A stretch of DNA of 64,000 bases, from positions 19,220 to 83,219 of the IMG/VR virus record IMGVR_UViG_2974625740_000001; one strand, written 5' to 3'. This DNA comes from a virus. Its lineage: Duplodnaviria; Caudoviricetes. The position numbers and the translations under genes were made by a program. The number at the start of each line of letters is the position of its first letter. The stretch's first letter is position 1. Positions 1 through 64,000 of this stretch are shown piece after piece. The notes under the pieces were generated by a model. That model saw only the letters and a list, made by a program, of their open reading frames with translations, searched no databases and was not told where the DNA came from.

Positions 1-375
1 CCGCTCGACTTCGGCGTACCGGGGTCCAGCGGAAACATCGACGCGGCCAACTCGGGGGACGCGCCGACGCACCCGCATTTCGCGATCACCGGGCCCTGTT
101 CGCAGCCCTCGATCACGAATATCAACACGGGCGACCTGCTGGAGTACGACATCGACTTGAGCGCGTCCGATACGCTCTACGTCGACACCCTGCAGGGCAC
201 CGTGACGCTCAACGGCACCACGGCAAACCGCCTGTACACCGCCACCACCCGCAGCCAGCCGGAAGGGTCGTTCATCCTGAAGCCCGGTTCGTCGGCCCTG
301 GCGTTTCGATCCGACGATTCAGAACCCGACCCGGCGTCGACCCTGACGGTCACTTGGCGCTCGGCTTTTTGGTAG
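1..375 (+). CDS. distal tail (Dit-like) protein, 5'-truncated
   Basis: Frame open from base 1 (PLDFGVPGSSGNIDAANSGDAPTHP...TLTVTWRSAFW). The C-terminus is typical of actinophage Dit proteins; the tail genes follow. Confidence 0.7.
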   Translation, partial: PLDFGVPGSSGNIDAANSGDAPTHPHFAITGPCSQPSITNINTGDLLEYDIDLSASDTLYVDTLQGTVTLNGTTANRLYTATTRSQPEGSFILKPGSSALAFRSDDSEPDPASTLTVTWRSAFW

Positions 376-384
376 GAGGACCAA

Positions 385-1656
385 GTGACCATCCGCTCGG
401 TGTGGCACATCAACAACACGCAGACCCGGGAGGACACCCGGTTCGCCCCGCTGGGCATCATGACGCCGAACAGCACGTCGGCCCTGTCGACGGCGAACGG
501 TGTGGTTCCCACCTCGAACAACCCCATGAACTTGACCTCGACCGGAGCCATGACGGCCCAGGTCGAGATCGGGCGTGCGGTGGTTCAGGGCCTGCTCACC
601 CAGGGCTGTTACCCGGTGGTCATCACGGCCCCCGAAGCGCTCACGTTCGCGGACGGCGACGCCACCAACCCCCGCATCGACTCGGTGATGATCGTCATCC
701 GCGATGACCCCTACGACTCCAGCGGCTTCACGGATGTTCGGGTGATCGTCGAGCCGGGCACTCCGGCGGCCAGCCCGGTCGCCCCTGCTCTGCCGACCGA
801 GGCCAGCCTGAGGCTGTGGGACGTGCGCGTCGAGGCAGGCGTCAGCGCGGGTGGCGGTGGCATCGACTGGGGGACCAAGCTCACCGACCGCCGGTCGTAC
901 GCGGTCGCCCTCGGTGGCATCGGTGTTGGTAACAACCCGGGCGCGTACGCGGGGCAGTGGCGGGATTCGGGCGGCTCGGCTGGCACGCTGAGCCGGTACA
1001 ACGGGACGGCCTGGGAATCGTACGTCCGGCTCGACTCCGGTGGCCAGCTCCAGATCGGCGACGTCAACCTCCGGCGCGATTTCTCGAACGTGCTGGCGAC
1101 GGACGACCTGTTCCGGATCTACCGACCTGCGACCAGCGACAACGCTATCTCGCTGCGCCTGCCGACCGACACCAGCGCCAGCCGTTGGTACATCAACGCT
1201 GACGGCAACATGAACTGGGGTCCGGGCGGCACGACCTCGACGGACACCAATCTGTACCGCGCGGCGGCTGACACCCTCAAGACGGACTCGAAGTTCCGGT
1301 CAGAGGTCGAGGTGGTCACGTCCGGCATCACGGGGATGGCGTCCGGGTGGGCCCTCAACTCCTTCTTCGGTCGCCGAACGGCGCAGGTGGTGGTGCTCGA
1401 CCTGTACATCAACCGTACGGGCGCAGCCATCACGGTCAACCAGAACGACAACGTGACCGACATCAACCTGTGCACCGTTCCGGCGGGGTGGCGACCTCAG
1501 CACAGCACGATCTCGGGATTCTTCGACAACGGCGTTACCGGCATCGGTGGCGTGGTCGTCGGAACGGACGGCGTGGTAACGCTGAGGTCGTCCGCAGGCA
1601 CCATCGGAAACGACACGAACCTGCGCATGCAGTTCGTGTTCATTCAGGTCAACTAG
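385..1656 (+). CDS. minor tail protein
   Basis: RBS GGAGGA; RIDSVMIVIRDDPYD and DTNLYRAAADTLKTD motifs typical of actinophage minor tail proteins. Confidence 0.75.
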   Translation: MTIRSVWHINNTQTREDTRFAPLGIMTPNSTSALSTANGVVPTSNNPMNLTSTGAMTAQVEIGRAVVQGLLTQGCYPVVITAPEALTFADGDATNPRIDSVMIVIRDDPYDSSGFTDVRVIVEPGTPAASPVAPALPTEASLRLWDVRVEAGVSAGGGGIDWGTKLTDRRSYAVALGGIGVGNNPGAYAGQWRDSGGSAGTLSRYNGTAWESYVRLDSGGQLQIGDVNLRRDFSNVLATDDLFRIYRPATSDNAISLRLPTDTSASRWYINADGNMNWGPGGTTSTDTNLYRAAADTLKTDSKFRSEVEVVTSGITGMASGWALNSFFGRRTAQVVVLDLYINRTGAAITVNQNDNVTDINLCTVPAGWRPQHSTISGFFDNGVTGIGGVVVGTDGVVTLRSSAGTIGNDTNLRMQFVFIQVN

Positions 1657-1665
1657 GAGAAGCAC

Positions 1666-1926
1666 ATGCCCTACGTCGTCCCGCGTAGTCAGTCGGTGCA
1701 GTACACCGGGCAGAACATGGAGGCGATCCAGGCGATCGTCGACCAGTCCGACTACTGGCAGTCGGCCGAGTTCCTCGTGACCGAGGAGCGCATCAAGTGG
1801 TCGGCCGGTGAAGGCGACCGGATCAACATCCCGGTCGGTGGGTACCTGGTGTACAACACCGAAATGGGAACGTACCAGGGCCTGAGCCAGGCCGACTACG
1901 AGGCTCAGTATCACGAGATCGCCTGA
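1666..1926 (+). CDS. hypothetical protein (tail module)
   Basis: RBS AGGAG; tight packing with its neighbours. Confidence 0.7.
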   Translation: MPYVVPRSQSVQYTGQNMEAIQAIVDQSDYWQSAEFLVTEERIKWSAGEGDRINIPVGGYLVYNTEMGTYQGLSQADYEAQYHEIA

Positions 1927-1938
1927 GGGGGTTAAGGC

Positions 1939-3042
1939 ATGCCGGTGGCCAGCCCGTACCGGGTCATCATCTGCGACCTGCGCACGGACCAACTGCTCGA
2001 CGTCCTGCCGGTCACCGGCCTGTCGTTCGACGACTTCATCGGGAAGATGGGCACCTGCTCGGGGACCATCGAGATCACCGACACCCGAGTCGCCGCGCGA
2101 ATGCGGCTGAACTTCATCCCCGCGCGCACCGCCGTCTACGTGCAGCGCGGTGCTGACATCTGGTGGGGCGGTATCATGTGGACCCGCACCGTTCAGGTGG
2201 ACAGCCGGGGTTACGTGAAGGTCGCGTTCCAAGCCAGCACGTTCGATAGCTACTTCGACAAGCGCAAGATCTACGACACCCAGACGTTCGTCGGCGAGGA
2301 GCAACTGGAGATCGTCCGGAAGCTGCTCGACTACGCCCAGGGTCAGACCGGCGGCGACATCGGGATCACGTACGACACGCTATACTCGAACGTCGGCCGC
2401 GACCGCACGTACAACAGCTACGACCTGCTCAACATCCGGGAGCAGATCGACCTACTGAGCAACGTCGACAACGGCTTCGAGTGGCGCATGCGCGCGTACT
2501 CGGACGAGGCCGGACGCCGGGTGAGAAACCTCCAGCTCGGTTACCCCAAGATCGTGTCGAGCCGCAACGATGTAATGCTGTCGGCACCCGGCCAGATCAT
2601 CAGCTACTCGCTGCCGGAGGACGGCACCACCACGGCCAACTACTGGCAGTCCCGAGGCGCGTCGACCAACCAGGACGCATCCAGCGAGTCCGTCCCGCTG
2701 ATGTCTACGCGGTACTTCTACCCGACCGACCTTGACGCCGGGTGGCCCAGGCTCGACGGTAGCAGTGACTACAACACCGTTGAGGACCTGACCACCCTGG
2801 ACGCGCACGCGGTGGCGGATATCAAGAGGTTTCGTCGGCCGATCGTCATCCCGGACATCGAGGTTATGCTGGACGGCCGGAACATCACGCCGGGGCTGCT
2901 GGGGACCACCACCCGCCTGCGCATCAAGGACATCTGGTACTATGAAGGGATCACCCTCCGGTACCGGATCATCGGATTCAAAGTCAGCCCTCCGGACCGG
3001 GGTAAGCCCGAAACGGCCACGCTCTATCTGGAGGCCCTGTAA
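1939..3042 (+). CDS. minor tail protein (Gp37-like/Tal hub type)
   Basis: YRVIICDLRT..., WWGGIMW, GFEWRM..., LQLGYP motifs. Confidence 0.75.
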   Translation: MPVASPYRVIICDLRTDQLLDVLPVTGLSFDDFIGKMGTCSGTIEITDTRVAARMRLNFIPARTAVYVQRGADIWWGGIMWTRTVQVDSRGYVKVAFQASTFDSYFDKRKIYDTQTFVGEEQLEIVRKLLDYAQGQTGGDIGITYDTLYSNVGRDRTYNSYDLLNIREQIDLLSNVDNGFEWRMRAYSDEAGRRVRNLQLGYPKIVSSRNDVMLSAPGQIISYSLPEDGTTTANYWQSRGASTNQDASSESVPLMSTRYFYPTDLDAGWPRLDGSSDYNTVEDLTTLDAHAVADIKRFRRPIVIPDIEVMLDGRNITPGLLGTTTRLRIKDIWYYEGITLRYRIIGFKVSPPDRGKPETATLYLEAL

Positions 3043-3782
3043 TGGCAGCACCCAACACGCCGACCGACTTGATCGACCGCATTCGCGCGCTTGAGCGCAA
3101 GGTCGACGACCTGTCTGGGCGACTCAACATCCGTCCCGCTCTCAACACGATCGTCGGCGGCTCCGTCACGATCAAGGAGGGCGGCACGCTGCTGGTCGAA
3201 GACCACGACGGGACCGACGTGCTGAGCATCGGCCGCGTGTCCCCGGACGTCGACGGACAGCCGCAGATGGCCACGGTCGTTCGCCGGATGGACGGCTCTT
3301 TGGCGTTCGCGGTGTGGACCAGTGCCACCACGGGCGTGCAACCGGTGCGGATGTATGACAAGGGGTCGAACATCATCTTCGCTGACGACACGGCCAGCGC
3401 GGGTGGCGGTCTTGCGGTCCCGTGGCTCCCGTACAACGTGCCGCAGCCGATCCAACGTGCTGGATGGGGCACTACTGCCTCGACCTCGTACACCGCCGTC
3501 CTGCGTACGGTGTCGCCCATCATGCAACCCCGGATGTACGTCCAGGTCGTCCAGGGCGCAGCCTCGGGGTCGACCGCCACTGGCCAGCTACGCGTCATGG
3601 TCAACGGCGTGCAGATGGTCGAGGGCACGGACGGCGACAACATCGACGGCACGTTCGACGTGCCCAACTTCGTCTACGCCGGAACGCCACTGCACTGGAC
3701 CGTCGAGGTTCAGGCGAAGGTGACCGGCGGAACCGGGACCATGGCCGTTTCGGTCAGGTCGTGCTACGGAAGGCAGAGCTGA
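3042..3782 (+). CDS. minor tail protein
   Basis: Stop/start overlap; DLIDRIRALERKV N-terminus typical of Streptomyces phage minor tail proteins. Confidence 0.7.
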   Translation: MAAPNTPTDLIDRIRALERKVDDLSGRLNIRPALNTIVGGSVTIKEGGTLLVEDHDGTDVLSIGRVSPDVDGQPQMATVVRRMDGSLAFAVWTSATTGVQPVRMYDKGSNIIFADDTASAGGGLAVPWLPYNVPQPIQRAGWGTTASTSYTAVLRTVSPIMQPRMYVQVVQGAASGSTATGQLRVMVNGVQMVEGTDGDNIDGTFDVPNFVYAGTPLHWTVEVQAKVTGGTGTMAVSVRSCYGRQS

Positions 3783-4123
3783 TGCCCGAGAACCCGGTCC
3801 CCCACGAGCCTGAGGCCGACGTGCCGCTGGCTCCGATCGAGGGTGTTACCGACCCGCGCGTGCTCGAAGTCGCGCGGGTCGGCTTCAACTTCCAGCTTGC
3901 TATCCGCAATCAGCTTCCTGAGTGCCCGGAGGTGGAACTGGCTGCCCGCTATGTGGATCTGGCGGTGCAGGCAGCCCACCGGGCGGCCCAGGAGAACCCC
4001 CCGGCGGCCAGCGGAGAGCCTGGAGCACGCTCCCAGGCACCGACGGCCCCGGACAGCGCGAGAGGCCCCGGGATACACCGCCGGGAGCTTCAGGTACGAG
4101 AAAGCGGGAAAAGTGCCGGATGA
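3782..4123 (+). CDS. hypothetical protein
   Basis: ATG overlaps the previous stop (MPENPVPHE...). Confidence 0.55.
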   Translation: MPENPVPHEPEADVPLAPIEGVTDPRVLEVARVGFNFQLAIRNQLPECPEVELAARYVDLAVQAAHRAAQENPPAASGEPGARSQAPTAPDSARGPGIHRRELQVRESGKSAG

Positions 4124-4190
4124 TCATCTTCGGCCCCAGAGAGGGGCATTACATGCATCGACGAAGATAACAACCTGAAAGGTCCACCAC

Positions 4191-4550
4191 ATGGACTTCA
4201 GCAAACTTCCTCTCGCGACCGGCTCCGCCACCGCGCTGCTCGGTCTCGTCCTTCTGCTCGTCCTCCTCGGCAAGCTCGTTCCCCGATCGGCTCTCGACGA
4301 CGCCCGTAAGGACGCCGAACAGGTCCGCGCAGAGCGTGATCGTGCGTTGGACGAGAAGCAGCGGGAAGTCGAGCTGTGGCGATCCGCGTTCATGAACGAG
4401 GTGGGCACCACCCGAGAGTTGAGCAGCCAGAACAGCCAACTGATGGAGGTCGCCCGCACGGCCGACCGAGTGCTGCGCTCTCTCCCTTCTGGAGCAGGAG
4501 ATTCACCCAATGACGGGAGCAACAGCAGTGGTGTGGTTTCTCGGCCGTAA
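4191..4550 (+). CDS. membrane protein, lysis cassette
   Basis: One N-terminal TM helix followed by a coiled coil; upstream of the endolysin. Confidence 0.65.
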   Translation: MDFSKLPLATGSATALLGLVLLLVLLGKLVPRSALDDARKDAEQVRAERDRALDEKQREVELWRSAFMNEVGTTRELSSQNSQLMEVARTADRVLRSLPSGAGDSPNDGSNSSGVVSRP

Positions 4551-4767
4551 ACGAAAGACACACGACCGACCCTCGGCCCATGTTCCCCTCAAGAAGAACG
4601 AGGGCGAACTGGAGGCCCGGAGGGCAGTCCGTGAGTCGGCCGCTCGACAGGACGCGGTCACCGGTCAGCGAAGGATAGTGGAGCGGGTGGTGGACAGCCT
4701 CGCTGAGGTGCGCCGGAATAACCACTTCGGCGACAACATCAGGGCAGCAATGGGAGGGGACAAGTGA
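4510..4767 (+). CDS. small membrane-associated protein, lysis cassette
   Basis: RBS GGAG; hydrophobic N-terminus, basic tail. Confidence 0.55.
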   Translation: MTGATAVVWFLGRKRKTHDRPSAHVPLKKNEGELEARRAVRESAARQDAVTGQRRIVERVVDSLAEVRRNNHFGDNIRAAMGGDK

Positions 4768-5087
4768 CGGTCGCCGACGGGTCGCAGACGTGGAACGCCT
4801 GGGTCAGCCTGGGCACCGCCATCACCTGCTTCCTGTTCGTCACCGCGTACGCCGTCCTGGCGCGGTGGTGGCGAACCTACGAGGGTCGAGTCATGATGGG
4901 CAAAGCCACCGCCATCGGCCTGCTCGCCCTGTACACCTTCATCATCACCGAGGTCGCCCCCGATTCCGCGTCCGCACGCTGGGCCCGGGTCGTGCTAGTC
5001 GGCATCATCGGTGTGTTCATGGTGTTCCAGACCATTCGGCTGGTCACCAACCAGCTCGGTCGGACCTACGACAACAGGAGTGACTGA
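4764..5087 (+). CDS. holin-like protein (3 TM)
   Basis: Three hydrophobic segments; directly before the endolysin. Confidence 0.6.
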   Translation: MTVADGSQTWNAWVSLGTAITCFLFVTAYAVLARWWRTYEGRVMMGKATAIGLLALYTFIITEVAPDSASARWARVVLVGIIGVFMVFQTIRLVTNQLGRTYDNRSD

Positions 5088-5088
5088 C

Positions 5089-6063
5089 ATGGCCAAGAAG
5101 GGACCCCAGCAGTACCCGGGGGCGTCCAACAAGTACCGGTACGACGGGAAGTACCCGGGGTCGCCGATGGAGACCAACGTCATCGGCTGGCACTCGACCG
5201 AGGGCATATCGGTCCCCGGGTACCGAGGGGGTGCCGACGCGCCGAACCTCACCGTGGCACCGGACTTCAAGAACCGGCGCGCGGTCTGGTACCAGCACCA
5301 CGACTTCGACTCGTCGTCGCGGGCTGCGGTAAACATGGCGGGTGGCGTCGAGACCAACACCGCCAACATGTGCCAGGTCGAGATCGTCGGCACCTGCGAC
5401 CCCAAGCACAAGACGTCGTGGACCATCAGCGGCCGGACCTACAAGGCCGGGGTCGACTACCTGTACACGCCGGATCTGCCGGACTGGTTCATCGAAGAGC
5501 TGGCCGAGTTCAGCGCGTGGGCCCACATCCACCACGGCGTGCGGCTGGAGTCGAAGCGGCCGAACGGGTCGAAGCTGGTGTGGAAGCCGTACCCGTCGAG
5601 CTACGGTCGGCGCGACCAGAACGACGTGCGCCTGTCGAACAGCGAGTGGGGCGACTTCTACGGTCACTGCTCGCACCAGCACTTCCCCGAGAACCTGCAC
5701 GGCGACACCGGCAATATGGACATCGTCACCATCCTGTCGGTCGCCAAGGACATGGTCAAGGCGGGCAACACGCCCAAGCCCCCGGCGACCAGCCCGCAGC
5801 CGCCCAAGCCGAAGTACGAGCCCTTCCCCGGGGCGTCGTTCTTCAAGGACGGCCGGAAGTCCCCCATCGTCAAGGCGTGCCGCCAGCGGCTCATCGCGAT
5901 GGGCTGCAACAAGTACGAGTCGACCACGAACCAGGACGTGTGGGGTTCGGGAGACGAGGCCAGTTACGCGGCCTGGCAGCGCAAGTGCGGGTTCACCGGC
6001 AAGGGTGCCGACGGCACTCCGGGCAAGTCCTCGTGGGACGACCTGAAGGTCCCCAACGTCTGA
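5089..6063 (+). CDS. endolysin, Zn-amidase plus peptidoglycan-binding domain
   Basis: WHSTEG...QVEIVG...GHCSHQHFPEN.HGD amidase motifs; Pro/Lys linker; YEPFPGASFFK...GTPGKSSWD PGBD; ATG at 5089 with RBS AGGAG. Confidence 0.85.
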   Translation: MAKKGPQQYPGASNKYRYDGKYPGSPMETNVIGWHSTEGISVPGYRGGADAPNLTVAPDFKNRRAVWYQHHDFDSSSRAAVNMAGGVETNTANMCQVEIVGTCDPKHKTSWTISGRTYKAGVDYLYTPDLPDWFIEELAEFSAWAHIHHGVRLESKRPNGSKLVWKPYPSSYGRRDQNDVRLSNSEWGDFYGHCSHQHFPENLHGDTGNMDIVTILSVAKDMVKAGNTPKPPATSPQPPKPKYEPFPGASFFKDGRKSPIVKACRQRLIAMGCNKYESTTNQDVWGSGDEASYAAWQRKCGFTGKGADGTPGKSSWDDLKVPNV

Positions 6064-6079
6064 TCAGGAGGTCAACGTC

Positions 6080-6421
6080 ATGAGCACCAACACCACCGTA
6101 CCCTCGGTGTTCCCCTCGGTCATGCGGACCGTGGTTCCGCTCGTGGTCGGGTGGGTCATCACGGCCCTCGCCAGCGTGGGCGTCGACTTCGGGTCGGAGA
6201 AGACCACGGCGGCTGTCACGGTCATCATCTCGGCGGCGTACTACACGCTGTTCCGGCTGCTGGAGCGCGCGGCCCCCACGGGTGGTCGCGTCGAGAAGCT
6301 CTTCGGCCTGCTGCTCGGGTTCGTGCGTCCGCCGATCTACCCGCCCTCGGGTTCGGTCGCGGCTCCGGCTCGGGTCGAGACGCTGACGGCCCCGAACCCG
6401 CCGAACGACCACCGCCTGTAA
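6080..6421 (+). CDS. holin
   Basis: 2 TM helices, directly after the endolysin; RBS AGGAGG. Confidence 0.65.
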   Translation: MSTNTTVPSVFPSVMRTVVPLVVGWVITALASVGVDFGSEKTTAAVTVIISAAYYTLFRLLERAAPTGGRVEKLFGLLLGFVRPPIYPPSGSVAAPARVETLTAPNPPNDHRL

Positions 6422-6451
6422 CCGCTGGTAACGGTACCCGACCGGGAGGAC

Positions 6452-6481
6452 TAGCGCAGTACGCAAGTCCTGTGGTACACT
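6452..6481 (+). promoter_or_regulatory. dyad promoter (leaderless) for the XRE gene
   Basis: TAGCGC-N18-TACACT with CGCAAG half-site; predicted +1 falls on ATG 6488. Confidence 0.65.
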
Positions 6482-6487
6482 TTCGGT

Positions 6488-6793
6488 ATGGACAGCAACC
6501 AGGACACCGTTACGCTTGAAGCGTTCGCAGACCGGGTCGGATGCCACTTCACGACGGCGTCCCGACTGCGGTCCGGCGACAGGATGCCCAGCAAGGAACT
6601 GCTCGGGCGCATCGTTGAGGCTTACGGCCTCGACAAGGAATCGGCTTTCGACGTCTTCACCCAGGGCGACCCGACCCAGTTCGGGCGGTACCTGCGTGAG
6701 GAGGTCTTCAAGTCCGAGGCCGAGTCGGGGCCGGAGTCTCAGGAGACAGGGAACCGAACACATGACACAGACGCTCGCATCTCCGCCGCGTGA
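6488..6793 (+). CDS. XRE-family HTH transcriptional regulator
   Basis: TLEAFADRVGCHFTTASRLRSGDRMPSKELLGRI helix-turn-helix. Confidence 0.85.
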   Translation: MDSNQDTVTLEAFADRVGCHFTTASRLRSGDRMPSKELLGRIVEAYGLDKESAFDVFTQGDPTQFGRYLREEVFKSEAESGPESQETGNRTHDTDARISAA

Positions 6794-7064
6794 GACCGCT
6801 CACGCGGCGCGGGTCCAGCAGGTCGACCACCACATGGCGGATCTGGTCGCCCGGCTGAAGGGCCCCGAGTTCGAGCTGGTCCACCCGGCGCGGTGGCGGC
6901 ATCTCGACACGGGTCACCACGTGGAGACCGGATACTCTTACGGCGAGGGCCGTGTCCGTGTTTTCCTGGGTGGAGGTCGGACGGCAGATCACCTGTTCGT
7001 CCTCTCCGGTCGGGAAGACGACATGGACGCGTTCAACGCGCTGTTCCCTGTCTCCAGCGAGTAA
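6762..7064 (+). CDS. hypothetical protein
   Basis: MTQTLASPP...; phage-like codon usage; hairpin follows. Confidence 0.6.
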   Translation: MTQTLASPPRETAHAARVQQVDHHMADLVARLKGPEFELVHPARWRHLDTGHHVETGYSYGEGRVRVFLGGGRTADHLFVLSGREDDMDAFNALFPVSSE

Positions 7065-7087
7065 CGCAAGGTCCGCCGACCCCCCGT

Positions 7088-7132
7088 CGACGCCCCCACT
7101 CCGCAGCCAGCAGGGTGGGGGCGTCGGCGTGT
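7088..7132 (+). terminator. stem-loop terminator
   Basis: cgacgccccca / tgggggcgtcg, followed by gcgtgt. Confidence 0.6.
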
Positions 7133-7158
7133 CCGGCGCAACCGTCCTTATCCGGGAC

Positions 7159-7188
7159 TTGCGCTGTAGACAATCACCATGCTGTACT
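7159..7188 (+). promoter_or_regulatory. dyad promoter
   Basis: TTGCGC-N18-TGTACT, TTG-N9-CAA. Confidence 0.55.
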
Positions 7189-7222
7189 GGCGGGGACGAG
7201 ACAGGAACAAGGAGGTTCCACC

Positions 7223-7537
7223 ATGAGGCACAAGGGACAGTACACCACCCCCCAGCTCAAGCGGCTGGCGCTTCAGGGCAACGACGTGATCCCCGTCTTC
7301 GGCCGTCCGGTCGAGATGGTGACCCTCCGCCACCGCCCCCGCACCAAGTTCGACCCCAAGCCCTGGGTCTGGGGCACCGACGGCCTGCGCTACAGCGCGT
7401 GGGAACTGACCGTCGAGCCGCACAAGGCGACCGAGGGCGAGCTGGCCGAACTGCGTCACGAGGTCGAGGACACGACCGACTTCATCCGTGCCAACATGGT
7501 CTGTGCGGTCGGCGCACCGCAGGGGGTGGCGGCGTGA
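7223..7537 (+). CDS. hypothetical protein
   Basis: RBS AAGGAGG; MRHKGQYTT... Confidence 0.7.
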   Translation: MRHKGQYTTPQLKRLALQGNDVIPVFGRPVEMVTLRHRPRTKFDPKPWVWGTDGLRYSAWELTVEPHKATEGELAELRHEVEDTTDFIRANMVCAVGAPQGVAA

Positions 7538-7701
7538 CCTGTCGATGTTCGGTCGACAACCTGCGTCGGCTGTGCGAACCGTGTCGGGTTCGAGCCGGTC
7601 GGCCCTCGTGCGCCTGGTGCCTCGGCCGTGGGTTCCGCGTGTTGAACATGCGTTGGACCCGCTGCGACCACACACCGGCTCGGGTGGAGGTGGTGGCATG
7701 A
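7534..7701 (+). CDS. small Cys-rich (Zn-finger-like) protein
   Basis: GTGA overlap; CRC..CEPC..CAWC..C. Confidence 0.55.
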   Translation: MTCRCSVDNLRRLCEPCRVRAGRPSCAWCLGRGFRVLNMRWTRCDHTPARVEVVA

Positions 7702-7784
7702 ACCGCATCAGCGTGGCGTGGGCCCTCACCCTCTCGTACGGCGCTCTCGGCGTCGCGGCGTGCGTCGTGAAATTCCTCGGCTGA
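7698..7784 (+). CDS. 28-aa membrane peptide
   Basis: ATGA overlap, RBS GGAGG, single TM helix. Confidence 0.5.
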   Translation: MNRISVAWALTLSYGALGVAACVVKFLG

Positions 7785-7797
7785 CGCCTTCGAAGAC

Positions 7798-7840
7798 CAC
7801 TGACCCCCCGGGTTCCAAGGCCCTGCCCGGGGGGTCAGTG
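7798..7840 (+). terminator. stem-loop terminator
   Basis: cactgaccccccggg / cccggggggtcagtg. Confidence 0.65.
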
Positions 7841-7860
7841 CTGTGCCCGAACGAGGGTAC

Positions 7861-7890
7861 TTGCGCACCCCGCAAGTCGTGTGGTTTAAT
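7861..7890 (+). promoter_or_regulatory. dyad promoter, class I
   Basis: ACTTGCG-N5-CGCAAGT perfect dyad; TG-n-TTTAAT. Confidence 0.75.
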
Positions 7891-7919
7891 TGTACCAACG
7901 ACGAACGAGGGAGCAGGAA

Positions 7920-8924
7920 ATGCCGAAGCTCAGCCAGCCCGCCACCACCCGCAAGGTCCAGCCCGCCGCGCAGGACTCGATGTTCATCAGCTATTCCCCC
8001 AAGGGCGCGGTTCCCCCGAGCGAGAAGGCCGGGGTCGACTTCGAGATCGAGATGGTCCTGGACGCGATCGACTACCACGAGAACGGCGACGAGACCGACC
8101 CCGCGTGCTGCACGGGTGAGAACCCCTGCAAGACCCGGATCTTCCTGGTCGGTCGCCAGCGGGACCTCGCGAAGAAGGCCCTGGTCGCCCGTGACGAGAA
8201 GATCCTGGCGGAGCGCGAGGAGATCAAGGCGCAGACCTCCGGCGGATCGGGTCCGGCCCGGGTGGCGGACCCCGCGACCCCCGCCCAGATCGGGTACATC
8301 AACACCCTGGTCGGCCAGCACGACACCAGCCAGATCGGTACCTTCCCGGGCCGGACCCTCGCCCAGATCCAGAAGGGCGAGGAGGTCAGCAAGGGCCGTG
8401 CGTCCAAGCTGATCGAGGTCCTGAAGCGCCAGCCGAAGCAGGTCGAGGAGATCCACAACGCGGCGACCCCGGCGGGTCCGGCGGCCAGTGCCGCTCAGCT
8501 CGGGTTCCTCCGCCAGCTCACCAGCGAACAGGGCGAGGAGCTGCGGACCTCGTACACCAAGGCCGAAGCCAGCGCGGAGATCACGCGGCTCCTGAAGAAC
8601 CGCGAGGAGGGTCCGAAGACCCAGGTCCGGACCCCCGCGACCGAGGGCATGTACAAGAAGGACGGCCAGATCTACAAGGTCCAGATCGCGGTGCACGGGT
8701 CCGGCCGACCCTACGCCAAGAAGCTGGTCGAGGTCGACGGCGAGTGGGAGTTCGTCCGGGCCCCGGGAATGGTGAACCGTCTTACCTCCGCCGACAAGAT
8801 GAGCCTGGAGGAGGCCAAGGAGTTCGGCAAACTCTACGGCACCTGCTGCGTCTGCGGTCGGACCCTGACCAAGGAAGAGTCCATCGCCGAGGGAATCGGC
8901 CCGGTTTGCGCGGGGAAGATGTGA
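7920..8924 (+). CDS. modular protein with a C-terminal DUF6011-like Zn finger
   Basis: CCVCGRTLTKEESIAEGIGPVC; internal repeats ATPAQIGYI / ASAAQLGFL..TKAEAS. Confidence 0.7.
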   Translation: MPKLSQPATTRKVQPAAQDSMFISYSPKGAVPPSEKAGVDFEIEMVLDAIDYHENGDETDPACCTGENPCKTRIFLVGRQRDLAKKALVARDEKILAEREEIKAQTSGGSGPARVADPATPAQIGYINTLVGQHDTSQIGTFPGRTLAQIQKGEEVSKGRASKLIEVLKRQPKQVEEIHNAATPAGPAASAAQLGFLRQLTSEQGEELRTSYTKAEASAEITRLLKNREEGPKTQVRTPATEGMYKKDGQIYKVQIAVHGSGRPYAKKLVEVDGEWEFVRAPGMVNRLTSADKMSLEEAKEFGKLYGTCCVCGRTLTKEESIAEGIGPVCAGKM

Positions 8925-9607
8925 ACAAGGAACAGGCAGCGTGGGGTCGGCTCTTGGAGTCGGCCCCACGCGGGCGTTACGAGCACGCCCGTTCGTGGCA
9001 GAAGCGAGAAAAGCGACGTGCGAACTTCCGGGCCAAGGTGTCGCGCCAGCCCGGCGGCTGCTGGCTATGGGTCGGGCAGTCGCCGGTCCGGAGCGGCAAG
9101 CCGTACCCGCTGTGGGGCGTCAAGATCAAGGGCCGGAGTCAGCAGCGGTCGGCGTTCGTGTGGATGATCGGCGAGTTCTTCCCCGAGCTGGCCGCCACCC
9201 TCCCCCATCGCACGCAGCCCTCATGCGGTGAGTCGACGTGCATCGCGCCGACGCACCGTGTCAACGGCATGTTGACCAAGAACGTCATCACTCCCGAGCA
9301 GGCTATCGAGCTGTTCAGCTTGAAGGGCCACGCGGACTCGCAGGAGGTGGCGGAGCGCTTTGGCATCAGCCGCAACCAGGTGTTGTCGATATGGCGTGGT
9401 CGGAACTGGGGGAACGTGACCGGAGCAGTCAACCAGACGCGCCAGCGCAAGGTCACGCCGCCGGACATCGTGGACGCCATCAAGGATCGCCACGGTACGG
9501 CCAGCAGCCGGGCAGTGGCGGCTGAGTTCAACGTGAGTTACAAGACCGTGCTGCGCATCTGGAACGACGAACACCGTGGCTTGTCCCGGGAGCAAGCACC
9601 ATGCTAG
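8921..9607 (+). CDS. HNH endonuclease-like protein with two C-terminal HTH domains
   Basis: GCWLWVG...H..PSCGESTCIAPTH; QEVAERFGISRNQV and RAVAAEFNVSYKTV HTH motifs. Confidence 0.7.
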   Translation: MNKEQAAWGRLLESAPRGRYEHARSWQKREKRRANFRAKVSRQPGGCWLWVGQSPVRSGKPYPLWGVKIKGRSQQRSAFVWMIGEFFPELAATLPHRTQPSCGESTCIAPTHRVNGMLTKNVITPEQAIELFSLKGHADSQEVAERFGISRNQVLSIWRGRNWGNVTGAVNQTRQRKVTPPDIVDAIKDRHGTASSRAVAAEFNVSYKTVLRIWNDEHRGLSREQAPC

Positions 9608-9610
9608 GCT
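9581..9610 (+). promoter_or_regulatory. dyad promoter, class II
   Basis: TTGTCC-N18-TAGGCT, TTG-N9-CAA. Confidence 0.6.
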
Positions 9611-9643
9611 GGCGGTCCGTACGAGACACAGGAGGTCGGCACC

Positions 9644-10180
9644 ATGCCACTCAGTGAGGCCGCGAGGGCGTTGTTCCCTTGGACCGACGAGAGCCGCCAC
9701 GCCTGCACCGAGGTCATCGTGGAGGGCAACACCTTTCGGTGCCCGTGCCGCTGTGGCTACCGGGGCAAGCAGGTGACATCGAGCCCGTCGCACGCGTTCA
9801 ACGCTACGAAGGTACACGCCGAGAATGAGAACCGACGCGAGGGCGACGGTGGCCAGAAGGTCGAGGGGGACCAGTACCAGAACAACGGCGAGCCCCCGCG
9901 CGCCGTCCGGCGGGCAGCCACCGCCGCGAGTACCCCGTCCCGGCCCGGGACGGCCCCACGGAGGGCCTCCCAGGGTACGCCGGGCACTCCGTGCGGGTGC
10001 GGGTGCGGGGAGCCCTCCGGTGGCCTCTTCCGGCCCGGACACGACTCGAAGTTGCTGAGCCGCCTGCTCAACGAGGTCAGGTCCGGTGCCAAGACCCTGG
10101 CCGACGCACACGCCGAGATGACCACCATCGGCACCAGCGAGGTGCTCAAGGAGAAGCTGGCCAAGAAGGTGGCGGCATGA
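9644..10180 (+). CDS. Zn-binding protein, PGHD family (divergent member)
   Basis: CPCRCG..H..H and TPCGCGCGEPSGGLFRPGHDSKLL. Confidence 0.7.
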   Translation: MPLSEAARALFPWTDESRHACTEVIVEGNTFRCPCRCGYRGKQVTSSPSHAFNATKVHAENENRREGDGGQKVEGDQYQNNGEPPRAVRRAATAASTPSRPGTAPRRASQGTPGTPCGCGCGEPSGGLFRPGHDSKLLSRLLNEVRSGAKTLADAHAEMTTIGTSEVLKEKLAKKVAA

Positions 10181-10404
10181 CCGACCTGACGCCGGACGAG
10201 ATCACGCTGGTTCAGTTCGAGAACACCAAGGAGAACCTGATCAGCCAGATGGTCGTGTACGGAATCGACCGTGACCAGGCTCGCATCCAGGTCGAGGGCC
10301 TGGTCACGTGGACCATGCGAGCGAAGGAGGCCATCGACCGTGCCGTATCGGAAGGAAAAGCGGGGGTCCAAATGGGTCGTCGTCAAGATCAAGAAGGCAC
10401 CTGA
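10177..10404 (+). CDS. hypothetical protein
   Basis: ATGA overlap; MTDLTPDE... Confidence 0.6.
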   Translation: MTDLTPDEITLVQFENTKENLISQMVVYGIDRDQARIQVEGLVTWTMRAKEAIDRAVSEGKAGVQMGRRQDQEGT

Positions 10405-10501
10405 CGAGACCGAGTCGACCGAGGTGGTCGGCAAGCACGACACCGAGGACGAGGCCAAGAAGCAGCTGGCCGCCCTCAAAATCAACGTGGAGGACGCGTA
10501 A
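10340..10501 (+). CDS. small hypothetical protein
   Basis: GTG with RBS GAAGGAGG; MPYRKEKRGSKWVVV...KHDTEDEAKKQLAAL. Confidence 0.65.
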   Translation: MPYRKEKRGSKWVVVKIKKAPDETESTEVVGKHDTEDEAKKQLAALKINVEDA

Positions 10502-11466
10502 TGCTCAGAGCCGTTGACACGGTCGCTGGCAGGCCCGGGGCCATCGTCATCAGCTACTCCGAGTTGGACACGTTCAAGCAGTGTCCGCACAAACACGACC
10601 TCGGGTACGTCCAGCGGTGGACGCAACCCAAGGACGAACGCACTGCCGCCGGTCGCGGCACGATGTGGCACAAGATCCTCGACTCGCACTACACCGCCTT
10701 GAAACACGGGGGCGGCAAGCGCGAGGTCGCGACCGCCGTGGCGGAGCGTGTCCAGGACTTCCGCAACGTCGGCAAGGACCCGGACGTCATCGACCTCCTC
10801 ATGTGGATGTACGAGGGGTATCTGGAGAAGTGGGGGCTCGACGAGGAATGGGAGATCCTCAAGGTCGAGTACAAGACCATCGTCCCCCTGAAGTACCGGA
10901 ACGGCAAGCTGTCCCGGTTCGACCTCAAGATGGTCATCGACCTGGTCGTGCGCGACCGGCGCACGGGAAAGGTGTGGCTGATCGACCACAAGTCACACGC
11001 GGCTCTGCCCAAAGAGCGCGAGCTGGAGCTGGATGACCAGTTCGGCCTCTACACGTGGGGTCTGCGCGAGCTGGGTCACAAGGTGTTCGGTGCGATCTAC
11101 AACACCGCCCGAACTCAACGCAACAAGGGTGACTATCCCGAGGTCATCCGCGAGTGGGAGATCAAGAAGGCGAACGGCCAGACCAAGGCCGCGCGCCCGG
11201 TGCCGCAGGACCTCGACGCCCGATTCGACCGGTACCTCATGTCGAGGACGCCGATCGAGGTCGAGAACATCGCCCAGGACGCCCTCGCCACGGCGCGTTC
11301 GATGTACTCCAGGGAGAACCGCCGGGAGCGGCACACCAACAACGACACGTGCAAGTGGAAGTGCGATTTCACTGAAGCGTGCCTGCTCGGCCGGAAGACC
11401 GACGACGCCCGTGAACTCCAGTTCCTCAAGGACACGGGTTTCGCCCAGGACTTCACCCGGCACTGA
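10501..11466 (+). CDS. RecB-like PD-(D/E)XK exonuclease
   Basis: SYSELDTFKQCP, GTMWH, IDLVVRD..LIDHKS, QFGLY, C-terminal C..C...C. Confidence 0.85.
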   Translation: MLRAVDTVAGRPGAIVISYSELDTFKQCPHKHDLGYVQRWTQPKDERTAAGRGTMWHKILDSHYTALKHGGGKREVATAVAERVQDFRNVGKDPDVIDLLMWMYEGYLEKWGLDEEWEILKVEYKTIVPLKYRNGKLSRFDLKMVIDLVVRDRRTGKVWLIDHKSHAALPKERELELDDQFGLYTWGLRELGHKVFGAIYNTARTQRNKGDYPEVIREWEIKKANGQTKAARPVPQDLDARFDRYLMSRTPIEVENIAQDALATARSMYSRENRRERHTNNDTCKWKCDFTEACLLGRKTDDARELQFLKDTGFAQDFTRH

Positions 11467-11545
11467 ACGTTGAGGCATCTGAGGCCCGGACCACCACCCG
11501 CGTGGCACCGGGCCTCAGATGTATCGGGTGCCACATACACAGGGC

Positions 11546-11575
11546 TTGTCTCTGGCGCAAGCCACATGGTACAAT
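11546..11575 (+). promoter_or_regulatory. dyad promoter, class II
   Basis: TTGTCT-N18-TACAAT, TTG-N9-CAA. Confidence 0.7.
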
Positions 11576-11611
11576 CTTGTACGATGTGGTAGCAACCAGG
11601 GAGGTGGCGCA

Positions 11612-11881
11612 ATGGACCGCAGGGTCTGGCGCGCAAGGGCCCAGGGTGGATACACCCGGGTGTTCGAGATCGTCAACGGGGCGGAGAGGTCGCCCGAGAT
11701 CGCCGTCAACAAAAAGGTCTTCGGCGAGCAGATCGCCCGTAAGCTCAACGAGGCTTACGCGTGGGGGGTGGCGGATTCCAAGGCCGACCATGAGCGCGAG
11801 GCGAAGATCAAAATCGCCGAGCTGCTCAAGGAGATGGGCCACGACAAGGCCGCCGACCTGGTGCGACAGGCCCCGATCTAG
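11612..11881 (+). CDS. hypothetical protein
   Basis: RBS GGAGG; has its own promoter. Confidence 0.7.
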   Translation: MDRRVWRARAQGGYTRVFEIVNGAERSPEIAVNKKVFGEQIARKLNEAYAWGVADSKADHEREAKIKIAELLKEMGHDKAADLVRQAPI

Positions 11882-11886
11882 GGGGC

Positions 11887-11916
11887 TTGCGTGGGGGACA
11901 ACCCCCATGCTACGAT
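11887..11916 (+). promoter_or_regulatory. dyad promoter, class II (tRNA/terD locus)
   Basis: TTGCGT-N18-TACGAT, TTG-N9-CAA. Confidence 0.7.
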
Positions 11917-12008
11917 GGTTCTGCCAGCCGGGGAGAGCGTCCCCCCGTCGCCCCCCGGCTGGTGCAGAGGGCAGGTCCCCTAACCCCCCCGGGGGACCTG
12001 CCCGTCAA

Positions 12009-12080
12009 GCCCGGTTAGTGTAATTGGTAGCACGCGGTCCTCTCAAGGCCGTAGCGCGGGTTCGAATCCCGTACTGGGTA
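12009..12080 (+). tRNA. tRNA-Glu(CTC), CCA not encoded
   Basis: Acceptor gcccggt/actgggt; D arm gtg..cac; anticodon stem cggtc/ggccg with loop ctCTCaa; T arm gcggg-ttcgaat-cccgt. Confidence 0.9.
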
Positions 12081-12185
12081 CTGGGGCGGTGGCGGAATGC
12101 TCGCTGAGCATCGACACCCAAACAGAGGTGCGGCAGACGACAGGCCGCCACCATCCCCGGTCGTCACACGTCACGTGACAGGGAA

Positions 12186-12857
12186 GTGAACCTCAACGAC
12201 GGGAATAGCAAGATGCCTTTGAGCATGATGAAGGACACGCCGACCGCTGGCGGTAAGTGGCGGTTCCTGCTGAACTGGGACCAGAAGGTCGGCAAGCAGT
12301 CCCGAGCCGCACGGATGGCGGCCAGGGCGACCGGCGGCAAGGTCAACATCGGTGGCAAGCCGCAGGAGTCCGACGTGGACATCTGGGCGACCTTCTACCG
12401 CGACGGCCAGCCCAAGCGCACGGTCGTCGGCTGGAACCCGAACGCCGTCCCCGGTGCGGGACACACGGGCGACAACCAGACCGGTGCGGGCGACGACGAC
12501 GAGGCCGTCAGCATCGACTTCGACTCGGTTCCCGCGTGGGTGACCGAGGTCGTCGTGGGCGTCAGCACCAAGCCGAACGGCTCCTTCGGCGATGCCATGA
12601 ACGTGGGCGTCAAGGTGTTCGAGAACGGCACCGAGGTCGACGAGCTGATGCCGACCTTGGGTGCCAACGAGAACATCGCCGTCACGCTGCTGGCCACGCG
12701 CAACAAGGACGGCGACGGAAACGTCCTCGACGGCTGGCAGATCCGCGTGCTCGACTCGGCCGGTCGCTACCAGGCCCAGCAGCAGCAGGGGCAGTCGGCC
12801 AGCGACGCCGCCGACGCGGGCATCCTGTCGTTCGCGAAGTCCCGCGCGGGCTTCTAG
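12186..12857 (+). CDS. terD: TerD-family stress protein (start may be 12213)
   Basis: LNWD...DVDIWA...HTGDNQTGAGDDDEAVSIDFDSVPAWVTEVVVGV...SFGD TerD signature. Confidence 0.8.
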   Translation: MNLNDGNSKMPLSMMKDTPTAGGKWRFLLNWDQKVGKQSRAARMAARATGGKVNIGGKPQESDVDIWATFYRDGQPKRTVVGWNPNAVPGAGHTGDNQTGAGDDDEAVSIDFDSVPAWVTEVVVGVSTKPNGSFGDAMNVGVKVFENGTEVDELMPTLGANENIAVTLLATRNKDGDGNVLDGWQIRVLDSAGRYQAQQQQGQSASDAADAGILSFAKSRAGF

Positions 12858-12949
12858 TACAACCAGCGGGCCGGACGCCTAAGGCTACGCGCGCTTGACC
12901 CCCGGGCGCGTTACGAAACCATGGCGGGTAACAGTCAGTATTGCGAGTT

Positions 12950-13130
12950 AAGTCCGGATGAGGGTGGGGTAGCCCTCACAAACTCCCGAGACGACCCGTG
13001 AGTGGTCGACCCTCGGGGCATACGGCCCGGGGCCGAACGTGGGTGTCTGTCATACGCTCTATCGCCGCCTGTTTGAGCGGCAACGTTCGGTGGAGGTGAA
13101 GGCCCGGTAGTGGGAGGGAAACCCACACCT
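12950..13130 (+). ncRNA. candidate structured non-coding RNA
   Basis: ORF-poor region with nested hairpins (cccgag/ctcggg, gccgaacgt/acgttcggt, gccgc/gcggc, aggtg/cacct with a GAAA-capped stem). Confidence 0.35.
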
Positions 13131-13211
13131 GTCGATGGACGCCCAGGGTGGGCGACGCAGCTAACTGGCTCCGGCTGCGGGTAGCGGGTTCGAACCCCGT
13201 CATCGGCTCCA
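13131..13211 (+). ncRNA. tRNA-like RNA with a 14-nt anticodon loop and encoded CCA
   Basis: gtcgatg/catcggc acceptor plus T-CCA; cgcc/ggcg D stem; cgcag/ctgcg stem; gcggg-ttcgaac-cccgt T arm. Confidence 0.75.
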
Positions 13212-13272
13212 GGGCGCGAGCAGGCCCGACCATCCGGTCGAATTGCTCATAGAGTGGAAACGGAGTAGCTTA

Positions 13273-14217
13273 ATGGCGAAGTTGCAATCCCTGGAGGACT
13301 CGGAAGAGTTCGTCAACGTGCTGTACTACGGGGAACCGGGGTCGGGCAAGACCACGGACGCCGCGAGCATGGCCAAGCTCGGTACCATCGTCTACATCGA
13401 CGCCGAGGCCGGTCTGAAGCGCCAGCCGATGCAGCGTCTGAAGATCCCCACCACCCGCATCCTCCAGTACAAGGTGGAGACGTTCGACGACCTCCAGAGC
13501 CTGTACTGGCAGCTCAAGGCCAAGATCGAGAAGCAGCGCGAGGAGCGCGAAGCGGCCGAGGCCGCCGGTACGCCCCTGAGCGAGGAGGAGCTGGCCAAGC
13601 ACATCATCGGCGTCGTGTTCGACTCGATGACCGAGATCCAGAAGAAGCTCCTGGAGGGCATCACCAACGCGCGCTTCGAGAAGTCCAAGGCGCAGGCCGA
13701 GCGCGCGGGCATGGTGAACCAGGACGACCCGTTCGCCACGGACCGGGACGAGTGGGGCAAGATGACCGAGATGTGTCGTCGCGTCACCCGCCAGTTCCGC
13801 GACCTCGAATGCCACACGGCGTTCGTCTGCCTCGACCGGCGCGAGGTCGACAAGGAGGCCACCGAGGGCGGCGTGTTCTACCGTCCCGCGCTGACCCCCG
13901 CGTTCTCGACGGACCTCATGGGGTACGTCGACGTGGTGATCTACACCGGTCGCGAGGAGGTCGACGACCTCAAGGACGAGTCCCAGTTCGTCGGCACCAC
14001 GGTGGCCACGGGCAAGTACCGAGGCAAGGACCGGTACGGTGTCCTGCCGCCCGCGTTCCCCAACCCCACGTTCGATCGGGTCGTGAAGTTCGTCCGCGAG
14101 GCCGACGCCGACGACCCGCAGGCGTGGGCCCTGGAGGACGAGTTCGTTCGACGTCGGCTGATTCGCATCGGCGAATTGCCCGACCCCAAGGCCGAGGCCG
14201 CTGACGTCGGTCTCTGA
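13273..14217 (+). CDS. AAA_24 / Sak4-like ATPase (recombination)
   Basis: VLYYGEPGSGKTT, YIDAEAG, VVFDSMTE, GKDRYG. Confidence 0.8.
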   Translation: MAKLQSLEDSEEFVNVLYYGEPGSGKTTDAASMAKLGTIVYIDAEAGLKRQPMQRLKIPTTRILQYKVETFDDLQSLYWQLKAKIEKQREEREAAEAAGTPLSEEELAKHIIGVVFDSMTEIQKKLLEGITNARFEKSKAQAERAGMVNQDDPFATDRDEWGKMTEMCRRVTRQFRDLECHTAFVCLDRREVDKEATEGGVFYRPALTPAFSTDLMGYVDVVIYTGREEVDDLKDESQFVGTTVATGKYRGKDRYGVLPPAFPNPTFDRVVKFVREADADDPQAWALEDEFVRRRLIRIGELPDPKAEAADVGL

Positions 14218-14249
14218 ACCGCCAAGGTTCACAGGCGCAAACACCCTAC

Positions 14250-14279
14250 TTGCGCCAGGAACAACCCCCATGGTAGGGT
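14250..14279 (+). promoter_or_regulatory. dyad promoter, class II
   Basis: TTGCGC-N18-TAGGGT, TTG-N9-CAA. Confidence 0.65.
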
Positions 14280-14414
14280 AGTCACAGACGGGGCGGGCCG
14301 GACCGCACGGATCACGTGAGTTTCGACCCGCCCCAGCAACACCGGCGATGCCCAGTCGTCACGGGGCAGGGATAACATCAACCGCAGTACCAGACGAAAG
14401 CAAGAGGTGGCGTA

Positions 14415-14891
14415 ATGCCGAAGCTCGACGACAAGAAGGCCGCAGCGGTCGACCAGGCCGAGGACGGTTTCAAGCCGGTCCCCGAGGGCGTCTACATCGT
14501 CCAGCTCATGGAGGACGTGGACGTCAAGGAGGGTGACAAGGGCACGTACTGGCGCTGGACGTTCGAGGTCCCGAAGGAGCACGACGGCAAGGAGCTGGAC
14601 CACGCCGGTCGCCGCTTCTGGACGAACACGTCGCTCTCCGAGGCCGCGTTCTTCAAGCTGAAGGAGACGTTCGGCGCGTTCGGCGTCCCGACCAACACCG
14701 ACACCGCCGAGCTGGTCGGCCGCAAGGTCAAGGCCCTGATCACCCAGCGGACCATCCAGGGCGGCCAGCGCAAGGGCGAGATCGGCAACGAGATCTCGAA
14801 GCTCCTGCCGCTCTCGCACGACGAGTCGGCCGAGGCCGAGAAGGTCGCCGAGGCCGCCAAGAGCGGCAGCAGCGAAGAGCCGCTGTTCTGA
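14415..14891 (+). CDS. DUF669-like single-stranded DNA-binding protein
   Basis: FKPVPEGVY...GRRFW...FKLKE...LVGRKVKA OB-fold pattern; acidic tail ending in F; next to the Sak4-like ATPase. Confidence 0.75.
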   Translation: MPKLDDKKAAAVDQAEDGFKPVPEGVYIVQLMEDVDVKEGDKGTYWRWTFEVPKEHDGKELDHAGRRFWTNTSLSEAAFFKLKETFGAFGVPTNTDTAELVGRKVKALITQRTIQGGQRKGEIGNEISKLLPLSHDESAEAEKVAEAAKSGSSEEPLF

Positions 14892-14920
14892 TCGACCGCC
14901 ACCGCACAACCCGCTGAAGC

Positions 14921-14953
14921 CGACCCCCGCCACCGCCCCCGGTGCGGGGGTCG
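14921..14953 (+). terminator. stem-loop
   Basis: cgacccccgc / gcgggggtcg. Confidence 0.5.
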
Positions 14954-14974
14954 GTTCGTCTAAGGAGCCAGCAA

Positions 14975-17467
14975 ATGACAACAACCGCTGAGGGCGTCGC
15001 GATTCGCGACGTTTGGGCGGAATACTCCGGGCAGGGTCTGGAGGTGTTCCCCCTCAAGCGTGGTGGTAAGAACCCCGGCACCGACTTTGGTATCAAGTGG
15101 CTGCAAGACTGGCTGAAGCCGGGTCGCCGGACGTACCCGGACCTGTGCGACGTCTACGAAACCGGAACGTACGGCCTGTGGCTGGCGACCGGCCAGGTGT
15201 CCAAGCGCGTCGTCCTCGACCTGGACCGGCCGGAGGCCGAGGTCTACTGGCGCAAGCAGCTCGGTGAGGTCATCTTCGACCGAGCGCTGAAGGTCAAGAC
15301 GCGCAAGGGCCACCACCTGCACTTCAGGATTCGCGACGACGACAACCGCGCGTGGGAGTCGCACAGCGAGGAATCCGAGATCGGGTACGACTTCCGTGCG
15401 GACGGCACGGGCGTCGTGATGCCGCCCTCGGTCCACGCAACTGGGGTGATTTACGAGTGGGTCGGTGGCGAGCTGATGGACGCCCCCGATTCTCTTCGCA
15501 AGGAGAACCAGCCCAAGCAGGTGCAGGCCAGGCAGTCGGGACGAAACTCCGCTGCCTCGACGCTGGCCGACCTGCTGGCGCTGCCGCCGGACGATCCCGG
15601 ACGCGGGAACAACTGGCTTGCACGGGTGGCGGGACACATCGCGAAGATGTGCAAAGGCCGCTACTACGACCGTTACGTCGGGCTCCTTCAAAACATCAAC
15701 TGGGCCAGCGATGACCCGATTGACGAAGGGGACTTCATGAAGACGGTTGAGTCGATCTGGGCCAGCGAGTCCGGCCGGACCGAATCCCACAGCCAGGACA
15801 ACGGTTGGCTGATCGGAGACGGCGAGCGGCTGCACACCCTGGTCGAGATCGGGTCGGGCGACGAGAAGAAGCTGGTCGCTCAGGAGTGGGCCGACTTCGA
15901 CATCCGGGTCCGGTCGATCACCCGCGCGGCCGACGACACGATGGTCTACACGGTCGACCTGCACACGGACGGCCACGTTTACGAGGGCGTCCAGCTCGAC
16001 CCTGCCATCTTCTCGACCGACTCCAAGCTCACGCAGTGGCTGGCGGTCCGGGGCGCGACGATCCTGCCGCCCCCGTTCGACAAGTATGCCGGGCACAGCG
16101 CACGGGCGCGACTCGCCAAGTACATCAAAAACCAGGAGGCCGCAAGCTCGAACGCCGTTCGTCATCTGGGGTGGAATACCGAACTCGAAGAGTTCATCGT
16201 TCACGAGGGCGTGATCACGCCGGACCGGATCGTGCCGCATGATGGCTCGGTGCCGGACCCGATGCTGACCTCGTGGGCACCTTACATCTACGGAACCGTG
16301 CCGCAGATCGAAGCTATCAACGTCCTGCGCGAGGTGCTGACCTTCCAGGACGAGACCGTCACGTCGGTGTTCGGGTCGTGGTGGGTCATGACCCAGCTCA
16401 AGGGTCGGTTCCAAGCGTCGCAGTTCCCGTTCATGTCGATCGAGGCCCCCTCGGAGTCCGGCAAGACCACGGGTTTCTTCGCCCTCATGGTCGCCATGGC
16501 GGGCAACACGAGCGGCCACGGCCGGTACACCGCCCCCGCGTTCCGCGACGCGCTGGCGGGACACCGGAACGGCATCACCTGGCTCGACGACATGACCGAG
16601 ATCAGCGACCTTCAGGACACCATCCGCCAGGTCACGGCCGAGGGCCACACGAGCAAGAAGGGCACCGACCGCCGGGAAACCGAAACGGTGCAGCTCCTGT
16701 GCCCGTTGGTGGTCTCGGGCGAGGGCCTCGGCACGGTGATGTCGGAGAAGGCCATGCGCGACCGGGCCATCTCGCTGGAGGTCACCAGCCCGAAGGGTCG
16801 CCGGTCGTTCAAGGACCCGACGCGCCCTCAGTGGGACGACATCCAGGAGCTGATGGCTCGATACGGTGGCAAGCCGGAGAACCTGACGGCGGTGGCGGGG
16901 ACCCTGGTCAGCCTGATCCAGGCCAGGGCCGACATGCTGGGCGAAATGCGCGCGTTGCGTACCAGCTCGGGCCGACACGGCGACAAGATGGCGATCATGC
17001 GGATGGGAGCCCGGATTCTGGCCGACATCACCGAGGACGCCAGCCACATCGAGCGCGTCGACGCCTGGTGTGCGATGCAGCAGGACGAAGGATCGATCAA
17101 CTACGCGATCGGCGAGATCATCCCCTGGTTCCTGCGGTCCAACCTGATCCCGACCAGCGCGCGGGGTCACGTCGCCGCGTACTACGACTCGCGGGCTGAC
17201 ACGGTCTGGGTCGCGCCCCAGAAGCTGGCCGACGCGTGGCGAGGTCGCAACGGCCTTACCGCGCGGGAACGCCAGCTCGGGACCGAGGACGCCATCCGCC
17301 AGGAGCTGAAGGCGAACAGCGTCGACACCCAGGGCAAGCCCAAGTGGACCGACAAGGCGAACGGCCAGAAGTCACGTTACTGCGCGCTTGAGGGCGCGCT
17401 GGCCACGCTGATCATGGACCGAGTCGGCGCGAGCTTCGACGATCCGGAACCTGAGCCGACGGATTAG
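14975..17467 (+). CDS. bifunctional primase-polymerase / helicase
   Basis: VVLDLD, GHHLHF, GVVMPPSVH (prim-pol); GRGNNWLARVAG (PriCT); EAPSESGKTT Walker A; WLDD Walker B. Confidence 0.85.
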   Translation: MTTTAEGVAIRDVWAEYSGQGLEVFPLKRGGKNPGTDFGIKWLQDWLKPGRRTYPDLCDVYETGTYGLWLATGQVSKRVVLDLDRPEAEVYWRKQLGEVIFDRALKVKTRKGHHLHFRIRDDDNRAWESHSEESEIGYDFRADGTGVVMPPSVHATGVIYEWVGGELMDAPDSLRKENQPKQVQARQSGRNSAASTLADLLALPPDDPGRGNNWLARVAGHIAKMCKGRYYDRYVGLLQNINWASDDPIDEGDFMKTVESIWASESGRTESHSQDNGWLIGDGERLHTLVEIGSGDEKKLVAQEWADFDIRVRSITRAADDTMVYTVDLHTDGHVYEGVQLDPAIFSTDSKLTQWLAVRGATILPPPFDKYAGHSARARLAKYIKNQEAASSNAVRHLGWNTELEEFIVHEGVITPDRIVPHDGSVPDPMLTSWAPYIYGTVPQIEAINVLREVLTFQDETVTSVFGSWWVMTQLKGRFQASQFPFMSIEAPSESGKTTGFFALMVAMAGNTSGHGRYTAPAFRDALAGHRNGITWLDDMTEISDLQDTIRQVTAEGHTSKKGTDRRETETVQLLCPLVVSGEGLGTVMSEKAMRDRAISLEVTSPKGRRSFKDPTRPQWDDIQELMARYGGKPENLTAVAGTLVSLIQARADMLGEMRALRTSSGRHGDKMAIMRMGARILADITEDASHIERVDAWCAMQQDEGSINYAIGEIIPWFLRSNLIPTSARGHVAAYYDSRADTVWVAPQKLADAWRGRNGLTARERQLGTEDAIRQELKANSVDTQGKPKWTDKANGQKSRYCALEGALATLIMDRVGASFDDPEPEPTD

Positions 17468-17624
17468 GGACAGCCGCCACCGCCCCCGGAGCCCCCTTGT
17501 GGGCCCGGGGGCGTGGTGTGCCCGGGACGGCCCTCCGTGGGCCACGGGACGGCCTGGAGCCCCCGCCCCGGGCCCCGGTGCCAGCGCGCCCACGAGAGGC
17601 CGCCGGAGGGCCCACGGGAGCCCC

Positions 17625-17982
17625 CGCCCGGGTAACCCCCAGGGGTAACGGCGCAGGGTGTTACCCCCGCCGTTACCCCCCCTGACCTTAGCAACTCCGA
17701 GTAATCACATTTCAGGGGGGTAACACCCGCGAAAGGTGGGGGGTAACGGTCCGAAGAGGGGGTGTCGTTACCCCTACCGTTACCCATGAGCCAACCTTTT
17801 ATTACTGCCGAGTAACCCCCTCTGACCGGCCAGGCTTTTTTCTACAATAATCACACTTTAATAGGGGGGTAACGGGGGTAACACCCCCCGGGGGGTGTGG
17901 CTCAGGGCGTGTGCCGCTCGACTACTCCCCGTTACCGTTCCCCCATACCTGCGCCGCGCACTCCAGCCGCCGTTACCCCCCT
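17625..17982. repeat. origin-like iteron array 1
   Basis: About 13 GGGTAAC/GTTACCC copies in both orientations around an AT-rich core (ttttttctacaataatcacactttaata); directly after the primase/helicase. Confidence 0.75.
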
Positions 17983-17984
17983 GT

Positions 17985-18014
17985 TTGTACCCCCGACAAG
18001 CCCTGTGATATGCT
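17985..18014 (+). promoter_or_regulatory. dyad promoter, class II
   Basis: TTGTAC-N18-TATGCT, TTG-N9-CAA. Confidence 0.6.
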
Positions 18015-18078
18015 ACTGCCGTCCGGTGCTCCACAGAAACGGGTGGTTTGATTGACTACGATGTCTTCGGAGGACACG

Positions 18079-18231
18079 ATGCAACTCGTGCGTCCTCGCT
18101 GGGTTCGGCTGAAGCGGGCTCTCGCCTACTTCGTCGACCACGTTATGCCGCCGATGATCGGCGCGTTTGTCGGCCTGTCCATCGGCACGGCTCTCTGGCT
18201 GCTGGCTCTCCTCTGGTGGCTCAACGCATGA
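18079..18231 (+). CDS. 50-aa membrane protein
   Basis: RBS GGAGG; MQLVRPRW...WLLALLWWLNA; below the ORF-track length cutoff. Confidence 0.6.
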   Translation: MQLVRPRWVRLKRALAYFVDHVMPPMIGAFVGLSIGTALWLLALLWWLNA

Positions 18232-18482
18232 ACCCCTGGGACGATGAGGACATAACCCCGCACGACCTCGACCAGTGCGCCTGCCGCCACTCGCGCGACA
18301 TGCACAACGGCGAGGTCTGTTGGGCCTGTTATGTCATCACGCCGCAGATCCTGGCACCGGCTTACCCCTGGCACGCGTTCCACCTCGTCCGGCCCTGGTT
18401 GACCCCGGTTCAGACGTCGTCGGCCGCTGCCGACTACACACCGCCGCGCGGGTGGGACCGACCCGCTGTCAATCGTCAATAG
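18228..18482 (+). CDS. small Zn-binding hypothetical protein
   Basis: ATGA overlap; CACRH..H...CWAC. Confidence 0.6.
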   Translation: MNPWDDEDITPHDLDQCACRHSRDMHNGEVCWACYVITPQILAPAYPWHAFHLVRPWLTPVQTSSAAADYTPPRGWDRPAVNRQ

Positions 18483-18529
18483 TTGCCGTGGGCGACCCAA
18501 CGGCGGGGGTGGCGGCGTGCCCCCGGTAG

Positions 18530-18559
18530 TTGCGCCCGGGGCAAATCCCGTGTTTTACT
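18530..18559 (+). promoter_or_regulatory. dyad promoter, class I
   Basis: TTGCGC-N18-TTTACT, TTG-N9-CAA. Confidence 0.7.
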
Positions 18560-18619
18560 GGTGGTCCCGCCGGAACCCCGGCGGGTCCTTCAGACCCAGA
18601 TAGGTGGGGTGTTCCCCAA

Positions 18620-20473
18620 ATGATCGACGGAGTCTTCGAGCAGATGATGGAGTCGATGGGCCTTCCGCCCCGACCCCAGCAGCTCAAGTTGGTCGACTCG
18701 ATCCGTCAGGTTCTCCAGGTCGGCTCCGGCGTGAAGTTCGGCCAGTACGGCACGGGTACCGGTAAGTCCTTCGTGATCCTGCCGACCGCCCTGGAGGCCG
18801 CCCGGCAGACCGGCAAGCCCTCGCTGGTCGTCTGCCCCAACAACAGCCTGATCGACCAGTACGTCCTCAAGGACGCCCCCAAGGTCCGCGAGGCCGTGGG
18901 CGGCAAGATCGTGCACCTCAAGGGCCGGTCGAACTACGTCTGCGCCAACTCCAAGGCCCTCAGCGAACGAGGCGAGCGGCTCGCCCGTCAGCAGTTCGTC
19001 GAGCTGACCAAAGATGGCAACTTCGAGTGGGCCCAGCTCGGCCTCGACAACCTGTACGGGTGCCCCGGTTCTGGCGACTGCGACGCGAACAGCGCGTGGG
19101 TTCGTGACGACCACTGCCCGACCCACTCCGGCCACGCGTCCACCTGCGAGGACGTCCACAGCACGCCCCCGTGGAAGTGCCCGTGCAAGGGCCCGAACCC
19201 GGGTTGCTCGTGCCGCTTCTACTGCGGTGCGATCATGGCCAAGCGGATGGCGGAGACGGCCGACGTGATCATCACGAACGGGCACGTCCTGACGTACAAC
19301 TACCTCGTCGACGCGTGGTCGGGCGGCGTGGTCCAGCTCCTGCCCCAGATCGGCGCGCTGTTCGTCGACGAGTGCCACGAGCTGGAGGCCATCGCCCGTG
19401 GCTGCCAGTCCGACGAGATCAAGCCGGGCAGCAAGGTGTACGACTACATCGATGGCCTGCGCGAGTGGGTCGACGCCAAGACCCTGGAGATGGTCGAGAC
19501 CAACCAGACCGAGGGCCTGCTGGCGCGCGACGACACGGTCATGAAGATGGCCACTGACGCCAAGGCTCTGGCCCAGGACCTGGAGGACCGCGCGGACGCG
19601 GTCGGCCAGGACCCCGACCTTGCCAAGCAGTACCGCAAGGAGGCCAAGCAGCTGATGCGCTTCGTGGACTTCGTCGAGGAGTCCGAGGAGCACATCTCGA
19701 CCATCGAGCTGCAGCCGGTCGGCCCGTACGACGACCCGGTTTCGCACCTCAAGCGCATCTGCGTCGACACCGCCCTGGTGTACCGCGACATCCTGACCGA
19801 GCAGCCCTCGTTCCTGGTGTCCGGCACGATCCCGCAGACCGACCCGCGCCGTCTGGGCGTCGGCGACTTCGGCCGGATCGAGGTGGGCGGCCACCCCTTC
19901 GACTACTCGAAGTCCCGGCTCGTCATCAGCCAGCACAGCCCCAAGGTCCCGACCTCGCTGGGCGAGCGCGCCAAGCAGGTAGCGGCGGCCATCAACGCCA
20001 AGGGCGGTGGTGCGCTGATCCTGTTCACCTCGTGGAAGGACGTCGACAGCGTCCTGCCGCTGATCGTCCAGCACCTCAAGCCGGAGATCGCGGCCGAGGT
20101 CTACGTGCAGGACAAGCACGACAAGGCGTCGCTGAAGCAGGACATCGAGGACTTCAAGGCGCACGGCTCGGCGGTGCTGGCGGGGGTGGCGTCGCTCTGG
20201 ACCGGCCTCGACATCCCGGGTCCGGCCCTCCGCACCGTGATCGTCTGGAAGCTGCCCTACGGGGTGCCGACCCTGGAGTCGAAGGCGATCGAGCGCAAGC
20301 ACGGGCGCGAGGTCTACTGGGATTCGATGCTGTGCCGTCTGGTCCAGGGCATCGGTCGGCTCGTCCGCACCACGGAGGACGCCGGAACGGTCTTCATCTG
20401 CGACTCGCGCGCCAAGTCGCAGAAGTGGGGAAACAACCCCATGACGCGCCACCTCAACGAGTTCAGCAAGTAA
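18620..20473 (+). CDS. DinG/XPD-family SF2 helicase
   Basis: PRPQQ Q-motif, GTGTGKS, LKGRSNYVC, VDECHEL, ILFTSW, WTGLDIPG, QGIGRLVR. Confidence 0.9.
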   Translation: MIDGVFEQMMESMGLPPRPQQLKLVDSIRQVLQVGSGVKFGQYGTGTGKSFVILPTALEAARQTGKPSLVVCPNNSLIDQYVLKDAPKVREAVGGKIVHLKGRSNYVCANSKALSERGERLARQQFVELTKDGNFEWAQLGLDNLYGCPGSGDCDANSAWVRDDHCPTHSGHASTCEDVHSTPPWKCPCKGPNPGCSCRFYCGAIMAKRMAETADVIITNGHVLTYNYLVDAWSGGVVQLLPQIGALFVDECHELEAIARGCQSDEIKPGSKVYDYIDGLREWVDAKTLEMVETNQTEGLLARDDTVMKMATDAKALAQDLEDRADAVGQDPDLAKQYRKEAKQLMRFVDFVEESEEHISTIELQPVGPYDDPVSHLKRICVDTALVYRDILTEQPSFLVSGTIPQTDPRRLGVGDFGRIEVGGHPFDYSKSRLVISQHSPKVPTSLGERAKQVAAAINAKGGGALILFTSWKDVDSVLPLIVQHLKPEIAAEVYVQDKHDKASLKQDIEDFKAHGSAVLAGVASLWTGLDIPGPALRTVIVWKLPYGVPTLESKAIERKHGREVYWDSMLCRLVQGIGRLVRTTEDAGTVFICDSRAKSQKWGNNPMTRHLNEFSK

Positions 20474-20528
20474 CCGACCGGGCCCGGGTGCGAACGCGCA
20501 CCCGGGCCCCCGCGTGTGGAGGCACGAC

Positions 20529-20738
20529 GTGAGTTTGATCAACGTGTGGGACGACGCCCAGGACGGTTCGTCCGGCGACGAGGACGAGGTGCGTGTGCGC
20601 AACGTCCACAAGAAGGACGGCTCTCACCAGTCGTTCGAGACCGATAGCGAGATGCTGGCCGCCGTCCAGCACATCCTCAAGGTCATCGACGACGCCGACA
20701 ACGGCGACGTTATCGTGATCACGAAGGATGTGTGGTGA
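20529..20738 (+). CDS. hypothetical protein
   Basis: Phage-like codon usage; overlaps the next gene. Confidence 0.55.
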   Translation: MSLINVWDDAQDGSSGDEDEVRVRNVHKKDGSHQSFETDSEMLAAVQHILKVIDDADNGDVIVITKDVW

Positions 20739-21418
20739 CCGTGGGCGACAAGCGCGACCCGAAGCGGGACCAGCCGCTACCCGAGAAGGGCGAACTCAAC
20801 GTACAGGAGATCCTGTCGAAGGTCGTCATCGAGCGGATGCGATACGGCATCGAGAAATACGGCTCGCCGCTGGAGACGTTCAACGGGCGCGACCCGATCC
20901 GCGACGTCTGGGAAGAGCTGATCGACGCGCTCGTGTACATGACCCAGGTCCGACTCGAACGGGGCGATCGGCTGCCCGGCATGGAGCCGACCGACCGCGT
21001 ACGCACCACTGACCTGACGCTCCCGGTCGTGCGCTGCAACACGTGCGGTGGCGTTCGTTCCAAGTCGGCGTACGACGCGGCCGACGCCCTCGAACGTCAG
21101 GTCTGGATCTTGCAGGCCCTGCGCAAGCTGGCCAACGACTCGGTCACTGGCTCCATCCGGGTCAACGTCATCGAGCAGGTTCTGGACGGCGAGATCTCGC
21201 TGGCGTTCCACCCGCTCCGCGAGAACGCCGACGGACCGACGCCGATCCCCGAGGGGCACCCGGCGTACAGCCTGGTTCAGGACCTGATCGAGGGTGACGG
21301 CCCCACTCAAGACGCTGCCCGCGAGAAGCTGGCCAAGATCTGGCCGACCAACGTGTCTCAACACGGCGAGGACCTGTCGGCCGCGTACTCGCCGCAGGAA
21401 CCGCCGGACCAGGACTAA
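20732..21418 (+). CDS. MazG/dimeric-dUTPase-fold nucleotide pyrophosphohydrolase-like protein
   Basis: R..YGIEKYG..L.TFNGRD..RDVWEELIDALVY all-alpha motif; CNTC knuckle. Confidence 0.55.
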   Translation: MVTVGDKRDPKRDQPLPEKGELNVQEILSKVVIERMRYGIEKYGSPLETFNGRDPIRDVWEELIDALVYMTQVRLERGDRLPGMEPTDRVRTTDLTLPVVRCNTCGGVRSKSAYDAADALERQVWILQALRKLANDSVTGSIRVNVIEQVLDGEISLAFHPLRENADGPTPIPEGHPAYSLVQDLIEGDGPTQDAAREKLAKIWPTNVSQHGEDLSAAYSPQEPPDQD

Positions 21419-21497
21419 ACGGCGGGTAATTGCCCGTGCTACAATCACCGGAGGTCGGCCCACTGGGGGTCGGCCTCTCGGCTTATGCGGGGTCATC

Positions 21498-21863
21498 ATG
21501 CGGCGTACCGTCTCCGGGGTCTTCGTGGCCCTTCTCTTGGCCTCCGGCTGCTCCGGCGGGGGTGAGGACCAGCCCGCCAGCGAGAGGCCCGGGAAGACGT
21601 CCTCTCTGGACTTCGCAGGCAAGTCCGCATGCAACGAGTTCGCCCGGTGGCTCGCTGGCGATGAGGACCCCACCACCCGCGCTGACGTCGCCGCCCGGGT
21701 TGACGACCTGGCGCGTGACTCGAAGTCCGGTGCCCTCGCCGACAAGTCCGAGCTTTTGCGCAAAGCAGACGTCATCAACTCCAACGAGAACTGGGCATTG
21801 GCCGCCGACGCGTTCGCCTACGAGTGCGACGTATTGGGCTGGACCCCGGCCGACGCCCAGTAA
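21498..21863 (+). CDS. lipoprotein
   Basis: MRRTVSGVFVALLLASG-C lipobox. Confidence 0.7.
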   Translation: MRRTVSGVFVALLLASGCSGGGEDQPASERPGKTSSLDFAGKSACNEFARWLAGDEDPTTRADVAARVDDLARDSKSGALADKSELLRKADVINSNENWALAADAFAYECDVLGWTPADAQ

Positions 21864-21941
21864 TACCCGCCACCGCCGCTGGCGTGGTACCATCGACCCA
21901 GGTTCCTACACCCGCAGGACACGAGACAGGACGGTATTAAC

Positions 21942-22226
21942 ATGATGGACGCGCCGATGGGCGGTGGCGGTGGGCTTTCGAGCCTCGATGCCGACTTCCT
22001 CGACGGGATGCTCGCCCTTTCGCAGCAGGTCAGCGCTCTGTGTACCACGTACATCAAGGACTCCGACGCGTCCAGCTCGATGGGCGTGGTGGACATGGCC
22101 CGGGGCACGCTGGAGCAGACCAACTACATGACCGAGGCCCTCAAGTCGATGCGCGGTCACGCGGACGGCGACGAGCTGCGCAACGCGGAGCACGTGGAGA
22201 ACGTCGAGGTCGTCGCCGCGTACTGA
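21942..22226 (+). CDS. hypothetical protein
   Basis: ORF followed by a strong hairpin. Confidence 0.55.
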   Translation: MMDAPMGGGGGLSSLDADFLDGMLALSQQVSALCTTYIKDSDASSSMGVVDMARGTLEQTNYMTEALKSMRGHADGDELRNAEHVENVEVVAAY

Positions 22227-22240
22227 CCCGCCACCCCCGC

Positions 22241-22279
22241 CGACGCCCCCTCTGTTGAAACTTGACAGAGGGGGCGTCG
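22241..22279 (+). terminator. stem-loop terminator
   Basis: 15-bp stem cgacgccccctctgt / acagagggggcgtcg. Confidence 0.7.
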
Positions 22280-22285
22280 CTGTGC

Positions 22286-22315
22286 TTGCGCCGCGCGCAA
22301 CTACCATGCTAGGAT
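22286..22315 (+). promoter_or_regulatory. dyad promoter, class II (polymerase operon)
   Basis: TTGCGC-N18-TAGGAT, TTG-N9-CAA. Confidence 0.75.
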
Positions 22316-22374
22316 GGTGGCACACCACGCCGGGCCGTTAGTCCCCGGCGGAAGACGAGAATAAGGAGGGCCCC

Positions 22375-23307
22375 GTGGGCAAGCTGGATCAGCTGCTCGA
22401 CCAGGGCGACATCTGGGTTGACAAGAACGAGGTCATCCACCAGATCGAAGCGATGGACGGCCGGTACGCGCTCAACGTGTACAACTGGCTGAAGTCCCGC
22501 GCGATGCAGATCGGCTTTCACTACGCCCTCAACCTCGCGGGCATGCGCCTGCCGGACGAGGACACCGTGGCTTACCTGCACGTCACCGACGCCATCGAGC
22601 GTGAGCAGGAGCGCATCAGCAACGACCCGGAAGGGTGGATCAAGGACAAGCCGCTGATGCGCGCACTCATCGCGCGAGTGGCGGTCGACCGGATCACCCG
22701 TGACCAGGCTGGCTACATCCCGCCGACCTCGCCGCTCCCGGCCAAGTTCACCAAGTACGAGGCCAAGCCGTTCGAGCAGCAGCACGTGCGCGACCTCGAC
22801 ACCGAGCGGTTCGGCCAGCGACCGGGAGACGAGACCCGGGTCTTCCTGGTCATCGAACCGGGCGGGTATGACGACAAAGACACCATCCTCGCGTGCTTCG
22901 TCGGCAACCGGCTGGCCGCGTACCGGTTCGAGGTCGAGGCCGAGCTGTACGGCGGGTACGCCGAGGTCATCGAGCTGGACGACAACCACGCAGGCAAGAC
23001 CGAGGGCATGTACGGTCAGATCCGGCGGTACCGCGACCCGTGGACCGAGGTGGAGTACCGCACCCTGGTCAACCTGGAAAACGCGGCGATCATTCGCGAT
23101 GACGACGTCGTGACCCGCGTCCGCAACGACATCGACCCGACTATGGGCACGACCAAGGAGGCGGACGGCCTGCGCGGTCGGTATAACGTCTGGGTCAAGA
23201 CCACCGGCCCGGACCTCGACATCGACGCCGTCCGCAGCTACCACAGCAACGCCGTGAACACCATCCGGGCCAACGTGCTCGCCGACCTCACGAAGGATAT
23301 GCCGTGA
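22375..23307 (+). CDS. hypothetical protein
   Basis: RBS AAGGAGG; phage-like codon usage. Confidence 0.75.
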   Translation: MGKLDQLLDQGDIWVDKNEVIHQIEAMDGRYALNVYNWLKSRAMQIGFHYALNLAGMRLPDEDTVAYLHVTDAIEREQERISNDPEGWIKDKPLMRALIARVAVDRITRDQAGYIPPTSPLPAKFTKYEAKPFEQQHVRDLDTERFGQRPGDETRVFLVIEPGGYDDKDTILACFVGNRLAAYRFEVEAELYGGYAEVIELDDNHAGKTEGMYGQIRRYRDPWTEVEYRTLVNLENAAIIRDDDVVTRVRNDIDPTMGTTKEADGLRGRYNVWVKTTGPDLDIDAVRSYHSNAVNTIRANVLADLTKDMP

Positions 23308-25694
23308 TTCCTGCTCAGCACCCCGAGCTGAAGATCCCCGAGGGCTGGAACGCGACCCAGGTCGGAAACGACCTACTGCCCGACCTTCCGCCCGGGTGGC
23401 CGGTCGCGTGGGACACCGAGGGCTCCGGCCTGGCCGTGGACGGCGAGCCGTTCGTCACGGCCGGTCGGCCCGCGCACCCCGAGGCCCGCATCAGTGCGGT
23501 CTCCGTGTCCTTCCGCTGGCCCAACCCGGACGGTACCCCGGGCGAGATCGTCGACTTCGCGTGGCCGTTCGATCAGGGCCCCGTGCTGGGCAAGCCGGGT
23601 CACCCTCAGAAGGACCCCGTCACCGGTATCGTCACCTTCAAGCCGATCGACGAGGCCGACCAGGCGAAGATCCTGGCCCAGCACTCGAAGTCGCTCGGGT
23701 ACACCGTGACGCCCGAGATGGCCATGCCCAACCTGCACCCGGACGAGTACGGCGTGCTGGTGATGTGGCTCGACTTCCGGGACAACCTCGCCGCGCACAA
23801 CAGCGTTCACGACATGCACCAGGAGCGGGTCGGCCTGCGCGCCGACGCTGGCGGGTTCGGCGGACCCGAGGGCCTGTGGGCCTGGGACCCGGACACCGAA
23901 CCCGGCTCGCTGGCCAAGTCGATCATGGACGGCAGCACGCCCAAGCTCCACATGATGGAGCCGACCCGGGTACCGCTGTCGTTCTCGAAGTCGCGCCGGA
24001 ACATCTGGTGCACCATGGTCGTGCAGAAGCAGGTCGTCGACCCGCTCCAGCCCGCTGCTCTCAAGCCGACTGCGCGTCGGCTGTGGGGTGACGACTCGAC
24101 CGACGAAGAGACCGCGCTGGCGGAGGAGCTGAAGCGCCAGGGGGTCGGCCTCACCAAGCGGTACGACCTGCTGCCTTGGTGCGGTGCGGTCGGCGTCTAC
24201 GCGGCCAAGGACACCAACCTGTGCTACCGGCTCTGGGAGTACCAGGAGAACGTCGGCGAAGAGGGCCTGATCCCGAAGTATTGGGAGCTGGTCAACACCG
24301 AGATGGAGCTTCGCACGACCCTGTACCGGATGGAACGGCGCGGGGTGGCGTACAACGCCGAGGAGTCGTTCGCCGAGGGCAAGCGCGTCCGGGCGATCAA
24401 CGCGGAGAAGGCCCGCGAGCTGCCGTTCAACCCCTCCAAGCGACTGGAGGCCGCACGGTTCTACTTCGGCCCCGTCTGCCTGAACGAGATCAACCGCACC
24501 CGACGGAACGTCAAGCCGCAAGAGACCGTGTGGTCGGCGTTCTTCTGCGCCAAGTCGTGCACCGAGTGTGAGGGCAAGAACGGCCTGGGCCTGGAGCCGA
24601 CCGAGCGCACGCCGACCGGACAGCCCAAGCTCGACATCCCGGAGAAGATCCGGCTGGACGAGGCAGGCCACCCGTTCGCGGCCGAGCTGATGGCGTGGAC
24701 CAAGCGCCGTGACGCTGACTCGAAGTGGTACACCGGATGGGCCGCGCGGGTCGGCCGTGACGGTCGCATCCGGACCTCGTTCAAGCAGTGCAAGAACGAC
24801 AAGGAGCGCGCCGGAGCGGCCGAGGGCGGCACCAAGTCCGGCCGTCTCGCGGTCGGCCGCTGGCAGTGCCAGGCGATCCCGCACATCGAGTTGGTGCCCA
24901 AGGACGCCAAGCCGGTGCGGCCGATGATTGGCCAGGTCCCGCCGGGCACCATGGTCACCCGCTGGGACGGCACCAAGGAGCCCACCCCGGTTCGCCGCAT
25001 CCAGTTCGAGCACGACCTGTCGGCTGGTGAGGTCCGAGTGGTCACCGTGATCAGCGGTTCCACCAAGTTCTGGGACGCCCTCGACGCGGGCATGGACATG
25101 CACGCCCTCAACGCCAAGTCGCTGTTCGGCGTCGACGAGTCCCACCCCCAGTTCAAGTACCTGCGGTCGGCCGCCAAGCGCGGTACCTTCGGCATCATCT
25201 ACCTGGGTGGCGTGAAGGCCATCCAGACCCAGATGGAAGCCGCGTCCGGCATGAAGATGAAGACCACCGACGTCCAGAAGGCCAAAGACAACTTCTGGGC
25301 CGAGAACCCCGAGATCAAGGCGTTCAGCGACCGGGCCGTGCAGCGGGTCACCCGGTGGATGGGCGGACCTGGCTACCTCAAGATGCTGGACGGGTGGCGT
25401 CGCTGGTACGCGGTCGACGAGAAGACCGTCAGCGCGCCGAACCAGGTCATCCAGGGCAACCTCGCCCGAGCCATGATCTACTGGATGACGGCGGTCGAGC
25501 GCGAGGTCCCGGGGTGCCTTCTCCTCCAGGTGCACGACTCCCTCGTGACCGAGCACGACGACACGCCCGAGGGTCACGCCGAGGCCAAGCTGGTGAGCGA
25601 GATCGGTCAGCGCGTCTTCCAAGAGTACTTCAACGTGCGAGGCCGCGTGATGGACTTCGGCATCGCTCCCGACCGATGGGACGAGAAGGCATGA
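23304..25694 (+). CDS. family A DNA polymerase with 3'-5' exonuclease (candidate DpoZ)
   Basis: WDTEGSGL, AHNSVHD, YAAKDT (exo I-III); TKSGRL; HDLSAGEVR (motif A); RSAAKRGTFGIIY (motif B); QVHDSLV (motif C). Confidence 0.9.
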   Translation: MIPAQHPELKIPEGWNATQVGNDLLPDLPPGWPVAWDTEGSGLAVDGEPFVTAGRPAHPEARISAVSVSFRWPNPDGTPGEIVDFAWPFDQGPVLGKPGHPQKDPVTGIVTFKPIDEADQAKILAQHSKSLGYTVTPEMAMPNLHPDEYGVLVMWLDFRDNLAAHNSVHDMHQERVGLRADAGGFGGPEGLWAWDPDTEPGSLAKSIMDGSTPKLHMMEPTRVPLSFSKSRRNIWCTMVVQKQVVDPLQPAALKPTARRLWGDDSTDEETALAEELKRQGVGLTKRYDLLPWCGAVGVYAAKDTNLCYRLWEYQENVGEEGLIPKYWELVNTEMELRTTLYRMERRGVAYNAEESFAEGKRVRAINAEKARELPFNPSKRLEAARFYFGPVCLNEINRTRRNVKPQETVWSAFFCAKSCTECEGKNGLGLEPTERTPTGQPKLDIPEKIRLDEAGHPFAAELMAWTKRRDADSKWYTGWAARVGRDGRIRTSFKQCKNDKERAGAAEGGTKSGRLAVGRWQCQAIPHIELVPKDAKPVRPMIGQVPPGTMVTRWDGTKEPTPVRRIQFEHDLSAGEVRVVTVISGSTKFWDALDAGMDMHALNAKSLFGVDESHPQFKYLRSAAKRGTFGIIYLGGVKAIQTQMEAASGMKMKTTDVQKAKDNFWAENPEIKAFSDRAVQRVTRWMGGPGYLKMLDGWRRWYAVDEKTVSAPNQVIQGNLARAMIYWMTAVEREVPGCLLLQVHDSLVTEHDDTPEGHAEAKLVSEIGQRVFQEYFNVRGRVMDFGIAPDRWDEKA

Positions 25695-25933
25695 GACACC
25701 CCGACATGCTCCCGATGACCGACGGCGAACGTCGCGCCGACCTGGCTCGTCTGTTCCGGATCGTCATCCCGGAGACGCGCGAGGTCGCGCGCACGGCCCT
25801 TGCCAACATGCTGGAGATGGGCACGCTTCGGCAGTCGTCGGCAACCCGGCTCTTCCAGGACCTGTGGCAGGACCCGGCCGACTACTTCAGCAACATCCGC
25901 GAGACTTGGCGCGCACGCGCCGAGGGCAACTAA
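25691..25933 (+). CDS. hypothetical protein
   Basis: ATGA overlap with the polymerase gene. Confidence 0.6.
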   Translation: MRHPDMLPMTDGERRADLARLFRIVIPETREVARTALANMLEMGTLRQSSATRLFQDLWQDPADYFSNIRETWRARAEGN

Positions 25934-25940
25934 ACACCAC

Positions 25941-25970
25941 TTGCCTGCTGGGCACACCTCGGGGTACCAT
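25941..25970 (+). promoter_or_regulatory. promoter, class II (partial dyad)
   Basis: TTGCCT-N18-TACCAT. Confidence 0.5.
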
Positions 25971-26029
25971 GGGGGCGGTGGCGGTACAGGCCGCCACCGC
26001 CCCCCGCGCATCCTTGAGAGTGAGTCAAA

Positions 26030-26272
26030 GTGAGTCGTCTGTTCAGTCTCCCGGAGTGCCTCGAAACCAAGGTCAAGATCAACGTCTGCGCAGAGCATCG
26101 GCACCATTGCGTGCAATGCGGAGCGCCGTCTTCGGCCGGTGGGCACTTCGTGGGTGGGTCACGTCCGGACGCCCGGACGATCTGTGACCCGACTGACCGA
26201 GCCGCTTACGTGGCCCTGATCAAGGACACCGCCAGCCCTGGTCGACGTTACAGGGAAGAAGGAGGTGTTTGA
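26030..26272 (+). CDS. small Cys/His hypothetical protein
   Basis: CAEH..HCVQC. Confidence 0.5.
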   Translation: MSRLFSLPECLETKVKINVCAEHRHHCVQCGAPSSAGGHFVGGSRPDARTICDPTDRAAYVALIKDTASPGRRYREEGGV

Positions 26273-26274
26273 CC

Positions 26275-26469
26275 ATGGCACAGCAGGACGAGATCAACCG
26301 CAAGTTCGAAGAGATGATGACTGCGTTGGGCTACGTGCCTTCGATCGCCCGTACGCTGGCGGGTTACCTGTGGGCAGCCCCCGGTCAGCACCGTGCGAAC
26401 GAGCAGGCCGTCGACTACGCTCTCAGTCAGTTGTGGGTCAAGAACCCCAAGAAGGGCTCCGTCACATGA
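26275..26469 (+). CDS. hypothetical protein
   Basis: RBS AAGGAGG. Confidence 0.6.
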   Translation: MAQQDEINRKFEEMMTALGYVPSIARTLAGYLWAAPGQHRANEQAVDYALSQLWVKNPKKGSVT

Positions 26470-26873
26470 AGCGTAACCAGACCCTGCGAACCCCGTGGAG
26501 TGCCTCGGGTTCTCAGTTGCTGCATTACCCCGACCGCAATTTGCATCCCGACATGCAGTGGCGGGAGAACACGGTGTTCGCGCTCAAGCTCAAGATGCTG
26601 GGCACCGAGCGCGGTCGGTCGGCCGCGTACTTCCGGTGGGAGGTCCAAGAGGGGGACCTTCCCAAGGGCACGCTGCTGCCGATGTTCATCACCGACGTCG
26701 GGCACGTCATCATGCAGGGCCTTCCTCGACCCGGCGGGGTGATCGAGGGCGAGTTCTTCGTGGTGAAGCGCGGGCAGAACTACGGGATCACGCCACAGGC
26801 CCCAGCGGAGGACGTGGCCCCCCGGGGCCAGGAGCAGCCCACGGAGACCACCGGAGCCCCGGCCAGCTCCTGA
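26466..26873 (+). CDS. hypothetical protein
   Basis: ATGA overlap; MKRNQTLRTPW...VKRGQNYG. Confidence 0.65.
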   Translation: MKRNQTLRTPWSASGSQLLHYPDRNLHPDMQWRENTVFALKLKMLGTERGRSAAYFRWEVQEGDLPKGTLLPMFITDVGHVIMQGLPRPGGVIEGEFFVVKRGQNYGITPQAPAEDVAPRGQEQPTETTGAPASS

Positions 26874-26969
26874 GCCCCCCGGGCCTCGCGAGAGGCTGCC
26901 GGAGACCCCACAGAAGCCCTCGGGCCCACCAACACGGTGACCCGGGGGCTTCGCCATGTCGACTACCAG

Positions 26970-26999
26970 TTGCCCCGGCCGCAAACCCCGTGATACCCT
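26970..26999 (+). promoter_or_regulatory. dyad promoter, class II
   Basis: TTGCCC-N18-TACCCT, TTG-N9-CAA. Confidence 0.6.
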
Positions 27000-27031
27000 A
27001 GTATTTTCAGGGCACGGAGGACGGAGGACCT

Positions 27032-28036
27032 ATGCCCACACCAACACCTCGTGAACGTCTCCAAGATCGGGTCGAATCGCGGCTGCTGGCCCAGGGCTTC
27101 AACCCGGACCGGGTGCACGCGATGGCGGTTCTGTCGGTCGAGGCGTTCTACGCCGAGAATCAGGACGACCCGAACTACGCGCTCGCTGCCGAGGAGGCGG
27201 TGCGCATTCTGATGGACGTCATGCCGCCGTTCGTCGTGCACATGCGCGCGGCGTTCGAGCAGGTCGCCCAGGCATTCGAGAACGTCACCCGAGCGGCTGC
27301 ATCGGCAGGCCCTTATGTCGACCTGGCGCAGCGGCTCCAGCGCGCCGAGCAGAACCAGATGACCCCCGAATTCGACGCGTCCGGCCTGCCGATTACCGAC
27401 CACCCGGACGAGATCGAGCTGGCTGGCCTGATGGTCGACACCGGGGGTCCGTACCGTGTCCTGGTTCCGGCCGAGGAGGAAACGACCAGCTTCCTGCCGA
27501 CCGCGCATGAGCGGCTCGCACCGCCCGAAGTGATCGAGCTGACGACGCGCGAATGGCATCTGGGCGTTGCGCGCCGTCTGCGTCAACTGGGGTGCACGTA
27601 CAGTCAGCTCAAGGCCATGCACGACAACCGCGATTTCGAGACCAGCCAGCACCATGCCGCGTGGTTCGCGTTCGGTGACACGGTCGACGATCGCCAGCTC
27701 GACCGCGCGAACTTCGTCCTCGAAAACCTCGAACGTGGCGACGCGTTCGGCATCGACATGGACGACGAGGCCATCGCCCGAGCTGAGGAGCGATACCCCG
27801 AGGACCGGCTGACGGGTGCCCCCCACCACCTGCTGGTCAACGGTGATCATTCGGGCTGCGGCTGCGGGGGTCACCTGGTCGAGTGCGAGACCTGGAACGA
27901 CCCGACCTGGAAGCACGCCGCCAGCATCTGCGGCATCCGGCGCACCAACTGCCGACACACCCCCGCTCACGCGTATCGGGAGCCTTGCCCCAACGATTAC
28001 GTGGACACCCTGGGGGGTGGCGGTGCCAGCGCTTGA
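27032..28036 (+). CDS. hypothetical protein with a Cys/His-rich C-terminus
   Basis: RBS GGAGG; CGCGGH..C..C..C.H..H..C. Confidence 0.7.
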   Translation: MPTPTPRERLQDRVESRLLAQGFNPDRVHAMAVLSVEAFYAENQDDPNYALAAEEAVRILMDVMPPFVVHMRAAFEQVAQAFENVTRAAASAGPYVDLAQRLQRAEQNQMTPEFDASGLPITDHPDEIELAGLMVDTGGPYRVLVPAEEETTSFLPTAHERLAPPEVIELTTREWHLGVARRLRQLGCTYSQLKAMHDNRDFETSQHHAAWFAFGDTVDDRQLDRANFVLENLERGDAFGIDMDDEAIARAEERYPEDRLTGAPHHLLVNGDHSGCGCGGHLVECETWNDPTWKHAASICGIRRTNCRHTPAHAYREPCPNDYVDTLGGGGASA

Positions 28037-28517
28037 CGAGTACCGAGACAAGCACGTCAACAACATCAACAGCCTGCCCGTGTACTGGTGGTCCGTCGAC
28101 CCGGGGGACCGCAACGTCGGCATTAGCTGGTGGTGGGGTGCTTTCTGCATCAGGTCGTACCACACCGACCCCGACGACTGCGTTGATACGCTGGTCCGCG
28201 AGGTTCGGTACCTCGACCTGCTGGTACACGAACAGTTCACGTTGCGTGGTTCGCAGATGGGCATGCAGCAGGGGTCGGAGTTCCTGACCTCGCAGCTCAT
28301 CGGGGCCATGCGCCACATCTGTCGGCGCGCGGGTGTTCCGGTCAAGTCGTACCAGGCCGGAAACCACAAGCCGATCTACAGGAAACCGGAGTTCAAACCG
28401 CCCCAGCGAGCCCACAGCGAGTGGGTCTCATTCGGTGAAGGCCCCCACGCCAAAGACTCCGAATGCTTGGGCGAGTACTACGTCCGAACAGTCATCTTGA
28501 AAGGCAAGGGCTACTGA
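28023..28517 (+). CDS. RuvC-like Holliday junction resolvase
   Basis: WSVDPGDRNVG, LVHEQF, HAKDS RNase H-fold acidic triad. Confidence 0.65.
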   Translation: MPALDEYRDKHVNNINSLPVYWWSVDPGDRNVGISWWWGAFCIRSYHTDPDDCVDTLVREVRYLDLLVHEQFTLRGSQMGMQQGSEFLTSQLIGAMRHICRRAGVPVKSYQAGNHKPIYRKPEFKPPQRAHSEWVSFGEGPHAKDSECLGEYYVRTVILKGKGY

Positions 28518-28945
28518 TGCCGAACCCCACGCCGCTGCCCAGTGCGCCCCCTCGAAGTCAAGCTCAACGGATCGGAGACCTCACCCGCGAACGCGACCGA
28601 ATCGCCGCCGACCTCATCCGAACGAAGCGCATCCTCGGTGCCATCCGCGACGCCGTGTTCAACGTCGCATGGGGCCAAGAGCAAATGGTCCAGGCCGTCA
28701 AGCAATACCTGGTCGACGACTGGGACGCCACCACGCCCCCCGGTTGCGCGTTCGACCTGATGCGCTCCCACGACGGTTCGGGCGTGTCTGGCTCGGGGCG
28801 GGTGGCGGAGGGCTTCGAGTTCGAAAATGGCAAGGTCGCCCTGTGTTGGCTGGGCAAGTTCAGCTCGGTCAACGTGTACGACTCGATCGACCACGTCCGG
28901 GCCATCCACGGCCACGGCGGTTCTACGGAGGTTGTGTACCGATGA
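28517..28945 (+). CDS. hypothetical protein
   Basis: Overlap; FDLMRSHDGSGVSGSGRVAEGFEF..GKVALCW. Confidence 0.65.
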   Translation: MPNPTPLPSAPPRSQAQRIGDLTRERDRIAADLIRTKRILGAIRDAVFNVAWGQEQMVQAVKQYLVDDWDATTPPGCAFDLMRSHDGSGVSGSGRVAEGFEFENGKVALCWLGKFSSVNVYDSIDHVRAIHGHGGSTEVVYR

Positions 28946-29529
28946 GCAAGCCCCACCACCGCACGCTCGTCAGAGATCTTCACCTCAAGCCGGGTGACGT
29001 GATCCTGCTGCGCATAGAAGGGTTCGTCGGCCTCATGGTCGACGTCATGCAGCGCATCAACCGCGACACCTCGTACTGGACTCACGCCGCCATGGTGCTG
29101 GACGATGACACGGTCTTCGAGGCTCAGCCCGGGGGTGCCGTGATCACGCCGCTGTCGAAGTACCTGGACCGTCCCGGCACCGTGGTCAGCTACTACCAGA
29201 AGCCCAAGCCGGGCAACCCCCACGAGTACGAGCTTACCCCCATCGCCAACTTCATGACCGACACCCGGCGTGCGAGCATCGTCCGTGACGCTCGGGTCGC
29301 ATTCGAGCGGGGTTACCGGTACGCGTGGTCGACGTACCTGTACCTCGCGCTGTACCGGTTCGGTATTCACAGCAACTGGGTGAAGTGGGCCGTCCAGCAG
29401 CCGGACCAGGGCATCTGCTCGCAGGTGTGCGACCTGCTGCTGGCCGACAATGGCATCCACCTGTTCGCGGATGGCCGCCTGCCATACGACGTCACCCCGG
29501 GCGACCTGGCCACGCTGGCGCTGCCGTAA
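28942..29529 (+). CDS. permuted NlpC/P60 (YiiX/YaeF-like) papain-fold enzyme
   Basis: LKPGDVIL, WTHAAM (His), EAQPGG, ICSQVC (Cys after His = permuted order). Confidence 0.7.
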   Translation: MSKPHHRTLVRDLHLKPGDVILLRIEGFVGLMVDVMQRINRDTSYWTHAAMVLDDDTVFEAQPGGAVITPLSKYLDRPGTVVSYYQKPKPGNPHEYELTPIANFMTDTRRASIVRDARVAFERGYRYAWSTYLYLALYRFGIHSNWVKWAVQQPDQGICSQVCDLLLADNGIHLFADGRLPYDVTPGDLATLALP

Positions 29530-29538
29530 CCCCGGTAC

Positions 29539-29568
29539 TTGCGCACCAGACAACGGTCATGATACGGT
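29539..29568 (+). promoter_or_regulatory. dyad promoter, class II
   Basis: TTGCGC-N18-TACGGT, TTG-N9-CAA. Confidence 0.65.
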
Positions 29569-29612
29569 ATGACCCTGGCCGCCGCTCGGGTGGCCAGGGA
29601 ACGGAGCCAGTA

Positions 29613-29948
29613 ATGCGCGTAACGATCACGTCGGACGTCCTGGAGCACGAGCACGACGGCCAGCCGGTGAACAGCAACTTCGCCACCGCGTACATCGCGG
29701 GGGCCGAGCCGTACATCGTCCCGGGCGTCACCTCCTGGGACAACGTGCAGGCCGAGATGCCCGACCCGAACACGGTCGTCATCACGGCCGACCTCACCAC
29801 GCTGGACACCGTACCCAAGGACGACGCGAGCACCCACGGGGACACGCCCGTGACCACGGACTGGGTGCGCGACTACGTCACCGGAGCCGACGCCTACTGG
29901 CTGGCCCCGGGCGTCCTGCGAGCCACCGAGGTCACGTTCGCCGACTGA
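29613..29948 (+). CDS. hypothetical protein
   Basis: RBS GGAG; has its own promoter. Confidence 0.6.
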   Translation: MRVTITSDVLEHEHDGQPVNSNFATAYIAGAEPYIVPGVTSWDNVQAEMPDPNTVVITADLTTLDTVPKDDASTHGDTPVTTDWVRDYVTGADAYWLAPGVLRATEVTFAD

Positions 29949-29996
29949 GCCGCCGGGGGCGGTCCCGATGCACCACGTCGGGACCGCCCCCGCTGC

Positions 29997-30026
29997 TTGC
30001 GCGGGCAGCAACTACCGTGCTACGAT
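29997..30026 (+). promoter_or_regulatory. dyad promoter, class II (purZ operon)
   Basis: TTGCGC-N18-TACGAT, TTG-N9-CAA. Confidence 0.75.
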
Positions 30027-30067
30027 GGGTATCCGGCGGTCACCCTGGCCGCTGGGGGAGGGCAAGC

Positions 30068-30538
30068 ATGAACCTGATCGGGACCCCCAGCAACGACGAC
30101 GTCCCCGCGTCGGACATGATGGACGAGATCCATCGTGTGAATCGGGCGATGTCGCAGCACCCCGACCCCGAGTGGGTGAACGTGACCGTGGGCTACCGGC
30201 TCTCGGGCTGTGACACGATCTTCCGCGAGGAGCCGCTGGTACAGCAGGCCCCCGAGGTCGCGGAGATCCTCGCGCGGCTGGCGCGACACGTGAAGCTGGC
30301 GTACGGCCAGATGTCCGCCGAGGTCACCACGCCGCACGGCAAGCGACGTCGCTTCCTCACGTTCGACATCGCCGACCTGCTGTACGTGGAGGTCATCACC
30401 GAGCCCCACGAGCCCGAGCACACGGACGAGGACAAGCGACGCGCCAAGCTGCACGGCTCCGCGCGCCGACGCACCTCGGACGGCCGGGTCACCCGCCAGC
30501 CGGACACCGAAATCGACATGACCGTCTTCGAGCAGTAA
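30068..30538 (+). CDS. hypothetical protein (first gene of the purZ operon)
   Basis: RBS GGAGG. Confidence 0.65.
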   Translation: MNLIGTPSNDDVPASDMMDEIHRVNRAMSQHPDPEWVNVTVGYRLSGCDTIFREEPLVQQAPEVAEILARLARHVKLAYGQMSAEVTTPHGKRRRFLTFDIADLLYVEVITEPHEPEHTDEDKRRAKLHGSARRRTSDGRVTRQPDTEIDMTVFEQ

Positions 30539-30580
30539 ACACCAACACCCGAGCAACAACGAAACAGAAGGGGGTTTGCC

Positions 30581-31696
30581 GTGGGTGGCAAGCTTCTGGT
30601 AGTGGCCGGAGCCCAGTACGGTTCCGAGGCCAAGGGACACGTCGCTGACCAGCTCAGCCGACCGGCCGTCGCGAGTGACAACGTGGTCGTCATGCGGGTG
30701 GCGGGACCGAACGCGGGTCACACCGTGTACGGCCTGTGCCCCAACGACTGCACCCCGGACGACTCGCACATGTCCGGCGAGAACTGGATCGGGCACCCGT
30801 GGCGGCTGCGCACCGTGCCGGTGGGGGCCGTCAGCAACCCCGATGCCGACCTGGTCATCGCCGCCGGTTCCGAGATCGACTACAACGTGCTCATGTCGGA
30901 GGTCGTCGCGCTAGACGCCGCCGGATACAAGGTCAGCCAGCGGCTGGTCATCGACACCCAAGCGACGCTGCTCGAACCGCGTCACATCCAGGAGGAGGTC
31001 GACGCCAAGATCCAGGAGCGTCTCGGCTCCACCGCCAAGGGCATCGGGGCGGCTCGCGCCGACCGCATCTGGCGACTGGCCAAGACCTGGGGTGACCACA
31101 TCCAAGACGAGGGCCGGATCGAGTCCGCCGAGTTCGTGCGGGGTCGGCTGGCCGACGGCGCTACGGTCGTGATCGAGGGGACCCAGGGGTTCGGCCTCGG
31201 GCTGCACGCGGGTCACTACCCCCAGTGCACCTCGTCCGACTGCCGCGCGATCGACTTCCTGTCCATGGCTGGCCTCAGCCCGTGGATGCGCGAGGTCGAC
31301 GAGTTCGGCGTCTGGCTGGCCGCCCGGGTCCGCCCGATCCGCGTGGCGGGCAACTCCGGCCCGATGAAGAACGAGACCACCTGGCAGGACCTGCGTCTGC
31401 CGGAGGAGTACACGACCGTGACCAAGAAGGTCCGGCGCGTGGGCGAGTGGGACGGCGAACTCGTCGCCCGCGCCGTGATCGCCAACGGCGGTGCTCCGGC
31501 CGTCCGGGTCGCGCTGACCATGGTCGACAGCATCTTCGACGAGATCCGCAACGCCGAGGGCATGTTCGACGACGTCGACTGGACGCACGAGGTTGCACCC
31601 CCGCTGCCCAAGATCGTGACCAACATCGAGCGCGAGATCGGGGCCCCGATCCGCATGATCACCACCTCGCCGACCACTGCCCTCTGGAGGCCGTGA
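30581..31696 (+). CDS. purZ: PurZ/PurZ0-type 2-amino-deoxyadenylosuccinate synthetase
   Basis: PurA fold (GPNAGHT, GSTAKGIGAA, EGTQG, TTVTKKVRRVG); Ser15 in GAQYGSEAKG replaces the PurA catalytic Asp; TMVD at the PurA TKLD site. Confidence 0.85.
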   Translation: MGGKLLVVAGAQYGSEAKGHVADQLSRPAVASDNVVVMRVAGPNAGHTVYGLCPNDCTPDDSHMSGENWIGHPWRLRTVPVGAVSNPDADLVIAAGSEIDYNVLMSEVVALDAAGYKVSQRLVIDTQATLLEPRHIQEEVDAKIQERLGSTAKGIGAARADRIWRLAKTWGDHIQDEGRIESAEFVRGRLADGATVVIEGTQGFGLGLHAGHYPQCTSSDCRAIDFLSMAGLSPWMREVDEFGVWLAARVRPIRVAGNSGPMKNETTWQDLRLPEEYTTVTKKVRRVGEWDGELVARAVIANGGAPAVRVALTMVDSIFDEIRNAEGMFDDVDWTHEVAPPLPKIVTNIEREIGAPIRMITTSPTTALWRP

Positions 31697-32958
31697 CCAT
31701 GGGTGCTGACTTCCACATCCACCTCCCCAAGCGGGACGACCCCGACCACTGCGGTCGCGAGGGGTGCGCCCGTCACTACAGCCACCCCGTCCACGCGCCC
31801 TCGGAGGCCCTCCGGAGGCTCTCGGAGCTGCCGCCGGACCTCCGCCCCCTGGAGCACCACGAGAGGGCTTCCGGAGCCCCCTACGTGCCCGCGCAGAGGG
31901 ACGCGGCCCCCGCCACCCACACCGGCCGTCCGGCCATGCACCCGGGAACTACCATCCGGGTGGCCAAGATGGGCGAGCCGCAGCGCGACGCCACCCCCGC
32001 CGAAATCGCCGCGTACCTCAAGGCGAATCCGCACATGAACCAGGACCCCGACCTGTACTGCTCGCACCCCAACGGGTTCGGCCCGAACGGGTGCCCGTGC
32101 GGCAAGGGCCAGCCGGGTGAGGACGACCCCGAGACCGTGCGCAACATCGATACGGGCGAGGACGTTCCCGCCACCCGCTGCCCCGAGTGTCAGGAGGCGG
32201 TGCCGACCGACCAGCTCCTGGCGCACATGCGCGACGTCGAGGCGTCCGATCAGGAGGACATCGACGCGATGGCCGAGCTGCTCGGTCTGCCGACGCTGCC
32301 GCCCCCCAACATGACCATCAACACGGTCGGGGAGGACTCGCCCATCTGGGGTCGTCCGATCGGCTGCCCGGTTCGCGAGAGGGAGCTGGCCGAGGGTGTG
32401 CCTACCTCGTGCCCGGGTCGTGCTGGCCACACCAAGGGAACCATCCGGCGGCATCTCCAGACCGTTCACTCGTGGAACGGCGACCAGTGGAACGACTGGG
32501 CCGAGTCGGTCAACTTCCTGGAGCTGCCCAGCGTCCCGAAGTCCATCCTCGACGAGATGGAGGCCCTGGGGAAGCGCGTCGACGCCTTCCTGGACCCTGA
32601 CATCACGATGGAGCAGATCATGTCCGACGCGCAGCAGAACGGCACCGAGATCCTGACCGAGTGGTGGCTGAAGCGAGCCGCCGCAGAGGCCGAGGGCGTG
32701 GTGCCCAAGTCGATCGAGTACGGGTCGAACAGCCTGATGCAGCTCGGTCGCAAGATGGCCCAGCTCCAGGGTCGCGAGGTGTCCGAGGCCGAGGCCCTGG
32801 AACTCGGCTGCTGGGCCAACTGCATCCAGAAGATCGAGCGCTGGACGGACGCCGTGATGCGGGGTGAGCGTCCCTCGGACGACACGATCCTCGACGCGGG
32901 GGTCTACCTCAAGATGGTCCAGCGCATCCGCGACTCGGGGTCCTGGCCCGGAGTCTGA
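31693..32958 (+). CDS. Zn-finger array fused to a C-terminal DUF1599/Nmad1-like (all-alpha NTP-PPase-like) domain
   Basis: Four Cys/His knuckles; KSIEYG...KIERW...DDTILDAGVYLKM. Confidence 0.55.
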   Translation: MTMGADFHIHLPKRDDPDHCGREGCARHYSHPVHAPSEALRRLSELPPDLRPLEHHERASGAPYVPAQRDAAPATHTGRPAMHPGTTIRVAKMGEPQRDATPAEIAAYLKANPHMNQDPDLYCSHPNGFGPNGCPCGKGQPGEDDPETVRNIDTGEDVPATRCPECQEAVPTDQLLAHMRDVEASDQEDIDAMAELLGLPTLPPPNMTINTVGEDSPIWGRPIGCPVRERELAEGVPTSCPGRAGHTKGTIRRHLQTVHSWNGDQWNDWAESVNFLELPSVPKSILDEMEALGKRVDAFLDPDITMEQIMSDAQQNGTEILTEWWLKRAAAEAEGVVPKSIEYGSNSLMQLGRKMAQLQGREVSEAEALELGCWANCIQKIERWTDAVMRGERPSDDTILDAGVYLKMVQRIRDSGSWPGV

Positions 32959-33030
32959 GTCAATCCGTCAATCCGAGCACAACCAACGGCGGGGGTGGCG
33001 GTGCTGCCCCCGCCCGGCTGGAGGGCCGAC

Positions 33031-33909
33031 ATGAAGAACGACCGACTGATCTACCTGGCACACCCGATCGACATGGGCCGCGCGTGCCCCGACCTGCTCA
33101 ACTACGCGGTCGGCGAACTCCAGGCCCTGGGCCTGCCGACGTACAACCCGCTGACCGCGTTCAACGTGAGCGGTCAGCCGTCTGGGGTGATCAACCGCGT
33201 GAACGAGGCCGCCATGCTCGCCAGCTCGGGGGCGGTGGCGTTCCTGCCGAAGGACACCCCGACCATCGGCACCCCGGCCGAGATCTCGTGGCTGATGACG
33301 CACGGCAAGCCGGTCCTGATCCTGACCGACATCGACACCTCATGGGTCGTCGCGGGCTGGCGCGGTCAGCTCTTCACCGAGGTGCACCATCTGGACGAGG
33401 AGGGCGTCAGCGCGGGCATCGACTGGCTGACCGACCGGATGTCGTACCTGGACGACAACCCCGAGTTCGGCGACGTCGAGCCGATCGTGTTCGAGAAGGC
33501 CAAGCAGGACGCCACTCTCCCGACCAAGGGGTACGCCGACGACGCCGGATACGACCTGTACGCCAGCGACGAGGTCGTCGTTCCGGCTCGGGGTCAGGCC
33601 ACGGTGCCGCTCGGCGTCAAGGTGGACATCCCCGAGGGTCTGTGGGCCCAGATCACTGGCCGAAGCTCGACGCTCAAGAACCTCAACCTGATGGTCGCCC
33701 CCACGGTCGGCGTGATCGACGAGGGGTACACGGGCGAGCTGTTCGCTCCCGTGGTCAGTAACGCGGACGAGGACGTGAAGATCGAGCGCGGGCAGCGGAT
33801 CGCCCAGCTCATCCTTCACGAGGCCCCGGGCCAGCGCTTCACGCCCGTGTGGGGCGTCGCCCGCCGGAAGGAGCGGGGAGCGAACGGCTTCGGATCTACC
33901 GGTCGCTGA
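33031..33909 (+). CDS. dut: nucleoside deoxyribosyltransferase-like domain fused to a trimeric dUTPase
   Basis: IYLAHP...GTPAEI...GKPV (NDT/DNPH1-like); AGYDL, GRSS, GVIDEGYTGE, RIAQL, RGANGFGSTG (dUTPase motifs 1-5). Confidence 0.85.
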   Translation: MKNDRLIYLAHPIDMGRACPDLLNYAVGELQALGLPTYNPLTAFNVSGQPSGVINRVNEAAMLASSGAVAFLPKDTPTIGTPAEISWLMTHGKPVLILTDIDTSWVVAGWRGQLFTEVHHLDEEGVSAGIDWLTDRMSYLDDNPEFGDVEPIVFEKAKQDATLPTKGYADDAGYDLYASDEVVVPARGQATVPLGVKVDIPEGLWAQITGRSSTLKNLNLMVAPTVGVIDEGYTGELFAPVVSNADEDVKIERGQRIAQLILHEAPGQRFTPVWGVARRKERGANGFGSTGR

Positions 33910-33919
33910 CCGCACCCGC

Positions 33920-33955
33920 CACGGCCCCCACCCAGCGCACAGGGTGGGGGCCGTG
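33920..33955 (+). terminator. stem-loop terminator of the purZ operon
   Basis: cacggcccccaccc / gggtgggggccgtg. Confidence 0.65.
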
Positions 33956-34001
33956 CGCTGTCTTCCGCCACCACGCGCCACCCCTGTGCGCTCTTGTGCC
34001 G

Positions 34002-34031
34002 TTGCGGAGGGCGCAATTACCGTGGTAGTAC
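34002..34031 (+). promoter_or_regulatory. dyad promoter (weak -10)
   Basis: TTGCGG-N18-TAGTAC, TTG-N9-CAA. Confidence 0.45.
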
Positions 34032-34057
34032 AACTCCCGACCGGAGGTTTGAGCACC

Positions 34058-34249
34058 GTGGTTCTGAACGTTGACGACTGGGTGGAGACAAAAAACGGCA
34101 ACATCGCGTTGGTGGTCGCTCGCAAGAGCCGACGCGTGGTCACCCTGTACACGATCGAAGATCACGAGCTGCACGAGGACGTCAGCGTCGACGTGATCAG
34201 CGGGTGTTTTCCGAACGTGTACAGGTTGCGCAACGCGGCCCCCGTATGA
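34058..34249 (+). CDS. hypothetical protein
   Basis: GTG with RBS GGAGG. Confidence 0.55.
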   Translation: MVLNVDDWVETKNGNIALVVARKSRRVVTLYTIEDHELHEDVSVDVISGCFPNVYRLRNAAPV

Positions 34250-34255
34250 TTTAAT
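34226..34255 (+). promoter_or_regulatory. promoter, class I -10
   Basis: TTGCGC-N18-TTTAAT; CAA half-site absent. Confidence 0.55.
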
Positions 34256-34336
34256 CGCCGATCGGATCCCGCTTGTCCCAACGGCAACAGGGTGGTACAC
34301 TTGTGCCCAGTTGCAAGAGACCTGGAGGGCTCCCCG

Positions 34337-34582
34337 GTGGTTACCGCTGTGATTGTACTGGCGACGTTGATCGCTCTCGTACTCATCGTCATGGGTTTCG
34401 TGTCGGTGTTTCGCGAGCAGACCATGCGCACGCCCTGGTTTTACTGGACCTGGGCGGTCGTCGCCGTCCTGATCATGTCGATGCTGATCGACCTGCCGAT
34501 GTGGGTCAGGGTCGCCAACTTCGTCGTCCTGCTGGCGTCCGCCGTCCTGTGGACCCGGGACATCAAGGAGGTCGCCCGATGA
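34337..34582 (+). CDS. membrane protein (3 TM)
   Basis: RBS GGAGG; hydrophobic segments. Confidence 0.65.
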   Translation: MVTAVIVLATLIALVLIVMGFVSVFREQTMRTPWFYWTWAVVAVLIMSMLIDLPMWVRVANFVVLLASAVLWTRDIKEVAR

Positions 34583-34878
34583 GCGACGTTCAGCAGCGGA
34601 TCTTTGAGGACATCCGCAACGAGAGAGCGGCCCAAGACCTCAAGTGGGGCAAGCAGATGCACCCCAACGGCACGTCGATCCGGTTCAAGCCGATGGCCGA
34701 CGCTGCCCGGAACGCCACCCGCAAGGCCGACGCGAACAACCAGCAGACGTGGACCAACATCCTGCGCGAGGAGTTCTGGGAGGCCCTGTCGGAAACCGAC
34801 CGCGCGGCCCTGCGCGCCGAGCTGATCCAGGTCGGTGCCGTGGTCGTCGCGTGGGTCGAGTGCCTCGACGAGAGCTGA
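34579..34878 (+). CDS. MazG-like nucleotide pyrophosphohydrolase
   Basis: ERAAQDLKWG...WTNILREEFWE...ELIQVGAVVVAW EE..E/E helix pattern. Confidence 0.7.
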   Translation: MSDVQQRIFEDIRNERAAQDLKWGKQMHPNGTSIRFKPMADAARNATRKADANNQQTWTNILREEFWEALSETDRAALRAELIQVGAVVVAWVECLDES

Positions 34879-34958
34879 CCGCCACCCCCCCCTGACGCCC
34901 CCTCACCCAAATTCCCGCGCTCCGGTCCGGGTGAGGGGGCTCACGCTTGCCCGGGTGA

Positions 34959-34988
34959 TTGCGCTGCGAGCAAGTCCCATGGTAGGAT
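34959..34988 (+). promoter_or_regulatory. dyad promoter, class II (purB operon)
   Basis: TTGCGC-N18-TAGGAT, TTG-N9-CAA. Confidence 0.75.
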
Positions 34989-35011
34989 AAGCTCGGAATA
35001 AGGAGGTGCAC

Positions 35012-35374
35012 ATGCACCGTTGGGAATACGCCGTCGGCCACCAGAGGCTCGACGACACGTGGACCAACGACACGGACCCGGCCACGTTCGAAGTCGCGCG
35101 CCGTGATCTGATCATCCAGCAGATCCAGCACGGTGACGAGGACTGGGCACACGATCTGCGCGTCATCAAGCGCGGTGACCACCAGCTCGACTGGACCCCG
35201 GTGTACGACCACGCGGCCGAGTTGCTGGTGGAGGTCCTGGAGGGCGTCCGGCTCGACTTCGCCACGATCGGCTCGGGGATCGTCCAGGGCAGCGACGTCG
35301 CCCGGATCTTCAAGAAGCGTGCCCAGGTCCTTCGTAACACCCTGCCCAACCAGAACCAGGAGTACGACTCGTGA
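35012..35374 (+). CDS. hypothetical protein
   Basis: RBS AAGGAGG. Confidence 0.7.
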   Translation: MHRWEYAVGHQRLDDTWTNDTDPATFEVARRDLIIQQIQHGDEDWAHDLRVIKRGDHQLDWTPVYDHAAELLVEVLEGVRLDFATIGSGIVQGSDVARIFKKRAQVLRNTLPNQNQEYDS

Positions 35375-35964
35375 CGTACCATCACTACATCAAGCTCATG
35401 AGAGACGCGTCGGTCCCGCTCGACAACGTCATCCATCGGCTGACGGACGAGGGCCACGCCCTCACCCTCCGCCGGACGCAGGTCACGTTCGACCAGGCCA
35501 ACATCTTCGTCACGCCGCATCCGGACGACCGGGACGTCGTTTTCGGCGTGTACATCGAGGAGTTCAGCAAGGCCGGATGGGCGTACGGGTCGCAGACGGC
35601 CCCCGCCAGCGAGGACCCCGCGCGCCCCGTGATCTCGATGTCGTTCGGGCACCCGCGCACCAAGACCCGGCTGGGTGAGCGTCCGCCGATCCGGCCCCGG
35701 GCCATCGGGTTCGAGATCCCGATGCCGGACCCGTCGCTGCCGATCACCACGGACCTGATCGAGTACTACGCCCAGCGCGCGGCCGACATCACCCGGGGCC
35801 TGATGGCGCAGCAGGTCGTCGACGAAGAGGGCAAGATGCCCGGCACCCCGGGCCAGGGCGGACCGCAGTTCAGGTCGCCCGACTGGCAGCCCACCGTGAC
35901 CAAGGTCGAGCCCAGGCCGCTGAACGAGATCTTCAACGACGAGGACGAGGAGGACGACGCGTGA
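35371..35964 (+). CDS. hypothetical protein
   Basis: GTGA overlap; acidic tail. Confidence 0.7.
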   Translation: MTYHHYIKLMRDASVPLDNVIHRLTDEGHALTLRRTQVTFDQANIFVTPHPDDRDVVFGVYIEEFSKAGWAYGSQTAPASEDPARPVISMSFGHPRTKTRLGERPPIRPRAIGFEIPMPDPSLPITTDLIEYYAQRAADITRGLMAQQVVDEEGKMPGTPGQGGPQFRSPDWQPTVTKVEPRPLNEIFNDEDEEDDA

Positions 35965-36068
35965 ACGTGCTGGCCGCGTTCGCCATCAGCCTGGCGGGGT
36001 TGGGGTTCGCCCTGGCCCTGCTGGGCTGGCACGGATGGAAGTTTCTCGCACCCCAAGGAGCGTGCTAA
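35961..36068 (+). CDS. 35-aa membrane peptide
   Basis: GTGA overlap; stop abuts the purB start. Confidence 0.5.
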   Translation: MNVLAAFAISLAGLGFALALLGWHGWKFLAPQGAC

Positions 36069-37442
36069 GTGCAAACCGAACTCGACCGATACACCACCCC
36101 CCAGATGGACACCATCTGGTCACCGGACTGGAAGCTCCGGCGGTGGGCCGAGATCGAGCTGGCCGCTGCGGAGGCCCTCGGTGCCCCCTCGGAGGCCCTC
36201 GCGCAGATCAGCCGGGCATCGGTCCCGTCGGCGCAGGCCGTGGCCACGGAGGAGGCCACGACGCGCCACGACGTGATCGCCTTCCTGAACCTCTGGCGCA
36301 CGGGCATGGGCCCGGAGGGTCGGGCCTGGTCGCACAAGGGCCTGACCAGCTCGGACGTCGTCGACACCGCGAACGCCCTCCGCATGAAGGCCAGCACCGA
36401 CGCCATCCGCGTGAACCTGGGTCGGCTGTCCAAGGCGGTCGGCCAGAACGCCCTCCTGTACAAGGACGCGGTCCGGGTCGGTCGCACCCACGGTCAACAC
36501 GCGGAGGTCACAACGTGGGGGTGGCGGCTGGCCGTTTCGTTCTACGACCTTCAGCGCGCCGAGCGGCGGCTGTCGATGCTGGCCGAGCTGTACGAGGTCG
36601 GCAAGCTGTCGGGACCGGTCGGCGACTACAAGTCGATGACCCCGGCGGCTGAGCTGACCGCGCTTCAGGGCCTGGGCCTGCGACCGGCCGGAGCCACCAC
36701 CCAGGTGGTCACCCGGGACGTCTACGTCGACTACCTGCACGCTCTCGCGCAGATCGCCAACGTGGTCGAGTCGCTGGCGCTGGAGATCCGGCTGTCCTCG
36801 CGGTCCGAGGTCGCCGAGATGCGCGAGGGCTTCAGCTCCGGCCAACGCGGTTCGTCGGCGATGCCGCACAAGCGGAACCCGATCGGGTCGGAACAGCTCT
36901 GCGGACTCGCCCGGCTGGTGCGGGCTCAGGTGGAACCGGTCGCGCAGGGGGTGGCGTTGCACCACGAGCGCGACATCTCGCACTCGTCGGTCGAGCGGGT
37001 CGCGTTGTCCACCGCCAGCCGCGTGGTCGACTACATGCTCGAAACCGCCACCGCCCTCGTTAACAACCTGCGGGTCGACGTCGACCGGATGCGCGCGAAC
37101 GTGGTCGATAACCCGAGCCTGCTCAGCTCGCTGATCAAGAACGCGCTGACCGAGCAGCACAACATCGACCCGCACTGGGCGTACGAGGTCGTGTTCTACG
37201 GGTTCGAGGACTGGGGTCGGCCGGACCACGGCGGGTTCGACACGCTGGCCGACGCCCTGGCCGACGCGTGGTACCGGCTGGCCGAGACGCAGCACCTCGA
37301 CGCGCACGTCCCGGGCCTCGACTTCGAGGACCTGGTGGCCATCGGGGACGACATCACGACGCTGACCGGCGGGACTGACCCCGTGTTCAAGGAGATCGAG
37401 TTCCTGATCAGCGACCAGAAGGGCGACCCGTCCGCCTGGTGA
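36069..37442 (+). CDS. purB: adenylosuccinate lyase
   Basis: TRHDV, HKGLTSSDVVD, GRTHGQHA, GSSAMPHKRNP fumarate-lyase signature, HERDISHSSVER. Confidence 0.92.
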   Translation: MQTELDRYTTPQMDTIWSPDWKLRRWAEIELAAAEALGAPSEALAQISRASVPSAQAVATEEATTRHDVIAFLNLWRTGMGPEGRAWSHKGLTSSDVVDTANALRMKASTDAIRVNLGRLSKAVGQNALLYKDAVRVGRTHGQHAEVTTWGWRLAVSFYDLQRAERRLSMLAELYEVGKLSGPVGDYKSMTPAAELTALQGLGLRPAGATTQVVTRDVYVDYLHALAQIANVVESLALEIRLSSRSEVAEMREGFSSGQRGSSAMPHKRNPIGSEQLCGLARLVRAQVEPVAQGVALHHERDISHSSVERVALSTASRVVDYMLETATALVNNLRVDVDRMRANVVDNPSLLSSLIKNALTEQHNIDPHWAYEVVFYGFEDWGRPDHGGFDTLADALADAWYRLAETQHLDAHVPGLDFEDLVAIGDDITTLTGGTDPVFKEIEFLISDQKGDPSAW

Positions 37443-37455
37443 CCCCCGAACACAG

Positions 37456-37490
37456 CGGAACCCCCCGCCACTCCCCGGCGGGGGGTTCCG
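37456..37490. terminator. bidirectional stem-loop
   Basis: cggaaccccccgcc / ggcggggggttccg between convergent genes. Confidence 0.7.
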
Positions 37491-37497
37491 TGTTGTC

Positions 37498-37797
37498 TCA
37501 GCCCTGCGAGCACCAGATCGACTCCTGCCAGCGGTCGAAGTCCGCGCTGAGTGCCGCCGCGCGACGCTCGTCCTCCTCGCACTCCCACCGGTACCGGTCG
37601 TTGGTCTCCAGGAACCGCTCGTACCCGACCTCGGCCGCGATTTCGGCCTCGGCGTCGAGCCGCTCCTGTTCCCACTGGGCGGCCAGCGCGCGGGTCGGGG
37701 CGGTGTCCCCGTCCAGCTCCCAGACGAAGTAGCTGGGGCCGGTGAAACCGTCCGCCATCCGAGCTTCGCCGACCTTGCCACGGTTGAAAGCTGCCAT
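37498..37797 (-). CDS. acidic hypothetical protein
   Basis: RBS GAGGGAG; has its own class I promoter. Confidence 0.7.
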   Translation of the reverse strand: MAAFNRGKVGEARMADGFTGPSYFVWELDGDTAPTRALAAQWEQERLDAEAEIAAEVGYERFLETNDRYRWECEEDERRAAALSADFDRWQESIWCSQG

Positions 37798-37856
37798 GGT
37801 CTTGGCTCCCTCTTGAGTTGTGGGGGCGGTGTTGCCCCCGCCGTCGTTCTAATTCA

Positions 37857-37885
37857 ATTAAATCACGGCCTTGTCGACCGCGCAA
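37857..37885 (-). promoter_or_regulatory. dyad promoter, class I
   Basis: TTGCGC-N17-TTTAAT-TGAATTA. Confidence 0.75.
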
Positions 37886-37921
37886 GTCCCCTCCGTCGTA
37901 ACGTTATCGCTGGGGCTGGAC

Positions 37922-37950
37922 TTGCGCCCGGAGCAAGCCTGTGATTTACT
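37922..37950 (+). promoter_or_regulatory. dyad promoter, class I
   Basis: TTGCGC-N17-TTTACT. Confidence 0.75.
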
Positions 37951-37992
37951 GGGGTTGTGGCCGGACGCACCGGCCCGGACAGGAGCCAGCAC

Positions 37993-38361
37993 ATGATCAC
38001 GGACCAGCAGCCCACCAAGGTCGGCCAGCGGGTGGCGGACATCTTCGCGGACACGCGGGGCACCATCACCTATCTCAACGAGAACAACGAGGCTCACGTC
38101 GACTGGGACGAGAAGCCGGTCGGCAACGAGGACGAGGTTTTCCCGCTCGACGCGCTGCGCGTGGTTCAGCAGATCCAGATCGACGCCGACTGGTACGAGG
38201 ACCCCGCGCTGCACCCGATCGTCGAGGTCAGCTACACCCCCGAGGACGGCGTCACCAACTACGTGGTGAACACGCCGACCATCGGTCAGCACACCCTCCG
38301 GGGGATCGACCAGATCAGGCTCTACCTGCTCGGATACCACCTGGTGCCGAACAAGCGCTAG
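37993..38361 (+). CDS. hypothetical protein
   Basis: RBS AGGAG. Confidence 0.7.
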   Translation: MITDQQPTKVGQRVADIFADTRGTITYLNENNEAHVDWDEKPVGNEDEVFPLDALRVVQQIQIDADWYEDPALHPIVEVSYTPEDGVTNYVVNTPTIGQHTLRGIDQIRLYLLGYHLVPNKR

Positions 38362-38514
38362 AGCACCCGGGCGGGGGTGCCCCCCACCACCCCCGCCGTG
38401 GGCTCCCGTGGGGTCTCCCGGGCCCTGGGGGGCGTGCGCCGGTACTCGTGGCCGGTAGCGTGCTCCCAGGGTTCCGGAGGGGCCACGGAAGGCTCCGAGA
38501 CAGGAGGCAGTAAC

Positions 38515-38742
38515 GTGATCTTGATTCTAGTCGGCTCGGCCGTTGTGTGGGCCCTGGTGACGACGTCGACCGGCGGTAACTGGCAGGCCGGTTTGGTCGT
38601 CGCGGGGGTGGTGTTCTGCACGACGATGGGCGGCATGCGACGTCGGCGCGAGGAGCTGCACCGCGAGGAGCGCGCCCAGGCCGCACGCGAGGTGATGGAC
38701 GCCCTGTACGCGCCGGAGCCGCGCCGGAGGTGGTTCCGATGA
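38515..38742 (+). CDS. membrane protein
   Basis: RBS AGGAGG; 2 TM. Confidence 0.6.
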   Translation: MILILVGSAVVWALVTTSTGGNWQAGLVVAGVVFCTTMGGMRRRREELHREERAQAAREVMDALYAPEPRRRWFR

Positions 38743-38912
38743 GGATGCCGCCGAAGGGGTCGATCGAACGCCACCTGCTGTGGGCGATGATCGTTACCGG
38801 GGGCGTGTTCGCCCTGCTGCTGCCGCTGGTCGGTTCGCTTTACGCGTTCGGGTCGGCTGCTGCCGCGTTCATCCTGTACTGGGTCACCGTGTTCTCCCTC
38901 GGGGGACGCTGA
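38739..38912 (+). CDS. membrane protein
   Basis: ATGA overlap; 2 TM. Confidence 0.55.
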   Translation: MRMPPKGSIERHLLWAMIVTGGVFALLLPLVGSLYAFGSAAAAFILYWVTVFSLGGR

Positions 38913-38923
38913 CCTGAACAAGC

Positions 38924-38962
38924 CCGAGGGCCCGGACCGATTCACGCGGTCCGGGCCCTCGG
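38924..38962. terminator. bidirectional stem-loop
   Basis: ccgagggcccggaccg / cggtccgggccctcgg. Confidence 0.7.
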
Positions 38963-38974
38963 TGTGTCACCCCC

Positions 38975-39076
38975 TCAGAACCCCAGCGAATTTGCCGGGA
39001 GCAGCATGAGCAGAACGAACGCCCCGAGCAGGCAGGTCAGCCCGATGAACAGCATCCAGGGCGACGGCTCTTTCAT
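38975..39076 (-). CDS. 33-aa single-TM peptide
   Basis: MKEPSPWMLFIGLTCLLGAFVLLMLLPANSLGF; RBS GAAGGAG; own promoter. Confidence 0.65.
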   Translation of the reverse strand: MKEPSPWMLFIGLTCLLGAFVLLMLLPANSLGF

Positions 39077-39123
39077 TTTGGTGCTCCTTCCGGCGGGGAG
39101 GTCCGTCCTCCCCGCTAATTTCA

Positions 39124-39152
39124 ATTAAATCACAACCTTGCGTTCAACGCAA
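39124..39152 (-). promoter_or_regulatory. dyad promoter, class I
   Basis: TTGCGT-N17-TTTAAT. Confidence 0.75.
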
Positions 39153-39189
39153 GTCAAAGCGGGTGATCTGCGTCACATGACCTGGCTAC

Positions 39190-39218
39190 TTGCGCTGCGG
39201 ACAAGCCGGTGCTTTACT
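39190..39218 (+). promoter_or_regulatory. dyad promoter, class I
   Basis: TTGCGC-N17-TTTACT. Confidence 0.75.
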
Positions 39219-39265
39219 GGTAATAGACAGGGCGGGACACCGCCCCGGAGCCAGCAGGAGGAACC

Positions 39266-39454
39266 ATGGCGTTCGACTCGATCAAGGCCGGTCTGAAGGT
39301 CATCACCCGCATCGGTGGCAAGGCCGGAGCGATCCACTCGATCACCCGCCACCCCGTGACCCGTTCGGTCCTCGCGGTGATCATCGCCCCCGAGGGCGTC
39401 ATCGACCCGAACGACTTCATCGTCACCTCGGCCCGGAACCTTCGCACCGCCTGA
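39266..39454 (+). CDS. hypothetical protein
   Basis: RBS AGGAGG. Confidence 0.65.
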   Translation: MAFDSIKAGLKVITRIGGKAGAIHSITRHPVTRSVLAVIIAPEGVIDPNDFIVTSARNLRTA

Positions 39455-39548
39455 CCCCTGGGGTGCACGTCGGCCGTCACTTCCGCACTGGCGGGGGTGG
39501 CGGCCATTCGGGGTGAAAGCACACCGCGATAAACGGGAGATAAACGCC

Positions 39549-39875
39549 ATGGACGACGCCACCCGCCACCGCTACTACGTCGAGTCGACATACGCCCTGG
39601 GCATGCTGGCCACGGACCCGGTCGGCCTGCTGACCGAACGCGGCATCAAGGGCCAGCGATCCAACCGCGACGACTGCATCGTGAGGATGCTCAACGCGGA
39701 GGTCCCGCCCCCGGAGGGTTACCGGTGGCTGTCGAACAAGGACCACGTCCGGCTGCAGCTCACCGCTGACCTGGAGTCGGTGCTGATCGTCTTCACGCCG
39801 GACCCGCTGCGTGACTTCGGCGAGAAGTTTGACAAGGGACGGTACCCGGAGCTGCTCGACGAAGAACTTGCGTAA
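39549..39875 (+). CDS. hypothetical protein
   Basis: RBS GGGAG. Confidence 0.6.
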   Translation: MDDATRHRYYVESTYALGMLATDPVGLLTERGIKGQRSNRDDCIVRMLNAEVPPPEGYRWLSNKDHVRLQLTADLESVLIVFTPDPLRDFGEKFDKGRYPELLDEELA

Positions 39876-39897
39876 CCCGCAAGCCCTGTGCTTTAAT
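39868..39897 (+). promoter_or_regulatory. dyad promoter, class I
   Basis: TTGCGT-N18-TTTAAT. Confidence 0.75.
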
Positions 39898-39947
39898 TGA
39901 GGTATCGGGGCGGGAACAACCCGCCCCCCACTCCTAAGGAGCCGACC

Positions 39948-40412
39948 ATGGCGACCTTCTTCCACCGCACCGACACCTTCAACGGTCGCGTCGTCACCGA
40001 GGGCCCCCGGGTCTACACGGTGTTCACCGACGGCGCGTTCCTGGGGTGGGTCTCCGGGGGCGAGCGCTCGTTCCGCTTTTTCCCCGAGGGCGGTTTCGAG
40101 TGGGGGCCGTCCGCCACCACCCGCGCGAAGGCGGTCGACGCCTACTACGCCCGGAAGGCGAAGGAGGAGGCCGCGCGTGCCTGGCGTTCGCAGCAGGTCC
40201 CGGTTTCGACGTACACCGTGCGTCTGACGGTCGAGAACCTGGCCGACGAACTGCCCAACCTGGTCGGCTGCCTGCTCGACGGAGCCGAGGACCTGGGCGA
40301 GGTCGTGAACGTTCGGGTCACCCGGGACGGATACGAGAACGCCATGATCGTCGGCACCAACGGGCGCGACATCCTCGGCCTGCCCTCCCAGGTCACCGCG
40401 TACAAGCTGTGA
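39948..40412 (+). CDS. hypothetical protein
   Basis: RBS AAGGAG; own promoter and hairpin. Confidence 0.7.
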   Translation: MATFFHRTDTFNGRVVTEGPRVYTVFTDGAFLGWVSGGERSFRFFPEGGFEWGPSATTRAKAVDAYYARKAKEEAARAWRSQQVPVSTYTVRLTVENLADELPNLVGCLLDGAEDLGEVVNVRVTRDGYENAMIVGTNGRDILGLPSQVTAYKL

Positions 40413-40417
40413 CCCCC

Positions 40418-40454
40418 CGCAGGAACCCCGCCACCCCCCGGCGGGGTTCCTGCG
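40418..40454 (+). terminator. stem-loop terminator
   Basis: cgcaggaaccccgcc / ggcggggttcctgcg, followed by tgtcc. Confidence 0.65.
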
Positions 40455-40464
40455 TGTCCGGTAC

Positions 40465-40494
40465 TTGCGCGGTGAGCAAGCCGTGTGATTTACT
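40465..40494 (+). promoter_or_regulatory. dyad promoter, class I
   Basis: TTGCGC-N18-TTTACT. Confidence 0.75.
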
Positions 40495-40531
40495 GGTTGT
40501 AGAACGAGGACGGAACACACCGGAGGTTACG

Positions 40532-40888
40532 ATGCGCAAGGCAACCGCGAACACGCTGGTTCACCTGCTGGGGGCCATGGCCGCCGGTCGCTCCGTGACC
40601 ATTCGGTACGTCAAGGAAAACGGCGAGGTCAGCCGACGCCGGATCGACATCTACTCGGTCCAGGTCACCAAGGCCGGTAACGTCACGCTCACCACGTGGG
40701 ACCATCGGGACCAGGAGCTGACCACGTTCCGCCTGGACCGCATCACGCATTACACCCTGCACCGGTCGGCGAAGCTCACCGCTTACGCGCGGCCGGTCGT
40801 CCCCTGCGACGACCCGATCATCGACGCCGACACCGACGAGGTTGTCGGGTTCAGCGCGTGGGACGACGCTTACAAGCTGACCGCCTGA
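40532..40888 (+). CDS. stand-alone WYL-domain protein
   Basis: AMAAGRSVTIRY....SRRRIDIY......LTTWDHRDQELTTFRLDRI. Confidence 0.8.
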   Translation: MRKATANTLVHLLGAMAAGRSVTIRYVKENGEVSRRRIDIYSVQVTKAGNVTLTTWDHRDQELTTFRLDRITHYTLHRSAKLTAYARPVVPCDDPIIDADTDEVVGFSAWDDAYKLTA

Positions 40889-40897
40889 GGAGGGCCC

Positions 40898-41137
40898 GTG
40901 AACCAGGACTACCACCCGAACTCGGTGCATCACCCGGACAACGTCCGCCGAGCCAAGATCGAGGCGGACCACCTGGAGGCCCTGGCCGAGCACGTCCGGC
41001 GCGAGGTGATGGCCCTGGTCGACTCGTACGGGTTCGACATCGAGATCGACCACTGGGGCACCGAACAGGTCATGTTGCGGCACAGGACGCCGCGAGGTGG
41101 CTACGACTACGAGATCCCGCTGGGGGAATCATGCTGA
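40898..41137 (+). CDS. hypothetical protein
   Basis: RBS GAGGAGG. Confidence 0.6.
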   Translation: MNQDYHPNSVHHPDNVRRAKIEADHLEALAEHVRREVMALVDSYGFDIEIDHWGTEQVMLRHRTPRGGYDYEIPLGESC

Positions 41138-41577
41138 GCAAGGTTGCACGAAACGACGTCGTCCGCGTCACCCGGACCGGCGAGGTCGGTCTGGTGAAGG
41201 GGTGGGCCGACCACGAGAAGATCGACGAGAACGGCACGATCGTCGACGTCGAGCTGAGCCTGGGCAAGACCGTTCAGGCGAACGGGCTGGCGCTGGAGTT
41301 CGTCGCCGACGCCAAGCCGAAGTTCAGCAAGGCCAAGAGTGCGTGGGTCCTGCTGGCCGCCCTCATCGCCCTGTCGAACGGCGTGTGGGTCGGGATCGAC
41401 CTCACCTCGCGCTACGGGATGACCTGGTGGGCGTCGTTCTCGCTGGCGGTCGGCTCGACCATGCTGGTGTGGAAGGCCCTGTACCTGCTGACCATCCGAC
41501 CGCGCAAGACGTCGATCCGTCTGCCTCGCAAGCAGGTTCCGCACCCGTCGGTCGGTCGGCCATCTGTCCACAAGTAA
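41131..41577 (+). CDS. SH3-like domain plus 2 TM membrane protein
   Basis: VARNDVVRV..TGEVGLV; hydrophobic C-terminal half. Confidence 0.6.
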   Translation: MLSKVARNDVVRVTRTGEVGLVKGWADHEKIDENGTIVDVELSLGKTVQANGLALEFVADAKPKFSKAKSAWVLLAALIALSNGVWVGIDLTSRYGMTWWASFSLAVGSTMLVWKALYLLTIRPRKTSIRLPRKQVPHPSVGRPSVHK

Positions 41578-41639
41578 AACCACCGCGCGGGGGTGGCGGC
41601 TTCGGTCGCTGCCCTCGCGCCGACGTGTTTGGAGACACG

Positions 41640-41885
41640 GTGAGCAAGAAGGTGTACAAGGTCAAGTTCCTGGGCGGCGTCGACGCGTTCGAGCCCGAGC
41701 AGCTCAGCGAGGCCGTCCGTGCGGCTGCGGGGGCCCTCGCGGACCCCAGCACGCCCGAGGTGACCGACGACGAGCGCGAGGCCCTCCGAGACGTCTTCGG
41801 AGCCCTCGGGCTGGTGCGCCCGTGCGACCCCGGCACCCAGATGGGTGGCCGGACGCTGTCCGACCTCAGGCCCGTGAGCGACTGA
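41640..41885 (+). CDS. hypothetical protein
   Basis: GTG with RBS GGAG. Confidence 0.55.
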   Translation: MSKKVYKVKFLGGVDAFEPEQLSEAVRAAAGALADPSTPEVTDDEREALRDVFGALGLVRPCDPGTQMGGRTLSDLRPVSD

Positions 41886-41953
41886 CTTGCGCCGAGCGCG
41901 CGGGTGTGGTTAGATTGCTCCTGCGCCGCTTCCACTTACCGGACCCAGGGGAC

Positions 41954-41983
41954 TTGACCCCGGAGCAAGGGCCATGGTACAAT
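41954..41983 (+). promoter_or_regulatory. dyad promoter, class II
   Basis: TTGACC-N18-TACAAT, TTG-N9-CAA. Confidence 0.75.
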
Positions 41984-42029
41984 GGAACCACGACAGAGCA
42001 CGAAGTCCCCTTTTCTGGAGGTAAGCATC

Positions 42030-42701
42030 ATGAGCGAGACCGCAGTCGAGACGCCCGAGGTCGAGGCCGAGGCCGTCGAGGAGAAGCCGAAGCGCGAGAA
42101 GAAGGTCGTCGTCGCGACCCCCTGCGCCTGCCAGTTCTACACCGGCAAGGACAAGAGCGGGAACGACCTGTCGACCGGCTGCAACGGCGAGAACGTCCGG
42201 ACCTTCCTGCCGGGTCACGACGCCAAGCTCAAGTCGCTCCTGATCCAGGTCGGCGTCGCGGGTGGCCAGGTCACCAAGGCCACGGACGACGAGGACGTCC
42301 TGATGGACCCGCTGCACGCGGCCGAGGAGTACGGGTTCCGCAACCTCGTCGAGCAGTCCATCGACAAGGCCAAGGTCAAGGAGGAGGCTCGCGCGGCCAA
42401 GGCCCAGGAGCGCGCCGACGCCAAGGCCAAGAAGGAGCAGGAGAAGGCCGCCGCGAAGGCCAAGCGCGAGCAGGCCGCCAAGGCGAAGAAGGCGCACGCC
42501 GAGGCCGTCGCCAAGGCCGCCGAGGACGCCAAGGGCAAGCCGGGTCCGGCCAAGGCCAAGGTCGGCCGCACCACGGTCGAGGGCGAGATCCTCGCCGACG
42601 GAACGTTCAAGTACAAGAAGGGCGACGAGGACGTCGAGACCACGAACTACACCGTGGTGATCGACCCGGCGTCCGTCCCGGTTCCCGACGTCGAGGCCTG
42701 A
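42030..42701 (+). CDS. PGHD-family paralog
   Basis: TPCAC..STGC..TFLPGHDAKLK; Lys/Ala helix; AKVGRTTVEG C-domain. Confidence 0.75.
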   Translation: MSETAVETPEVEAEAVEEKPKREKKVVVATPCACQFYTGKDKSGNDLSTGCNGENVRTFLPGHDAKLKSLLIQVGVAGGQVTKATDDEDVLMDPLHAAEEYGFRNLVEQSIDKAKVKEEARAAKAQERADAKAKKEQEKAAAKAKREQAAKAKKAHAEAVAKAAEDAKGKPGPAKAKVGRTTVEGEILADGTFKYKKGDEDVETTNYTVVIDPASVPVPDVEA

Positions 42702-42793
42702 CCCGACCTGCGACGCGCGTAACAGCCCGACCCCGGGCCCTCTGCGGAGGGTGCCGGGGTCGACGCATGTCTGAGGTCAGCCGACCCGGGTAC

Positions 42794-42823
42794 TTGCGCC
42801 AGCCGCAAGTGCCATGATAAGAT
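42794..42823 (+). promoter_or_regulatory. dyad promoter, class II
   Basis: ACTTGCG-N5-CGCAAGT; TAAGAT. Confidence 0.75.
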
Positions 42824-42853
42824 GGTGGTACACCGAGGGAAGGAACCGCACCA

Positions 42854-43111
42854 ATGGCGACCGAGAGCTGGAAGATCACCACGAGCCGGAACGCGAACGG
42901 CGACCTGCCGAAGGTCAACGACCGGATCGAGGTCGACGGAATCCCGGCGGACGTGATCCAGGTCCACACGTTTCACGGCATCCAGTACCAGATCCTGATT
43001 CCGGGCCTCGTGGTCGACGGGAAGCAGCAGTTCATCACCGACTGGATCCCGTGGGAGATCGTCCTGGACCTGCGCAAGGTCGAGCCTACCGACGAGGTCA
43101 TCAACCTCTGA
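42854..43111 (+). CDS. hypothetical protein
   Basis: RBS AAGGA. Confidence 0.65.
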   Translation: MATESWKITTSRNANGDLPKVNDRIEVDGIPADVIQVHTFHGIQYQILIPGLVVDGKQQFITDWIPWEIVLDLRKVEPTDEVINL

Positions 43112-43198
43112 GACTCCCCGGGGGTCGGCGGACTGAGACGCCACCGGCCCCCGGGTGAACCTCCTTCCTTTCAACCCATCAAACCCCCAGGGGGAACC

Positions 43199-43714
43199 AT
43201 GAACCGCAAGACATCGGCCGCAGTCGCCGGAACCGCCACCGCCCTGGTGCTCGGTCTCGTCGGCTGCGGTGGCTCGGGCGAACCGAGTACCGTGGACGGC
43301 CTGCGCGACGACTTCAAGACCAAGGCCGCTGTCGCCGAGGTCGCGCACTTCGAGACCAAGCCGAAGACCAAGCGCGTCTGCGCCGCGAAGAACAACAAGG
43401 GGACGTGCACCCGGTACGAGGACCGACCCAACGGCACGAAGCGCGTCAAGGTCGTCGACAAGCCGGGCAAGCCCGCGCTGTACTGCGTCGAGCTGGACGA
43501 CGTCAACGGCTCCAAGAGCGACGACGACGCCTGGTACACGGTCACGCTGGCGACGTACGCCAAGGTGTCCGGCCAGGACGAGGGCAGCAAGGTCAAGAAC
43601 ATGACGTTCCTGCACCCCGGTTGCGGCTCCGACAAGCAGCGGCCCCCGCACCCGGTAACCCGGGTCGGGGGCCGCTGCTTGTCGGAGCCGCAACCGGGGT
43701 GGTACCCTTGGTAG
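43199..43714 (+). CDS. lipoprotein
   Basis: MNRK...LVLGLVG-C lipobox; the 3' end runs through a long palindrome. Confidence 0.7.
   Translation: MNRKTSAAVAGTATALVLGLVGCGGSGEPSTVDGLRDDFKTKAAVAEVAHFETKPKTKRVCAAKNNKGTCTRYEDRPNGTKRVKVVDKPGKPALYCVELDDVNGSKSDDDAWYTVTLATYAKVSGQDEGSKVKNMTFLHPGCGSDKQRPPHPVTRVGGRCLSEPQPGWYPW
43613..43701. repeat. perfect 35-bp inverted repeat
   Basis: caccccggttgcggctccgacaagcagcggccccc at 43613-43647 and its exact reverse complement at 43667-43701. Confidence 0.95.
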
Positions 43715-43769
43715 ACCACGCCAGCCGCCGGGAGGTCCTCGGCGGTTTTGCGTATCTGGAGGCAGGGAC

Positions 43770-44489
43770 ATGTATCGACCAGGCAGCGCGGGTTATTCCG
43801 CGTTAAGGCAGGCGGTTCGCCTGTGGGTCAAGCACGCGAAGGACGCAGCAACCTGGTGCGGTTGCTCGTGGGCGGGTGGCGGTGTAGGCTTCGCCCTGGC
43901 CCCGGGAAGCCTCTCCGTGGTATCTCTCGTGGCCGGAGGAGCCGCCGGGGTCACTCTGGCCGTCTGGCGCTGGCGGAGGCCGTCCCAGTGGCGCTCGTGG
44001 CTTCAGGGCGCACGGGCCGAGTACCGCACCGGTCGCCAGCTCAACCGACTGAAGCGAGAGGGGTGGGGCGTTCTGCACGACCGACGCATACCGCGCTCGC
44101 GCGCCAACCTCGACCACGTCCTCGTGCACCCCTCGGGCGAGTTCCTGGTGTACGTCGACACGAAAGCCTGGCACGCCAAGAAGGCCATCGTTCGCGTTAA
44201 CCAAGGTCGCCTGATGTATGGGCCGTGGTCGCAGGCGCAGAAGGTCGAAACAGTCGCGTGGGAAGCGTCGAGGCTCCAGGAGCTGATCGGCCTGCCGACG
44301 TACGCGGTGATCGCCGTGGACGGCGGCAAGGTCAACGGAGGGACGTTGATCTTCAACGGCGTTCGAGTGACCGAGTCGGCCAGCCTGGTGGAGACGCTCG
44401 ACTCGTTCAGCTCTCGGCTGCTGCCCTGCCGGGACGTGGTCGACGGTGTCACCAGAAACATCCGGCGCGACTTCGCTGTCGCGCGCTAA
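43770..44489 (+). CDS. NERD-domain nuclease-like protein with an N-terminal membrane segment
   Basis: WGVLHDRRIPRSRANLDHVLVHPSG..YVDTK. Confidence 0.8.
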   Translation: MYRPGSAGYSALRQAVRLWVKHAKDAATWCGCSWAGGGVGFALAPGSLSVVSLVAGGAAGVTLAVWRWRRPSQWRSWLQGARAEYRTGRQLNRLKREGWGVLHDRRIPRSRANLDHVLVHPSGEFLVYVDTKAWHAKKAIVRVNQGRLMYGPWSQAQKVETVAWEASRLQELIGLPTYAVIAVDGGKVNGGTLIFNGVRVTESASLVETLDSFSSRLLPCRDVVDGVTRNIRRDFAVAR

Positions 44490-44506
44490 CTGAAACCGGA
44501 GCAACA

Positions 44507-45238
44507 TTGAACAACGACAGGCCAAGGTGTGTCGGATGCCGTCGCGTGTTGAGGCCCGAGGAACAGGACCTCGCGCGGATCGTGTGCTTCCTGTGTGAAG
44601 ATGGTGTGAAGGACCACCTCAACGCGCTGGCGGGACCTGACGGCCTGTTCGCTCAACTCGTGTGGAAGGGCACCGACGCCCTCACCCCGGGGTCACGCCG
44701 GAGCAGCTCGGACCCGGTCGTCAAGATGTCCAAGGTCACCGCGCCCTCGCCCGTCAACCTGGGTGCAGCGAACCTGCTCGGGGCGGGTGGCGTCGTCCAG
44801 ACCCTGCAACGCTGGGTCAGGATGTGGTACGCCGAACTCGGGTTCCGCGAGCCGATCTGGCGGGGTCAGCTTCATTACGTCGTGCTGCTGGCACCGGGGG
44901 GCGACCAGGTGCGCCGACCGGGCCAGCTCGACAACACGGTCAAGGCCCTGCTGAACAACCTGCCGTGGGCGTGCGAGCACCGGGCCGACTTCGGCGACTT
45001 CCGGCACGAGGTGCGCAAGTTCGTCGAGGATGCCGAGATGGCGGTCGACCCGACTCGGGAGAAGCGCGCTCGGGTGCAGGTCGGCAAGTGCCCGGCTGAC
45101 GTCGACGGGCTAGTCTGCGGTCACATGCTGGAGGCCGACCCGATGGCTCCGGCCATCCGCTGCCCGAACTGCGGGACGCGCTGGCAGCGCAACCAGTGGG
45201 TCGACCTCGCGCAGGTCGTCCGCAACAACCTGGGGTGA
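44507..45238 (+). CDS. Zn-finger hypothetical protein
   Basis: TTG start with RBS GGAG; CVGC..CFLC and CP..CG..CPNCG. Confidence 0.65.
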   Translation: MNNDRPRCVGCRRVLRPEEQDLARIVCFLCEDGVKDHLNALAGPDGLFAQLVWKGTDALTPGSRRSSSDPVVKMSKVTAPSPVNLGAANLLGAGGVVQTLQRWVRMWYAELGFREPIWRGQLHYVVLLAPGGDQVRRPGQLDNTVKALLNNLPWACEHRADFGDFRHEVRKFVEDAEMAVDPTREKRARVQVGKCPADVDGLVCGHMLEADPMAPAIRCPNCGTRWQRNQWVDLAQVVRNNLG

Positions 45239-45245
45239 AACACGC

Positions 45246-45280
45246 CGACGCCCCCGACCCGGTGAAGGTCGGGGGCGTCG
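45246..45280. terminator. bidirectional stem-loop
   Basis: cgacgcccccgacc / ggtcgggggcgtcg. Confidence 0.65.
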
Positions 45281-45286
45281 TGTTGC

Positions 45287-45571
45287 TCAGACGAGGTGGT
45301 CGACCAGGTAGATCCGGGCGAGAGCCGCCGCGTGCTGATCGGTCTTCGGCATCGTCCGGCCGAGGTTCTTGCCGTTGATGACGTCCGCGTTGTGCGACTT
45401 CCGGATGACCTCCAGGGCGTTCGCGATGGGGAGCGGGCTGGTGAAGGTGACGAACGATCCGTCCTCGTCCTTGACCCGGACCTCGCCGAGGGTGTCGGCA
45501 CCCCGGTGGATCAGCGTCAGGATGTGGTTCTCCTTGTTGAACCCGGCTTCCTTGAGGGCCTTGATCGCCAT
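45287..45571 (-). CDS. hypothetical protein
   Basis: MAIKALKEAG...; RBS GGAG; own promoter. Confidence 0.7.
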   Translation of the reverse strand: MAIKALKEAGFNKENHILTLIHRGADTLGEVRVKDEDGSFVTFTSPLPIANALEVIRKSHNADVINGKNLGRTMPKTDQHAAALARIYLVDHLV

Positions 45572-45616
45572 GGTTTGTCTCCCATCTCCGGGGGCCGTGT
45601 GCCCCGCTGTGATTCC

Positions 45617-45646
45617 ATTAAAGCACACGGCTTGCCCAACGCGCAA
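45617..45646 (-). promoter_or_regulatory. dyad promoter, class I
   Basis: TTGCGC-N18-TTTAAT. Confidence 0.75.
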
Positions 45647-45690
45647 GTACACCTCGGGCCCCGACCTTTCGGCCAGGGCCCGAGGGCGTG

Positions 45691-45960
45691 TCACCAGTGG
45701 AGGCCGAAGCCCCGGTGCCGGTAGTTGTCGATGCGCTCCTGTGCGTCGCGCTGGTTCCGGCGTGCCAGCCACGCGATGGCCAGCGCGATTCCGGCGGTCG
45801 CCCCACCGGGGGCCGACAGGGCGACCCCGAGCAGGCTCCCGGTCAGCTTGCCGACCAGGACCCCCAGGGCGACGAGGGCGAACCCGCCCCACATCACCCC
45901 GAGGGCGATCTTCACGTCGCGGGTGGCGCGGTTCAGGTCGCGCCGGTAGCTCTCGATCAC
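45691..45960 (-). CDS. membrane protein
   Basis: 2 TM; RBS AGGAGG. Confidence 0.6.
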   Translation of the reverse strand: MIESYRRDLNRATRDVKIALGVMWGGFALVALGVLVGKLTGSLLGVALSAPGGATAGIALAIAWLARRNQRDAQERIDNYRHRGFGLHW

Positions 45961-45962
45961 GG

Positions 45963-46139
45963 TCAGACCTCCTCGCCCGCTGCACGAGCCGCGATGCGCG
46001 CCAGCCGCGCCTTCTGCTCCTCCTTGCGCTTCGCGATCGCCGCGCGCTCCTCGTCGTTCAGCTCGCGGTTCTCGACCTTCACGACCGGGCTCGCGCCCAT
46101 GTTGTTGAGAGTGCGGCCGAGGTGGCGGGGCTTGCGCAT
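45963..46139 (-). CDS. small basic/coiled-coil protein
   Basis: MRKPRHLG...; RBS GAAGGAG. Confidence 0.65.
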   Translation of the reverse strand: MRKPRHLGRTLNNMGASPVVKVENRELNDEERAAIAKRKEEQKARLARIAARAAGEEV

Positions 46140-46188
46140 TTCGGGCTCCTTCCGGGGGGCCGGTCCGTCCGGCCCCCGCTCTAATTCC

Positions 46189-46217
46189 ATTAAATCACGA
46201 GCTTGCCCGGGGCGCAA
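46189..46217 (-). promoter_or_regulatory. dyad promoter, class I
   Basis: TTGCGC-N17-TTTAAT. Confidence 0.75.
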
Positions 46218-46234
46218 TGCCCCGGGCGGGTCGG

Positions 46235-46435
46235 TCAGTGGCGGTTGCGAGCCTCGATGTACGCGGCGAACTCGTCGTCGGTCGCGGACTCCAGCAGCTC
46301 GGCGCGGTCCTCCTGCGCCTTGCGGATGGTGTTCCGGGCGGTGACCCGGGTGATGTCGGCCTGGGCGTTGCGCAGGTTCCGGCGGGCCTGGCGGCTGACG
46401 TGGTCCAGCTCCAGCAGCTTCTCGACGACGGTCAT
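46235..46435 (-). CDS. small helical hypothetical protein
   Basis: RBS GAGGAG; own promoter. Confidence 0.65.
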   Translation of the reverse strand: MTVVEKLLELDHVSRQARRNLRNAQADITRVTARNTIRKAQEDRAELLESATDDEFAAYIEARNRH

Positions 46436-46478
46436 TTCGGGCTCCTCTCGACGGGACCGTGTGCCCCGTTCTGATTCT

Positions 46479-46507
46479 ATTAAAGCACAACCTTGCCCGA
46501 CGCGCAA
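46479..46507 (-). promoter_or_regulatory. dyad promoter, class I
   Basis: TTGCGC-N17-TTTAAT. Confidence 0.75.
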
Positions 46508-46520
46508 ATCCCCAACCCAG

Positions 46521-46536
46521 TGTGACGAGCGTCACA
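46521..46536. promoter_or_regulatory. CRP-like box
   Basis: TGTGA-cgagcg-TCACA. Confidence 0.55.
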
Positions 46537-46567
46537 CCTCGAGAGTTTACCGTCGCACCATGCCCAC

Positions 46568-46597
46568 TTGTCGAAGGAGCAATCCCCATGATAAGAT
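46568..46597 (+). promoter_or_regulatory. dyad promoter, class II (transfer module)
   Basis: TTGTCG-N18-TAAGAT, TTG-N9-CAA. Confidence 0.7.
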
Positions 46598-46650
46598 GGT
46601 AATCCACCCGGTGCGGAAGCACCGGCCCTAAACTGATAGAGGTGAATCCG

Positions 46651-47922
46651 ATGGCGGAGAGGAAGCAGGCTCCCGTGAGTGACCCGGTTGAGCCGCGCAC
46701 CCGCCGGGGTCGCCGCAAGCTGGACGACGTTGCGGCCGAGGCAGCGCGCACCGCTGCCCGTACCACCGGCAAGGCCACCGCTGCCAAGACGGCGGCACGC
46801 ACCAAAACGGCCCTGCTCACCGAGCAGGAGAAGCAGGCGCAGGTCATCGCGCGACAGAAGGAGCGCAAGGCCAAGGAGCGCAAGGAGCGGAACGCACGGC
46901 GCTGGGCCGACTTCAAGGTTAAGGCCGCGTCGTTCGGTCGCACCGCGATGATCGTCGGTCCCATCACCGCGCCGATGTCGATCGCCTGGACCGGCCAGAT
47001 CGGGTTCGCCCAGGGCATTCTCAAGTGGCCGTTCGCTGGCGGCGTGATGTACGCGGCGGCTTACGAGCTGTCGATCATCTTCTGCGCCTGGATGTACCAC
47101 GAGGCACGCAAGGACGGCGACAGCGGGACGTACTACCGCGCGCTTACCTGGATGTTCGCCGTGGCCAACGGCGTGCAGCAGTGGTGGCACTGGGCCGACG
47201 ACTGGAAGGCAACGCCCCGATCGGTCACGTACTCGGTCATGACGGCGGTCGGCATCCTGATCTGGGAGGCGTACGCCAAGCTGATCCACCGCCGGAAGCT
47301 GCGCGCGGACGGCCGGATCTCGAACCCGCGACCCCGGATCAACCTGGTGCGCTGGCTGCGCTACCCCCGGATCTCGTTCACCGCGTGGAGCGGATCGATC
47401 CGGCACAGCTTCGACGACTTCAACGACATGTGGATCTGGGCCGAGGTCGAGCGCGAGGGCAAGCAGACCCGACGCAACAAGGTCAAGGAGCTGCGCGCGG
47501 AGGTCAAGGACCTGAAGGCGCAACTGGCCGACCTGACCGACCCGAAGAGGGCCAAGGTGATCAAGGCCGAGGTCGAGCGCGTAGTGACCCCGGACCCGGC
47601 ACCCGTCGCGCCGGACCCCAAGCCCATCGACCCCGGACCCCGCCCGGAGCTGGAGGCCCCCAAGGAGGCCGACCCCGGATCTCCGGAGGCCAACCCGGGT
47701 GACGCCGATCACAGCTTCGAGCCGACCGACGCCGAGATCCAGGCTCTTCAGGAGATGGTCGAGGCCGACCAGCGGCTGAACCGCGAGAACGTCATGGCGT
47801 ACATGCGGGACGACGACAACCGCCACCGCCTGGGCCAGCCGGAGGGCATCGCGACCAAGCGCGCTGCTCTGGTTGCCAAGTGGGGACGGGACAACTACTC
47901 GAAGATCAAGGCGGTTAGCTGA
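46651..47922 (+). CDS. DUF2637-like (Spd/transfer) membrane protein with a coiled coil
   Basis: 4 TM core (YAAAYELSII...WMFAVANGV...EAY); RPRINLVRWLRYP; Pro-rich linker. Confidence 0.65.
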   Translation: MAERKQAPVSDPVEPRTRRGRRKLDDVAAEAARTAARTTGKATAAKTAARTKTALLTEQEKQAQVIARQKERKAKERKERNARRWADFKVKAASFGRTAMIVGPITAPMSIAWTGQIGFAQGILKWPFAGGVMYAAAYELSIIFCAWMYHEARKDGDSGTYYRALTWMFAVANGVQQWWHWADDWKATPRSVTYSVMTAVGILIWEAYAKLIHRRKLRADGRISNPRPRINLVRWLRYPRISFTAWSGSIRHSFDDFNDMWIWAEVEREGKQTRRNKVKELRAEVKDLKAQLADLTDPKRAKVIKAEVERVVTPDPAPVAPDPKPIDPGPRPELEAPKEADPGSPEANPGDADHSFEPTDAEIQALQEMVEADQRLNRENVMAYMRDDDNRHRLGQPEGIATKRAALVAKWGRDNYSKIKAVS

Positions 47923-48200
47923 TGCGCACGTTCTACTGGCTCGCGGTGTTCGGGACGGCCGAGGTCGTCCCGGTTCCGCAACCCGTCCCCCAGGGTGACG
48001 ACCCGCTTTCGATCAACCAGGTGTTCGGGCAGCGCGTGACCCGCTCGGGCACCGTGGACATCGCCGAGGACCAGCCGACGGACGAGGTCATCAAGGGCAT
48101 CGTCGCGGGGTGCAAGGGCAGCGGGGGCGTCCACGCCGACGCTCTGTTGCTCGGGATCACGCTTTTGCCGAACGTCCTGGTTCCCGGTTACGGAACGTAA
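47922..48200 (+). CDS. hypothetical protein of the transfer module
   Basis: Stop/start overlap. Confidence 0.6.
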   Translation: MRTFYWLAVFGTAEVVPVPQPVPQGDDPLSINQVFGQRVTRSGTVDIAEDQPTDEVIKGIVAGCKGSGGVHADALLLGITLLPNVLVPGYGT

Positions 48201-48282
48201 GTGTTGCACGCCACAGTCACAGCCGTGACACCCCCCTCCTGTCGGCTTCCTTGGCCGGTGGGAGGGGGTCCCGAGGACCCGA

Positions 48283-48318
48283 GTCACAATCACAGTCACG
48301 ATCACAGTCACAGTCGAC
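48283..48318. repeat. 6-bp tandem repeat (RTCACR) x6
   Basis: gtcaca atcaca gtcacg atcaca gtcaca gtcgac. Confidence 0.8.
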
Positions 48319-48340
48319 GATAACAGGAGGTGACAGACAG

Positions 48341-50065
48341 ATGGCGGACGCCAAGGCAACAGAAGCGGAAAAGGTCGACACGTCGGCTGCGCCGGAGCCC
48401 GAGAAGGTATCTCCCGGGGCCTCGGAGGGCGCGGCCGGTCCTGAGGCCCCCGCCACTGCCCCCAGTGGCTCCCGTGGGCCGTCCCGGGCCAGGACGAGGG
48501 GCCTCCCGGCGGCACCCACAGCCGTAGCCACGGTGAACACCATCGCGGTCACCAGCGCTGCGGCTGCCAAGGCAGGCACTCCGGCGCTGGGCGTCGCGGT
48601 TGCGGTTGCCGAGGTCGTTGGCCTGGCCGCTCTCGGCCTCAGCCAGCGTCGCAAGGTCAAGCGCAACAACCGCGCTCGGCAGTTGCGCGAGCAGGCTCGC
48701 CAGCGCGGTCTCGGTCAGTCGCCGACGTCGCTCCGCTCGGGTCGCTGGACGCCCTCGGGTTCCGGGTCCGGCGGTGGGTCGCGCCGAAACAACGGGTCGG
48801 GATCGACCAACAACCGGGGCGGTGGCGGCACTCGACCGACCGGGCCGAGGTCTGTCAATACCGGGTCCCGATCGACCCCCACGCGGTCCGGGTCTGGAGG
48901 TCCGGGCACCGGAGGAGGTCGGCACCGCCGGAACAACGGGTCCGGATCGGGCGGAGGTCGAGGTCTGCTCGACCGCAAGCGCCGGAACGGATCGGGGTCC
49001 GGGTCCGGATCGGGCGGATCGACCTCCCCCAGGTCGAGGCGGCTGAATCGGCAGAATCAGAGGTCGGGCAACAACGGATCTGGATCGAACCGACACCAGA
49101 ACCGGACCCCCACGCTGTTCAGCAAGCCGGGTCAGCCGAGTCGGCTCCGGCAGGCGATCGGACCCCGACCCGCTGGCCAGCGTCGAGGTGGCCTGATCCG
49201 GAACGGCAATGGTCAGCGACGCCGACCTTTCGCCGCGATCGGCCGAGGGGTCGGTCACGTCCGCAACGGTGGACGTCGGATCGGGCGCGGTGTGGTTCGG
49301 GCTGCTGGCCGGATCAACCGAGCCGCGAGGGCGGTCGGCCGAGGTGCGCGCAGGGTCTGGAACGCTCGGCCGACCAGGGCCGCGCGACGTTGGACCATCG
49401 GCAGTTTGCGGAGGGCCTGGGGCATCCTGGGTCCGGCGGTCGGCGCGGTTCTGGCTGGCGTTGGCGCAGCGGTCCGGCGTCGAGGTTGGCGAGGTATCTG
49501 GACCGCGATGACCACCACCTGGGGGCGACTGCGCGCCAGGTGGGGACCGAAGAACGGCAAGCACGCAAAGGCGGCAGCAGCAGCAACGCCACCGCCCCCG
49601 GTAACACCCGCAACAACGATCAAGCGACCGGCTCACATGATCGGCGCAACTCCGTCCGCAACTGGCGGACCGACTGGACTCACTGGAGGTAACAGCATGG
49701 CTATGGCACGAATCATCGAGCAGTCGCGTGAGATGGTCGGCGCGGCGATGATGTACAACCCCGACGAGGGGATGATGCAGATCGGCAACGACATCGCGTC
49801 GATCGAAGAGGTCCTGCTCAACGTCGCCACCGCGATTCAGGCGATGACCCGGCAGGTGCAGGAGGGCGAGACCCCGATGCACCCTGCGATCGTGGACAAG
49901 GTCAAGGCCATCCACGGTGGCATCGTCAACCTGTCGCAGGAGGCGAAGGAGCTGAAGCCCGCGTTCGAGAACCTGCACAACGTGGACATCAACCGCATTC
50001 GCAACCCGCGACCGGGCGAGCAGCGGTGGGACCTGTCCGCCAACCGCGACTACGTCGGCCGATAG
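48341..50065 (+). CDS. TraA-like plasmid transfer protein
   Basis: RBS AGGAGG; TM segment, Gly/Ser/Arg-rich disordered region, helical C-domain (YNPDEGM...H.VDINRIRNPR..E..WD) as in Streptomyces plasmid/AICE tra operons. Confidence 0.6.
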   Translation: MADAKATEAEKVDTSAAPEPEKVSPGASEGAAGPEAPATAPSGSRGPSRARTRGLPAAPTAVATVNTIAVTSAAAAKAGTPALGVAVAVAEVVGLAALGLSQRRKVKRNNRARQLREQARQRGLGQSPTSLRSGRWTPSGSGSGGGSRRNNGSGSTNNRGGGGTRPTGPRSVNTGSRSTPTRSGSGGPGTGGGRHRRNNGSGSGGGRGLLDRKRRNGSGSGSGSGGSTSPRSRRLNRQNQRSGNNGSGSNRHQNRTPTLFSKPGQPSRLRQAIGPRPAGQRRGGLIRNGNGQRRRPFAAIGRGVGHVRNGGRRIGRGVVRAAGRINRAARAVGRGARRVWNARPTRAARRWTIGSLRRAWGILGPAVGAVLAGVGAAVRRRGWRGIWTAMTTTWGRLRARWGPKNGKHAKAAAAATPPPPVTPATTIKRPAHMIGATPSATGGPTGLTGGNSMAMARIIEQSREMVGAAMMYNPDEGMMQIGNDIASIEEVLLNVATAIQAMTRQVQEGETPMHPAIVDKVKAIHGGIVNLSQEAKELKPAFENLHNVDINRIRNPRPGEQRWDLSANRDYVGR

Positions 50066-50078
50066 GAGGCTACGCACC

Positions 50079-52175
50079 ATGGGTAAGGTAATCGACTGGG
50101 ACGCTGGGCACGGTCCCGTCACGGGCACGCTCAACGCGGCGTATTCAGCGCTGGGCGTTGCTGCGGTCGGCCATGAGGCCGGGTTGCCTCCCGTCTGGGC
50201 CCTGGGTGCATCCGCTGTGGGTGCGCTCGGGGCCGGAATCGCGGGGGCATCAGCCGAGGAGCCGCTTAGCAAGGGCGCGATCCTTGCGCGCACGGGCGGC
50301 TGGCTGGCGGGTGGCGGCTGGGTGACCTACGCGCTGACAACCGACACGATCTGGTCGTGGTCGGTCATCGGACCGCTGGCGGCGTGTACGTGCGGTTTCG
50401 CCAGCCTGGCCGGAGCGATCGGCCGGAAGCGACGTCGCCAGCTTGAGCGCGAAGAGCGCGCGTTCATGGCGCTGACCCGCACGCGCATCGGCCTGGAGTG
50501 GGTCGCGCGCATTGAGCGGGTGTGCGGCATCAAGGGGTGCGTGGTCGAGGGCGTCGAGCAGTGGGTCGACGAGAACGGCAACGAGACCGGGGCCGGATAC
50601 GACCTCGAAATCCTGATGCCCGAGGGCGGTGCGAACTGGCGTCAGCTCGCCGGAGCCAACGAGCAGTTGGCCTCAGACGCCGACCTGCCCGAGGGGTGTG
50701 GCGTCGAGGTGTTCAGCGGCACCTCGCGCCGTCGCGCCATCATCAAGGTGCAGCTGGTCAACAACATGCTGAGCGAAGACCAGGAGGTGCCGCTGGATGC
50801 GTCGCCGCTCGACTTCAACGATTTCTTCGACATCGGCAAGCTGCGTGACGGCGGTGTCGCCAAGATCCACATTCGCGAGTTCTCCGCGATGCTGGTCGGC
50901 GCGAAGCGAACCGGTAAGACGAACCAGCTCCTTGCGATCATCACACGACTGCTCCGGATGCCCAACCTGCGGGTGTGGGTGATCGACTTCAACGGGGGTG
51001 GCGTCGCCCTTCAGTGGCTGCGCGCGTGGGAAGCCCTCGGGAAGCCTGGACGGCCTCCGATCGACTGGGTGGCCGCCGACGTCGACGAGGCCGCCCGGAT
51101 GGCCAACGCGGCTGTCCGCGTGGCCAAGGCACGCAAGGTCGAGTACCAGCAGCTCATGGCTGAGGCTGACACCGACCTGCTGCCGCTTACCGCCGAAATC
51201 CCGGGCATCCTCATCATCACCGACGAGGGGGCCGAGGTCTACGCGAACCCCAAGCACCGGGTTGCAGCTGAGCCGATGAAGGAGGTCCTTCGGATCGCTG
51301 GCGCGTCCGGCGTGAACCAGCTCAACTGCTTCTTGCGAGGCACCGCCGACACGACGGGCGACACGATCATCAAGAGCCAGTCGACCGTGCGCATCGGCAT
51401 GCGGATGTCGGACGAGCAGGAGATGTCGTACCTACTCGGCTGGCGTTCCGGCGTCACCCCGGCGGACATGCCCGAGCAGGGGTTCGGCGCGCTGTCGATG
51501 GACGAGGCCAAACCGGCGCAGATCTTCAGGGGGTGGCGGGTCAAGCCGAGCCACATCAAGTGGTTCGTCGAGCACACGGCCGGATATCGCCAGAACGAGG
51601 CGTTCGACGAGGTCAGCTTGAAGGCGATGGGCGAGGTCTACGCCACCCGCTGGGAGCGTGCCGAGTTCGTGTTCAACTCGGCTGTCCCCGCTCCCCAGGT
51701 GACCACGACGATGGTCCTCGACAAGGACGACGAGGGCGAGAGCTGGGGTGCCAGCGTCGACCCCAAGCAGGCGTCCGAGAACCTCTCGAAGGCCATCGAA
51801 GAGGCCAAGGCGGCACGGGGCACCCCGGAGCAGTCCGAGGCCGACGAATGGGCCTCCCTGGTGCAGGGCGGGGGTCTCTCCGACCTGGAGCAGTACTCGT
51901 TCGACAACCCCCCGCCGGAGCCGCCCCCGATCGACCCGGACGACCCCCAGTCGGACGAGCAGGAGGCCAACGACATCAGGGACGTCGCGGTCGGCATGGT
52001 CAAGGCCATGGGGTCCGAGGGAATCACCGTGGCTGAGGTCGTCAAGGCCCTTCAGCGTCAGTACGGTGACGACGCCCCGGTCCGCGAGACCGTGTTCCGC
52101 TGGTTCAAGAAGGACGACCGGATCGAGAAGATCGGCCACGGTCGATACGCCTGGAAGCAGGAGGAGGGCAACTGA
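50079..52175 (+). CDS. traB: TraB-like FtsK/SpoIIIE conjugative dsDNA translocase
   Basis: N-terminal TM helices, Walker A GAKRTGKT, Walker B IITDE, RIGMR, C-terminal winged helix (VRETVFRWF..IEKIGHGRY). Confidence 0.8.
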   Translation: MGKVIDWDAGHGPVTGTLNAAYSALGVAAVGHEAGLPPVWALGASAVGALGAGIAGASAEEPLSKGAILARTGGWLAGGGWVTYALTTDTIWSWSVIGPLAACTCGFASLAGAIGRKRRRQLEREERAFMALTRTRIGLEWVARIERVCGIKGCVVEGVEQWVDENGNETGAGYDLEILMPEGGANWRQLAGANEQLASDADLPEGCGVEVFSGTSRRRAIIKVQLVNNMLSEDQEVPLDASPLDFNDFFDIGKLRDGGVAKIHIREFSAMLVGAKRTGKTNQLLAIITRLLRMPNLRVWVIDFNGGGVALQWLRAWEALGKPGRPPIDWVAADVDEAARMANAAVRVAKARKVEYQQLMAEADTDLLPLTAEIPGILIITDEGAEVYANPKHRVAAEPMKEVLRIAGASGVNQLNCFLRGTADTTGDTIIKSQSTVRIGMRMSDEQEMSYLLGWRSGVTPADMPEQGFGALSMDEAKPAQIFRGWRVKPSHIKWFVEHTAGYRQNEAFDEVSLKAMGEVYATRWERAEFVFNSAVPAPQVTTTMVLDKDDEGESWGASVDPKQASENLSKAIEEAKAARGTPEQSEADEWASLVQGGGLSDLEQYSFDNPPPEPPPIDPDDPQSDEQEANDIRDVAVGMVKAMGSEGITVAEVVKALQRQYGDDAPVRETVFRWFKKDDRIEKIGHGRYAWKQEEGN

Positions 52176-52660
52176 TGGAGATCAACGCGTTGTTGGCCGT
52201 GTTCGTCGCTCTGTTCGTCGGGCACAGCGTGGCCGACCACTGGGTGCAGACCTCGTGTCAGGCCGTTGAGAAAGCGTACGGAGCCCCGGGCACGTCGAGG
52301 GAGCTTCGACGTCGCGGACAGCTCGCTTGCCTGCGGCACGTCCTCACGCTGACGGCCACGAAGTGGCTGCTCGTGCTGGTCGTCGTGGTCCCGTTTCACG
52401 TGAAACTGAACTGGTGGCAGGCCCTCGCTGGCCTCACCCTCGACGCCGTGTCGCACTACTGGGCCGACCGTCGATGGACCCTGGAGGAACTGGCGCGGTA
52501 CGTCGGCAAGGGCGAGTTCTACGACCAGGGCACGGACCTGGTCGACTGCGCTGGCGAGAAGCGTCCCCACATCGGCACCGGTCGGTACGCGCTCGACCAG
52601 AGCTGGCACCACCTGTGGTTGCTGATCGGCGCGTGGATCGCCACGGTCCCACTGCCCTGA
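52175..52660 (+). CDS. DUF3307-like membrane protein
   Basis: HSVADHWVQT, SHYWADRR, LDQSWH. Confidence 0.7.
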   Translation: MEINALLAVFVALFVGHSVADHWVQTSCQAVEKAYGAPGTSRELRRRGQLACLRHVLTLTATKWLLVLVVVVPFHVKLNWWQALAGLTLDAVSHYWADRRWTLEELARYVGKGEFYDQGTDLVDCAGEKRPHIGTGRYALDQSWHHLWLLIGAWIATVPLP

Positions 52661-52670
52661 CCCGACACAC

Positions 52671-52707
52671 GACGAGGCCCCCGCCACTCCCCGGCGGGGG
52701 CCTCGTC
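52671..52707. terminator. bidirectional stem-loop
   Basis: gacgaggcccccgcc / ggcgggggcctcgtc. Confidence 0.7.
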
Positions 52708-52712
52708 TGTGT

Positions 52713-53015
52713 TCAGTCCATCAGCATCGCCGCGACCAGCTCAGCCGGGATGGTGTTGGCCTCGATCGCGTCGCGCCACTCCTGGTCGATTCGGGCGACC
52801 TCTTCAGCGTCGGCCCACCAGGCGATGTTCTTGACCTCGCCGTCGACCACGCGCTGCCCGGTCCCGAGGACCTTGTCCCCGACCGGCTCCTTGGCGAACA
52901 GCCGGACCAGGTCGGTCGGCCGCTGCGGCAGGACCGGGAACCGGACCCCCACGATCTCGACGACCGCGAGACGGCTGTCGATGTTGCCCAGGACGAACTT
53001 CACGCGCTCCGTCAT
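52713..53015 (-). CDS. hypothetical protein
   Basis: RBS GAGGGAG; own promoter. Confidence 0.7.
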   Translation of the reverse strand: MTERVKFVLGNIDSRLAVVEIVGVRFPVLPQRPTDLVRLFAKEPVGDKVLGTGQRVVDGEVKNIAWWADAEEVARIDQEWRDAIEANTIPAELVAAMLMD

Positions 53016-53080
53016 TGGAAGCTCCCTCTTGAGTTTTCAACGGGGGCGGTGCGGTTGCCCGCCCCCTCCCTGCTAATTCT

Positions 53081-53109
53081 ATTAAATCATAGCCTTGCCA
53101 ACCGCGCAA
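53081..53109 (-). promoter_or_regulatory. dyad promoter, class I
   Basis: TTGCGC-N17-TTTAAT. Confidence 0.75.
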
Positions 53110-53178
53110 GTACCCAACCCGAAACACGCCGACGCCCTCCGCCGTGGGGGTGGCGGAGGGCGTCGGCTGGCGGTGCGG

Positions 53179-53568
53179 TCAGGGCATCAGCTCGCCCACG
53201 GCGACCTCGTCCGTGTGGCCGTTCTGGTCGGCCCGCTCGGACTCGGCGCGCTGGCGCTCCTGGGCGACCACGTACGGGTCGAGGTACTCGGCGTTCGGCT
53301 TGATGTCGAAGAACATCGCGACCTTCGTGCCCACCTGGCCCGGGGCCTGTTGGCGCGCGAATTCCAGGATGTCCTCGACGATCTGGCCGTACTGGGCCTT
53401 GTGACGAGGGGCGACGAGCCCGGATGTCGACATGTGCCCGAAGCCGTTGGGCACCTGGTACGACACGGTGACCATGTAGTACCAGAAGCCTTCCTGATGC
53501 GGCGTGATGCTGTTCGCGCCCGGCCAGATCTGGTGGCCCTTGAACTCCGTCGACTGCACACTCGGCAT
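53179..53568 (-). CDS. hypothetical protein
   Basis: MPSVQSTEF...; RBS GGAGG. Confidence 0.65.
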   Translation of the reverse strand: MPSVQSTEFKGHQIWPGANSITPHQEGFWYYMVTVSYQVPNGFGHMSTSGLVAPRHKAQYGQIVEDILEFARQQAPGQVGTKVAMFFDIKPNAEYLDPYVVAQERQRAESERADQNGHTDEVAVGELMP

Positions 53569-53614
53569 TTCGAACCTCCCCGGGGGCCAGCCTGTCCGGC
53601 CCCCTTCTGATACC

Positions 53615-53644
53615 AGTAAAGCAGAGGGCTTGTCCGGCGCGCAA
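53615..53644 (-). promoter_or_regulatory. dyad promoter, class I
   Basis: TTGCGC-N18-TTTACT. Confidence 0.75.
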
Positions 53645-53658
53645 GTCCCCTCACCGAC

Positions 53659-53687
53659 TTGCGCGCCGGACAAGGCCGTGATTTACT
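53659..53687 (+). promoter_or_regulatory. dyad promoter, class I
   Basis: TTGCGC-N17-TTTACT; back-to-back with the minus-strand promoter. Confidence 0.75.
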
Positions 53688-53733
53688 GGTCTCAGACCGG
53701 GAGGACACGCCCCCCGGTCGGAAGGAGCCAGCA

Positions 53734-54039
53734 ATGGAGCAGCCCAGCACGCCGGACCGCCCGCGTTACCTGCACAACGACGACCACAAGGTCGAGCTGT
53801 ACGACACCGACGCGTACCGGGAGCGGACCTACGAGATCGGCAAGTCGGCGCGTGCCGACCGGCTGGCGGACGTCCGCCTGAGGTCGGTCGAGGTGGCGTT
53901 CAAGGTGTACAAGGAGGACCCGGCGGTGTTCGGCCTCGACGACGTCCTGAAGCTGGCCGACCGCATCGCCAGGTTCGTGGGCGACGGCGAGCCGGTCCAG
54001 GACGGCGCAGACAGCTTCCGCTTCTACGGTCGTAAGTGA
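53734..54039 (+). CDS. hypothetical protein
   Basis: RBS GAAGGAG. Confidence 0.7.
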   Translation: MEQPSTPDRPRYLHNDDHKVELYDTDAYRERTYEIGKSARADRLADVRLRSVEVAFKVYKEDPAVFGLDDVLKLADRIARFVGDGEPVQDGADSFRFYGRK

Positions 54040-54048
54040 GGGCCTGAC

Positions 54049-54474
54049 ATGCGAGTCTGGATCTTGGAAGCCACGCCCGACTACGAGCAGGGGACGCGAC
54101 ACGGCGTGTACGCCTCTGCGCTGGCCGCGTGGGATGACCTGTTCACGCTGGTCGACGCCCAGGTGTTCCCGCTGTGGAAGTTCGACATGTACGTCGGTGG
54201 GGACGAGGAGGAGCAGGGCGACACCCGGGCGATCCTGGTCCGGCTGACGTACAACTCGAACGATCAGGTCACGCTCAGGGGTGAGTACGTCAAGGGGAGC
54301 GCAGCGGGTGGCGGGGTCGCCCCGACCCTGGGCGACTGGCGCGACCTCCAGCAGGTCGCGGGGTTGCTCCGGCAGCACGCGGTGCAGGTCGTCGGCTTCC
54401 GGCCGGAGGGCGAGCACCCGAACCACCTCGCGACCGGGTCGTGGTCATTCGCCAAGCCCGATCTTCCGTTCTGA
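54049..54474 (+). CDS. hypothetical protein
   Basis: RBS GAGG. Confidence 0.6.
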   Translation: MRVWILEATPDYEQGTRHGVYASALAAWDDLFTLVDAQVFPLWKFDMYVGGDEEEQGDTRAILVRLTYNSNDQVTLRGEYVKGSAAGGGVAPTLGDWRDLQQVAGLLRQHAVQVVGFRPEGEHPNHLATGSWSFAKPDLPF

Positions 54475-54523
54475 CCCCCCGCGCGCACGCCCCCGCTGGC
54501 CTCGGCTGGCGGGGGCGTCGACG

Positions 54524-54539
54524 TGTGACGCAGGTCACA
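54524..54539. promoter_or_regulatory. CRP-like box
   Basis: TGTGA-cgcagg-TCACA. Confidence 0.55.
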
Positions 54540-54552
54540 TTGCCAAAGGTAC

Positions 54553-54582
54553 TTGCGCGTTGAGCAAGCGGTGTGGTTTAAT
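54553..54582 (+). promoter_or_regulatory. dyad promoter, class I
   Basis: TTGCGC-N18-TTTAAT. Confidence 0.75.
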
Positions 54583-54635
54583 TGTATTAGCGGCAAGGGG
54601 GAACGGCCCCCAAGCCCCACACCGAGGAGAACGAA

Positions 54636-55088
54636 ATGAACGCCACCGCCAAGATCGCGAAGACCGCCACCGCCCCCTGCGCCTGCTCCCTCGTCGTCGC
54701 CATCGACGCCGCTGGCCGCGAGACCCGCACCGGTTGCACCGCGACCACCCGCCGGACGTTCGCCCCGGGTCACGACGCCCGTCTCAAGGGGTTCCTGATC
54801 CGCGCTGGCCGCGAGAACCTGCACGTCCGCGAGGTCGGTCGGGGCGTCGCCCACGAGACCACCGCCGCGAAGTTCGCCGAGCGCTACGGGTTCGGCCACA
54901 TGGTCCGCGAGGGCATCGCCCGGACCAAGGCCCCCCGCAAGGCCAAGGCGCAGGCCCCCGCGAAGGTCGTCGGCAAGGTCGGTCGCTGGACCTACGAGGG
55001 TACCGTGACGGCCGGTGGCAAGATCTTCACCTACACCGACCGCCAGGGCCGTACGCTGATGGCGGAGAAGTTCACGATCGTCGGCTGA
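54636..55088 (+). CDS. PGHD-family paralog
   Basis: PCAC..TGC..TFAPGHDARLK; KVGRWTYEG. Confidence 0.8.
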   Translation: MNATAKIAKTATAPCACSLVVAIDAAGRETRTGCTATTRRTFAPGHDARLKGFLIRAGRENLHVREVGRGVAHETTAAKFAERYGFGHMVREGIARTKAPRKAKAQAPAKVVGKVGRWTYEGTVTAGGKIFTYTDRQGRTLMAEKFTIVG

Positions 55089-55155
55089 GGCCGACCCCGG
55101 CGGGGGGCGACGAGCCCCCCGCCCAACGTGGCACAGGTCACATCGCACAGGGTAC

Positions 55156-55184
55156 TTGCGCAGCCCGCAAGGGCATGATTTAAT
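55156..55184 (+). promoter_or_regulatory. dyad promoter, class I
   Basis: TTGCGC-N17-TTTAAT. Confidence 0.75.
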
Positions 55185-55237
55185 AGAATTACGAGGTCGG
55201 GGGAACAGCCCCCCGGCCCCCACCGAAGGAGCCCGAA

Positions 55238-55723
55238 ATGAACGCCACCGCCGCGAAGATCGCCAAGGCCGTCAAGCCCTGCACCTGCTCCAAGGTCGTC
55301 GCCCGCACCGAGACCGGCGAGCTGGTCAGCACCGGTTGCCAGGCCACCACCAAGCGGACGTTCGCCCCCGGGCACGACGCGCGGCTGAAGGGCTTCCTGA
55401 TCCGGGCGGGCATCGAGGGTCACGACGTGAAGGTCGGCGACGACGCCCCCCGCACGGCGCAGCAGGTGGCGGACCAGTTCGGTTTCGGGTACATGGTCGC
55501 CGAGGGCATCAAGACCGGCACGGAGCGCGCGTTCAAGAAGGAGCTGCGCGACCTGGCCAAGGCCGCGAAGAAGACCCACGAGACCCCCAAGCAGGTCACC
55601 TGCAAGGTCGGCCGGTGGACGTACGAGGGCGTCGTGACCGACAGCCCGAACCACGGCCCCCAGTTCACCTACACGAACGCCAAGGGCGTGCAGGTCACCA
55701 CCACCAAGTTCACCCGGGTCTGA
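55238..55723 (+). CDS. PGHD-family paralog
   Basis: PCTC..TGC..TFAPGHDARLK; KVGRWTYEG. Confidence 0.8.
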   Translation: MNATAAKIAKAVKPCTCSKVVARTETGELVSTGCQATTKRTFAPGHDARLKGFLIRAGIEGHDVKVGDDAPRTAQQVADQFGFGYMVAEGIKTGTERAFKKELRDLAKAAKKTHETPKQVTCKVGRWTYEGVVTDSPNHGPQFTYTNAKGVQVTTTKFTRV

Positions 55724-55786
55724 CCGACCCGACCGGCGGGGGCCCAACCCGGGCCCCCGCCCCGTTCCCCAGAGAGGCAGGCAGTC

Positions 55787-55963
55787 ATGAGCCGCAAGGC
55801 GATTCGCCCGAGCAACCGGGTGCAGGTCGGCGCGTCCCAGACCGGGCGCGTGGTGATGACCGGGAAGCACAAGCAGGGCGGGACCTGGGTCCGGACCTAC
55901 AAGGTCCGTTTCGACACCGACGCCATCCGCACCGTGCGCGGGCACCTCGTCCAGCCGGTGTGA
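55787..55963 (+). CDS. 58-aa basic SH3-like protein
   Basis: MSRKAIRPSNRVQVG...YKVRFD; RBS GAGG. Confidence 0.55.
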   Translation: MSRKAIRPSNRVQVGASQTGRVVMTGKHKQGGTWVRTYKVRFDTDAIRTVRGHLVQPV

Positions 55964-55974
55964 CGCAGGTCACA
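55959..55974. promoter_or_regulatory. CRP-like box
   Basis: TGTGA-cgcagg-TCACA, identical to 54524-54539. Confidence 0.55.
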
Positions 55975-55995
55975 CAGCCAAGGAACCCGAGGGAC

Positions 55996-56025
55996 TTGCG
56001 CCAACCGCAAGCGACGTGATTTAAT
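55996..56025 (+). promoter_or_regulatory. dyad promoter, class I
   Basis: TTGCGC-N18-TTTAAT. Confidence 0.75.
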
Positions 56026-56082
56026 AAAATTACGAGGTCGGGGGGCGGTCCCCCGGCCCGGACCCCAGACGGGAGCAAGAAA

Positions 56083-56793
56083 ATGACGAAGACCACCGAG
56101 GCCATCGAGACCACCGCCACCCCCTGCGAGTGCAGCCGGTACGACGCGGTCCCGGGCGACCTCAGCGAGAAGCAGATCGCCGACGGCGACTACCCGATCT
56201 GGAACACGGGCTGCACCGCGACCACGAAGCGCGAGTTCGCCCCCGGTCACGACGCCAAGCTGAAGTCGGCGCTGATCGCCTGGGGTGCCATCGACGCCGA
56301 CGTCCGCCGAGGCATCGAGCACGACTCGGCGCAGGGGTGGGCCAAGCGGTACACCTTCGGTTACATGATCACCGAGGGCATCGAGAAGGCCAAGGCGAAG
56401 CTGGCGGCCAAGGCCGAGCGCGAGGCCGCTCGCAAGGCCAAGAAGGACGCCAAGGGCAAGCCCGCCGAGCGCAAGCTGGCCGAGGGTGCCGGGGTCGTGA
56501 AGCTGGCCGACGTGGTCGCCGACGAGGAGGCCGCGCACGCCGAGGCCGAGGCCCGCAAGGTCGCCGAGCGCGAGCAGTCGGCCGAGTGGGACGACGCCCC
56601 CGCGACGCCGATCCTGGAGGACGAGGCCGCGATGAACACCCGGGCCCGCGAGGAGCGCGAGCGGGACGAGGTTCAGGCCAAGATCGGCCGCTGGACGTAC
56701 AAGGGGATCGTCAGCGAGGACGGAACGTTCTCGTACCGCACCCCCAAGGGCGAGCTGAAGACCGCCAGCGAGGGCAAGTACAAGCTGGTCTGA
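56083..56793 (+). CDS. PGHD-family paralog
   Basis: TPCEC..TGC..EFAPGHDAKLK; KIGRWTYKG. Confidence 0.8.
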   Translation: MTKTTEAIETTATPCECSRYDAVPGDLSEKQIADGDYPIWNTGCTATTKREFAPGHDAKLKSALIAWGAIDADVRRGIEHDSAQGWAKRYTFGYMITEGIEKAKAKLAAKAEREAARKAKKDAKGKPAERKLAEGAGVVKLADVVADEEAAHAEAEARKVAEREQSAEWDDAPATPILEDEAAMNTRAREERERDEVQAKIGRWTYKGIVSEDGTFSYRTPKGELKTASEGKYKLV

Positions 56794-56995
56794 TCGGCCG
56801 GACAGGGCCCCGGGAACCCCGAGAGGGGGGCACCGGGGCCCTTCTGTGTGTCCGGCGGCACCAGAGCACCCCGGCGGCACGAGAGGCCGTCCGAGACCCC
56901 ACGGAAGGCCGCGCCAGGTGTCACCGCGCAACCTCGTTGCCGTGGGCTGCTCGTGGGGCGGTGGCGGCTTGTGCGCACGAGGTGCGCCAACCCAC

Positions 56996-57025
56996 TTGCG
57001 CTCAACGTGGTCAACATGGTTTAAT
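56996..57025 (+). promoter_or_regulatory. promoter, class I
   Basis: TTGCGC-N18-TTTAAT. Confidence 0.7.
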
Positions 57026-57070
57026 TGTATTAAGAGGCCGGGGGGTCCGGTCTCGCGAAAGGGGAACCCG

Positions 57071-57259
57071 ATGTTCAAGCTCCAGTTCCGTCAGAACGGC
57101 CGACTCGTCACCTTCCGCGACCTGACCGAGGAGCAGGCCCGCGCTGGCGTTGCGTTCGCCCGGACCCTGGGCGACGCGAGCGTCGTCGAGCTTCGGGTGC
57201 AGACCCCGGCGGTGGACCGCTTCGGCCCGGTCTGGGCCGACGTCACCGACCAGTTCTGA
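57071..57259 (+). CDS. hypothetical protein
   Basis: MFKLQFRQNG...; own promoter and hairpin. Confidence 0.7.
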   Translation: MFKLQFRQNGRLVTFRDLTEEQARAGVAFARTLGDASVVELRVQTPAVDRFGPVWADVTDQF

Positions 57260-57309
57260 GCCGACCGGCCCCCGTCCGAAAGGACGGGGGCCGACCCGTG
57301 CGAGGGGAC

Positions 57310-57339
57310 TTGCGCTCAACGCAAATCGTGTGATTTAAT
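57310..57339 (+). promoter_or_regulatory. dyad promoter, class I
   Basis: TTGCGC-N18-TTTAAT. Confidence 0.75.
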
Positions 57340-57383
57340 GGAATTACGCAAGGGGGAAACGCCCCCAGCGGAAGGAGCCCAAG

Positions 57384-57674
57384 ATGGACATCACGGTCGG
57401 CGTCAAGGTCGAGGCGAACGAAGAGGGCTGGAACCACGTCTACGGTGGCGGGTGGGCCCCGACCCCGGAGAACGTCCGTCAGGCCGTCGAGGACGGGCTT
57501 TACGCGGGTGAGTCCCCCTTCGACTTCGTGACCGTCGACGCGGACGGCATCGGCGTCCGGGTGAACCTGGAGGGGTGGGCGTTCCTGATGGGCGACGAGG
57601 AGCCCAGCGAGGAGGCCGTGATCCGGTTCGTCAAGGAGGCCATCACGGCGGACGGAACGATCAAGCTGGCCTGA
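57384..57674 (+). CDS. acidic hypothetical protein
   Basis: RBS GAAGGAG. Confidence 0.7.
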   Translation: MDITVGVKVEANEEGWNHVYGGGWAPTPENVRQAVEDGLYAGESPFDFVTVDADGIGVRVNLEGWAFLMGDEEPSEEAVIRFVKEAITADGTIKLA

Positions 57675-57723
57675 CGGCCCCAGGCCCCTTCCGAAAGGAG
57701 GGGGCCGACGCGTTCCCGGGAAC

Positions 57724-57752
57724 TTGCGCGAGACGCAAGGTTGTGATTTAAT
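57724..57752 (+). promoter_or_regulatory. dyad promoter, class I
   Basis: TTGCGC-N17-TTTAAT. Confidence 0.75.
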
Positions 57753-57796
57753 TGAAATTAGAGGGGGCAGGGAGCCCCCGCCGGAAGGAGCCCAAA

Positions 57797-58159
57797 ATGG
57801 CGAACCGCGAATTCAGCGACCACGGTCGGCCGGACCTCTTCGACGAGGACGGCGAGTTCATCGGGTCGGCTTCTGACTACGACTTCTGGACCTGCCGCAA
57901 CTGCGGCGAGAGCAACCAGGGGATCAGCCTCCAGGACGCCCAGGAGAACCACGACCTGTGGGGCGACTGCGAGGAGTTCGAGGTCATGGCCCAGATCGAG
58001 GACGACGTGATTGACCCCGAGGGCAAGGCCGCGACCGTGACCCAGATCGGCGAGGGCGGCGAGGTCGCGCTGGTTCGCTACGAGGACGGCACCGAGGGCG
58101 AGTGGGACCTGGTCGACCTCCTGGTGAAGCCGGAGGAGGACGCCGACGAGGCGTTCTGA
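57797..58159 (+). CDS. very acidic protein with a CxxC knuckle
   Basis: RBS GAAGGAG; WTCRNCG; D/E-rich. Confidence 0.7.
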   Translation: MANREFSDHGRPDLFDEDGEFIGSASDYDFWTCRNCGESNQGISLQDAQENHDLWGDCEEFEVMAQIEDDVIDPEGKAATVTQIGEGGEVALVRYEDGTEGEWDLVDLLVKPEEDADEAF

Positions 58160-58189
58160 CCCCCAGCGAGGTTGCCCCGGACGCGGGAC

Positions 58190-58218
58190 TTGCGTCCGGG
58201 GCAAAGCTGTGATTTAAT
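58190..58218 (+). promoter_or_regulatory. dyad promoter, class I
   Basis: TTGCGT-N17-TTTAAT. Confidence 0.75.
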
Positions 58219-58263
58219 TGAATTACAGCAGGGGGACGGGCCCCCGGGACGAAGGAGCACAAA

Positions 58264-58536
58264 ATGAGCAGCTTCCGGAAGATCGAGACGGACGAGCTGG
58301 CCGAGGTCGTGGCGGCAGTCATCGCCGACGCCGACCTGGTGTGGTACGACCGGCTGAACGGCCTGGAGGGCAAGACGGCGTTCGTCAGCGTCAAGCACAC
58401 GCAGTACCGGGTGCGCTTCAACGGGAAGAACCTCCCGTACGTCGACGTCGCCGAGGGCTGGGGCGGGCACGAGATCCTCAGCAACGGGAGCTTCACCAAC
58501 GAGGAGTACCGGCAGATCGCCCGTCGCCTCCGCTGA
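58264..58536 (+). CDS. hypothetical protein
   Basis: RBS GAAGGAG. Confidence 0.7.
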   Translation: MSSFRKIETDELAEVVAAVIADADLVWYDRLNGLEGKTAFVSVKHTQYRVRFNGKNLPYVDVAEGWGGHEILSNGSFTNEEYRQIARRLR

Positions 58537-58555
58537 AGGAACCGCGCCCCGGGAC

Positions 58556-58585
58556 TTGCGCCCGGGGCAAGCGGTGTGGTTTAAT
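58556..58585 (+). promoter_or_regulatory. dyad promoter, class I
   Basis: TTGCGC-N18-TTTAAT. Confidence 0.75.
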
Positions 58586-58632
58586 TGAATTACACGGGGG
58601 CGCACCGCCCCCGCTGACCGAGGAGCCAGCAC

Positions 58633-59055
58633 ATGACCGACACCACGCCCGCAACGCCCGAGTGGCTGAAGTTCATCAACTTCGAGGGCCGCATCACCGG
58701 GCCCACCGCGCAGGTCATCAAGGACGTCGCCGAGTCCCGGGGGCTCACCCCCGAGCAGGTCCTGACCGAGGCCCTGTGCGCCGGTCTCAACGTCATCGGG
58801 TGGGGCAACCCGGGCCGGTCCGAGGTCGACGCCCAGATCACCCCCTGGACGCCGAACGAGGGGTGCGGCGGGTTCCACGTCGTGACCGTGGTCGCCGACG
58901 GGTACGGGTTCATCGTGGCCGAGGACCAGAACGGCAAGGAGCGCGCCCGGGTCGCGTGCCAGGACCCGGACGAGGCCGACGCGAACCCCGGCAAGGACCT
59001 GGCCGACCTGATGGCCAAGTTCACCGAGGTCGTGGAGGCCGAGCGCAACGGCTGA
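58633..59055 (+). CDS. hypothetical protein
   Basis: RBS GAGGAG. Confidence 0.7.
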   Translation: MTDTTPATPEWLKFINFEGRITGPTAQVIKDVAESRGLTPEQVLTEALCAGLNVIGWGNPGRSEVDAQITPWTPNEGCGGFHVVTVVADGYGFIVAEDQNGKERARVACQDPDEADANPGKDLADLMAKFTEVVEAERNG

Positions 59056-59110
59056 CCCGCCCAACCCGACGCCCCCGGTCGCCAGCCGGGGGCGTCGGCG
59101 TGTCGGGAAC

Positions 59111-59140
59111 TTGCGCCGACCGCAAGCCGTGTGGTTTAAT
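59111..59140 (+). promoter_or_regulatory. dyad promoter, class I
   Basis: TTGCGC-N18-TTTAAT. Confidence 0.75.
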
Positions 59141-59185
59141 TGAATTAGAGCAGGGGGACACGCCCCCTGCGGAACGGAGCCTGCC

Positions 59186-59437
59186 GTGTTCACCCACTTC
59201 GAATTCCCGGACATCGACGAGACCGACTCGGAGCTGGTCGCCGACGCGCTGCTGGCCGCCGAGGGCGTTGGGCCGATCTTCGGCTTCCGCTGTGACCCTC
59301 GGTTCGGCCCGTTCCTGGTGACCGTGGTCGAGGGCAACTGGGTGGCCCTGGCGACCGGCGAGTCGCCGACCGCCGAGGACGTCAAGGCGTACGTGTTGAA
59401 GCGGCTCGCCGAGGTGCGCGCCGAGCGCAACGCCTGA
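59186..59437 (+). CDS. hypothetical protein
   Basis: GTG with RBS GGAG. Confidence 0.65.
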   Translation: MFTHFEFPDIDETDSELVADALLAAEGVGPIFGFRCDPRFGPFLVTVVEGNWVALATGESPTAEDVKAYVLKRLAEVRAERNA

Positions 59438-59484
59438 CCGAACCCCGACCCGGGTGGTGTGACACGCGCCACCCGGGTCGGGAC

Positions 59485-59513
59485 TTGCGCGACGGACAAG
59501 CCCGTGATTTAAT
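59485..59513 (+). promoter_or_regulatory. dyad promoter, class I
   Basis: TTGCGC-N17-TTTAAT. Confidence 0.75.
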
Positions 59514-59560
59514 AGAATTACGCAAGGGGGCACCGGGCCCCCGGCGGGGAGGAGCCAGAA

Positions 59561-60436
59561 ATGAGCAGCATCAAGATCGGCGAGACGGTCCGCTTCCGGA
59601 TCGACGGCAAGCGGGTTTTCGGGGTCGTCCGCACGGAGGCCGTCCTGACCGCCAGCGGCAACCTGGTGAAGGTCCAGCTTCTGCCGGACTTCGCGCACCT
59701 CCTGCCGACCGGCTGGACCGACGCCAGCGTCGACGAGCTGACGATCGTCAAGGTCTGCGCCTGCGCGCACCTCGCGTACCGGCCGATCTGGGGTGACCGC
59801 AAGGGCGAGCTGTTCACCACGGGCTGCGACTTCAGCCGGATGCCGTCCCGCAACAGCAAGTTCCTGCCGGGGCACGACGCCCGAGCCAAGTCGTTCCTGA
59901 TCAAGGCGAGCGGGTTCGCCCAGACCCTGGAGAACGGCAAGGGCGCGCTGGAGCAGGCCCGCGAGTTCAGTGACAAGATCTCGCTGGCGGTCGCCAAGGG
60001 CATCGACAACGCCCGGAAGCGCGACGCGCAGGCCGCCCGGAGCAAGCGGCCGAGCCGCAAGCCGGAGCCCGCCCCCGCGACCCGCGAGGACGAGCTGACC
60101 GAACCGCAGAAGATCCACCGCCGGATCGGCCTTACCGAGCCGATGTTGCGGGTGTTGGTCCGGGGCGCGCTGAACGACACCAAGGGCTTCCGGGGTTGGG
60201 TCTCCGGCCCGGCTGGCACCGAGGTCGCCCTGATGAAGCGCGGGTGCACCTCGTGGGGTCGGGTGACCGACCTGGGCTACCAGGCGTGCGGTCTGCCGAC
60301 CTTCGCCGAGGAACACCCCGACCTGGTCGTCTGCAAGGACGACGAGGGCAGCTACGAGGACCACGCGCCGAAGTGGGACGAGGAGACGTTCGTCCGGGTC
60401 TGCAAGCGGTGCGGTGCCGAGGTGGAAGACAACTGA
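59561..60436 (+). CDS. PGHD-family protein with extra N-terminal SH3-like and C-terminal domains
   Basis: KVCAC..TTGC..KFLPGHDARAK; C-terminal C..H..CKRC. Confidence 0.75.
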   Translation: MSSIKIGETVRFRIDGKRVFGVVRTEAVLTASGNLVKVQLLPDFAHLLPTGWTDASVDELTIVKVCACAHLAYRPIWGDRKGELFTTGCDFSRMPSRNSKFLPGHDARAKSFLIKASGFAQTLENGKGALEQAREFSDKISLAVAKGIDNARKRDAQAARSKRPSRKPEPAPATREDELTEPQKIHRRIGLTEPMLRVLVRGALNDTKGFRGWVSGPAGTEVALMKRGCTSWGRVTDLGYQACGLPTFAEEHPDLVVCKDDEGSYEDHAPKWDEETFVRVCKRCGAEVEDN

Positions 60437-60597
60437 CACGCCGCCACCGCCCCCAAGGCCGCCCACGGCCACGATTGACGCGGTGACGACCCACGAGGGC
60501 CCCGGGGACAGCCTCCCGGGGCCCTCGGGTGCGTCCGGGCCCGGGGCCAGCCGAGAGGCCGCGAGAGCCCCCACGACAGCCCTCCGGAGCGGGTCAG

Positions 60598-60962
60598 CCG
60601 GGGGGTAACGGCAGGGGGTACAGGGGGGTACGCTGCAGGCCGTTACCCCCACTGTTACCCCTCTGACCTTTGTAACTGTGGGTGACGAAATTTAGCAGGG
60701 GTAACGGCGCTCCAGGGTGGGGGGTAACGGCCCCGAAATGCCCTGCTGTTACCCCTGCTGTTACCCCTCGGCCAAAGTGCAATTACCGACCAGTAACCCC
60801 CTCTGACCGGCAGATTTCTACTTTTTCTACATACAATTTTAATAGGGGGGTAACGGGGGTAACGGCCCCGTACCCTCCGTGGCCCAGGTGGGGGGCCATG
60901 ATTACGCTCCGTGGTCGTCCCCCCGTAGCTGCCCCGCGCACCCCGGTGGCCGTTACCCCCCC
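60598..60962. repeat. origin-like iteron array 2 (homologous to 17625-17982)
   Basis: Same order of GGGTAAC/GTTACCC copies; identical 20-nt and 26-nt blocks flanking an AT-rich core. Confidence 0.8.
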
Positions 60963-60988
60963 TCGTGCGGGCCCTCCAGCCTTATGAC

Positions 60989-61018
60989 TTGCGCTAACCC
61001 GCTGACCTGTGATTTAAT
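60989..61018 (+). promoter_or_regulatory. promoter, class I
   Basis: TTGCGC-N18-TTTAAT. Confidence 0.7.
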
Positions 61019-61064
61019 TGAATTAGCGAGGACGACCGGGCCTCACGGAGCAGGGGAGACCGAC

Positions 61065-61178
61065 ATGGACTGGAACAGCGACAAGGCGTACCAGCAGCCG
61101 GGCGAGACCGAAGAGGAGTACCTCAGCCGGATCGAGGCGGCGACGGACCGCGACGCCTGGTACAGCCAGGACGCGTAA
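61065..61178 (+). CDS. 37-aa acidic peptide
   Basis: RBS GGGGAG; MDWNSDKAYQQPGETEEEYL... Confidence 0.6.
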   Translation: MDWNSDKAYQQPGETEEEYLSRIEAATDRDAWYSQDA

Positions 61179-61196
61179 GGTCCCCCGGGGGCGGGG

Positions 61197-61226
61197 TTGC
61201 GTTAACCCGCCCCCCTGTGGTTTAAT
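61197..61226 (+). promoter_or_regulatory. promoter, class I
   Basis: TTGCGT-N18-TTTAAT. Confidence 0.7.
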
Positions 61227-61276
61227 TGCATTACGAGGTCGGGGGGTCCGGCCTCAAGCGAGACAGGGAGCACCTC

Positions 61277-61456
61277 ATGAACTTCACCCTCTTCACCGTG
61301 GAGCGCAACGGCTCGGTCTACGAGGTCAAGGACGGCGAGGGCAACACGCTGGACGCCTGCCCGGTGCCCAACCCCGAGACCCCCGAGGCGTACAAGGCCG
61401 CGATCACCGACATGGTCGCCCACGTCATTGAAGTGCAGTCGCAGTTCCTCGGCTGA
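61277..61456 (+). CDS. hypothetical protein
   Basis: RBS GGGAG. Confidence 0.65.
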   Translation: MNFTLFTVERNGSVYEVKDGEGNTLDACPVPNPETPEAYKAAITDMVAHVIEVQSQFLG

Positions 61457-61564
61457 CCAGCCCACCGGCCCCCACAGCCCGCAAGGGAGGTGGGGGCCGA
61501 CCCATGTGTCAATCGTCAATTGTGCGCAGCGAGGACCGGGGGAGGTGGCGGTGTGCCAACCTAC

Positions 61565-61593
61565 TTGCGCCCCGAGCAAGCCGGTGCTTTAAT
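61565..61593 (+). promoter_or_regulatory. dyad promoter, class I
   Basis: TTGCGC-N17-TTTAAT. Confidence 0.75.
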
Positions 61594-61625
61594 GGAACCA
61601 ACGAACTGAACAGGGGAGGCACAAC

Positions 61626-61838
61626 ATGGCACACCTGGACCTGCGCGCAGCAGCCCGAGCCCAGCACACCGAGCAGAAGGCCGGACACGCGGCGGCAACG
61701 CTGGAGACGACCCGGATGCACATGGAGGCGGACGCGGCCGAGGAACGCGGCGAGTACTACACCGCCGACCTGACCCGACGCGCAGCCGACGAGCAGCAGG
61801 CCGCCGCAAACCGGCGCTGGCGACCGCTGAGCAACTGA
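61626..61838 (+). CDS. small helical hypothetical protein
   Basis: RBS GGAGG. Confidence 0.65.
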   Translation: MAHLDLRAAARAQHTEQKAGHAAATLETTRMHMEADAAEERGEYYTADLTRRAADEQQAAANRRWRPLSN

Positions 61839-61999
61839 GACCCCACGGCCCCCGTCCCGGGTGGGGACGGGGGCCGAGCCATGCCCACGACGGCCCGGGA
61901 CGGTACCACGGAGCGCACGAGACCCCGTCCCGGGCCCAGAGGACCGGCGGCCAGCCGAGAGGCCCCGGAAGACCCCAGAGAAGGGCGCGGCCCCGGTAA

Positions 62000-62029
62000 T
62001 TGCGTAAGGAGCACACACCATGCTTTACT
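62000..62029 (+). promoter_or_regulatory. promoter, class I
   Basis: TTGCGT-N18-TTTACT. Confidence 0.6.
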
Positions 62030-62085
62030 TGTCCCAGACGCAAGGCCGCCGGGCAGGCCCCGGTCGGCCGGAAGGAGCCAGCACA

Positions 62086-62412
62086 ATGGGTGGACACCCC
62101 GTCACACCGCGCGTTCTCGCGCTGCTCAACACGAAGTTCAACGGCAAGGCCGTCACGCTCGACCAGCTCGTCGCCGGAACGGGCCTCGACGGCAAGCAGA
62201 TCCAGTCGGCCATGTCGCGGCTGGTCGCCGACACCAACATCGAGTGCGTGGTCGTGAACCGGGGCCAGATGTGGAAGTACGGCGGACCGGCCAGCAACGA
62301 CGCCGAGATCAGCGACACGCTGTTCGAGGTCGTCGGCACGGCGGCCAAGGGCGGCGACACGATCGTCCGGGGCGACCACACCGGCAAGCTCTACAAGGTG
62401 GTGGCGCTGTGA
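62086..62412 (+). CDS. winged-helix-like DNA-binding protein
   Basis: VTLDQLVAGTGLDGKQIQSAMSRL...VNRGQMWKY. Confidence 0.6.
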   Translation: MGGHPVTPRVLALLNTKFNGKAVTLDQLVAGTGLDGKQIQSAMSRLVADTNIECVVVNRGQMWKYGGPASNDAEISDTLFEVVGTAAKGGDTIVRGDHTGKLYKVVAL

Positions 62413-62807
62413 AGGGCGAACCGATGGAGGCGCAGTTCTCTTGCGTCTACCGCACGCACGGGGGCGACCGCGAAATCCGGCTGACGGTCGGGTCCGAGGA
62501 CCTGGCCGCGTGGCAGCGCGGGGAAGGCCACATTCAGGACATCTTCCCGTACTTGACCCCGGCGGAGCGCGAGATGTTCCAGTCGGGCATCTGCGGGGAC
62601 TGCTGGAACGTGGTCTTCCCGCCCGAGGAGGAAGAGGAGCCGCCCACGGTCGACTGGTACGACCTGCCGACCTGGGTCAAGGGCAGCTACCGCACCAACG
62701 CCGAGATGGACACGCTCAAGTCGTACACCTGGCGCAAGACCGGTGAAGACGAGTTCCAGGCGTACGACCTGCAAGGCCGGTACGTGGGCCTATGGGCCCG
62801 CGAGTGA
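62409..62807 (+). CDS. hypothetical phage protein
   Basis: HIQDIFPYLTPAEREMFQSGICGDCW. Confidence 0.65.
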   Translation: MKGEPMEAQFSCVYRTHGGDREIRLTVGSEDLAAWQRGEGHIQDIFPYLTPAEREMFQSGICGDCWNVVFPPEEEEEPPTVDWYDLPTWVKGSYRTNAEMDTLKSYTWRKTGEDEFQAYDLQGRYVGLWARE

Positions 62808-62986
62808 GCTGGGAGGAACTGCCCCAGGAGGCCCGGGACGCCATCACGGAGCGCTTCCCGGGCCTCGCTGGTCCCTCGGGGGCGGGGGTGCTCTGGAAGG
62901 CCGCCGGAGACCCCACGACGAGCTTCACGGGCTTCGAGGGCGGAAGGTTGATCGCGGTCGTGTCAATCGTCAACCCGTTGCCGTAG
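62804..62986 (+). CDS. hypothetical protein
   Basis: GTGA overlap. Confidence 0.5.
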   Translation: MSWEELPQEARDAITERFPGLAGPSGAGVLWKAAGDPTTSFTGFEGGRLIAVVSIVNPLP

Positions 62987-63024
62987 GCGCACCGGGGGCA
63001 GTGGCGGCCAGCGCGCAATGGGGA

Positions 63025-63054
63025 TTGCGCCCGAGACAAAGGGTGTGTTTTACT
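63025..63054 (+). promoter_or_regulatory. dyad promoter, class I
   Basis: TTGCGC-N18-TTTACT, TTG-N9-CAA. Confidence 0.7.
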
Positions 63055-63084
63055 GGGAAGTGCTCCGAAGGGAGGTGATAGAGA

Positions 63085-63609
63085 GTGAGTAAGCTCTATG
63101 ACCTGGAGGCTGACGGCGGCTGGACGTCCCGTCAGGCTCAGGTGGCCGAACCGACCGAGCGGGAATGGCGCGAAAGCTACATGCCCCGCCGGTCGGCCCA
63201 GGTCGCCACGCGTCAAGGCCACACGGTCAACCCGGTCAACGGGCACGCGCTCGACTGCGCGTGCGTCAAGTGCCCGGGTTGGTACGAGGCCAGGGCGCGA
63301 ATGGCGGTGGCAGCGCAGGCGTACGCCGAGCCCACCGTGAAGCCCGTCGCACCTCGGCCCTTGACGGACCAGGTCGTGCCGGTGGCCATCCTGATGGTCG
63401 TCTTCACGTTGTGCGCGCTGGTTCTGCTGCCCGTGGTGATGCCGTTCGTCGCGATGGGTGTCGCGTTGACGGGGTTCATCGTTGTGTGCATGTGCATCCT
63501 CAGCGGACTCGGTCTGATCGGGTTCGGGATGGTGCGTCGTGCGGCTCGTGAGGCACAGGACGGCTCACGAGGCACGACCGTACGCGGCAAGGTGCTGCGA
63601 CGGCGCTAA
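63085..63609 (+). CDS. membrane protein with a Cys/His knuckle
   Basis: RBS GGAGG; H..C.C..C; 2 TM. Confidence 0.7.
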   Translation: MSKLYDLEADGGWTSRQAQVAEPTEREWRESYMPRRSAQVATRQGHTVNPVNGHALDCACVKCPGWYEARARMAVAAQAYAEPTVKPVAPRPLTDQVVPVAILMVVFTLCALVLLPVVMPFVAMGVALTGFIVVCMCILSGLGLIGFGMVRRAAREAQDGSRGTTVRGKVLRRR

Positions 63610-63629
63610 AATCCGGTGGCTTATTGGTA

Positions 63630-63659
63630 TTGACGAGCAGGCCGGGTACGAAGTAAAAT
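63630..63659 (+). promoter_or_regulatory. canonical sigma70/HrdB-type promoter without the dyad
   Basis: TTGACG-N18-TAAAAT. Confidence 0.55.
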
Positions 63660-63798
63660 CCTGATTAGATAGTTTCAGGATGTCAAGCGAGAGGGCCTCT
63701 GGTTCACGCGGCGGCGTTGCAACACGCCGAGGTGGACTGGGGGCCCTCTCGCTATGTCCGCTTGACTGAACCAACATTTAACCGCCCTTGGGGGTGTC

Positions 63799-64000
63799 GT
63801 GGAGCCGCTGCTGGTCAGCGCCGACGTAGCTGCTGTTTGGGCTGGACGCCCGATAGGCACCATTTACAGGTGGGCATCCGAAGGGCGGCAAGGCGTACAC
63901 CGGACGGACTCCGGCACGCTTTACGACCTCCGCGTGATTCCACCCAAGAACGACGATGGTCCCGGACAGCCGCCCCCGTTGAAGAAGACGGAGAACGCGG
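63799..64000 (+). CDS. MerR/excisionase-like HTH protein, 3'-truncated
   Basis: MEPLLVSADVAAVWAGRPIGTIYRWASEG...TLYDL; runs off the window. Confidence 0.65.
   Translation, partial: MEPLLVSADVAAVWAGRPIGTIYRWASEGRQGVHRTDSGTLYDLRVIPPKNDDGPGQPPPLKKTENA

Follow-up and report, generated by a model that had tools for sequence, protein, structure and literature searches.

A 17-bp inverted repeat on the -35 element of most non-structural promoters of a Streptomyces phage is likely the site of one dimeric factor

In a Streptomyces phage of the genus Hiyaavirus (98% identical to Spocter; genome 83 kb), promoters across the rightmost 64 kb share a TTG-N9-CAA dyad whose left half lies in the -35 element, raising the question of whether this repeat belongs to the promoter itself or is the binding site of a separate factor. 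An earlier note on this stretch of DNA, all 64,000 nucleotides of which we refer to as the window, had counted about 45 such promoters and proposed that one dimeric factor could switch the whole non-structural genome on or off. Our sequence comparisons indicate that the dyad is likely the site of one dimeric factor acting at most non-structural promoters and, on balance, probably an operator at which a dimeric repressor encoded by the phage would compete with sigma for access to the -35 element.

A symmetric dyad fixed to the -35 element

TTG-N9-CAA occurs 48 times in the window versus 5.2 expected, and CTTGC-N7-GCAAG occurs 15 times versus 0.04 expected, with no dyad found in genome bases 1 to 27,000, the 27-kb structural and lysis arm. 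When we searched for promoters without requiring CAA (TTG, 20 or 21 nt, TGnT[A/T]nnnT, corresponding to spacers of 17 or 18 nt), we obtained 46 sites, intergenic and oriented with the genes, and CAA was present at +13 to +15 from the TTG in 40 of them. The CAA lies exactly 9 nt past the TTG at 14 sites with a 17-nt spacer and at 26 sites with an 18-nt spacer, as the earlier note had described. Because its position is constant at both spacer lengths, the CAA is anchored to the -35 rather than the -10. A relaxed scan added sites at 6452, 7159, and 34002, which brings the dyad promoters to about 43 of some 49 predicted promoters, a figure near the one first proposed; of the window's 48 dyads, about 43 coincide with a -35. 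With few exceptions, the sites fall between genes and face the next gene, whose start codon is typically about 40 nt downstream. The earlier statement that nearly every transcription unit carries the dyad has to accommodate six to seven promoters without it and two classes of -10 element.

Alignment of the 40 dyad promoters gave a symmetric 17-bp consensus, CTTGY-N7-RCAAG, in which the left half doubles as the TTG of the -35 hexamer. TTG and CAA are invariant, the outer pair is C(0) in 33/40 and G(16) in 27/40, the inner pair shows matching degeneracy (Y(4), C33/T6; R(12), G30/A10), and the five central nucleotides carry zero information. No covariation above column composition was detected at the inner positions, arguing that the dyad is not an RNA or DNA hairpin. 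The GCAAG is separated from the TG of the extended -10 by 4 to 5 nt, rather than the single nucleotide given earlier.

Class A promoters have a -10 of TTTAAT or TTTACT, with T instead of A at -11, and form units with a uniform layout of about 110 nt, comprising promoter, AT-rich box, 5' hairpin, and ribosome site. On the plus strand, class A dyad promoters lie at 7860..7890 (spacer 18; a perfect ACTTGCG-N5-CGCAAGT copy at 7859, as reported before), 18529..18559 (helicase operon), 37921..37950, 39189..39218, 39867..39897, 40464..40494 (heading a WYL-domain gene), 53658..53687, 54552..54582, 55155..55184, 55995..56025, 57309..57339, 57723..57752, 58189..58218, 58555..58585, 59110..59140, 59484..59513, 61564..61593, and 63024..63054, the last one. 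Those on the minus strand are at 37857..37886 (divergent from 37921..37950), 39124..39153, 45617..45647, 46189..46218, 46479..46508, 53081..53110, and 53615..53645, which diverges from 53658..53687 at a distance of 15 nt.

Class B dyad promoters, all on the plus strand, are at 9580..9610 (spacer 18), 11545..11575, 11886..11916, 14249..14279, 17984..18014, 22285..22315 (DNA polymerase operon), 26969..26999, 29538..29568, 29996..30026 (PurA-like operon), 34272..34301 (spacer 17), 34958..34988, 41953..41983, 42793..42823 (the second perfect copy of the earlier note, with 7-bp arms in ACTTGCG-N5-CGCAAGT at 42792), 43678..43708 (whose dyad forms a long inverted repeat with 43621-43635 and is its 3' arm), and 46567..46597 (FtsK/TraB-like operon). 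Two further plus-strand dyad promoters have -10 elements of TGTACT (7158..7188) and TAGTAC (34001..34031).

Promoters that lack the dyad and conservation in relatives

Six promoters, all on the plus strand, lack CAA despite having the TTGCGY -35 of dyad promoters and an equivalent extended -10 (TGnTTTAMT in five and TGG TTAGAT in one). Four are class A with GCC at +13 (34225..34255, in tandem with 34272), TGG (56995..57025), GCT (60988..61018), or GCC (61196..61226) in place of CAA; another has CGC (41886..41915, -10 TTAGAT, in tandem with 41953), and in the sixth CAC replaces CAA (61999..62029). All four dyad-less promoters with a matched orthologue have an orthologue that also lacks CAA, including those of 41886 (Keanu, Galactica, L011, and L021), 56995 (Keanu and Galactica), and 61196 (Keanu). 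These conserved dyad-less promoters imply that the dyad is not needed for promoter function, and by comparison of -35 and -10 sequences, dyad promoters seem no weaker than dyad-less ones.

Conservation between species was assessed in 70 orthologous promoter pairs between this phage and Keanu and Galactica. Identity was 0.96-1.0 at dyad positions 1-5, dropped to 0.46-0.56 at positions 7-9, and rose again to 0.86-0.94 at positions 12-15 and 0.83 at position 16, with the CAA itself at 0.93-0.94. The CAA is also kept in contigs that are only about 70% identical. In a more distant relative, G184, represented by a contig that is 92% complete, we found only about 8-10 dyads (7 by the strict promoter pattern), clustered at the gene for an XRE-family protein, with 4 just downstream of that gene. 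The conclusion that the dyad is a separate element under selection, distinct from the promoter itself, holds up on every computational test available.

We compared the phage with 101 presumed host genomes (about 860 Mb; genus inferred to be Streptomyces), using the reversed motif as a control. The dyad matched 43 times in these genomes versus 27 for the control, compared with 40 in the 83 kb of the phage, making it about 10,000-fold rarer in the presumed hosts. In five complete presumed Streptomyces genomes, CAA was present at 0/34 TTGC/extended -10 sites, and CTTGCGC-N5-RCAAG occurred once in 40 Mb versus 13 for the reversed control. The promoter consensus of S. lividans is TANNNT with no spacer motif (PMC6742748); class B dyad promoters match this TANNNT together with an extended -10. 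The concern that the motif might be an ordinary host sigma consensus was not borne out, and on these counts the dyad does not belong to the promoter consensus of the host.

Candidate binding proteins

The first candidate binder is an XRE-family helix-turn-helix (HTH) protein of 101 amino acids (6488..6793, plus strand; Pfam HTH_3, E 2e-6), whose gene is flanked by the lysis genes and the first dyad promoter. Its HTH segment, VGCHFTTASRL..G.R.P, is invariant in seven relatives at identities down to 56%. The XRE gene has a variant dyad on its own promoter (6451..6481, plus strand; CTAGCGC-N5-GCAAG, TGG TACACT), with TAG instead of TTG in the left half, and only 6 nt separate the -10 from the ATG, predicting a leaderless transcript. 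Spocter, Keanu, Galactica, L200, L201, and L203 all have the TAG variant, and the leaderless start is conserved as well. The map position of the gene matches that of the immunity repressor in R4-like Streptomyces phages, between lysis and early genes (PMC10276819). G184 carries both the XRE gene and dyads; the gene was not found in the fragments G180 and G181, which are only 31% and 51% complete. The link between XRE and the dyad, read from these genomes, is co-occurrence only.

The second candidate is a protein of 108 amino acids (62086..62412, plus strand) predicted to combine a winged helix with a small beta-domain (AF2 pLDDT 75), with Foldseek matches to MarR, ArsR, and Z-alpha winged helices and 23 homologues. 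Its promoter, 61999..62029, has lost the -35 dyad and retains a full copy, CTTGTCCCAGACGCAAG, displaced over the -10/+1 region (62028..62044, plus strand). This layout recurs in Spocter, Keanu, Galactica, L070, and L034, and the -35 copy is lost in 5 of 6 relatives, including those whose proteins are only 34-62% identical. We consider the XRE protein most likely the better candidate, followed by the winged-helix protein. Two other candidates named earlier fared less well: the protein at 40532 is a bare WYL domain in which Pfam detected no DNA-binding domain, and that at 63799 has no Pfam family match. Since only about 30 of about 100 proteins were included in the Pfam screen, another binder may be present among the uncharacterised proteins.

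Models for dyad function

In the model we favour, a phage-made dimeric HTH protein would bind two 5-bp half sites, at about -36 to -32 and -24 to -20, and keep region 4 of HrdB, the principal sigma factor of the host, off the -35. Some 43 early and middle promoters, in both -10 classes, would then be shut off together, either towards the end of lytic growth or while the phage persists in a silent carrier state. The repressor would most likely be the XRE protein, made from its leaderless transcript under a promoter with a deliberately weakened site (CTAG for CTTG), and the winged-helix protein could be an alternative binder or a second regulator in the circuit. A prophage state is only a possibility because no integrase, partition genes, or annotated repressor were found in Spocter, Keanu, or Galactica. 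HTH dimers usually have half sites 10-11 bp apart; the half-site centres of the dyad are 12 bp apart, slightly more, which counts against this reading. The single dimeric factor of the earlier proposal is supported by the symmetric half sites, the conservation footprint, and the near-absence from presumed hosts, but its reach over the whole non-structural genome is limited by the six to seven conserved exceptions.

The dyad could instead bind a phage-encoded activator or sigma-adapting factor, which we consider fairly unlikely. The dyad-less promoters at 56995, 60988, 61196, and 61999 would then be immediate-early and served by host polymerase alone, and one of them would produce the factor, the winged-helix protein, which would switch on the roughly 43 dyad promoters and shut its own promoter through the displaced dyad. 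Clustering of dyad-less promoters at the right genome end, where they head tiny uncharacterised genes, fits this scheme, as do the predicted winged-helix fold and the conserved arrangement at 62086 of no -35 copy with a +1 copy, a classic layout for negative autoregulation. Class A promoters also leave room for an activator, as they may be weak alone and need a helper factor because they lack the canonical A at -11. However, dyad and dyad-less promoters have in common the TTGCGC -35, the 17- or 18-nt spacer, and the extended -10, with nothing to mark activator dependence, and class B dyad promoters conform to the consensus of S. lividans (PMC6742748). Simultaneous binding is also unlikely when the left half site is the TTG read by sigma region 4. 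Furthermore, the winged-helix recognition helix varies between phages with an identical dyad, and G184, 92% complete, has dyads with no winged-helix homologue detected. Because dyad promoters look no weaker than dyad-less ones, the promoter sequences favour a repressor over an activator.

Other explanations dispense with a phage protein. The CAA with its flanking R and G may be a spacer element read by the host RNA polymerase holoenzyme or its partners (sigma, RbpA/CarD, or the beta-prime zipper), or a DNA-shape feature, its symmetry with the -35 being incidental. In E. coli, polymerase core is known to recognise spacer elements, and the element described here always lies inside the polymerase footprint with the -35 as its left half. 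We nonetheless regard this as improbable: the element is fixed to the -35 rather than the -10, its two halves are degenerate in the same Y/R manner, promoters of this type persist in evolution without CAA, a complete copy is conserved off any -35 over the -10/+1 of one gene, and CAA is found at 0/34 presumed host promoter sites, in line with a host consensus without a spacer motif (PMC6742748). Quite improbable, too, is a host regulator that ties the early and middle phage genes to a host physiological signal. The dyad resembles in form the host operators HspR HAIR (CTTGAGT-N7-ACTCAAG) and Rex (TTGTGAA-N4-TTCACAA), but its TTG-CAA gap is 9 nt versus 13 and 12, respectively, and the single CTTGCGC-N5-RCAAG in the complete presumed Streptomyces genomes reveals no such host regulon. 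Shared ancestry alone, with one promoter cassette copied many times and a functionless CAA hitch-hiking, would fit the stereotyped class A units of about 110 nt. This is very improbable given that the central five bases and flanks diverged freely while 40 copies kept CAA, both between species and in the approximately 70%-identical contigs, and the 70-pair footprint speaks against it.

Relation to known phage control systems

The layout of the proposed repressor system resembles that of phiC31, in which a c repressor, 17-bp conserved inverted repeats (CIRs), and repeated early promoters were reportedly described by Wilson, Ingham, Smith, and colleagues in the 1990s. Both are Streptomyces phages with many 17-bp inverted repeats across the early region, a repeated promoter family, and one phage protein acting on all repeats, as proposed here. 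We liken them by layout and not protein homology: phiC31 has about 18 CIRs of a different sequence versus about 43 dyad promoters here, its early promoters reportedly differ from the host sigma-70 type, it is a temperate phage that integrates and makes a large repressor in several isoforms, and in the present phage the -35 TTG itself serves as the left half site.

Cluster A mycobacteriophages (L5 gp71) and Streptomyces phage R4 use repressor-stoperator systems (PMC6550527, PMC10276819), which resemble our model in that one small HTH repressor would act at dozens of sites genome-wide, and the R4-like repressor gene lies between lysis and early genes (PMC10276819), as does XRE. Stoperators are asymmetric 13-14-bp sites, bound by monomers in an orientation-dependent manner, that lie mostly within or between genes and stop elongation (PMC6550527, PMC10276819). 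We rejected the dyad as a stoperator, as it is symmetric and placed on the promoter -35. Cluster O mycobacteriophages carry a 17-bp palindrome, TGTTCGGNNNCCGAACA, in >30 copies per genome, likewise an actinobacteriophage dyad with invariant arms and a free centre, but those sites show no link to the predicted SigA promoters and one in three is inside a gene (PMC4351075). In contrast, about 43 of the window's 48 dyads coincide with a -35 and keep a constant distance to an extended -10.

Lambdoid phages (lambda, 434, and P22) have 14-17-bp dyad operators, 3+3 at two promoters, bound by Cro/CI-type XRE proteins. As proposed for the present phage, a dyad operator overlapping the promoter core is read by dimers of small HTH_3-type proteins, and a weaker site lets the repressor control its own gene. 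The difference is that the operator has spread to about 43 promoters here, whereas those of G184 are still few and beside the XRE gene. One phage repressor over nearly all non-structural genes would be a well-known control logic applied on an uncommonly large scale.

A 17-bp dyad lies on the -35 element of most promoters

The motif TTG-N9-CAA occurred 48 times in the window against 5.2 expected, and the more complete CTTGC-N7-GCAAG occurred 15 times against 0.04 expected. To guard against circularity, we searched for promoters without requiring the CAA, using the pattern TTG, 20 or 21 nt, TGnT[A/T]nnnT, and recovered 46 sites with a 17- or 18-nt spacer. The CAA lay at +13 to +15 from the first T of TTG in 40 of these sites (14 with the 17-nt and 26 with the 18-nt spacer), and the one-base difference in spacer length always fell between the CAA and the TG of the extended -10, confirming an earlier proposal that the CAA is tied to the -35 side. 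A relaxed scan added three dyad promoters (6452, 7159, and 34002) for a total of ~43 among ~49 promoters, in good agreement with the ~45 claimed in the earlier note. Nearly all sites were intergenic and oriented toward the next gene, and the distance from predicted promoter to start codon was regular, leaving a usual leader of ~40 nt. A pattern scan of the whole record found no dyad promoters within the leftmost 27 kb. Promoter spacing at the 46 sites (-35 TTGnnn, 17 +/- 1 nt, -10) fits the HrdB or sigma-70 group 1 type. The S. lividans promoter consensus (TGAC / TANNNT) has an equivalent spacer and no spacer motif (PMC6742748).

Compiled into a frequency matrix, the sites give ggKAC-TTG-C-G-C-N5-R-CAA-G, with a mirror centre 8 nt after the first T that relates C(0) to G(16), TTG to CAA, and Y(4) (C in 33 sites, T in 6) to R(12) (G in 30, A in 10). 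The five central positions hold no information. The dyad consists of two 5-bp half sites, CTTGY and RCAAG, spaced 12 bp from centre to centre. Its two-fold symmetric halves, free centre, and Y/R mirror degeneracy are features expected of an operator, as is overlap with the promoter core: the left half includes the -35 TTG in ~43 sites, and one copy covers the -10 and +1 region. A hairpin or terminator reading of the palindrome was rejected on a stem of only 5 bp and inner pairs without covariation. Because pairing among the inner positions does not exceed the level expected from column composition, selection is not for an RNA or DNA hairpin.

The dyad is conserved and separable from the promoter

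The window covers bases 19,220 to 83,219 of a virus record 83,219 bp long and is 97 to 98% identical to Streptomyces phage Spocter, ~84% to Keanu, and ~80% to Galactica, all members of the genus Hiyaavirus with S. lividans and S. mirabilis as hosts, and gene calls in the window were those of Spocter carried over by tblastn. The terminase-to-tail and lysis genes occupy the left 25 kb of genomes of this type, and the remainder holds replication and nucleotide-metabolism genes with ~60 small genes of unknown function. The annotations of the three phages include no integrase, partition protein, or repressor, and our literature search for promoters of Hiyaavirus, Keanu, Galactica, or Spocter found no paper on the genus.

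The strict dyad-promoter pattern was found 38 times in Spocter, 37 in Keanu, and 40 in Galactica, and the reversed control pattern was absent. Across 70 orthologous promoter pairs between the window and Keanu or Galactica, identity was 0.96 to 1.0 at dyad positions 1 to 5, 0.86 to 0.94 at positions 12 to 15, and 0.83 at position 16, relative to 0.46 to 0.56 at positions 7 to 9 and 0.5 to 0.6 in the upstream flank. Metagenomic viral contigs that align partially at ~70% identity carry the dyad on nearly all their promoters, some of which have a canonical TAAAAT -10.

Six promoters in the window (34225, 41886, 56995, 60988, 61196, and 61999) have TTGCGC or TTGCGT and an equivalent extended -10 with no CAA. 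Orthologues of 41886, 56995, 61196, and 61999, those for which an orthologue was matched, also have no CAA; since these promoters are conserved as dyad-less, the promoter evidently works in evolution without the dyad. At 61999-62029, the promoter of the gene at 62086, CAC replaces CAA, and a perfect CTTGTCCCAGACGCAAG begins at the second-to-last -10 base and extends over the start region. The same displacement precedes the orthologous genes of Spocter, Keanu, Galactica, and two metagenomic contigs, where the encoded proteins share only 34 to 62% identity. We also observed that the dyad-less type at 56995-57025, at Keanu 75110, and at Galactica 74802 and 57617 has a conserved spacer of its own, TTGCGC-nCAACG-TGG-nCAACA, a possible site for a different factor.

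The related metagenomic contig G184 (85 kb, 92% complete) encodes a homologue of the XRE protein discussed below and contains only 10 dyads (7 by the strict promoter pattern), where the control gives 7; four of the dyads lie on consecutive promoters directly downstream of the XRE gene. G184 appears to have the ordinary arrangement of a repressor with local operators, out of which the genome-wide arrangement in this clade would have arisen; ~8 sites beside the XRE gene set against ~43 in this clade would then record a local operator spreading genome-wide.

The dyad promoter is rare in presumed host genomes

As a host reference we used G055 (9.2 Mb, one contig), which we take to be Streptomyces from six exact copies of the Streptomyces 16S primer StrepB, and 101 genomes of the same genus (~860 Mb), whose sizes of 5.5 to 12 Mb fit Streptomyces. 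The full pattern occurred 43 times in these 101 presumed host genomes against 27 for the reversed control, compared with 40 times in 83 kb of phage, a ~10,000-fold lower density. None of 34 TTGC-N19/20-TGnTWnnnT sites in five complete presumed Streptomyces genomes had CAA at +13. An ordinary host promoter, with the motif equally common in the host chromosome, is thus rejected, given the genus assigned through StrepB. A motif scan of genome contigs gave scattered single matches, none in named Streptomyces, and a phage TerD-like protein, used as a query for a host genome, gave no match.

Two -10 classes share the -35/dyad module

Behind a common -35/dyad module the promoters divide into two classes. 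Class A (30 sites) has TGnTTTAAT or TGnTTTACT followed by nGAATTA and heads small unknown genes on both strands, and class B (15 sites) has TGnTAnnnT with a spacer of mostly 18 nt and heads replication and nucleotide genes. A TAnnnT -10, with A at -11 and T at -7, is present at the 15 class B sites and absent from the 30 class A sites, where T replaces the near-universal A at -11, a feature conserved in four phages. The related contig G182 has TAAAAT in the register of the class A -10. Scanning IMG/VR with the class A pattern returned single chance matches only, apart from three related contigs.

Class A units (for example, 58579-58640, 59134-59190, and 57746-57800) are stereotyped past the promoter. 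Across the start region, the -10 TTTAAT continues as a near-palindrome rich in A and T, TAATTnAATTA; a G5-loop-C5 hairpin, varying in sequence among copies and kept in structure, follows from 4 to 6 nt into the predicted transcript and is itself followed by GGAAGGAGCC, with the ATG ~42 nt from the start. The near-palindrome and hairpin may serve as a further operator together with a stabiliser of the 5' end. In class B (for example, 22303-22320, 41971-41990, and 42811-42830), the extended -10 often lies within a 14-bp near-palindrome, CCATGnTAnnATGG, whose flanking CC and GG are not accounted for by the -10 itself.

Other features accompany individual promoters. The interval 43621-43693 holds a GC-rich hairpin with a dyad copy, TTGCGGCTCCGACAA, on one side and, on the other, the exact reverse complement of that copy, which forms the -35/dyad of the 43678 promoter. 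We read the whole as one long inverted repeat, a putative terminator that has the operator of the following promoter as its 3' arm. A dyad-less promoter close to consensus, TTGACG-18-TAAAAT, is located at 63630-63659, 340 nt from the right genome end, with two strong inverted repeats just past it (63660-63760). It may be the late promoter, whose transcripts would cross the joined genome ends to reach the terminase and structural genes, accompanied by an RNA element that controls termination. The segment 45637-46453 is missing from Spocter and carries two additional leftward class A dyad promoters (46218 and 46508), so that promoter units appear to mark sites where small gene cassettes are gained or lost.

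Candidate dyad-binding proteins

Four binders had been named in the earlier note, and two of them held up as DNA-binding candidates. The XRE protein (6488-6793) matches Pfam HTH_3 at 28.2 bits (gathering cut-off 23; E 2e-6), and all seven recovered relatives, the most distant at 56% identity, share the segment VGCHFTTASRL..G.R.P without change. The 62086-62412 protein is predicted to fold as a winged helix with a small beta domain (pLDDT 75), and in a structure search it came closest to the winged helices of MarR, ArsR, and Z-alpha. The other two, the WYL protein (40532; no DNA-binding domain detected) and the ORF at 63799 (no family match), were set aside as weak. Among 30 small proteins searched, Pfam matched only HTH_3 (6488) and WYL (40532); the twenty small proteins screened beyond the first set had no match.

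We found 23 homologues of the winged-helix protein; its recognition helix differs among phages with the same dyad, and no homologue was detected in G184. For these two reasons we rank the XRE protein as the first candidate and the winged-helix protein as the second, or as a second regulator. The XRE gene follows the lysis cassette and precedes the first dyad promoter; in R4-like Streptomyces phages, the immunity repressor lies between lysis and early genes (PMC10276819). The XRE promoter itself is a conserved, weakened dyad copy (CTAGCGC-N5-GCAAG, TGG TACACT). With 6 nt from the -10 to the ATG, a leaderless mRNA is predicted, and XRE could also be transcribed by read-through from the late/lysis operon.

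Possible action of the dyad factor

We lean toward a phage-encoded repressor that would act at the dyad. A bound dimer would span about -36 to -20, with its left half on the same TTG that is read by sigma region 4, and for this reason binding should exclude polymerase and repress. The switch might be thrown as a late shut-off in lytic growth or to hold a silent state. An activator or sigma adaptor at the dyad is a distinctly less likely reading that still deserves some weight; dyad promoters have the full -35 TTG, optimal spacer, and extended -10 of the dyad-less ones, which argues against activator dependence, and in their sequence elements they are visibly no weaker. Direct recognition of the dyad by polymerase seems improbable, and binding by a host regulator marginally more so: CTTGCGC-N5-RCAAG occurred once in 40 Mb of presumed host DNA, below its control, and this rarity leaves no host regulon with a dyad operator visible. 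Functionless cassette ancestry is hard to credit. The footprint, the conserved dyad-less promoters, and the displaced dyad together indicate a dyad conserved as a unit apart from the promoter.

Beyond repression as such, an unlikely extension is that XRE and the dyad serve as an immunity switch for a phage that does not integrate and that can stay silent in mycelium and spread plasmid-like via its FtsK/TraB-like translocase. One repressor would then shut all ~43 lytic promoters and leave on only the few dyad-less promoters conserved at the right end. Among solved structures, 7vf6 (E 1e-83) is closest to the PurA-like protein (30581-31696), which is also nearer to PurZ of phiVC8 and S-2L than to the majority of the bacterial PurA entries listed. 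With a phage PurB also present, it would fit a possible diaminopurine genome, which could bear on the extended -10 at every promoter. Bolder still is the idea that transcription has adapted to a diaminopurine (Z) genome, of which the PurZ-like gene is a hint, through the uniform extended -10, the class A T at -11, and the dyad factor.

The dyad set is a real and very clean putative regulon, of moderate interest mainly for its scale, its natural internal controls, and its apparent expansion from a local operator. The genome itself supplies those controls: one promoter type occurs both with the dyad and lacking it, and one dyad is shifted to +1. If the repressor reading is true, a single small protein and a 17-bp site would govern nearly all transcription of the early and middle genes in a phage of 83 kb, giving a handle on how expression is timed in an as yet unstudied genus of Streptomyces phages, a way to probe for a silent state in these apparently lytic phages, and tightly switchable, host-orthogonal promoter/operator pairs for Streptomyces engineering.

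Comparison with known systems

MerR-type operators have a dyad centred in an over-long 19- to 20-nt spacer; with spacers of 17 or 18 nt and a dyad centre 2 nt past the -35 hexamer, off mid-spacer, the sites described here are not of that type. T4 MotA-box or sigma appropriation promoters have an asymmetric box at -30 in place of an absent -35, and were rejected on the invariant -35 TTG and symmetric site. The lambda CII site consists of TTGC-N6-TTGC direct repeats, and CII, HspR HAIR, and Rex ROP were rejected on spacing or symmetry. The site here is symmetric and lies on the -35 of promoters, which excludes a stoperator, since those of L5 and R4 are asymmetric 13- to 14-bp sites, orientation dependent, and located within transcription units (PMC6550527, PMC10276819). 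In control logic, the dyad resembles the phiC31 CIRs and lambdoid operators and, more loosely, the stoperators and the cluster O palindrome (PMC4351075, PMC6550527, PMC10276819).

What the first reader, a model, noticed from the sequence alone, without database searches (positions are those of the whole stretch)
9644..60436. Six-member CxC...C...F-x-PGHD paralog family, mostly with their own promoters
Seen: ORFs at 9644, 42030, 54636, 55238, 56083 and 59561 share (T)PCxC-var-TGC-x-FxPGHD(A/S)(K/R)(L/A). Four also share a Lys/Ala-rich helix and a C-terminal K(V/I)GR(W/T)T(Y/V)xG beta domain. Three are almost tandem at 54.6-56.8 kb. Inference: a Cys3His Zn module plus an SH3/KOW-like domain, expanded as nucleoid-like DNA binders or as diversified anti-defence effectors. 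I know no function for this family.
Basis: partly seen in the sequence, partly recalled or inferred. Interest (0 to 1): 0.75.

Follow-up and report, generated by a model that had tools for sequence, protein, structure and literature searches.

The report
New zinc-module family of Z-genome actinophages
Six genes of this Streptomyces phage are real paralogs built on a small, undescribed zinc-type module that has no detectable known relative and occurs almost only in actinobacterial phages that replace adenine with 2-aminoadenine; its function is still untested.

Summary
The window is the right 64 kb of an 83-kb lytic Streptomyces phage, 96.6% identical to phage Spocter. All six ORFs share invariant C-x-C…C…F-x-P-G-H-D. 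Four also carry a long charged helix and a C-terminal SH3-like barrel. Each has its own CTTG-N9-CAAG dyad promoter-like motif. The second gene starts at 42030.

AlphaFold2 models the N-terminal module with pLDDT 95. No solved structure resembles it (best Z 3.2), and neither Pfam, NCBIfam nor PDB sequences match. The family is large: 813 clusters at 50% identity. ORF 9644 belongs to a shorter CxCxC form.

The short form behaves as a mobile accessory domain. It is fused to a DUF429 RNase H-like nuclease, to Amidoligase_2, and to a portal–MuF–NUDIX head protein.

New here: the module tracks PurZ0-type 2-aminoadenine (Z-genome) actinophages.
- 11 of 12 complete module-bearing viral contigs carry a PurZ-like gene.
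- 20 of 30 PurZ-bearing contigs carry the module.
- In cultured phages a Korra gp32 homologue and PurZ each occur in 105 Arthrobacter and 18 Microbacterium records.
- Five Gram-negative or cyanobacterial Z phages lack it.

I read it as a zinc-stabilised targeting module, probably associated with DNA. Function is untested, and the PurZ0 link may reflect shared ancestry.

The parts
9580..9596 (+). CTTG-N9-CAAG dyad at the -35-like position, followed by TGCTAGGCT; promoter-like motif in front of ORF 9644
9644..10180 (+). Paralog 1 (178 aa; Spocter gp37). N-terminal CRCGY...SPSH...H Cys/His region, a Pro/Arg/Ser-rich linker, and a C-terminal short-form module (CGCGCG...FRPGHDSKLL) at 9983-10180. 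No barrel domain.
   Evidence: (PHROG 5395, E 1.4e-9)
30581..31696 (+). Context marker, not a family member: PurZ0-like 2-aminoadenylosuccinate synthetase with Ser in place of the PurA catalytic Asp
   Evidence: PMC12884076
41953..41990 (+). Dyad CTTGACCCCGGAGCAAG plus TGGTACAAT; promoter-like motif of paralog 2. It covers the ATG at 41982.
42030..42701 (+). Paralog 2 (223 aa, pI 5.6; Spocter gp89). Long-form N-module 42099-42365, Lys/Ala/Glu-rich helix, barrel 42537-42659.
54552..54589 (+). Dyad plus TGGTTTAATTGTATTA box; promoter-like motif of paralog 3, followed by a GGGGG...CCCCC hairpin and GGAG
54636..55088 (+). Paralog 3 (150 aa, pI 10.6; Spocter gp105). N-module 54654-54920, barrel 54954-55082.
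55155..55191 (+). Dyad plus TGATTTAATAGAATTA box; promoter-like motif of paralog 4
55238..55723 (+). Paralog 4 (161 aa, pI 9.7; Spocter gp106); the protein that was modelled. N-module 55253-55513, helix residues 84-113, barrel 55583-55720.
55995..56032 (+). Dyad plus TGATTTAATAAAATTA box; promoter-like motif of paralog 5
56083..56793 (+). Paralog 5 (236 aa, pI 5.7; Spocter gp108). N-module with a longer hairpin 56098-56385, about 90-residue charged helix, barrel 56656-56790. Belongs to a supported orthologue clade (97/95).
59484..59520 (+). Dyad plus TGATTTAATAGAATTA box; promoter-like motif of paralog 6
59561..60436 (+). Paralog 6 (291 aa; Spocter gp115). N-terminal roughly 55-residue extension, N-module 59735-60007, and a different Cys-rich C-terminus ending in CKRCG; the family's C-terminal barrel profile does not match it. 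Clade with L016 supported at 100/99.

Best explanation
The six ORFs are old, separately promoted paralogs of an uncharacterised protein family of actinobacterial mobile elements. The family is defined by one small module with the pattern C-x-C, then either one residue or a beta-hairpin insert, then C, then 7-12 residues, then F-x-P-G-H-D-(A/S)-(K/R)-L. I infer that the three Cys and the His, which caps the following helix, hold one structural Zn.

The module behaves as a portable targeting or adaptor domain rather than as an enzyme. It occurs alone and in tandem. It is also fused to catalytic or binding partners: an SH3-like barrel reached through a rigid charged helix (four of the six ORFs here), a DUF429 RNase H-like nuclease, Amidoligase_2, and a NUDIX domain inside a portal-MuF head protein.

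The module belongs to the gene set of PurZ0-type phages, whose DNA carries 2-aminoadenine (Z) instead of adenine. The short form (ORF 9644, Korra gp32, Goodman gp36, Archimedes gp47) sits in or beside the replication and recombination genes.

My most likely mechanism is that the module docks on the phage's own replicating or entering DNA, or on a protein bound to it, and brings along whatever is fused to it. Under this reading the four helix-plus-barrel paralogs are two-headed DNA or nucleoprotein binders with heads held 30-130 residues apart, and the basic and acidic paralogs have split the task between them.

Shown here: the family, its invariant residues, the confident fold without a known relative, the fusions, and the PurZ0 co-occurrence. 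Inferred: zinc binding, DNA association, and timing of expression.
For: Family and motif. There are 813 clusters at E<=1e-3 and 410 at E<=1e-10.

Fold: the full protein models at pLDDT 89 and the N-module alone at pLDDT 95.4, pTM 0.83. The barrel matches KOW, Tudor, chromo and Cren7 domains at Z 3.7-4.5 over 41-46 residues.

Adaptor behaviour:
- DUF429 with one or two C-terminal modules. DUF429 is a predicted RNase H-like nuclease (PMC3985635).
- Module followed by Amidoligase_2, in a contig that also has ThyX, DNA Pol A, a PurA-like gene and a dUTPase.
- Portal-MuF-NUDIX protein of 2406 aa with two modules.
- Tandem copies.

Z-phage link:
- Module-bearing IMG/VR records with a PF00709 gene: 18/26 overall and 7/8 of complete records; in a second sample 7/13 overall and 4/4 complete.
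- PurZ-bearing records with the module: 20/30 overall, 12/19 complete, often with 2-4 copies.
- PurZ-like genes occur in only 191 of 50,697 cultured phage records.
- A Frankia short module hits only 28 phage records: the three Spocter-like phages and 25 Arthrobacter phages. Every one of these that I could cross-check also appears in the PurZ list.
- Korra gp32 homologues are found in 105 Arthrobacter and 18 Microbacterium records, the same counts as PurZ.
- Korra, Archimedes and Goodman each carry the module.

Placement next to helicase, exonuclease, HNH or PurZ genes.

Expression hint: soil metatranscriptome contigs from one study cover parts of paralogs 54636, 55238, 56083 and 59561; most of these pieces differ from the window by 0-2 letters (up to 7). 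Loose ends in the same runs read like the 42030 paralog.
Against: No direct evidence shows binding of zinc, DNA or any partner.

The long-form N-module is often acidic. Its net charge runs from -11 to +7 with a median of -2.5, which is unusual for a general DNA binder. It resembles no known DNA-binding fold.

The PurZ0 link may simply be shared ancestry. Cultured PurZ0 phages form only two gene-sharing groups (PMC12884076). Seven of 19 complete PurZ-bearing contigs lack the module. The module also occurs without PurZ in Streptomyces and Nocardiopsis integrative elements, in Frankia, and in Acidimicrobiia and Gemmatimonadales MAGs.

Five PurZ phages of Gram-negative bacteria or cyanobacteria lack the module, so it is not needed for a Z genome as such.

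Amidoligase and MuF fusions fit protein targets as well as they fit DNA.

The RNA-library contigs could be DNA carry-over.
Confidence: 0.45

Rival explanations
1. Host-takeover or counter-defence adaptors. The invariant FxPGHD face binds one conserved actinobacterial protein, such as RNA polymerase, a nucleoid protein or a defence sensor. The barrel and helix, or the fused enzymes, then act on that protein. The paralogs would cover different host variants or targets.
For: The genes are small and lie in the right-arm region of small, separately promoted genes. They evolve faster than the neighbouring translocase: dN/dS 0.57-0.68 against 0.23. Their charge is variable and often acidic. Fusion to a MuF head protein, a class usually ejected into the cell, and to Amidoligase_2 fits action on host proteins. 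In chromosomal elements the gene sits at the element's edge next to the integrase and has its own promoter-like motif.
Against: No partner is known. PADLOC gives no match for the six phage paralogs; two related proteins gave only weak, sub-significant hits. At least two paralog types (56083 and 59561) are well-supported orthologue groups conserved across related phages, not recent bursts. The short form sits inside replication modules. The nuclease fusion points to nucleic acid.
Confidence: 0.3
2. Regulators of the phage's own dyad promoters. The proteins would dimerise through the long helix and bind the CTTG-N9-CAAG operator that overlaps the -35 element of some 24 or more promoters.
For: A palindromic operator needs a dimeric binder. 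The same promoter architecture (TTG-N9-CAA plus TGATTTGAT) lies upstream of the family gene in Streptomyces integrative elements. Many family-bearing contigs are rich in the dyad.
Against: Several contigs carry 2-3 family members and no dyad at all: L012 and L016 from one 89-kb record, plus L022 and L024. Arthrobacter, Gordonia and Microbacterium phages have the short form but were not seen to share this promoter. Six paralogs with opposite charge are unexpected for one operator. The phage also encodes ordinary HTH proteins.
Confidence: 0.08
3. A small metalloenzyme. Three Cys would hold a catalytic Zn with an open site, and the His-Asp pair would act in catalysis on a nucleotide, filling a gap in the Z pathway of phages that lack an HD-type DatZ.
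For: An invariant His-Asp doublet sits next to three invariant Cys. PF01966 finds DatZ in phiVC8 and S-2L. It finds nothing in 24 PurZ-bearing contigs of the window's type, nor in Korra, Archimedes or Goodman.
Against: The short form is only about 55 residues. The module is fused to real enzymes as an accessory. Six paralogs in one genome argue against a single enzymatic step. In PurZ0 phages dATP and dGTP hydrolysis is already assigned to DutZ and DUF5664, and dAMP hydrolysis to DmtZ (PMC12884076). Within PurZ-bearing contigs, module presence does not vary with HD presence.
Confidence: 0.05

Closest known systems
SWIM zinc finger (Pfam PF04434; signature CxCxnCxH)
   Same: It starts with a C-x-C pair on a beta-strand. 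A third Cys follows a variable spacer, and a His lies at the start of a helix. It is a small accessory domain found fused to diverse nucleic-acid enzymes.
   Different: In SWIM the last two ligands are C-x-H. Here Cys and His are 7-12 residues apart, with the invariant F-x-P-G between them. None of 34 members gives a Pfam hit even at E<=10. No structural match was found.
SH3-like small beta-barrels (KOW of eS4 and Spt5, Tudor, chromo, Cren7)
   Same: The C-terminal 45 residues align over the whole domain with these barrels: Z 3.7-4.5, rmsd 2.0-3.4 A, 41-46 residues. Many of them bind nucleic acid or modified protein tails.
   Different: There is no sequence relationship. The domain has its own signature, K-V-G-R-W-x-Y-x-G. 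The Z scores are too low to assign a family.
dutZ and dmtZ, accessory genes enriched in PurZ0 genomes (Poubanne et al. 2026, PMC12884076)
   Same: The module's distribution matches what I sampled of this pattern: present in PurZ0-type actinophages (Korra, Archimedes, Goodman, Spocter) and absent from the PurZ/DatZ-type phages phiVC8, S-2L, SH-Ab 15497, ZP6 and BUCT555.
   Different: Those genes are nucleotide-pool enzymes with shown activities. This module has no enzyme-like features, is multi-copy, and also occurs outside PurZ genomes. A Pfam-based association study could not have seen it because it has no Pfam model.
PHROG families 5395, 5477, 5539 and 5390 (unknown function)
   Same: ORF 9644 matches them at E 1.4e-9 to 6.5e-6 over the module. 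ORFs 55238 and 56083 touch phrog_5390 weakly.
   Different: They carry no annotation, so membership adds no function.

Membership tests
SWIM zinc finger (PF04434) | Signature C-x-C-x(n)-C-x-H and a match to the Pfam model | tested here: not met
   The Cys3-His spacing is 7-12 residues, not 1. SWIM is not among the Pfam matches of the 34 N-modules at E<=10 or of the six full proteins at E<=1.
SH3-like small beta-barrel fold class (KOW/Tudor/chromo) | Five-stranded small barrel superposable on solved members | tested here: inconclusive
   The whole C-domain aligns, but only at Z 3.7-4.5 and Foldseek E 0.1-1. The fold class is plausible; the family is not assignable.
KOW, Tudor or other sequence families of such barrels | Match to the Pfam model | tested here: not met
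   No consistent Pfam match in 26 C-domains at E<=10. No PDB sequence match.
HD-domain phosphohydrolases (DatZ type) | H...HD...D metal motif in an all-helical domain of about 120 residues or more; match to PF01966 | tested here: not met
   The module is 55-85 residues and mixed alpha/beta. There is no Pfam match. PF01966 finds DatZ in the phiVC8 and S-2L controls but nothing in module-bearing PurZ records.
Structural Cys3His zinc site | Four invariant ligands close in space and bound Zn | not testable with these tools
   The ligands are invariant in all alignments.
Known anti-phage defence proteins (PADLOC-DB) | Match to a PADLOC model | tested here: not met
   None of the six phage paralogs matches at E<=0.01. 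One chromosomal relative and one DUF429 fusion give single weak hits only.
PurZ0-phage accessory gene set | Occurs with PurZ0 far more often than expected and is absent from PurZ/DatZ-type phages | tested here: met
   Not corrected for shared ancestry.

The most novel reading that the evidence does not exclude
The CxC...C...FxPGHD module is a reader or handler of 2-aminoadenine DNA. It would tell Z-DNA from ordinary host DNA, or work where the extra minor-groove amino group and the stronger Z:T pairs disable ordinary DNA-binding proteins. That would explain why PurZ0 phages keep one copy in the replication module, attach it to nucleases, NUDIX and ligase-type enzymes, and, in Spocter-like phages, have expanded it into six proteins. 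The 14-kb Streptomyces elements that carry it behind the same promoter type would then be satellites of such phages.
Probability: 0.18. Interest if true: 0.9.

Novelty: new variant of a known kind. Interest (0 to 1): 0.7.

Why it matters
Work on Z-genome phages has so far identified only nucleotide-pool enzymes and the polymerase. How a genome made entirely of Z:T pairs is recognised, opened, transcribed, recombined and kept apart from host DNA is still open.

This family is the first non-enzymatic gene family seen to track the PurZ0 lineage. Pfam-based association studies could not have found it, because it has no Pfam model. It gives that question a direct experimental handle: compare binding to A-DNA and Z-DNA of the same sequence.

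Independently of that, the module is a confidently predicted small fold with no solved relative. It forms a large, unannotated family of at least 800 clusters and is a good candidate for a new Pfam entry and a structure determination.

Tried and rejected
Searches that found nothing:
- Pfam, NCBIfam and PADLOC on the full proteins.
- Pfam on the separated domains.
- PDB sequence profiles.
- ESM Atlas.
- PLSDB plasmids.

Structure searches:
- Foldseek and VIA with the whole model were dominated by the long helix and the barrel.
- For the N-module alone the best matches were GYF, Dmd and DdrB at E>=0.66 and SAMHD1 at Z 3.2 with rmsd 6.4 A. I treat these as noise.

N-terminal extensions of longer relatives carry no known domain.

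Ideas considered and dropped:
- Recombination directionality factor, because chromosomal copies sit directly upstream of a large serine recombinase. Dropped because no integrase is annotated in the near-identical Spocter, which nonetheless has six copies.
- Dyad-operator binder. Weakened by family-bearing contigs without dyads.
- Missing dATPase. Weakened by PMC12884076.

Other points:
- tblastn with long-form paralogs finds only Spocter, Keanu and Galactica among cultured phages.
- An Amidoligase-type short module finds none.
- I could not check whether Streptomyces phage Hiyaa, a Foldseek hit in BFVD, carries PurZ. Only three Streptomyces records do, so Hiyaa may be a module-like case without PurZ.
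- The sigma-70 consensus scan finds no promoter in 54.3-60.7 kb.
- Literature searches for the motif found nothing.


Full report
**What the window is.** The window is bases 19220-83219 of an 83,219-bp virus record. It is 96.6% identical over the tested 6.5 kb to Streptomyces phage Spocter, and related to phages Keanu and Galactica. Spocter is annotated without an integrase. It has a PurA-like synthetase, a PurB-like lyase, a dUTPase, DNA Pol I and an FtsK-like translocase. The six ORFs correspond to Spocter gp37, gp89, gp105, gp106, gp108 and gp115, all annotated 'hypothetical protein'.

**The observation.** The six translations align with invariant C, C, C, F, P, G, H, D and L. A profile built from them finds six places in the whole genome and no more. 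HMMs that I built for the two domains locate them as follows:
- The N-module is found in five ORFs at E 1e-8 to 4e-39.
- The C-terminal domain is found in four ORFs (42030, 54636, 55238, 56083).

ORF 9644 falls below the long-form HMM threshold. It shares the core with the others at hhalign probability 89%, E 2e-6, over 22 columns. It has the same CxCGCG spacing as short forms that the long-form HMM does detect in Frankia, Acidimicrobiia and Gemmatimonadales.

The second gene starts at 42030. The ATG at 41982 lies inside TGGTACAAT, the -10-like box that follows the dyad at 41953. Spocter gp89 has the corresponding 223-aa start.

All six genes are preceded by CTTG-N9-CAAG. The window has 24 copies against 0.43 expected. 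The four right-arm genes also have TGRTTTAATNRNATTA, with 19 copies against 0.02 expected, followed by a G5...C5 hairpin and a GGAG. That these are promoters is inference; the sigma-70 consensus scan finds none.

**Are they real, expressed genes?** dN/dS against a metagenomic relative (L008) is 0.57-0.68 for four paralogs. That is higher than the neighbouring translocase (0.23) and similar to other small right-arm genes. dS is compressed by the extreme GC3, so the ratios are inflated.

Three soil metatranscriptome runs from one study hold contigs that cover parts of 54636, 55238, 56083 and 59561. Most of these pieces differ from the window by 0-2 letters (up to 7). One 664-nt contig covers nearly all of 56083 without a single difference. 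Loose ends in the same runs read like the 42030 paralog. DNA carry-over in these libraries cannot be excluded.

**Structure.**
- With a 45-sequence alignment, AlphaFold2 gives pLDDT 89 for the 161-aa paralog. The predicted layout is strand, short helix, beta-hairpin, helix from His46, strand, two helices, a 30-residue single helix, and a four-stranded C-terminal barrel.
- The N-module alone, with 34 sequences, gives pLDDT 95.4 and pTM 0.83.
- Against 48,161 PDB representatives the best Z for the N-module is 3.2. Foldseek's best E is 0.66. The tool's own guide says unmatched models typically reach Z 7-8, so this module has no recognisable solved relative.
- The barrel aligns over its full length with eS4 and Spt5 KOW, Tudor, chromo, R67 DHFR and Cren7 domains at Z 3.7-4.5. 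This supports the SH3-like fold class only.
- Neither domain matches Pfam or PDB sequences.

**Size and spread of the family.**
- A profile search of 1.84 billion representatives finds 813 clusters at E<=1e-3 and 410 at E<=1e-10, none with a name.
- Related phage contigs carry 2-4 members, in L008 in the same order as in the window.
- In a tree of N-modules, the 56083 type (97/95) and the 59561 type (100/99) form supported clades with members from other contigs. At least these paralogs are old and retained, not recent bursts.
- The paralogs differ in charge: pI 10.6 and 9.7 against 5.7 and 5.6. Across the family the N-module's net charge runs from -11 to +7.

**The short form is a mobile accessory domain.** A profile of twelve short modules finds 898 longer proteins. 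Fusions confirmed with Pfam:
- DUF429 followed by one or two modules. DUF429 is a predicted RNase H-like nuclease (PMC3985635).
- Module followed by Amidoligase_2. One such gene lies among dCMP deaminase, ThyX, AAA_24, DNA Pol A, a PurA-like gene and a dUTPase.
- A 2406-aa frame (L171:6720-13940, minus strand) with portal, Mu F-like and NUDIX domains, which also holds two modules.

Tandem modules and modules with other Cys-rich tails also occur.

**Chromosomal copies.** Thirty-seven loci were found in species-representative genomes, mostly Streptomyces and Nocardiopsis. Only 8 of 301 Streptomyces species genomes have a match, so the gene is accessory. In these loci it lies directly upstream of a large serine recombinase of about 800 aa, in an element that also has Prim-Pol/PriCT and D5_N/DUF5906 genes. 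In one genome the element is about 14 kb, lies between a ComM-like Mg-chelatase gene and a sigma-factor gene, and holds two family members. Its family gene is preceded by TTG-N9-CAA plus TGATTTGAT and a hairpin, the same architecture as in the phage.

**The link to Z genomes.** In my alignment the Ser that replaces the catalytic Asp of PurA is invariant in the window, Korra, Archimedes, Goodman and phiVC8. This is the PurZ hallmark described in PMC12884076.

The co-occurrence tests gave:
- Of 26 viral records fetched because they carry the family, 18 have a PF00709 gene, including 7 of 8 that are at least 90% complete.
- In an independent set fetched with the short form, 7 of 13 have one, including 4 of 4 complete.
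- Conversely, of 30 records fetched with a PurZ alignment, 20 have the module, including 12 of 19 complete, often in 2-4 copies.
- Among 50,697 cultured phage records, PurZ-like genes occur in 191.
- A short module taken from a Frankia chromosome hits only 28 records: the three Spocter-like phages and 25 Arthrobacter phages. Every one of these that I could cross-check also appears in the PurZ list.
- My HMMs find the module in Korra gp32, Archimedes gp47, and Goodman gp36 and gp62. These lie near the helicase, exonuclease or PurZ genes.
- Korra gp32 homologues occur in 105 Arthrobacter and 18 Microbacterium records, exactly the PurZ counts for those genera.
- Five PurZ phages of Gram-negative bacteria or cyanobacteria have none: phiVC8, S-2L, SH-Ab 15497, ZP6 and BUCT555.

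This is the PurZ0 versus PurZ split of Poubanne et al. 2026. PurZ0 phages of Actinobacteria carry DutZ, DmtZ and DUF5664. PurZ phages carry DatZ and MazZ or DUF550. In agreement, PF01966 finds DatZ in phiVC8 and S-2L. It finds nothing in 24 PurZ contigs of the window's type, nor in Korra, Archimedes or Goodman. A Pfam-based association study of dZ contigs (bioRxiv 10.1101/2025.10.22.683976) could not have seen this family, because it has no Pfam model.

**Caveats on the link.**
- Cultured PurZ0 phages form only two gene-sharing groups, so the counts are not independent events.
- 7 of 19 complete PurZ contigs lack the module.
- The module exists without PurZ in integrative elements and in some bacterial genomes.
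- The module is therefore neither necessary nor sufficient for a Z genome. The association may reflect an ancestral replication-module gene of this lineage.

**Reading.**
- The invariant Cys3-His pattern, the small size, the many fusions to real enzymes and the multi-copy state argue for a zinc-stabilised binding module rather than an enzyme.
- The nuclease and NUDIX/MuF fusions, the replication-module placement and the nucleic-acid-type barrel tilt me towards DNA, or a DNA-bound protein, as the target.
- The variable and often acidic charge, together with the amidoligase and MuF fusions, keep a host-protein target well alive.
- A role as the dyad-operator binder is weakened by family-rich contigs without dyads.
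- A role as the missing dATPase is weakened because that function is already assigned in PurZ0 phages.

Noticed in passing
window 54550-61233 (+ strand) and 37850-53089 (- strand): A roughly 75-nt intergenic cassette is repeated. It consists of the CTTGCG-N7-CGCAAG dyad, TGRTTTAATNRNATTA, a G5-N4-C5 hairpin and GGAG. There are 19 copies of the AT-rich box and 24 dyads. The 16-bp AT-rich box in a 68% GC genome is not a consensus -10; in a Z genome it might ease strand opening.
   Followed up: partly
L057 and L073 (Streptomyces durocortorensis contig NODE_2, about 40.9-55.3 kb); similar in L045-L066: An integrative element of about 14 kb lies between a ComM-like Mg-chelatase gene and a sigma-factor gene. 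It has Prim-Pol/PriCT, a D5_N helicase, a large serine recombinase, two family members and the phage's promoter architecture, but no room for capsid genes. It may be a satellite of Spocter-like phages.
   Followed up: partly
L171:6720-13940 (- strand): One open frame of 2406 aa in a 59-kb PurZ-bearing viral contig joins portal, Mu F-like and NUDIX domains, two short zinc modules and about 500 further residues. It could be a virion-borne, injected nucleotide hydrolase.
   Followed up: partly
window 9644-9850: ORF 9644 and its 23 aligned orthologues have a second conserved Cys/His motif near the N-terminus (F-x3-C-R-C-G-Y...S-P-S-H...H-x-E-N-E-N). Korra gp32 also has a Cys-rich N-terminal half in front of its module.
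   Followed up: no
window 59561-59730 and 60250-60436: Paralog 6 begins with a roughly 55-residue extension (GETVRFRIDGKRVFGVVR...) that some chromosomal relatives (L051, L052) appear to share. It ends in a separate Cys-rich tail (C...C...CKRCG).
   Followed up: no
window 54674-60369: Soil metatranscriptome contigs from one study match gene bodies of the paralogs, most with 0-2 differences (up to 7). A rhizosphere DNA contig of 72.6 kb carries a relative of the whole region.
   Followed up: partly
24 PurZ-bearing IMG/VR records (G330-G353) and phages Korra, Archimedes and Goodman: PF01966 finds no HD-type DatZ in any of them, while the phiVC8 and S-2L controls ring. This agrees with the published PurZ0/DutZ versus PurZ/DatZ split.
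   Followed up: yes
L079 (Gemmatimonadales MAG contig, 4.9-9.1 kb): Four family members, three short-form and one with a C-terminal beta domain, lie within 4.2 kb of a non-actinobacterial genome. Paralog arrays of this module therefore recur outside Actinobacteria.
   Followed up: no

Follow-up and report, generated by a model that had tools for sequence, protein, structure and literature searches.

DatZ and DUF550 are features of the PurZ branch of Z-genome phages and are, by a published rule, absent from the PurZ0 branch, in which DutZ and DmtZ are present instead of DatZ/MazZ (Poubanne et al., NAR 2026, PMC12884076). DutZ, of the dUTPase family, converts dATP and dGTP to the respective dNMP, while DmtZ, of the NDT superfamily, releases adenine specifically from dAMP and transfers deoxyribose-5-phosphate to Z, and for the enzymes of the phages Wayne and Ghobes the route from dATP via dAMP to free adenine was shown biochemically (PMC12884076). 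Among 98 PurZ0 genomes, dutZ was found in 98 and dmtZ in 85, both genes being fused in 77 (PMC12884076). The catalytic triad of DmtZ consists of Tyr6, Asn77 and Glu103, to which Asp12, Pro57 and Trp124 are added (Ghobes numbering); the importance of these residues was deduced from mutagenesis or modelling (PMC12884076). The replacement of DatZ/MazZ by a dUTPase in Wayne-like phages is an earlier idea, cited in 10.1101/2025.10.22.683976. Streptomyces phages are not listed in the supplement text of PMC12884076.

The genome analysed here is that of a Streptomyces phage, and its 83,219 bp correspond to the full genome length (CheckV completeness 100). The window is the whole stretch of 64,000 nucleotides that was presented for analysis; all features are given in its coordinates and are located on the plus strand. 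The GenBank phage Spocter (PQ114745) has a near-identical genome with a protein identity of about 97%, ranging from 87 to 100% over the studied region. Spocter and two other Streptomyces phages, Keanu (MT723933) and Galactica (MT316461), are colinear with the present genome, their annotations for the same genes read PurA-like, dUTPase, PurB-like and Pol I, and no biologically consequential difference from them was seen. For a broader comparison, a survey of PurZ0 loci in IMG/VR covered 80 loci representing 26 lineages, 24 of which carried DutZ and 20 DmtZ. Judged from its sequence, the present region is probably an ordinary member of the published actinobacteriophage PurZ0-type Z-genome system, a reading to which a probability of about 85% is assigned. 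Membership in this module is supported because the family scores for PurZ, dut and PurB exceed the curated cut-offs.

The gene for PurZ0 (2-amino-adenylosuccinate synthetase, 371 aa) is located at 30581 to 31696 and scored 374.2 bits against NCBIfam NF038379 (curated cut-off 300) and 9e-82 against phrog_1211. In the P-loop of the protein (GAQYGSEAKG; GGQFGSEAKG in Wayne and DLQFGSTGKG in phiVC8) the position of the catalytic Asp13 of PurA, at which PurZ proteins have Ser or Gly, is taken by Ser, and the motif TMVD keeps its Asp like TMLD of Wayne, the phiVC8 counterpart being NFCN. The identity amounted to 45-54% with seven PurZ0 proteins and to 32% with phiVC8 PurZ. On the basis of these identities and of the retained Asp in TMVD, the protein is assigned to the Wayne/Ghobes branch rather than to that of phiVC8/S-2L. 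The PurZ0 subgroup is further set apart from PurZ by another preference for the phosphate donor. A phage-encoded PurB (adenylosuccinate lyase, 457 aa) is located at 36069 to 37442, with 335.2 bits against the TIGR00928 equivalog (cut-off 326.2) and 4e-36 against PF00206; Ghobes-type phages have PurB-like genes as well, and so do 5 of the 26 IMG/VR PurZ0 lineages. Upstream of these genes, a DNA polymerase I of 796 aa is encoded at 23304 to 25694. It had phage_DpoZ_2 (NF038381) as its best NCBIfam family with 191.9 bits, which is under the 350-bit cut-off, and reached 42.4 bits against NF038380 (cut-off 500); in phmmer it matched Wayne gp47 (E 3e-49) and Ghobes gp39 (E 3e-47) but not phiVC8 DpoZ. 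The DpoZ that an earlier note on this DNA had proposed upstream thus has a real Pol I gene behind it, but one that stays below both NCBIfam DpoZ cut-offs, and it is treated as a candidate PurZ0-type DpoZ, not as a DpoZ member.

A fusion of DmtZ and DutZ with a length of 292 aa is encoded at 33031 to 33909; an alternative start further upstream, at 32995, would extend it to 304 aa. It matched PF00692 (6e-27), PF05014 (3.8e-5) and TIGR00576 (108.4 bits; cut-off 102.55), aligned over its full length with the fusions of Wayne and Glenn, and matched Wayne gp53 (6e-40) and Ghobes DutZ (7e-26) in phmmer. The Ghobes DmtZ residues Y6, D12, P57, N77, G99, E103 and W124 are all kept and, in a four-sequence alignment, are also common to Spocter and Wayne. 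Within the phage collection the DmtZ-like N-terminal domain matched PurZ0 phages only (100 from Arthrobacter, 6 from Gordonia and 3 from Streptomyces). By these sequence features the protein is a DmtZ-DutZ with a predicted dATP/dAMP-degrading function. PurZ0, NDT-dUTPase and PurB, as named in the earlier note, were all recovered by the family searches; its gene list already contained the explanation for adenine exclusion, its NDT-dUTPase being DmtZ-DutZ, but the note did not recognise this.

The earlier note had also seen neither an HD-domain dATPase nor DUF550 in 4-64 kb, and their absence was confirmed by profile searches of the entire genome, including the part outside the window. At E<=10, PF01966, PF12917, PF13023 and PF04447 had no match in the 83,219 bp, and phiVC8 DatZ, used as a query with phmmer --max against six frames, gave a best E-value of 0.18, which is noise. 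No frame of the full genome matched HD/DatZ, DUF550, DUF5664 (PF18909) or MazG (PF03819). DatZ was likewise found in 0 of the 80 IMG/VR PurZ0 loci; phages of the PurZ0 branch normally lack it. By analogy with the characterised enzymes, the C-terminal DutZ half of the fusion would hydrolyse dATP and dGTP to dAMP and dGMP, and the N-terminal DmtZ half would split dAMP into adenine and deoxyribose-5-phosphate and could move the sugar phosphate onto free Z base; as the two activities would remove dATP, DatZ would not be needed. PurZ0 would then join dGMP and aspartate, the phage-encoded PurB would free fumarate to yield dZMP, and dZTP would be made by guanylate kinase and NDK of the host and incorporated by the phage Pol I. 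The description of the pathway as self-contained was overstated, since neither guanylate kinase nor NDK is encoded in the genome. The proposal of an alternative route for excluding adenine was right in substance, the route being DmtZ-DutZ, but it is not new, as it has been published for PurZ0 phages (PMC12884076); a claim of Z-DNA without DatZ adds little because the question was answered experimentally in 2026.

A fresh lead is offered by the gene directly behind purZ0. It is located at 31699 to 32958, with an alternative GTG start at 31693 that overlaps the purZ0 stop codon, and codes for a PurZ0 companion protein of 419 aa which has a homolog in Ghobes gp51 (E 1e-25) but no match in Pfam, PHROG or NCBIfam; the Spocter protein has 437 aa and differs by indels at 87% identity. 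A Cys/His-rich N-terminal region is followed by a conserved helical domain of about 105 aa (32596 to 32955), for which AF2 modelled four helices with a pLDDT of 91 and in which K337, Y341, E368, K378, R381, D395, D399 and Y403 (protein numbering) are invariant. The family of this domain comprises 940 cluster representatives at E<=1e-3, which carry no annotation. The domain is near-universal and tightly coupled to PurZ0: it was found directly 3' of PurZ0 in 78 of the 80 IMG/VR loci and in 25 of the 26 lineages (about 96%), the remaining two loci having DUF5664 in its position. It is carried by every PurZ phage of Microbacterium (18), Gordonia (6) and Streptomyces (3) and by 0 of 105 Arthrobacter phages. 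It is not included in the published pathway schemes found.

Several assignments of the helical domain were considered. Membership in DUF5664 was not supported: Pfam was negative on the protein and on the genome, hhalign against Wayne gp51 and a 25-sequence DUF5664 alignment was unsupportive, and the trimmed core gave E 0.37 (positive control 4e-80). Nmad1/DUF1599 likewise lacked HMM support, although the earlier note had called the protein Nmad1-like. PF07659 had no match in the genome at E<=10 nor in sets of 26 and 97 family members, DUF1599 seeds sought in 401 Actinomycetota genomes yielded none, and the sole support came from an ESM Atlas neighbour cluster (score 0.93) with PF07659 in 14% of its members. 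A Pfam scan of 97 members detected no NTP-PPase families, and ten proteins with the domain at their N-terminus had no informative fusion partner in Pfam. A PDB sequence search with the domain profile returned nothing meaningful, and Foldseek and VIA-align with the AF2 model returned generic helical-bundle matches only.

The most probable role of the helical domain is that of an additional working component of the PurZ0 pathway. DUF5664-1 (PF18909), the dATP/dGTP diphosphohydrolase of Wayne, occupies the same slot directly after purZ0 and has a like architecture, i.e., a variable N-terminus followed by an all-helical C-terminal domain of about 100 aa, and the two are mutually exclusive across PurZ0 phages. 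Our best guess, by analogy of position, is that the domain may be a dNTP pyrophosphohydrolase in the slot of the Arthrobacter-phage DUF5664-1, with a PurZ0-binding subunit as the alternative; membership in DUF5664 is not claimed because no sequence or profile similarity between them is detectable. Taken together as a new core component, that is, a dATP/dGTP pyrophosphohydrolase replacing DUF5664-1/MazZ or an obligate partner of PurZ0, this assignment is tentative and stands somewhat below even odds. We regard it as rather unlikely that the domain is non-enzymatic and serves as a structural or regulatory subunit, for instance with a zinc-finger-like N-terminus tethering PurZ0 to DNA or the replisome. 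Such a role would fit the contiguous or overlapping junctions of purZ0 and the companion gene and the natural PurZ0-helical domain fusion in one metagenomic protein (P0107), both of which also favour the domain as a part of the pathway, and likewise the variable N-terminal extensions, which in some family members match C2H2-type zinc fingers; moreover, no catalytic family could be assigned. Against it speak the Lys, Arg, Glu and Asp residues that are invariant in the domain, as is usual for a site that binds nucleotides and metals, and the mutual exclusion with an enzyme, DUF5664-1, in one slot.

Exact matches to a promoter-like motif (TTGCGC ... GCAA ... TG-TACGAT) precede the purZ0 operon (29997 to 30025, itself preceded by a GC-rich hairpin), gp69-gp71 (34002 to 34030) and the gp72-gp73-gp74-purB operon (34959 to 34987). 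For gp69-gp71 there is another candidate, TTGCGC-N17-TTTAAT, at 34226; the promoter positions of the earlier note were thereby recovered. The purB operon ends in a GC-rich hairpin (37457 to 37489), visible as an inverted repeat. A generic sigma-70 scan found no promoters, and the phage's own motif needed a direct search, which gave 21 matches in the window versus 0.02 expected by chance. As the motif is spread over the entire genome, it is no sign of a regulon specific to the Z genes, and the description of the operons as co-regulated did not hold in that sense.

These operons also contain genes of less certain relevance. The gp71-like protein (99 aa, 34579 to 34878) belongs to phrog_2831 (1.6e-22), a family of unknown function, and is possibly an all-alpha NTP pyrophosphohydrolase: it shows motif resemblance to MazG/PRA-PH, which are also its nearest named ESM Atlas clusters (0.89-0.90), and its AF2 model has four helices (pLDDT 91.6). 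The label MazG-like could not be confirmed, as PF03819 did not match, Foldseek placed DCTPP1 and MazG only within noise, VIA gave generic helical matches and a PDB sequence search with the gp71 profile gave nothing meaningful. A second NTP-PPase-like protein claimed for the upstream region was not recovered either, Pfam having no such match in the ORFs of the interval from 20.7 to 29.9 kb. An ORFan of 156 aa, equivalent to Spocter gp65, is located at 30068 to 30538 and occurs in the phage collection only in Spocter and Galactica; two further lineage-specific ORFans of 120 and 197 aa (35012 to 35964) lie upstream of purB and are confined to Spocter, Keanu and Galactica, the identity being 31-61% for the two phages that are more distant. 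The former had no match in Pfam, PHROG or NCBIfam, and the latter two had no family match. As lineage-specific ORFans, gp72, gp73 and gp65 were set aside as parts of the pathway.

It is very improbable that one of these ORFans or gp71 is a cryptic non-HD dATPase acting beside or in place of DutZ/DmtZ. Several ORFs of the three operons do lack a family assignment and gp71 resembles MazG/PRA-PH at the motif and ESM level, but the ORFans are fast-diverging and confined to three or four close Streptomyces phages, gp71 homologs are present in many phages with ordinary DNA, and the characterised DutZ/DmtZ pair already explains dATP removal. Somewhat less remote, yet still improbable, is an only partial replacement of A by Z, or a cluster that merely remodels the nucleotide pool. 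The Pol I is consistent with this, being a divergent and longer relative of the characterised DpoZ with scores below the family cut-offs; on the other hand, the set of PurZ0, DmtZ-DutZ, PurB and Pol I is intact with its catalytic residues kept, the same module is conserved over 26 lineages, and the literature counts the reference PurZ0 phages Wayne and Ghobes among the Z-DNA phages. The reading as an ordinary PurZ0-type Z-genome system is preferred.

With this reading, the PurZ0/DmtZ-DutZ system would now extend to large Streptomyces phages with a full-length PurB of their own. Should the helical domain turn out to be an enzyme or a subunit of PurZ0, the minimal gene set of PurZ0-type Z-genomes would need revision and heterologous PurZ0-based production of Z-DNA might require the domain. 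With the PurZ/DatZ/MazZ systems of S-2L (cyanophage), phiVC8 (Vibrio) and SH-Ab 15497 (Acinetobacter) the present one shares the logic of converting dGMP to dZMP, depleting dATP and supplying dGMP; there, the HD-domain triphosphohydrolase DatZ removes dATP and MazZ/DUF550 supplies dGMP, and both enzymes are absent here. The closest likeness is to the PurZ0 cluster of Wayne (Arthrobacter) and Ghobes (Gordonia) (PMC12884076), which as here combines PurZ0 with a Pol I, both polymerases belonging to one lineage, lacks DatZ and DUF550, and has the gene order Pol I ... PurZ0 - companion gene - DmtZ/DutZ; the DmtZ-DutZ fusion is shared with Wayne and the presence of a PurB-like gene with Ghobes-type phages. 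Unlike in that cluster, DUF5664-1 is missing here. The present phage further differs from Wayne and Ghobes by its Streptomyces host and a genome twice as large (83 kb), by a full-length PurB located in the same region, by an insertion of about 17 residues containing Cys in PurZ0, and by the Cys/His-rich N-terminal extension of about 300 aa in the companion protein.

The contig has a total length of 83,219 bp and represents one phage with a CheckV completeness estimate of 100%; the window comprises bases 19220-83219 and has a GC content of approximately 66%. The nearest relatives in GenBank are the Streptomyces phages Spocter, Keanu and Galactica, with PurZ identities of 97.8%, 80% and 75%, respectively. 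Since the proteins of Spocter mapped colinearly onto the window with 87-100% identity, the curated gene boundaries of Spocter were adopted. An FtsK-like DNA translocase is annotated in Spocter at the position corresponding to 46568-52707 of the window. ORFs of 156, 120 and 197 aa are ORFans confined to the small Streptomyces phage cluster of the window.

The genes for PurZ0, an NDT-like protein fused to a dUTPase, and PurB, as named in the earlier note, were all confirmed by family matches. PurZ (30581-31696) was detected with NCBIfam model NF038379 (374 bits; cut-off 300) and phrog_1211 (9e-82). It contains the motif GAQYGSEAKG with the hallmark Ser and retains the Asp of its TMVD motif, as does Arthrobacter phage Wayne (TMLD), whereas Vibrio phage phiVC8 of the PurZ/DatZ/MazZ branch has NFCN at this position. 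Its identity to seven PurZ0 proteins is 45-54%, compared to 32% to the PurZ of phiVC8. An insertion of about 17 residues with Cys (CPNDC...) near residues 53-72 is shared with close relatives and is absent from Wayne, Gordonia phage Ghobes and phiVC8. The candidate DpoZ was found to be a Pol I (23304-25694) for which DpoZ is the best family, although with a score below the cut-off; it matches the polymerases of Wayne and Ghobes at about 1e-48, and no match to the phiVC8 polymerase was obtained. A phage-encoded PurB, here at 36069-37442 (TIGR00928, 335 bits, cut-off 326), had been annotated before in phages of the Ghobes and Spocter types. The position of PurB (Lyase_1) varies among PurZ0 contigs, being upstream of PurZ0, directly after the gene following it or several kb downstream (metagenome loci L013 and L014; IMG/VR loci L078 and L084-L099), and this scatter suggests repeated acquisition or rearrangement.

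The absence of an HD-type DatZ and of DUF550 holds for the whole genome. Searches of all 83,219 bp with the Pfam profiles HD (PF01966), YfbR-like (PF12917; DatZ), HD_3 (PF13023; DatZ), DUF550 (PF04447; MazZ), DUF5664 (PF18909) and MazG (PF03819) gave no match at E<=10, and phiVC8 DatZ as a query against all six-frame ORFs (phmmer --max) reached a best E of 0.18, to an off-frame antisense ORF. DatZ and DUF550 are features of the PurZ branch, and it has been shown that phages with the PurZ0 variant make no use of DatZ or MazZ (Poubanne et al., NAR 2026, PMC12884076). In these phages DutZ, a dUTPase homologue, converts dATP and dGTP to monophosphates with an about tenfold preference for dATP, and DmtZ splits adenine from dAMP and can hand the deoxyribose-5-phosphate on to Z; dutZ was present in 98 of 98 surveyed PurZ0 genomes and dmtZ in 85, the two being fused in 77, and in Wayne both are joined in a single 307-aa protein (PMC12884076). 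A 2025 preprint (10.1101/2025.10.22.683976) credits the idea of DatZ/MazZ being replaced by a dUTPase in Wayne-like phages to earlier work. The window fusion (33031-33909) aligns over its full length with the fusions of Wayne and Glenn, its N-terminal domain matched solely PurZ0 phages in the phage collection, and Tyr6, Asp12, Pro57, Asn77, Gly99, Glu103 and Trp124 of Ghobes DmtZ are all conserved, as are the dUTPase motifs. This alignment, together with the conserved residues and motifs, argues that adenine would be excluded via the published PurZ0 route. The alternative route proposed earlier is in this respect real, yet it was already published, and its key enzyme stood in the gene list of the earlier note itself.

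To call the pathway self-contained was an overstatement. Neither a guanylate kinase nor NDK was found in the genome and no nucleotide kinase is listed in the Spocter annotation; therefore, the conversion of dZMP to dZTP depends on the host. The supposed MazG-like protein is likely gp71 (34579-34878), which has suggestive motifs and, among named ESM Atlas clusters, lies closest to MazG/PRA-PH (0.89-0.90). The label is not confirmed beyond this resemblance: gp71 matches nothing in Pfam, NCBIfam or PDB, and fold searches turned up nothing specific; its homologs are widespread among phages with ordinary DNA. A further NTP-PPase upstream was likewise not recovered by Pfam. With regard to the three operons described earlier as co-regulated, promoter-like sequences match one motif exactly at 29997, 34002 and 34959, and the site at 34226 reads TTGCGC-N17-TTTAAT. 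However, the motif TTGCG-N6-GCAA-N4-C-TG-TA..A, with two -10 classes (TAnnAT and TTTAA), occurs in 21 copies in the window (0.02 expected) at sites from 7861 to 59139, e.g. 22286 and 42794. Due to this genome-wide spread no Z-gene-specific regulon is defined; instead, a phage-wide transcription programme is suggested, in which the TTGCG/CGCAA dyad may be bound by a dimeric factor.

The remaining interest lies in the 419-aa ORF directly after purZ0 (31699-32958; starting from the alternative GTG at 31693, it would overlap the stop codon of purZ0), which had been described as Nmad1-like. Towards its N-terminus the protein is rich in Cys and His; about 105 aa at the C-terminus (32596-32955) form a helical domain, here termed the companion domain. 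The N-terminal part of about 300 aa (31699-32595) is rich in Cys/His knuckles, and zinc-finger models of the C2H2 type (zf-Di19, zf-C2H2) pick up a few members of the family. The region varies in length, relatives having 437 aa (Spocter) or 92-566 aa (others) against the 419 aa found here. With the C-terminus of Ghobes gp51, likewise encoded after PurZ0, the companion domain shares 42% identity. It matches no entry of Pfam, PHROG, NCBIfam or PDB, is predicted to fold into four helices (pLDDT 91), and belongs to a family of 940 cluster representatives in a library of 1.8 billion proteins.

Its linkage to PurZ0 is tight. Records of the phage collection that contain it come from Microbacterium (18), Gordonia (6), Streptomyces (3), Curtobacterium (1) and Micrococcus (1), the counts for the first three genera equalling those of PurZ-bearing records, and it directly follows PurZ in six of six metagenomic contexts sampled. 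Among 80 IMG/VR PurZ0 loci it lies 12-930 nt downstream on the same strand in 78, the other two, on Wayne-sized contigs, having DUF5664 in its place, and DatZ is found in none. After de-replication at 65% PurZ identity, 26 lineages were obtained, with the domain in 25, DutZ in 24, DmtZ in 20, PurB in 5, DUF5664 in 1 and DatZ in 0.

Across loci the domain and DUF5664 are mutually exclusive, and in the 105 Arthrobacter phages, all lacking the domain, DUF5664-1, the dATP/dGTP diphosphohydrolase of Wayne, holds the same slot. Among the residues that never vary across 97 diverse members are K337, Y341, E368, K378, R381, D395, D399 and Y403 (protein numbering), a set that would fit a site binding nucleotide and metal. 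A dNTP pyrophosphohydrolase analogous to DUF5664-1 is the reading we would favour, with a probability of about 50%. Homology of the domain to DUF5664 was not demonstrable by hhalign (E 0.37; positive control 4e-80). The Nmad1 label was not confirmed: homology to DUF1599 was not demonstrable by Pfam search. PF07659, which is Nmad1 according to the literature, does occur in 14% of the members of a neighbouring ESM Atlas cluster. The domain could instead be a PurZ0-binding subunit, which we regard as the weaker candidate; one family member, P0107, is a 485-aa fusion of PurZ0 and the domain, seen in two assembled records that are perhaps not independent samples. Some other role seems less probable still.

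Overall, the initial observation was largely correct and its interpretation right in spirit, although already published: the genome is a fresh member of the known PurZ0-type system, closely related to a GenBank phage.
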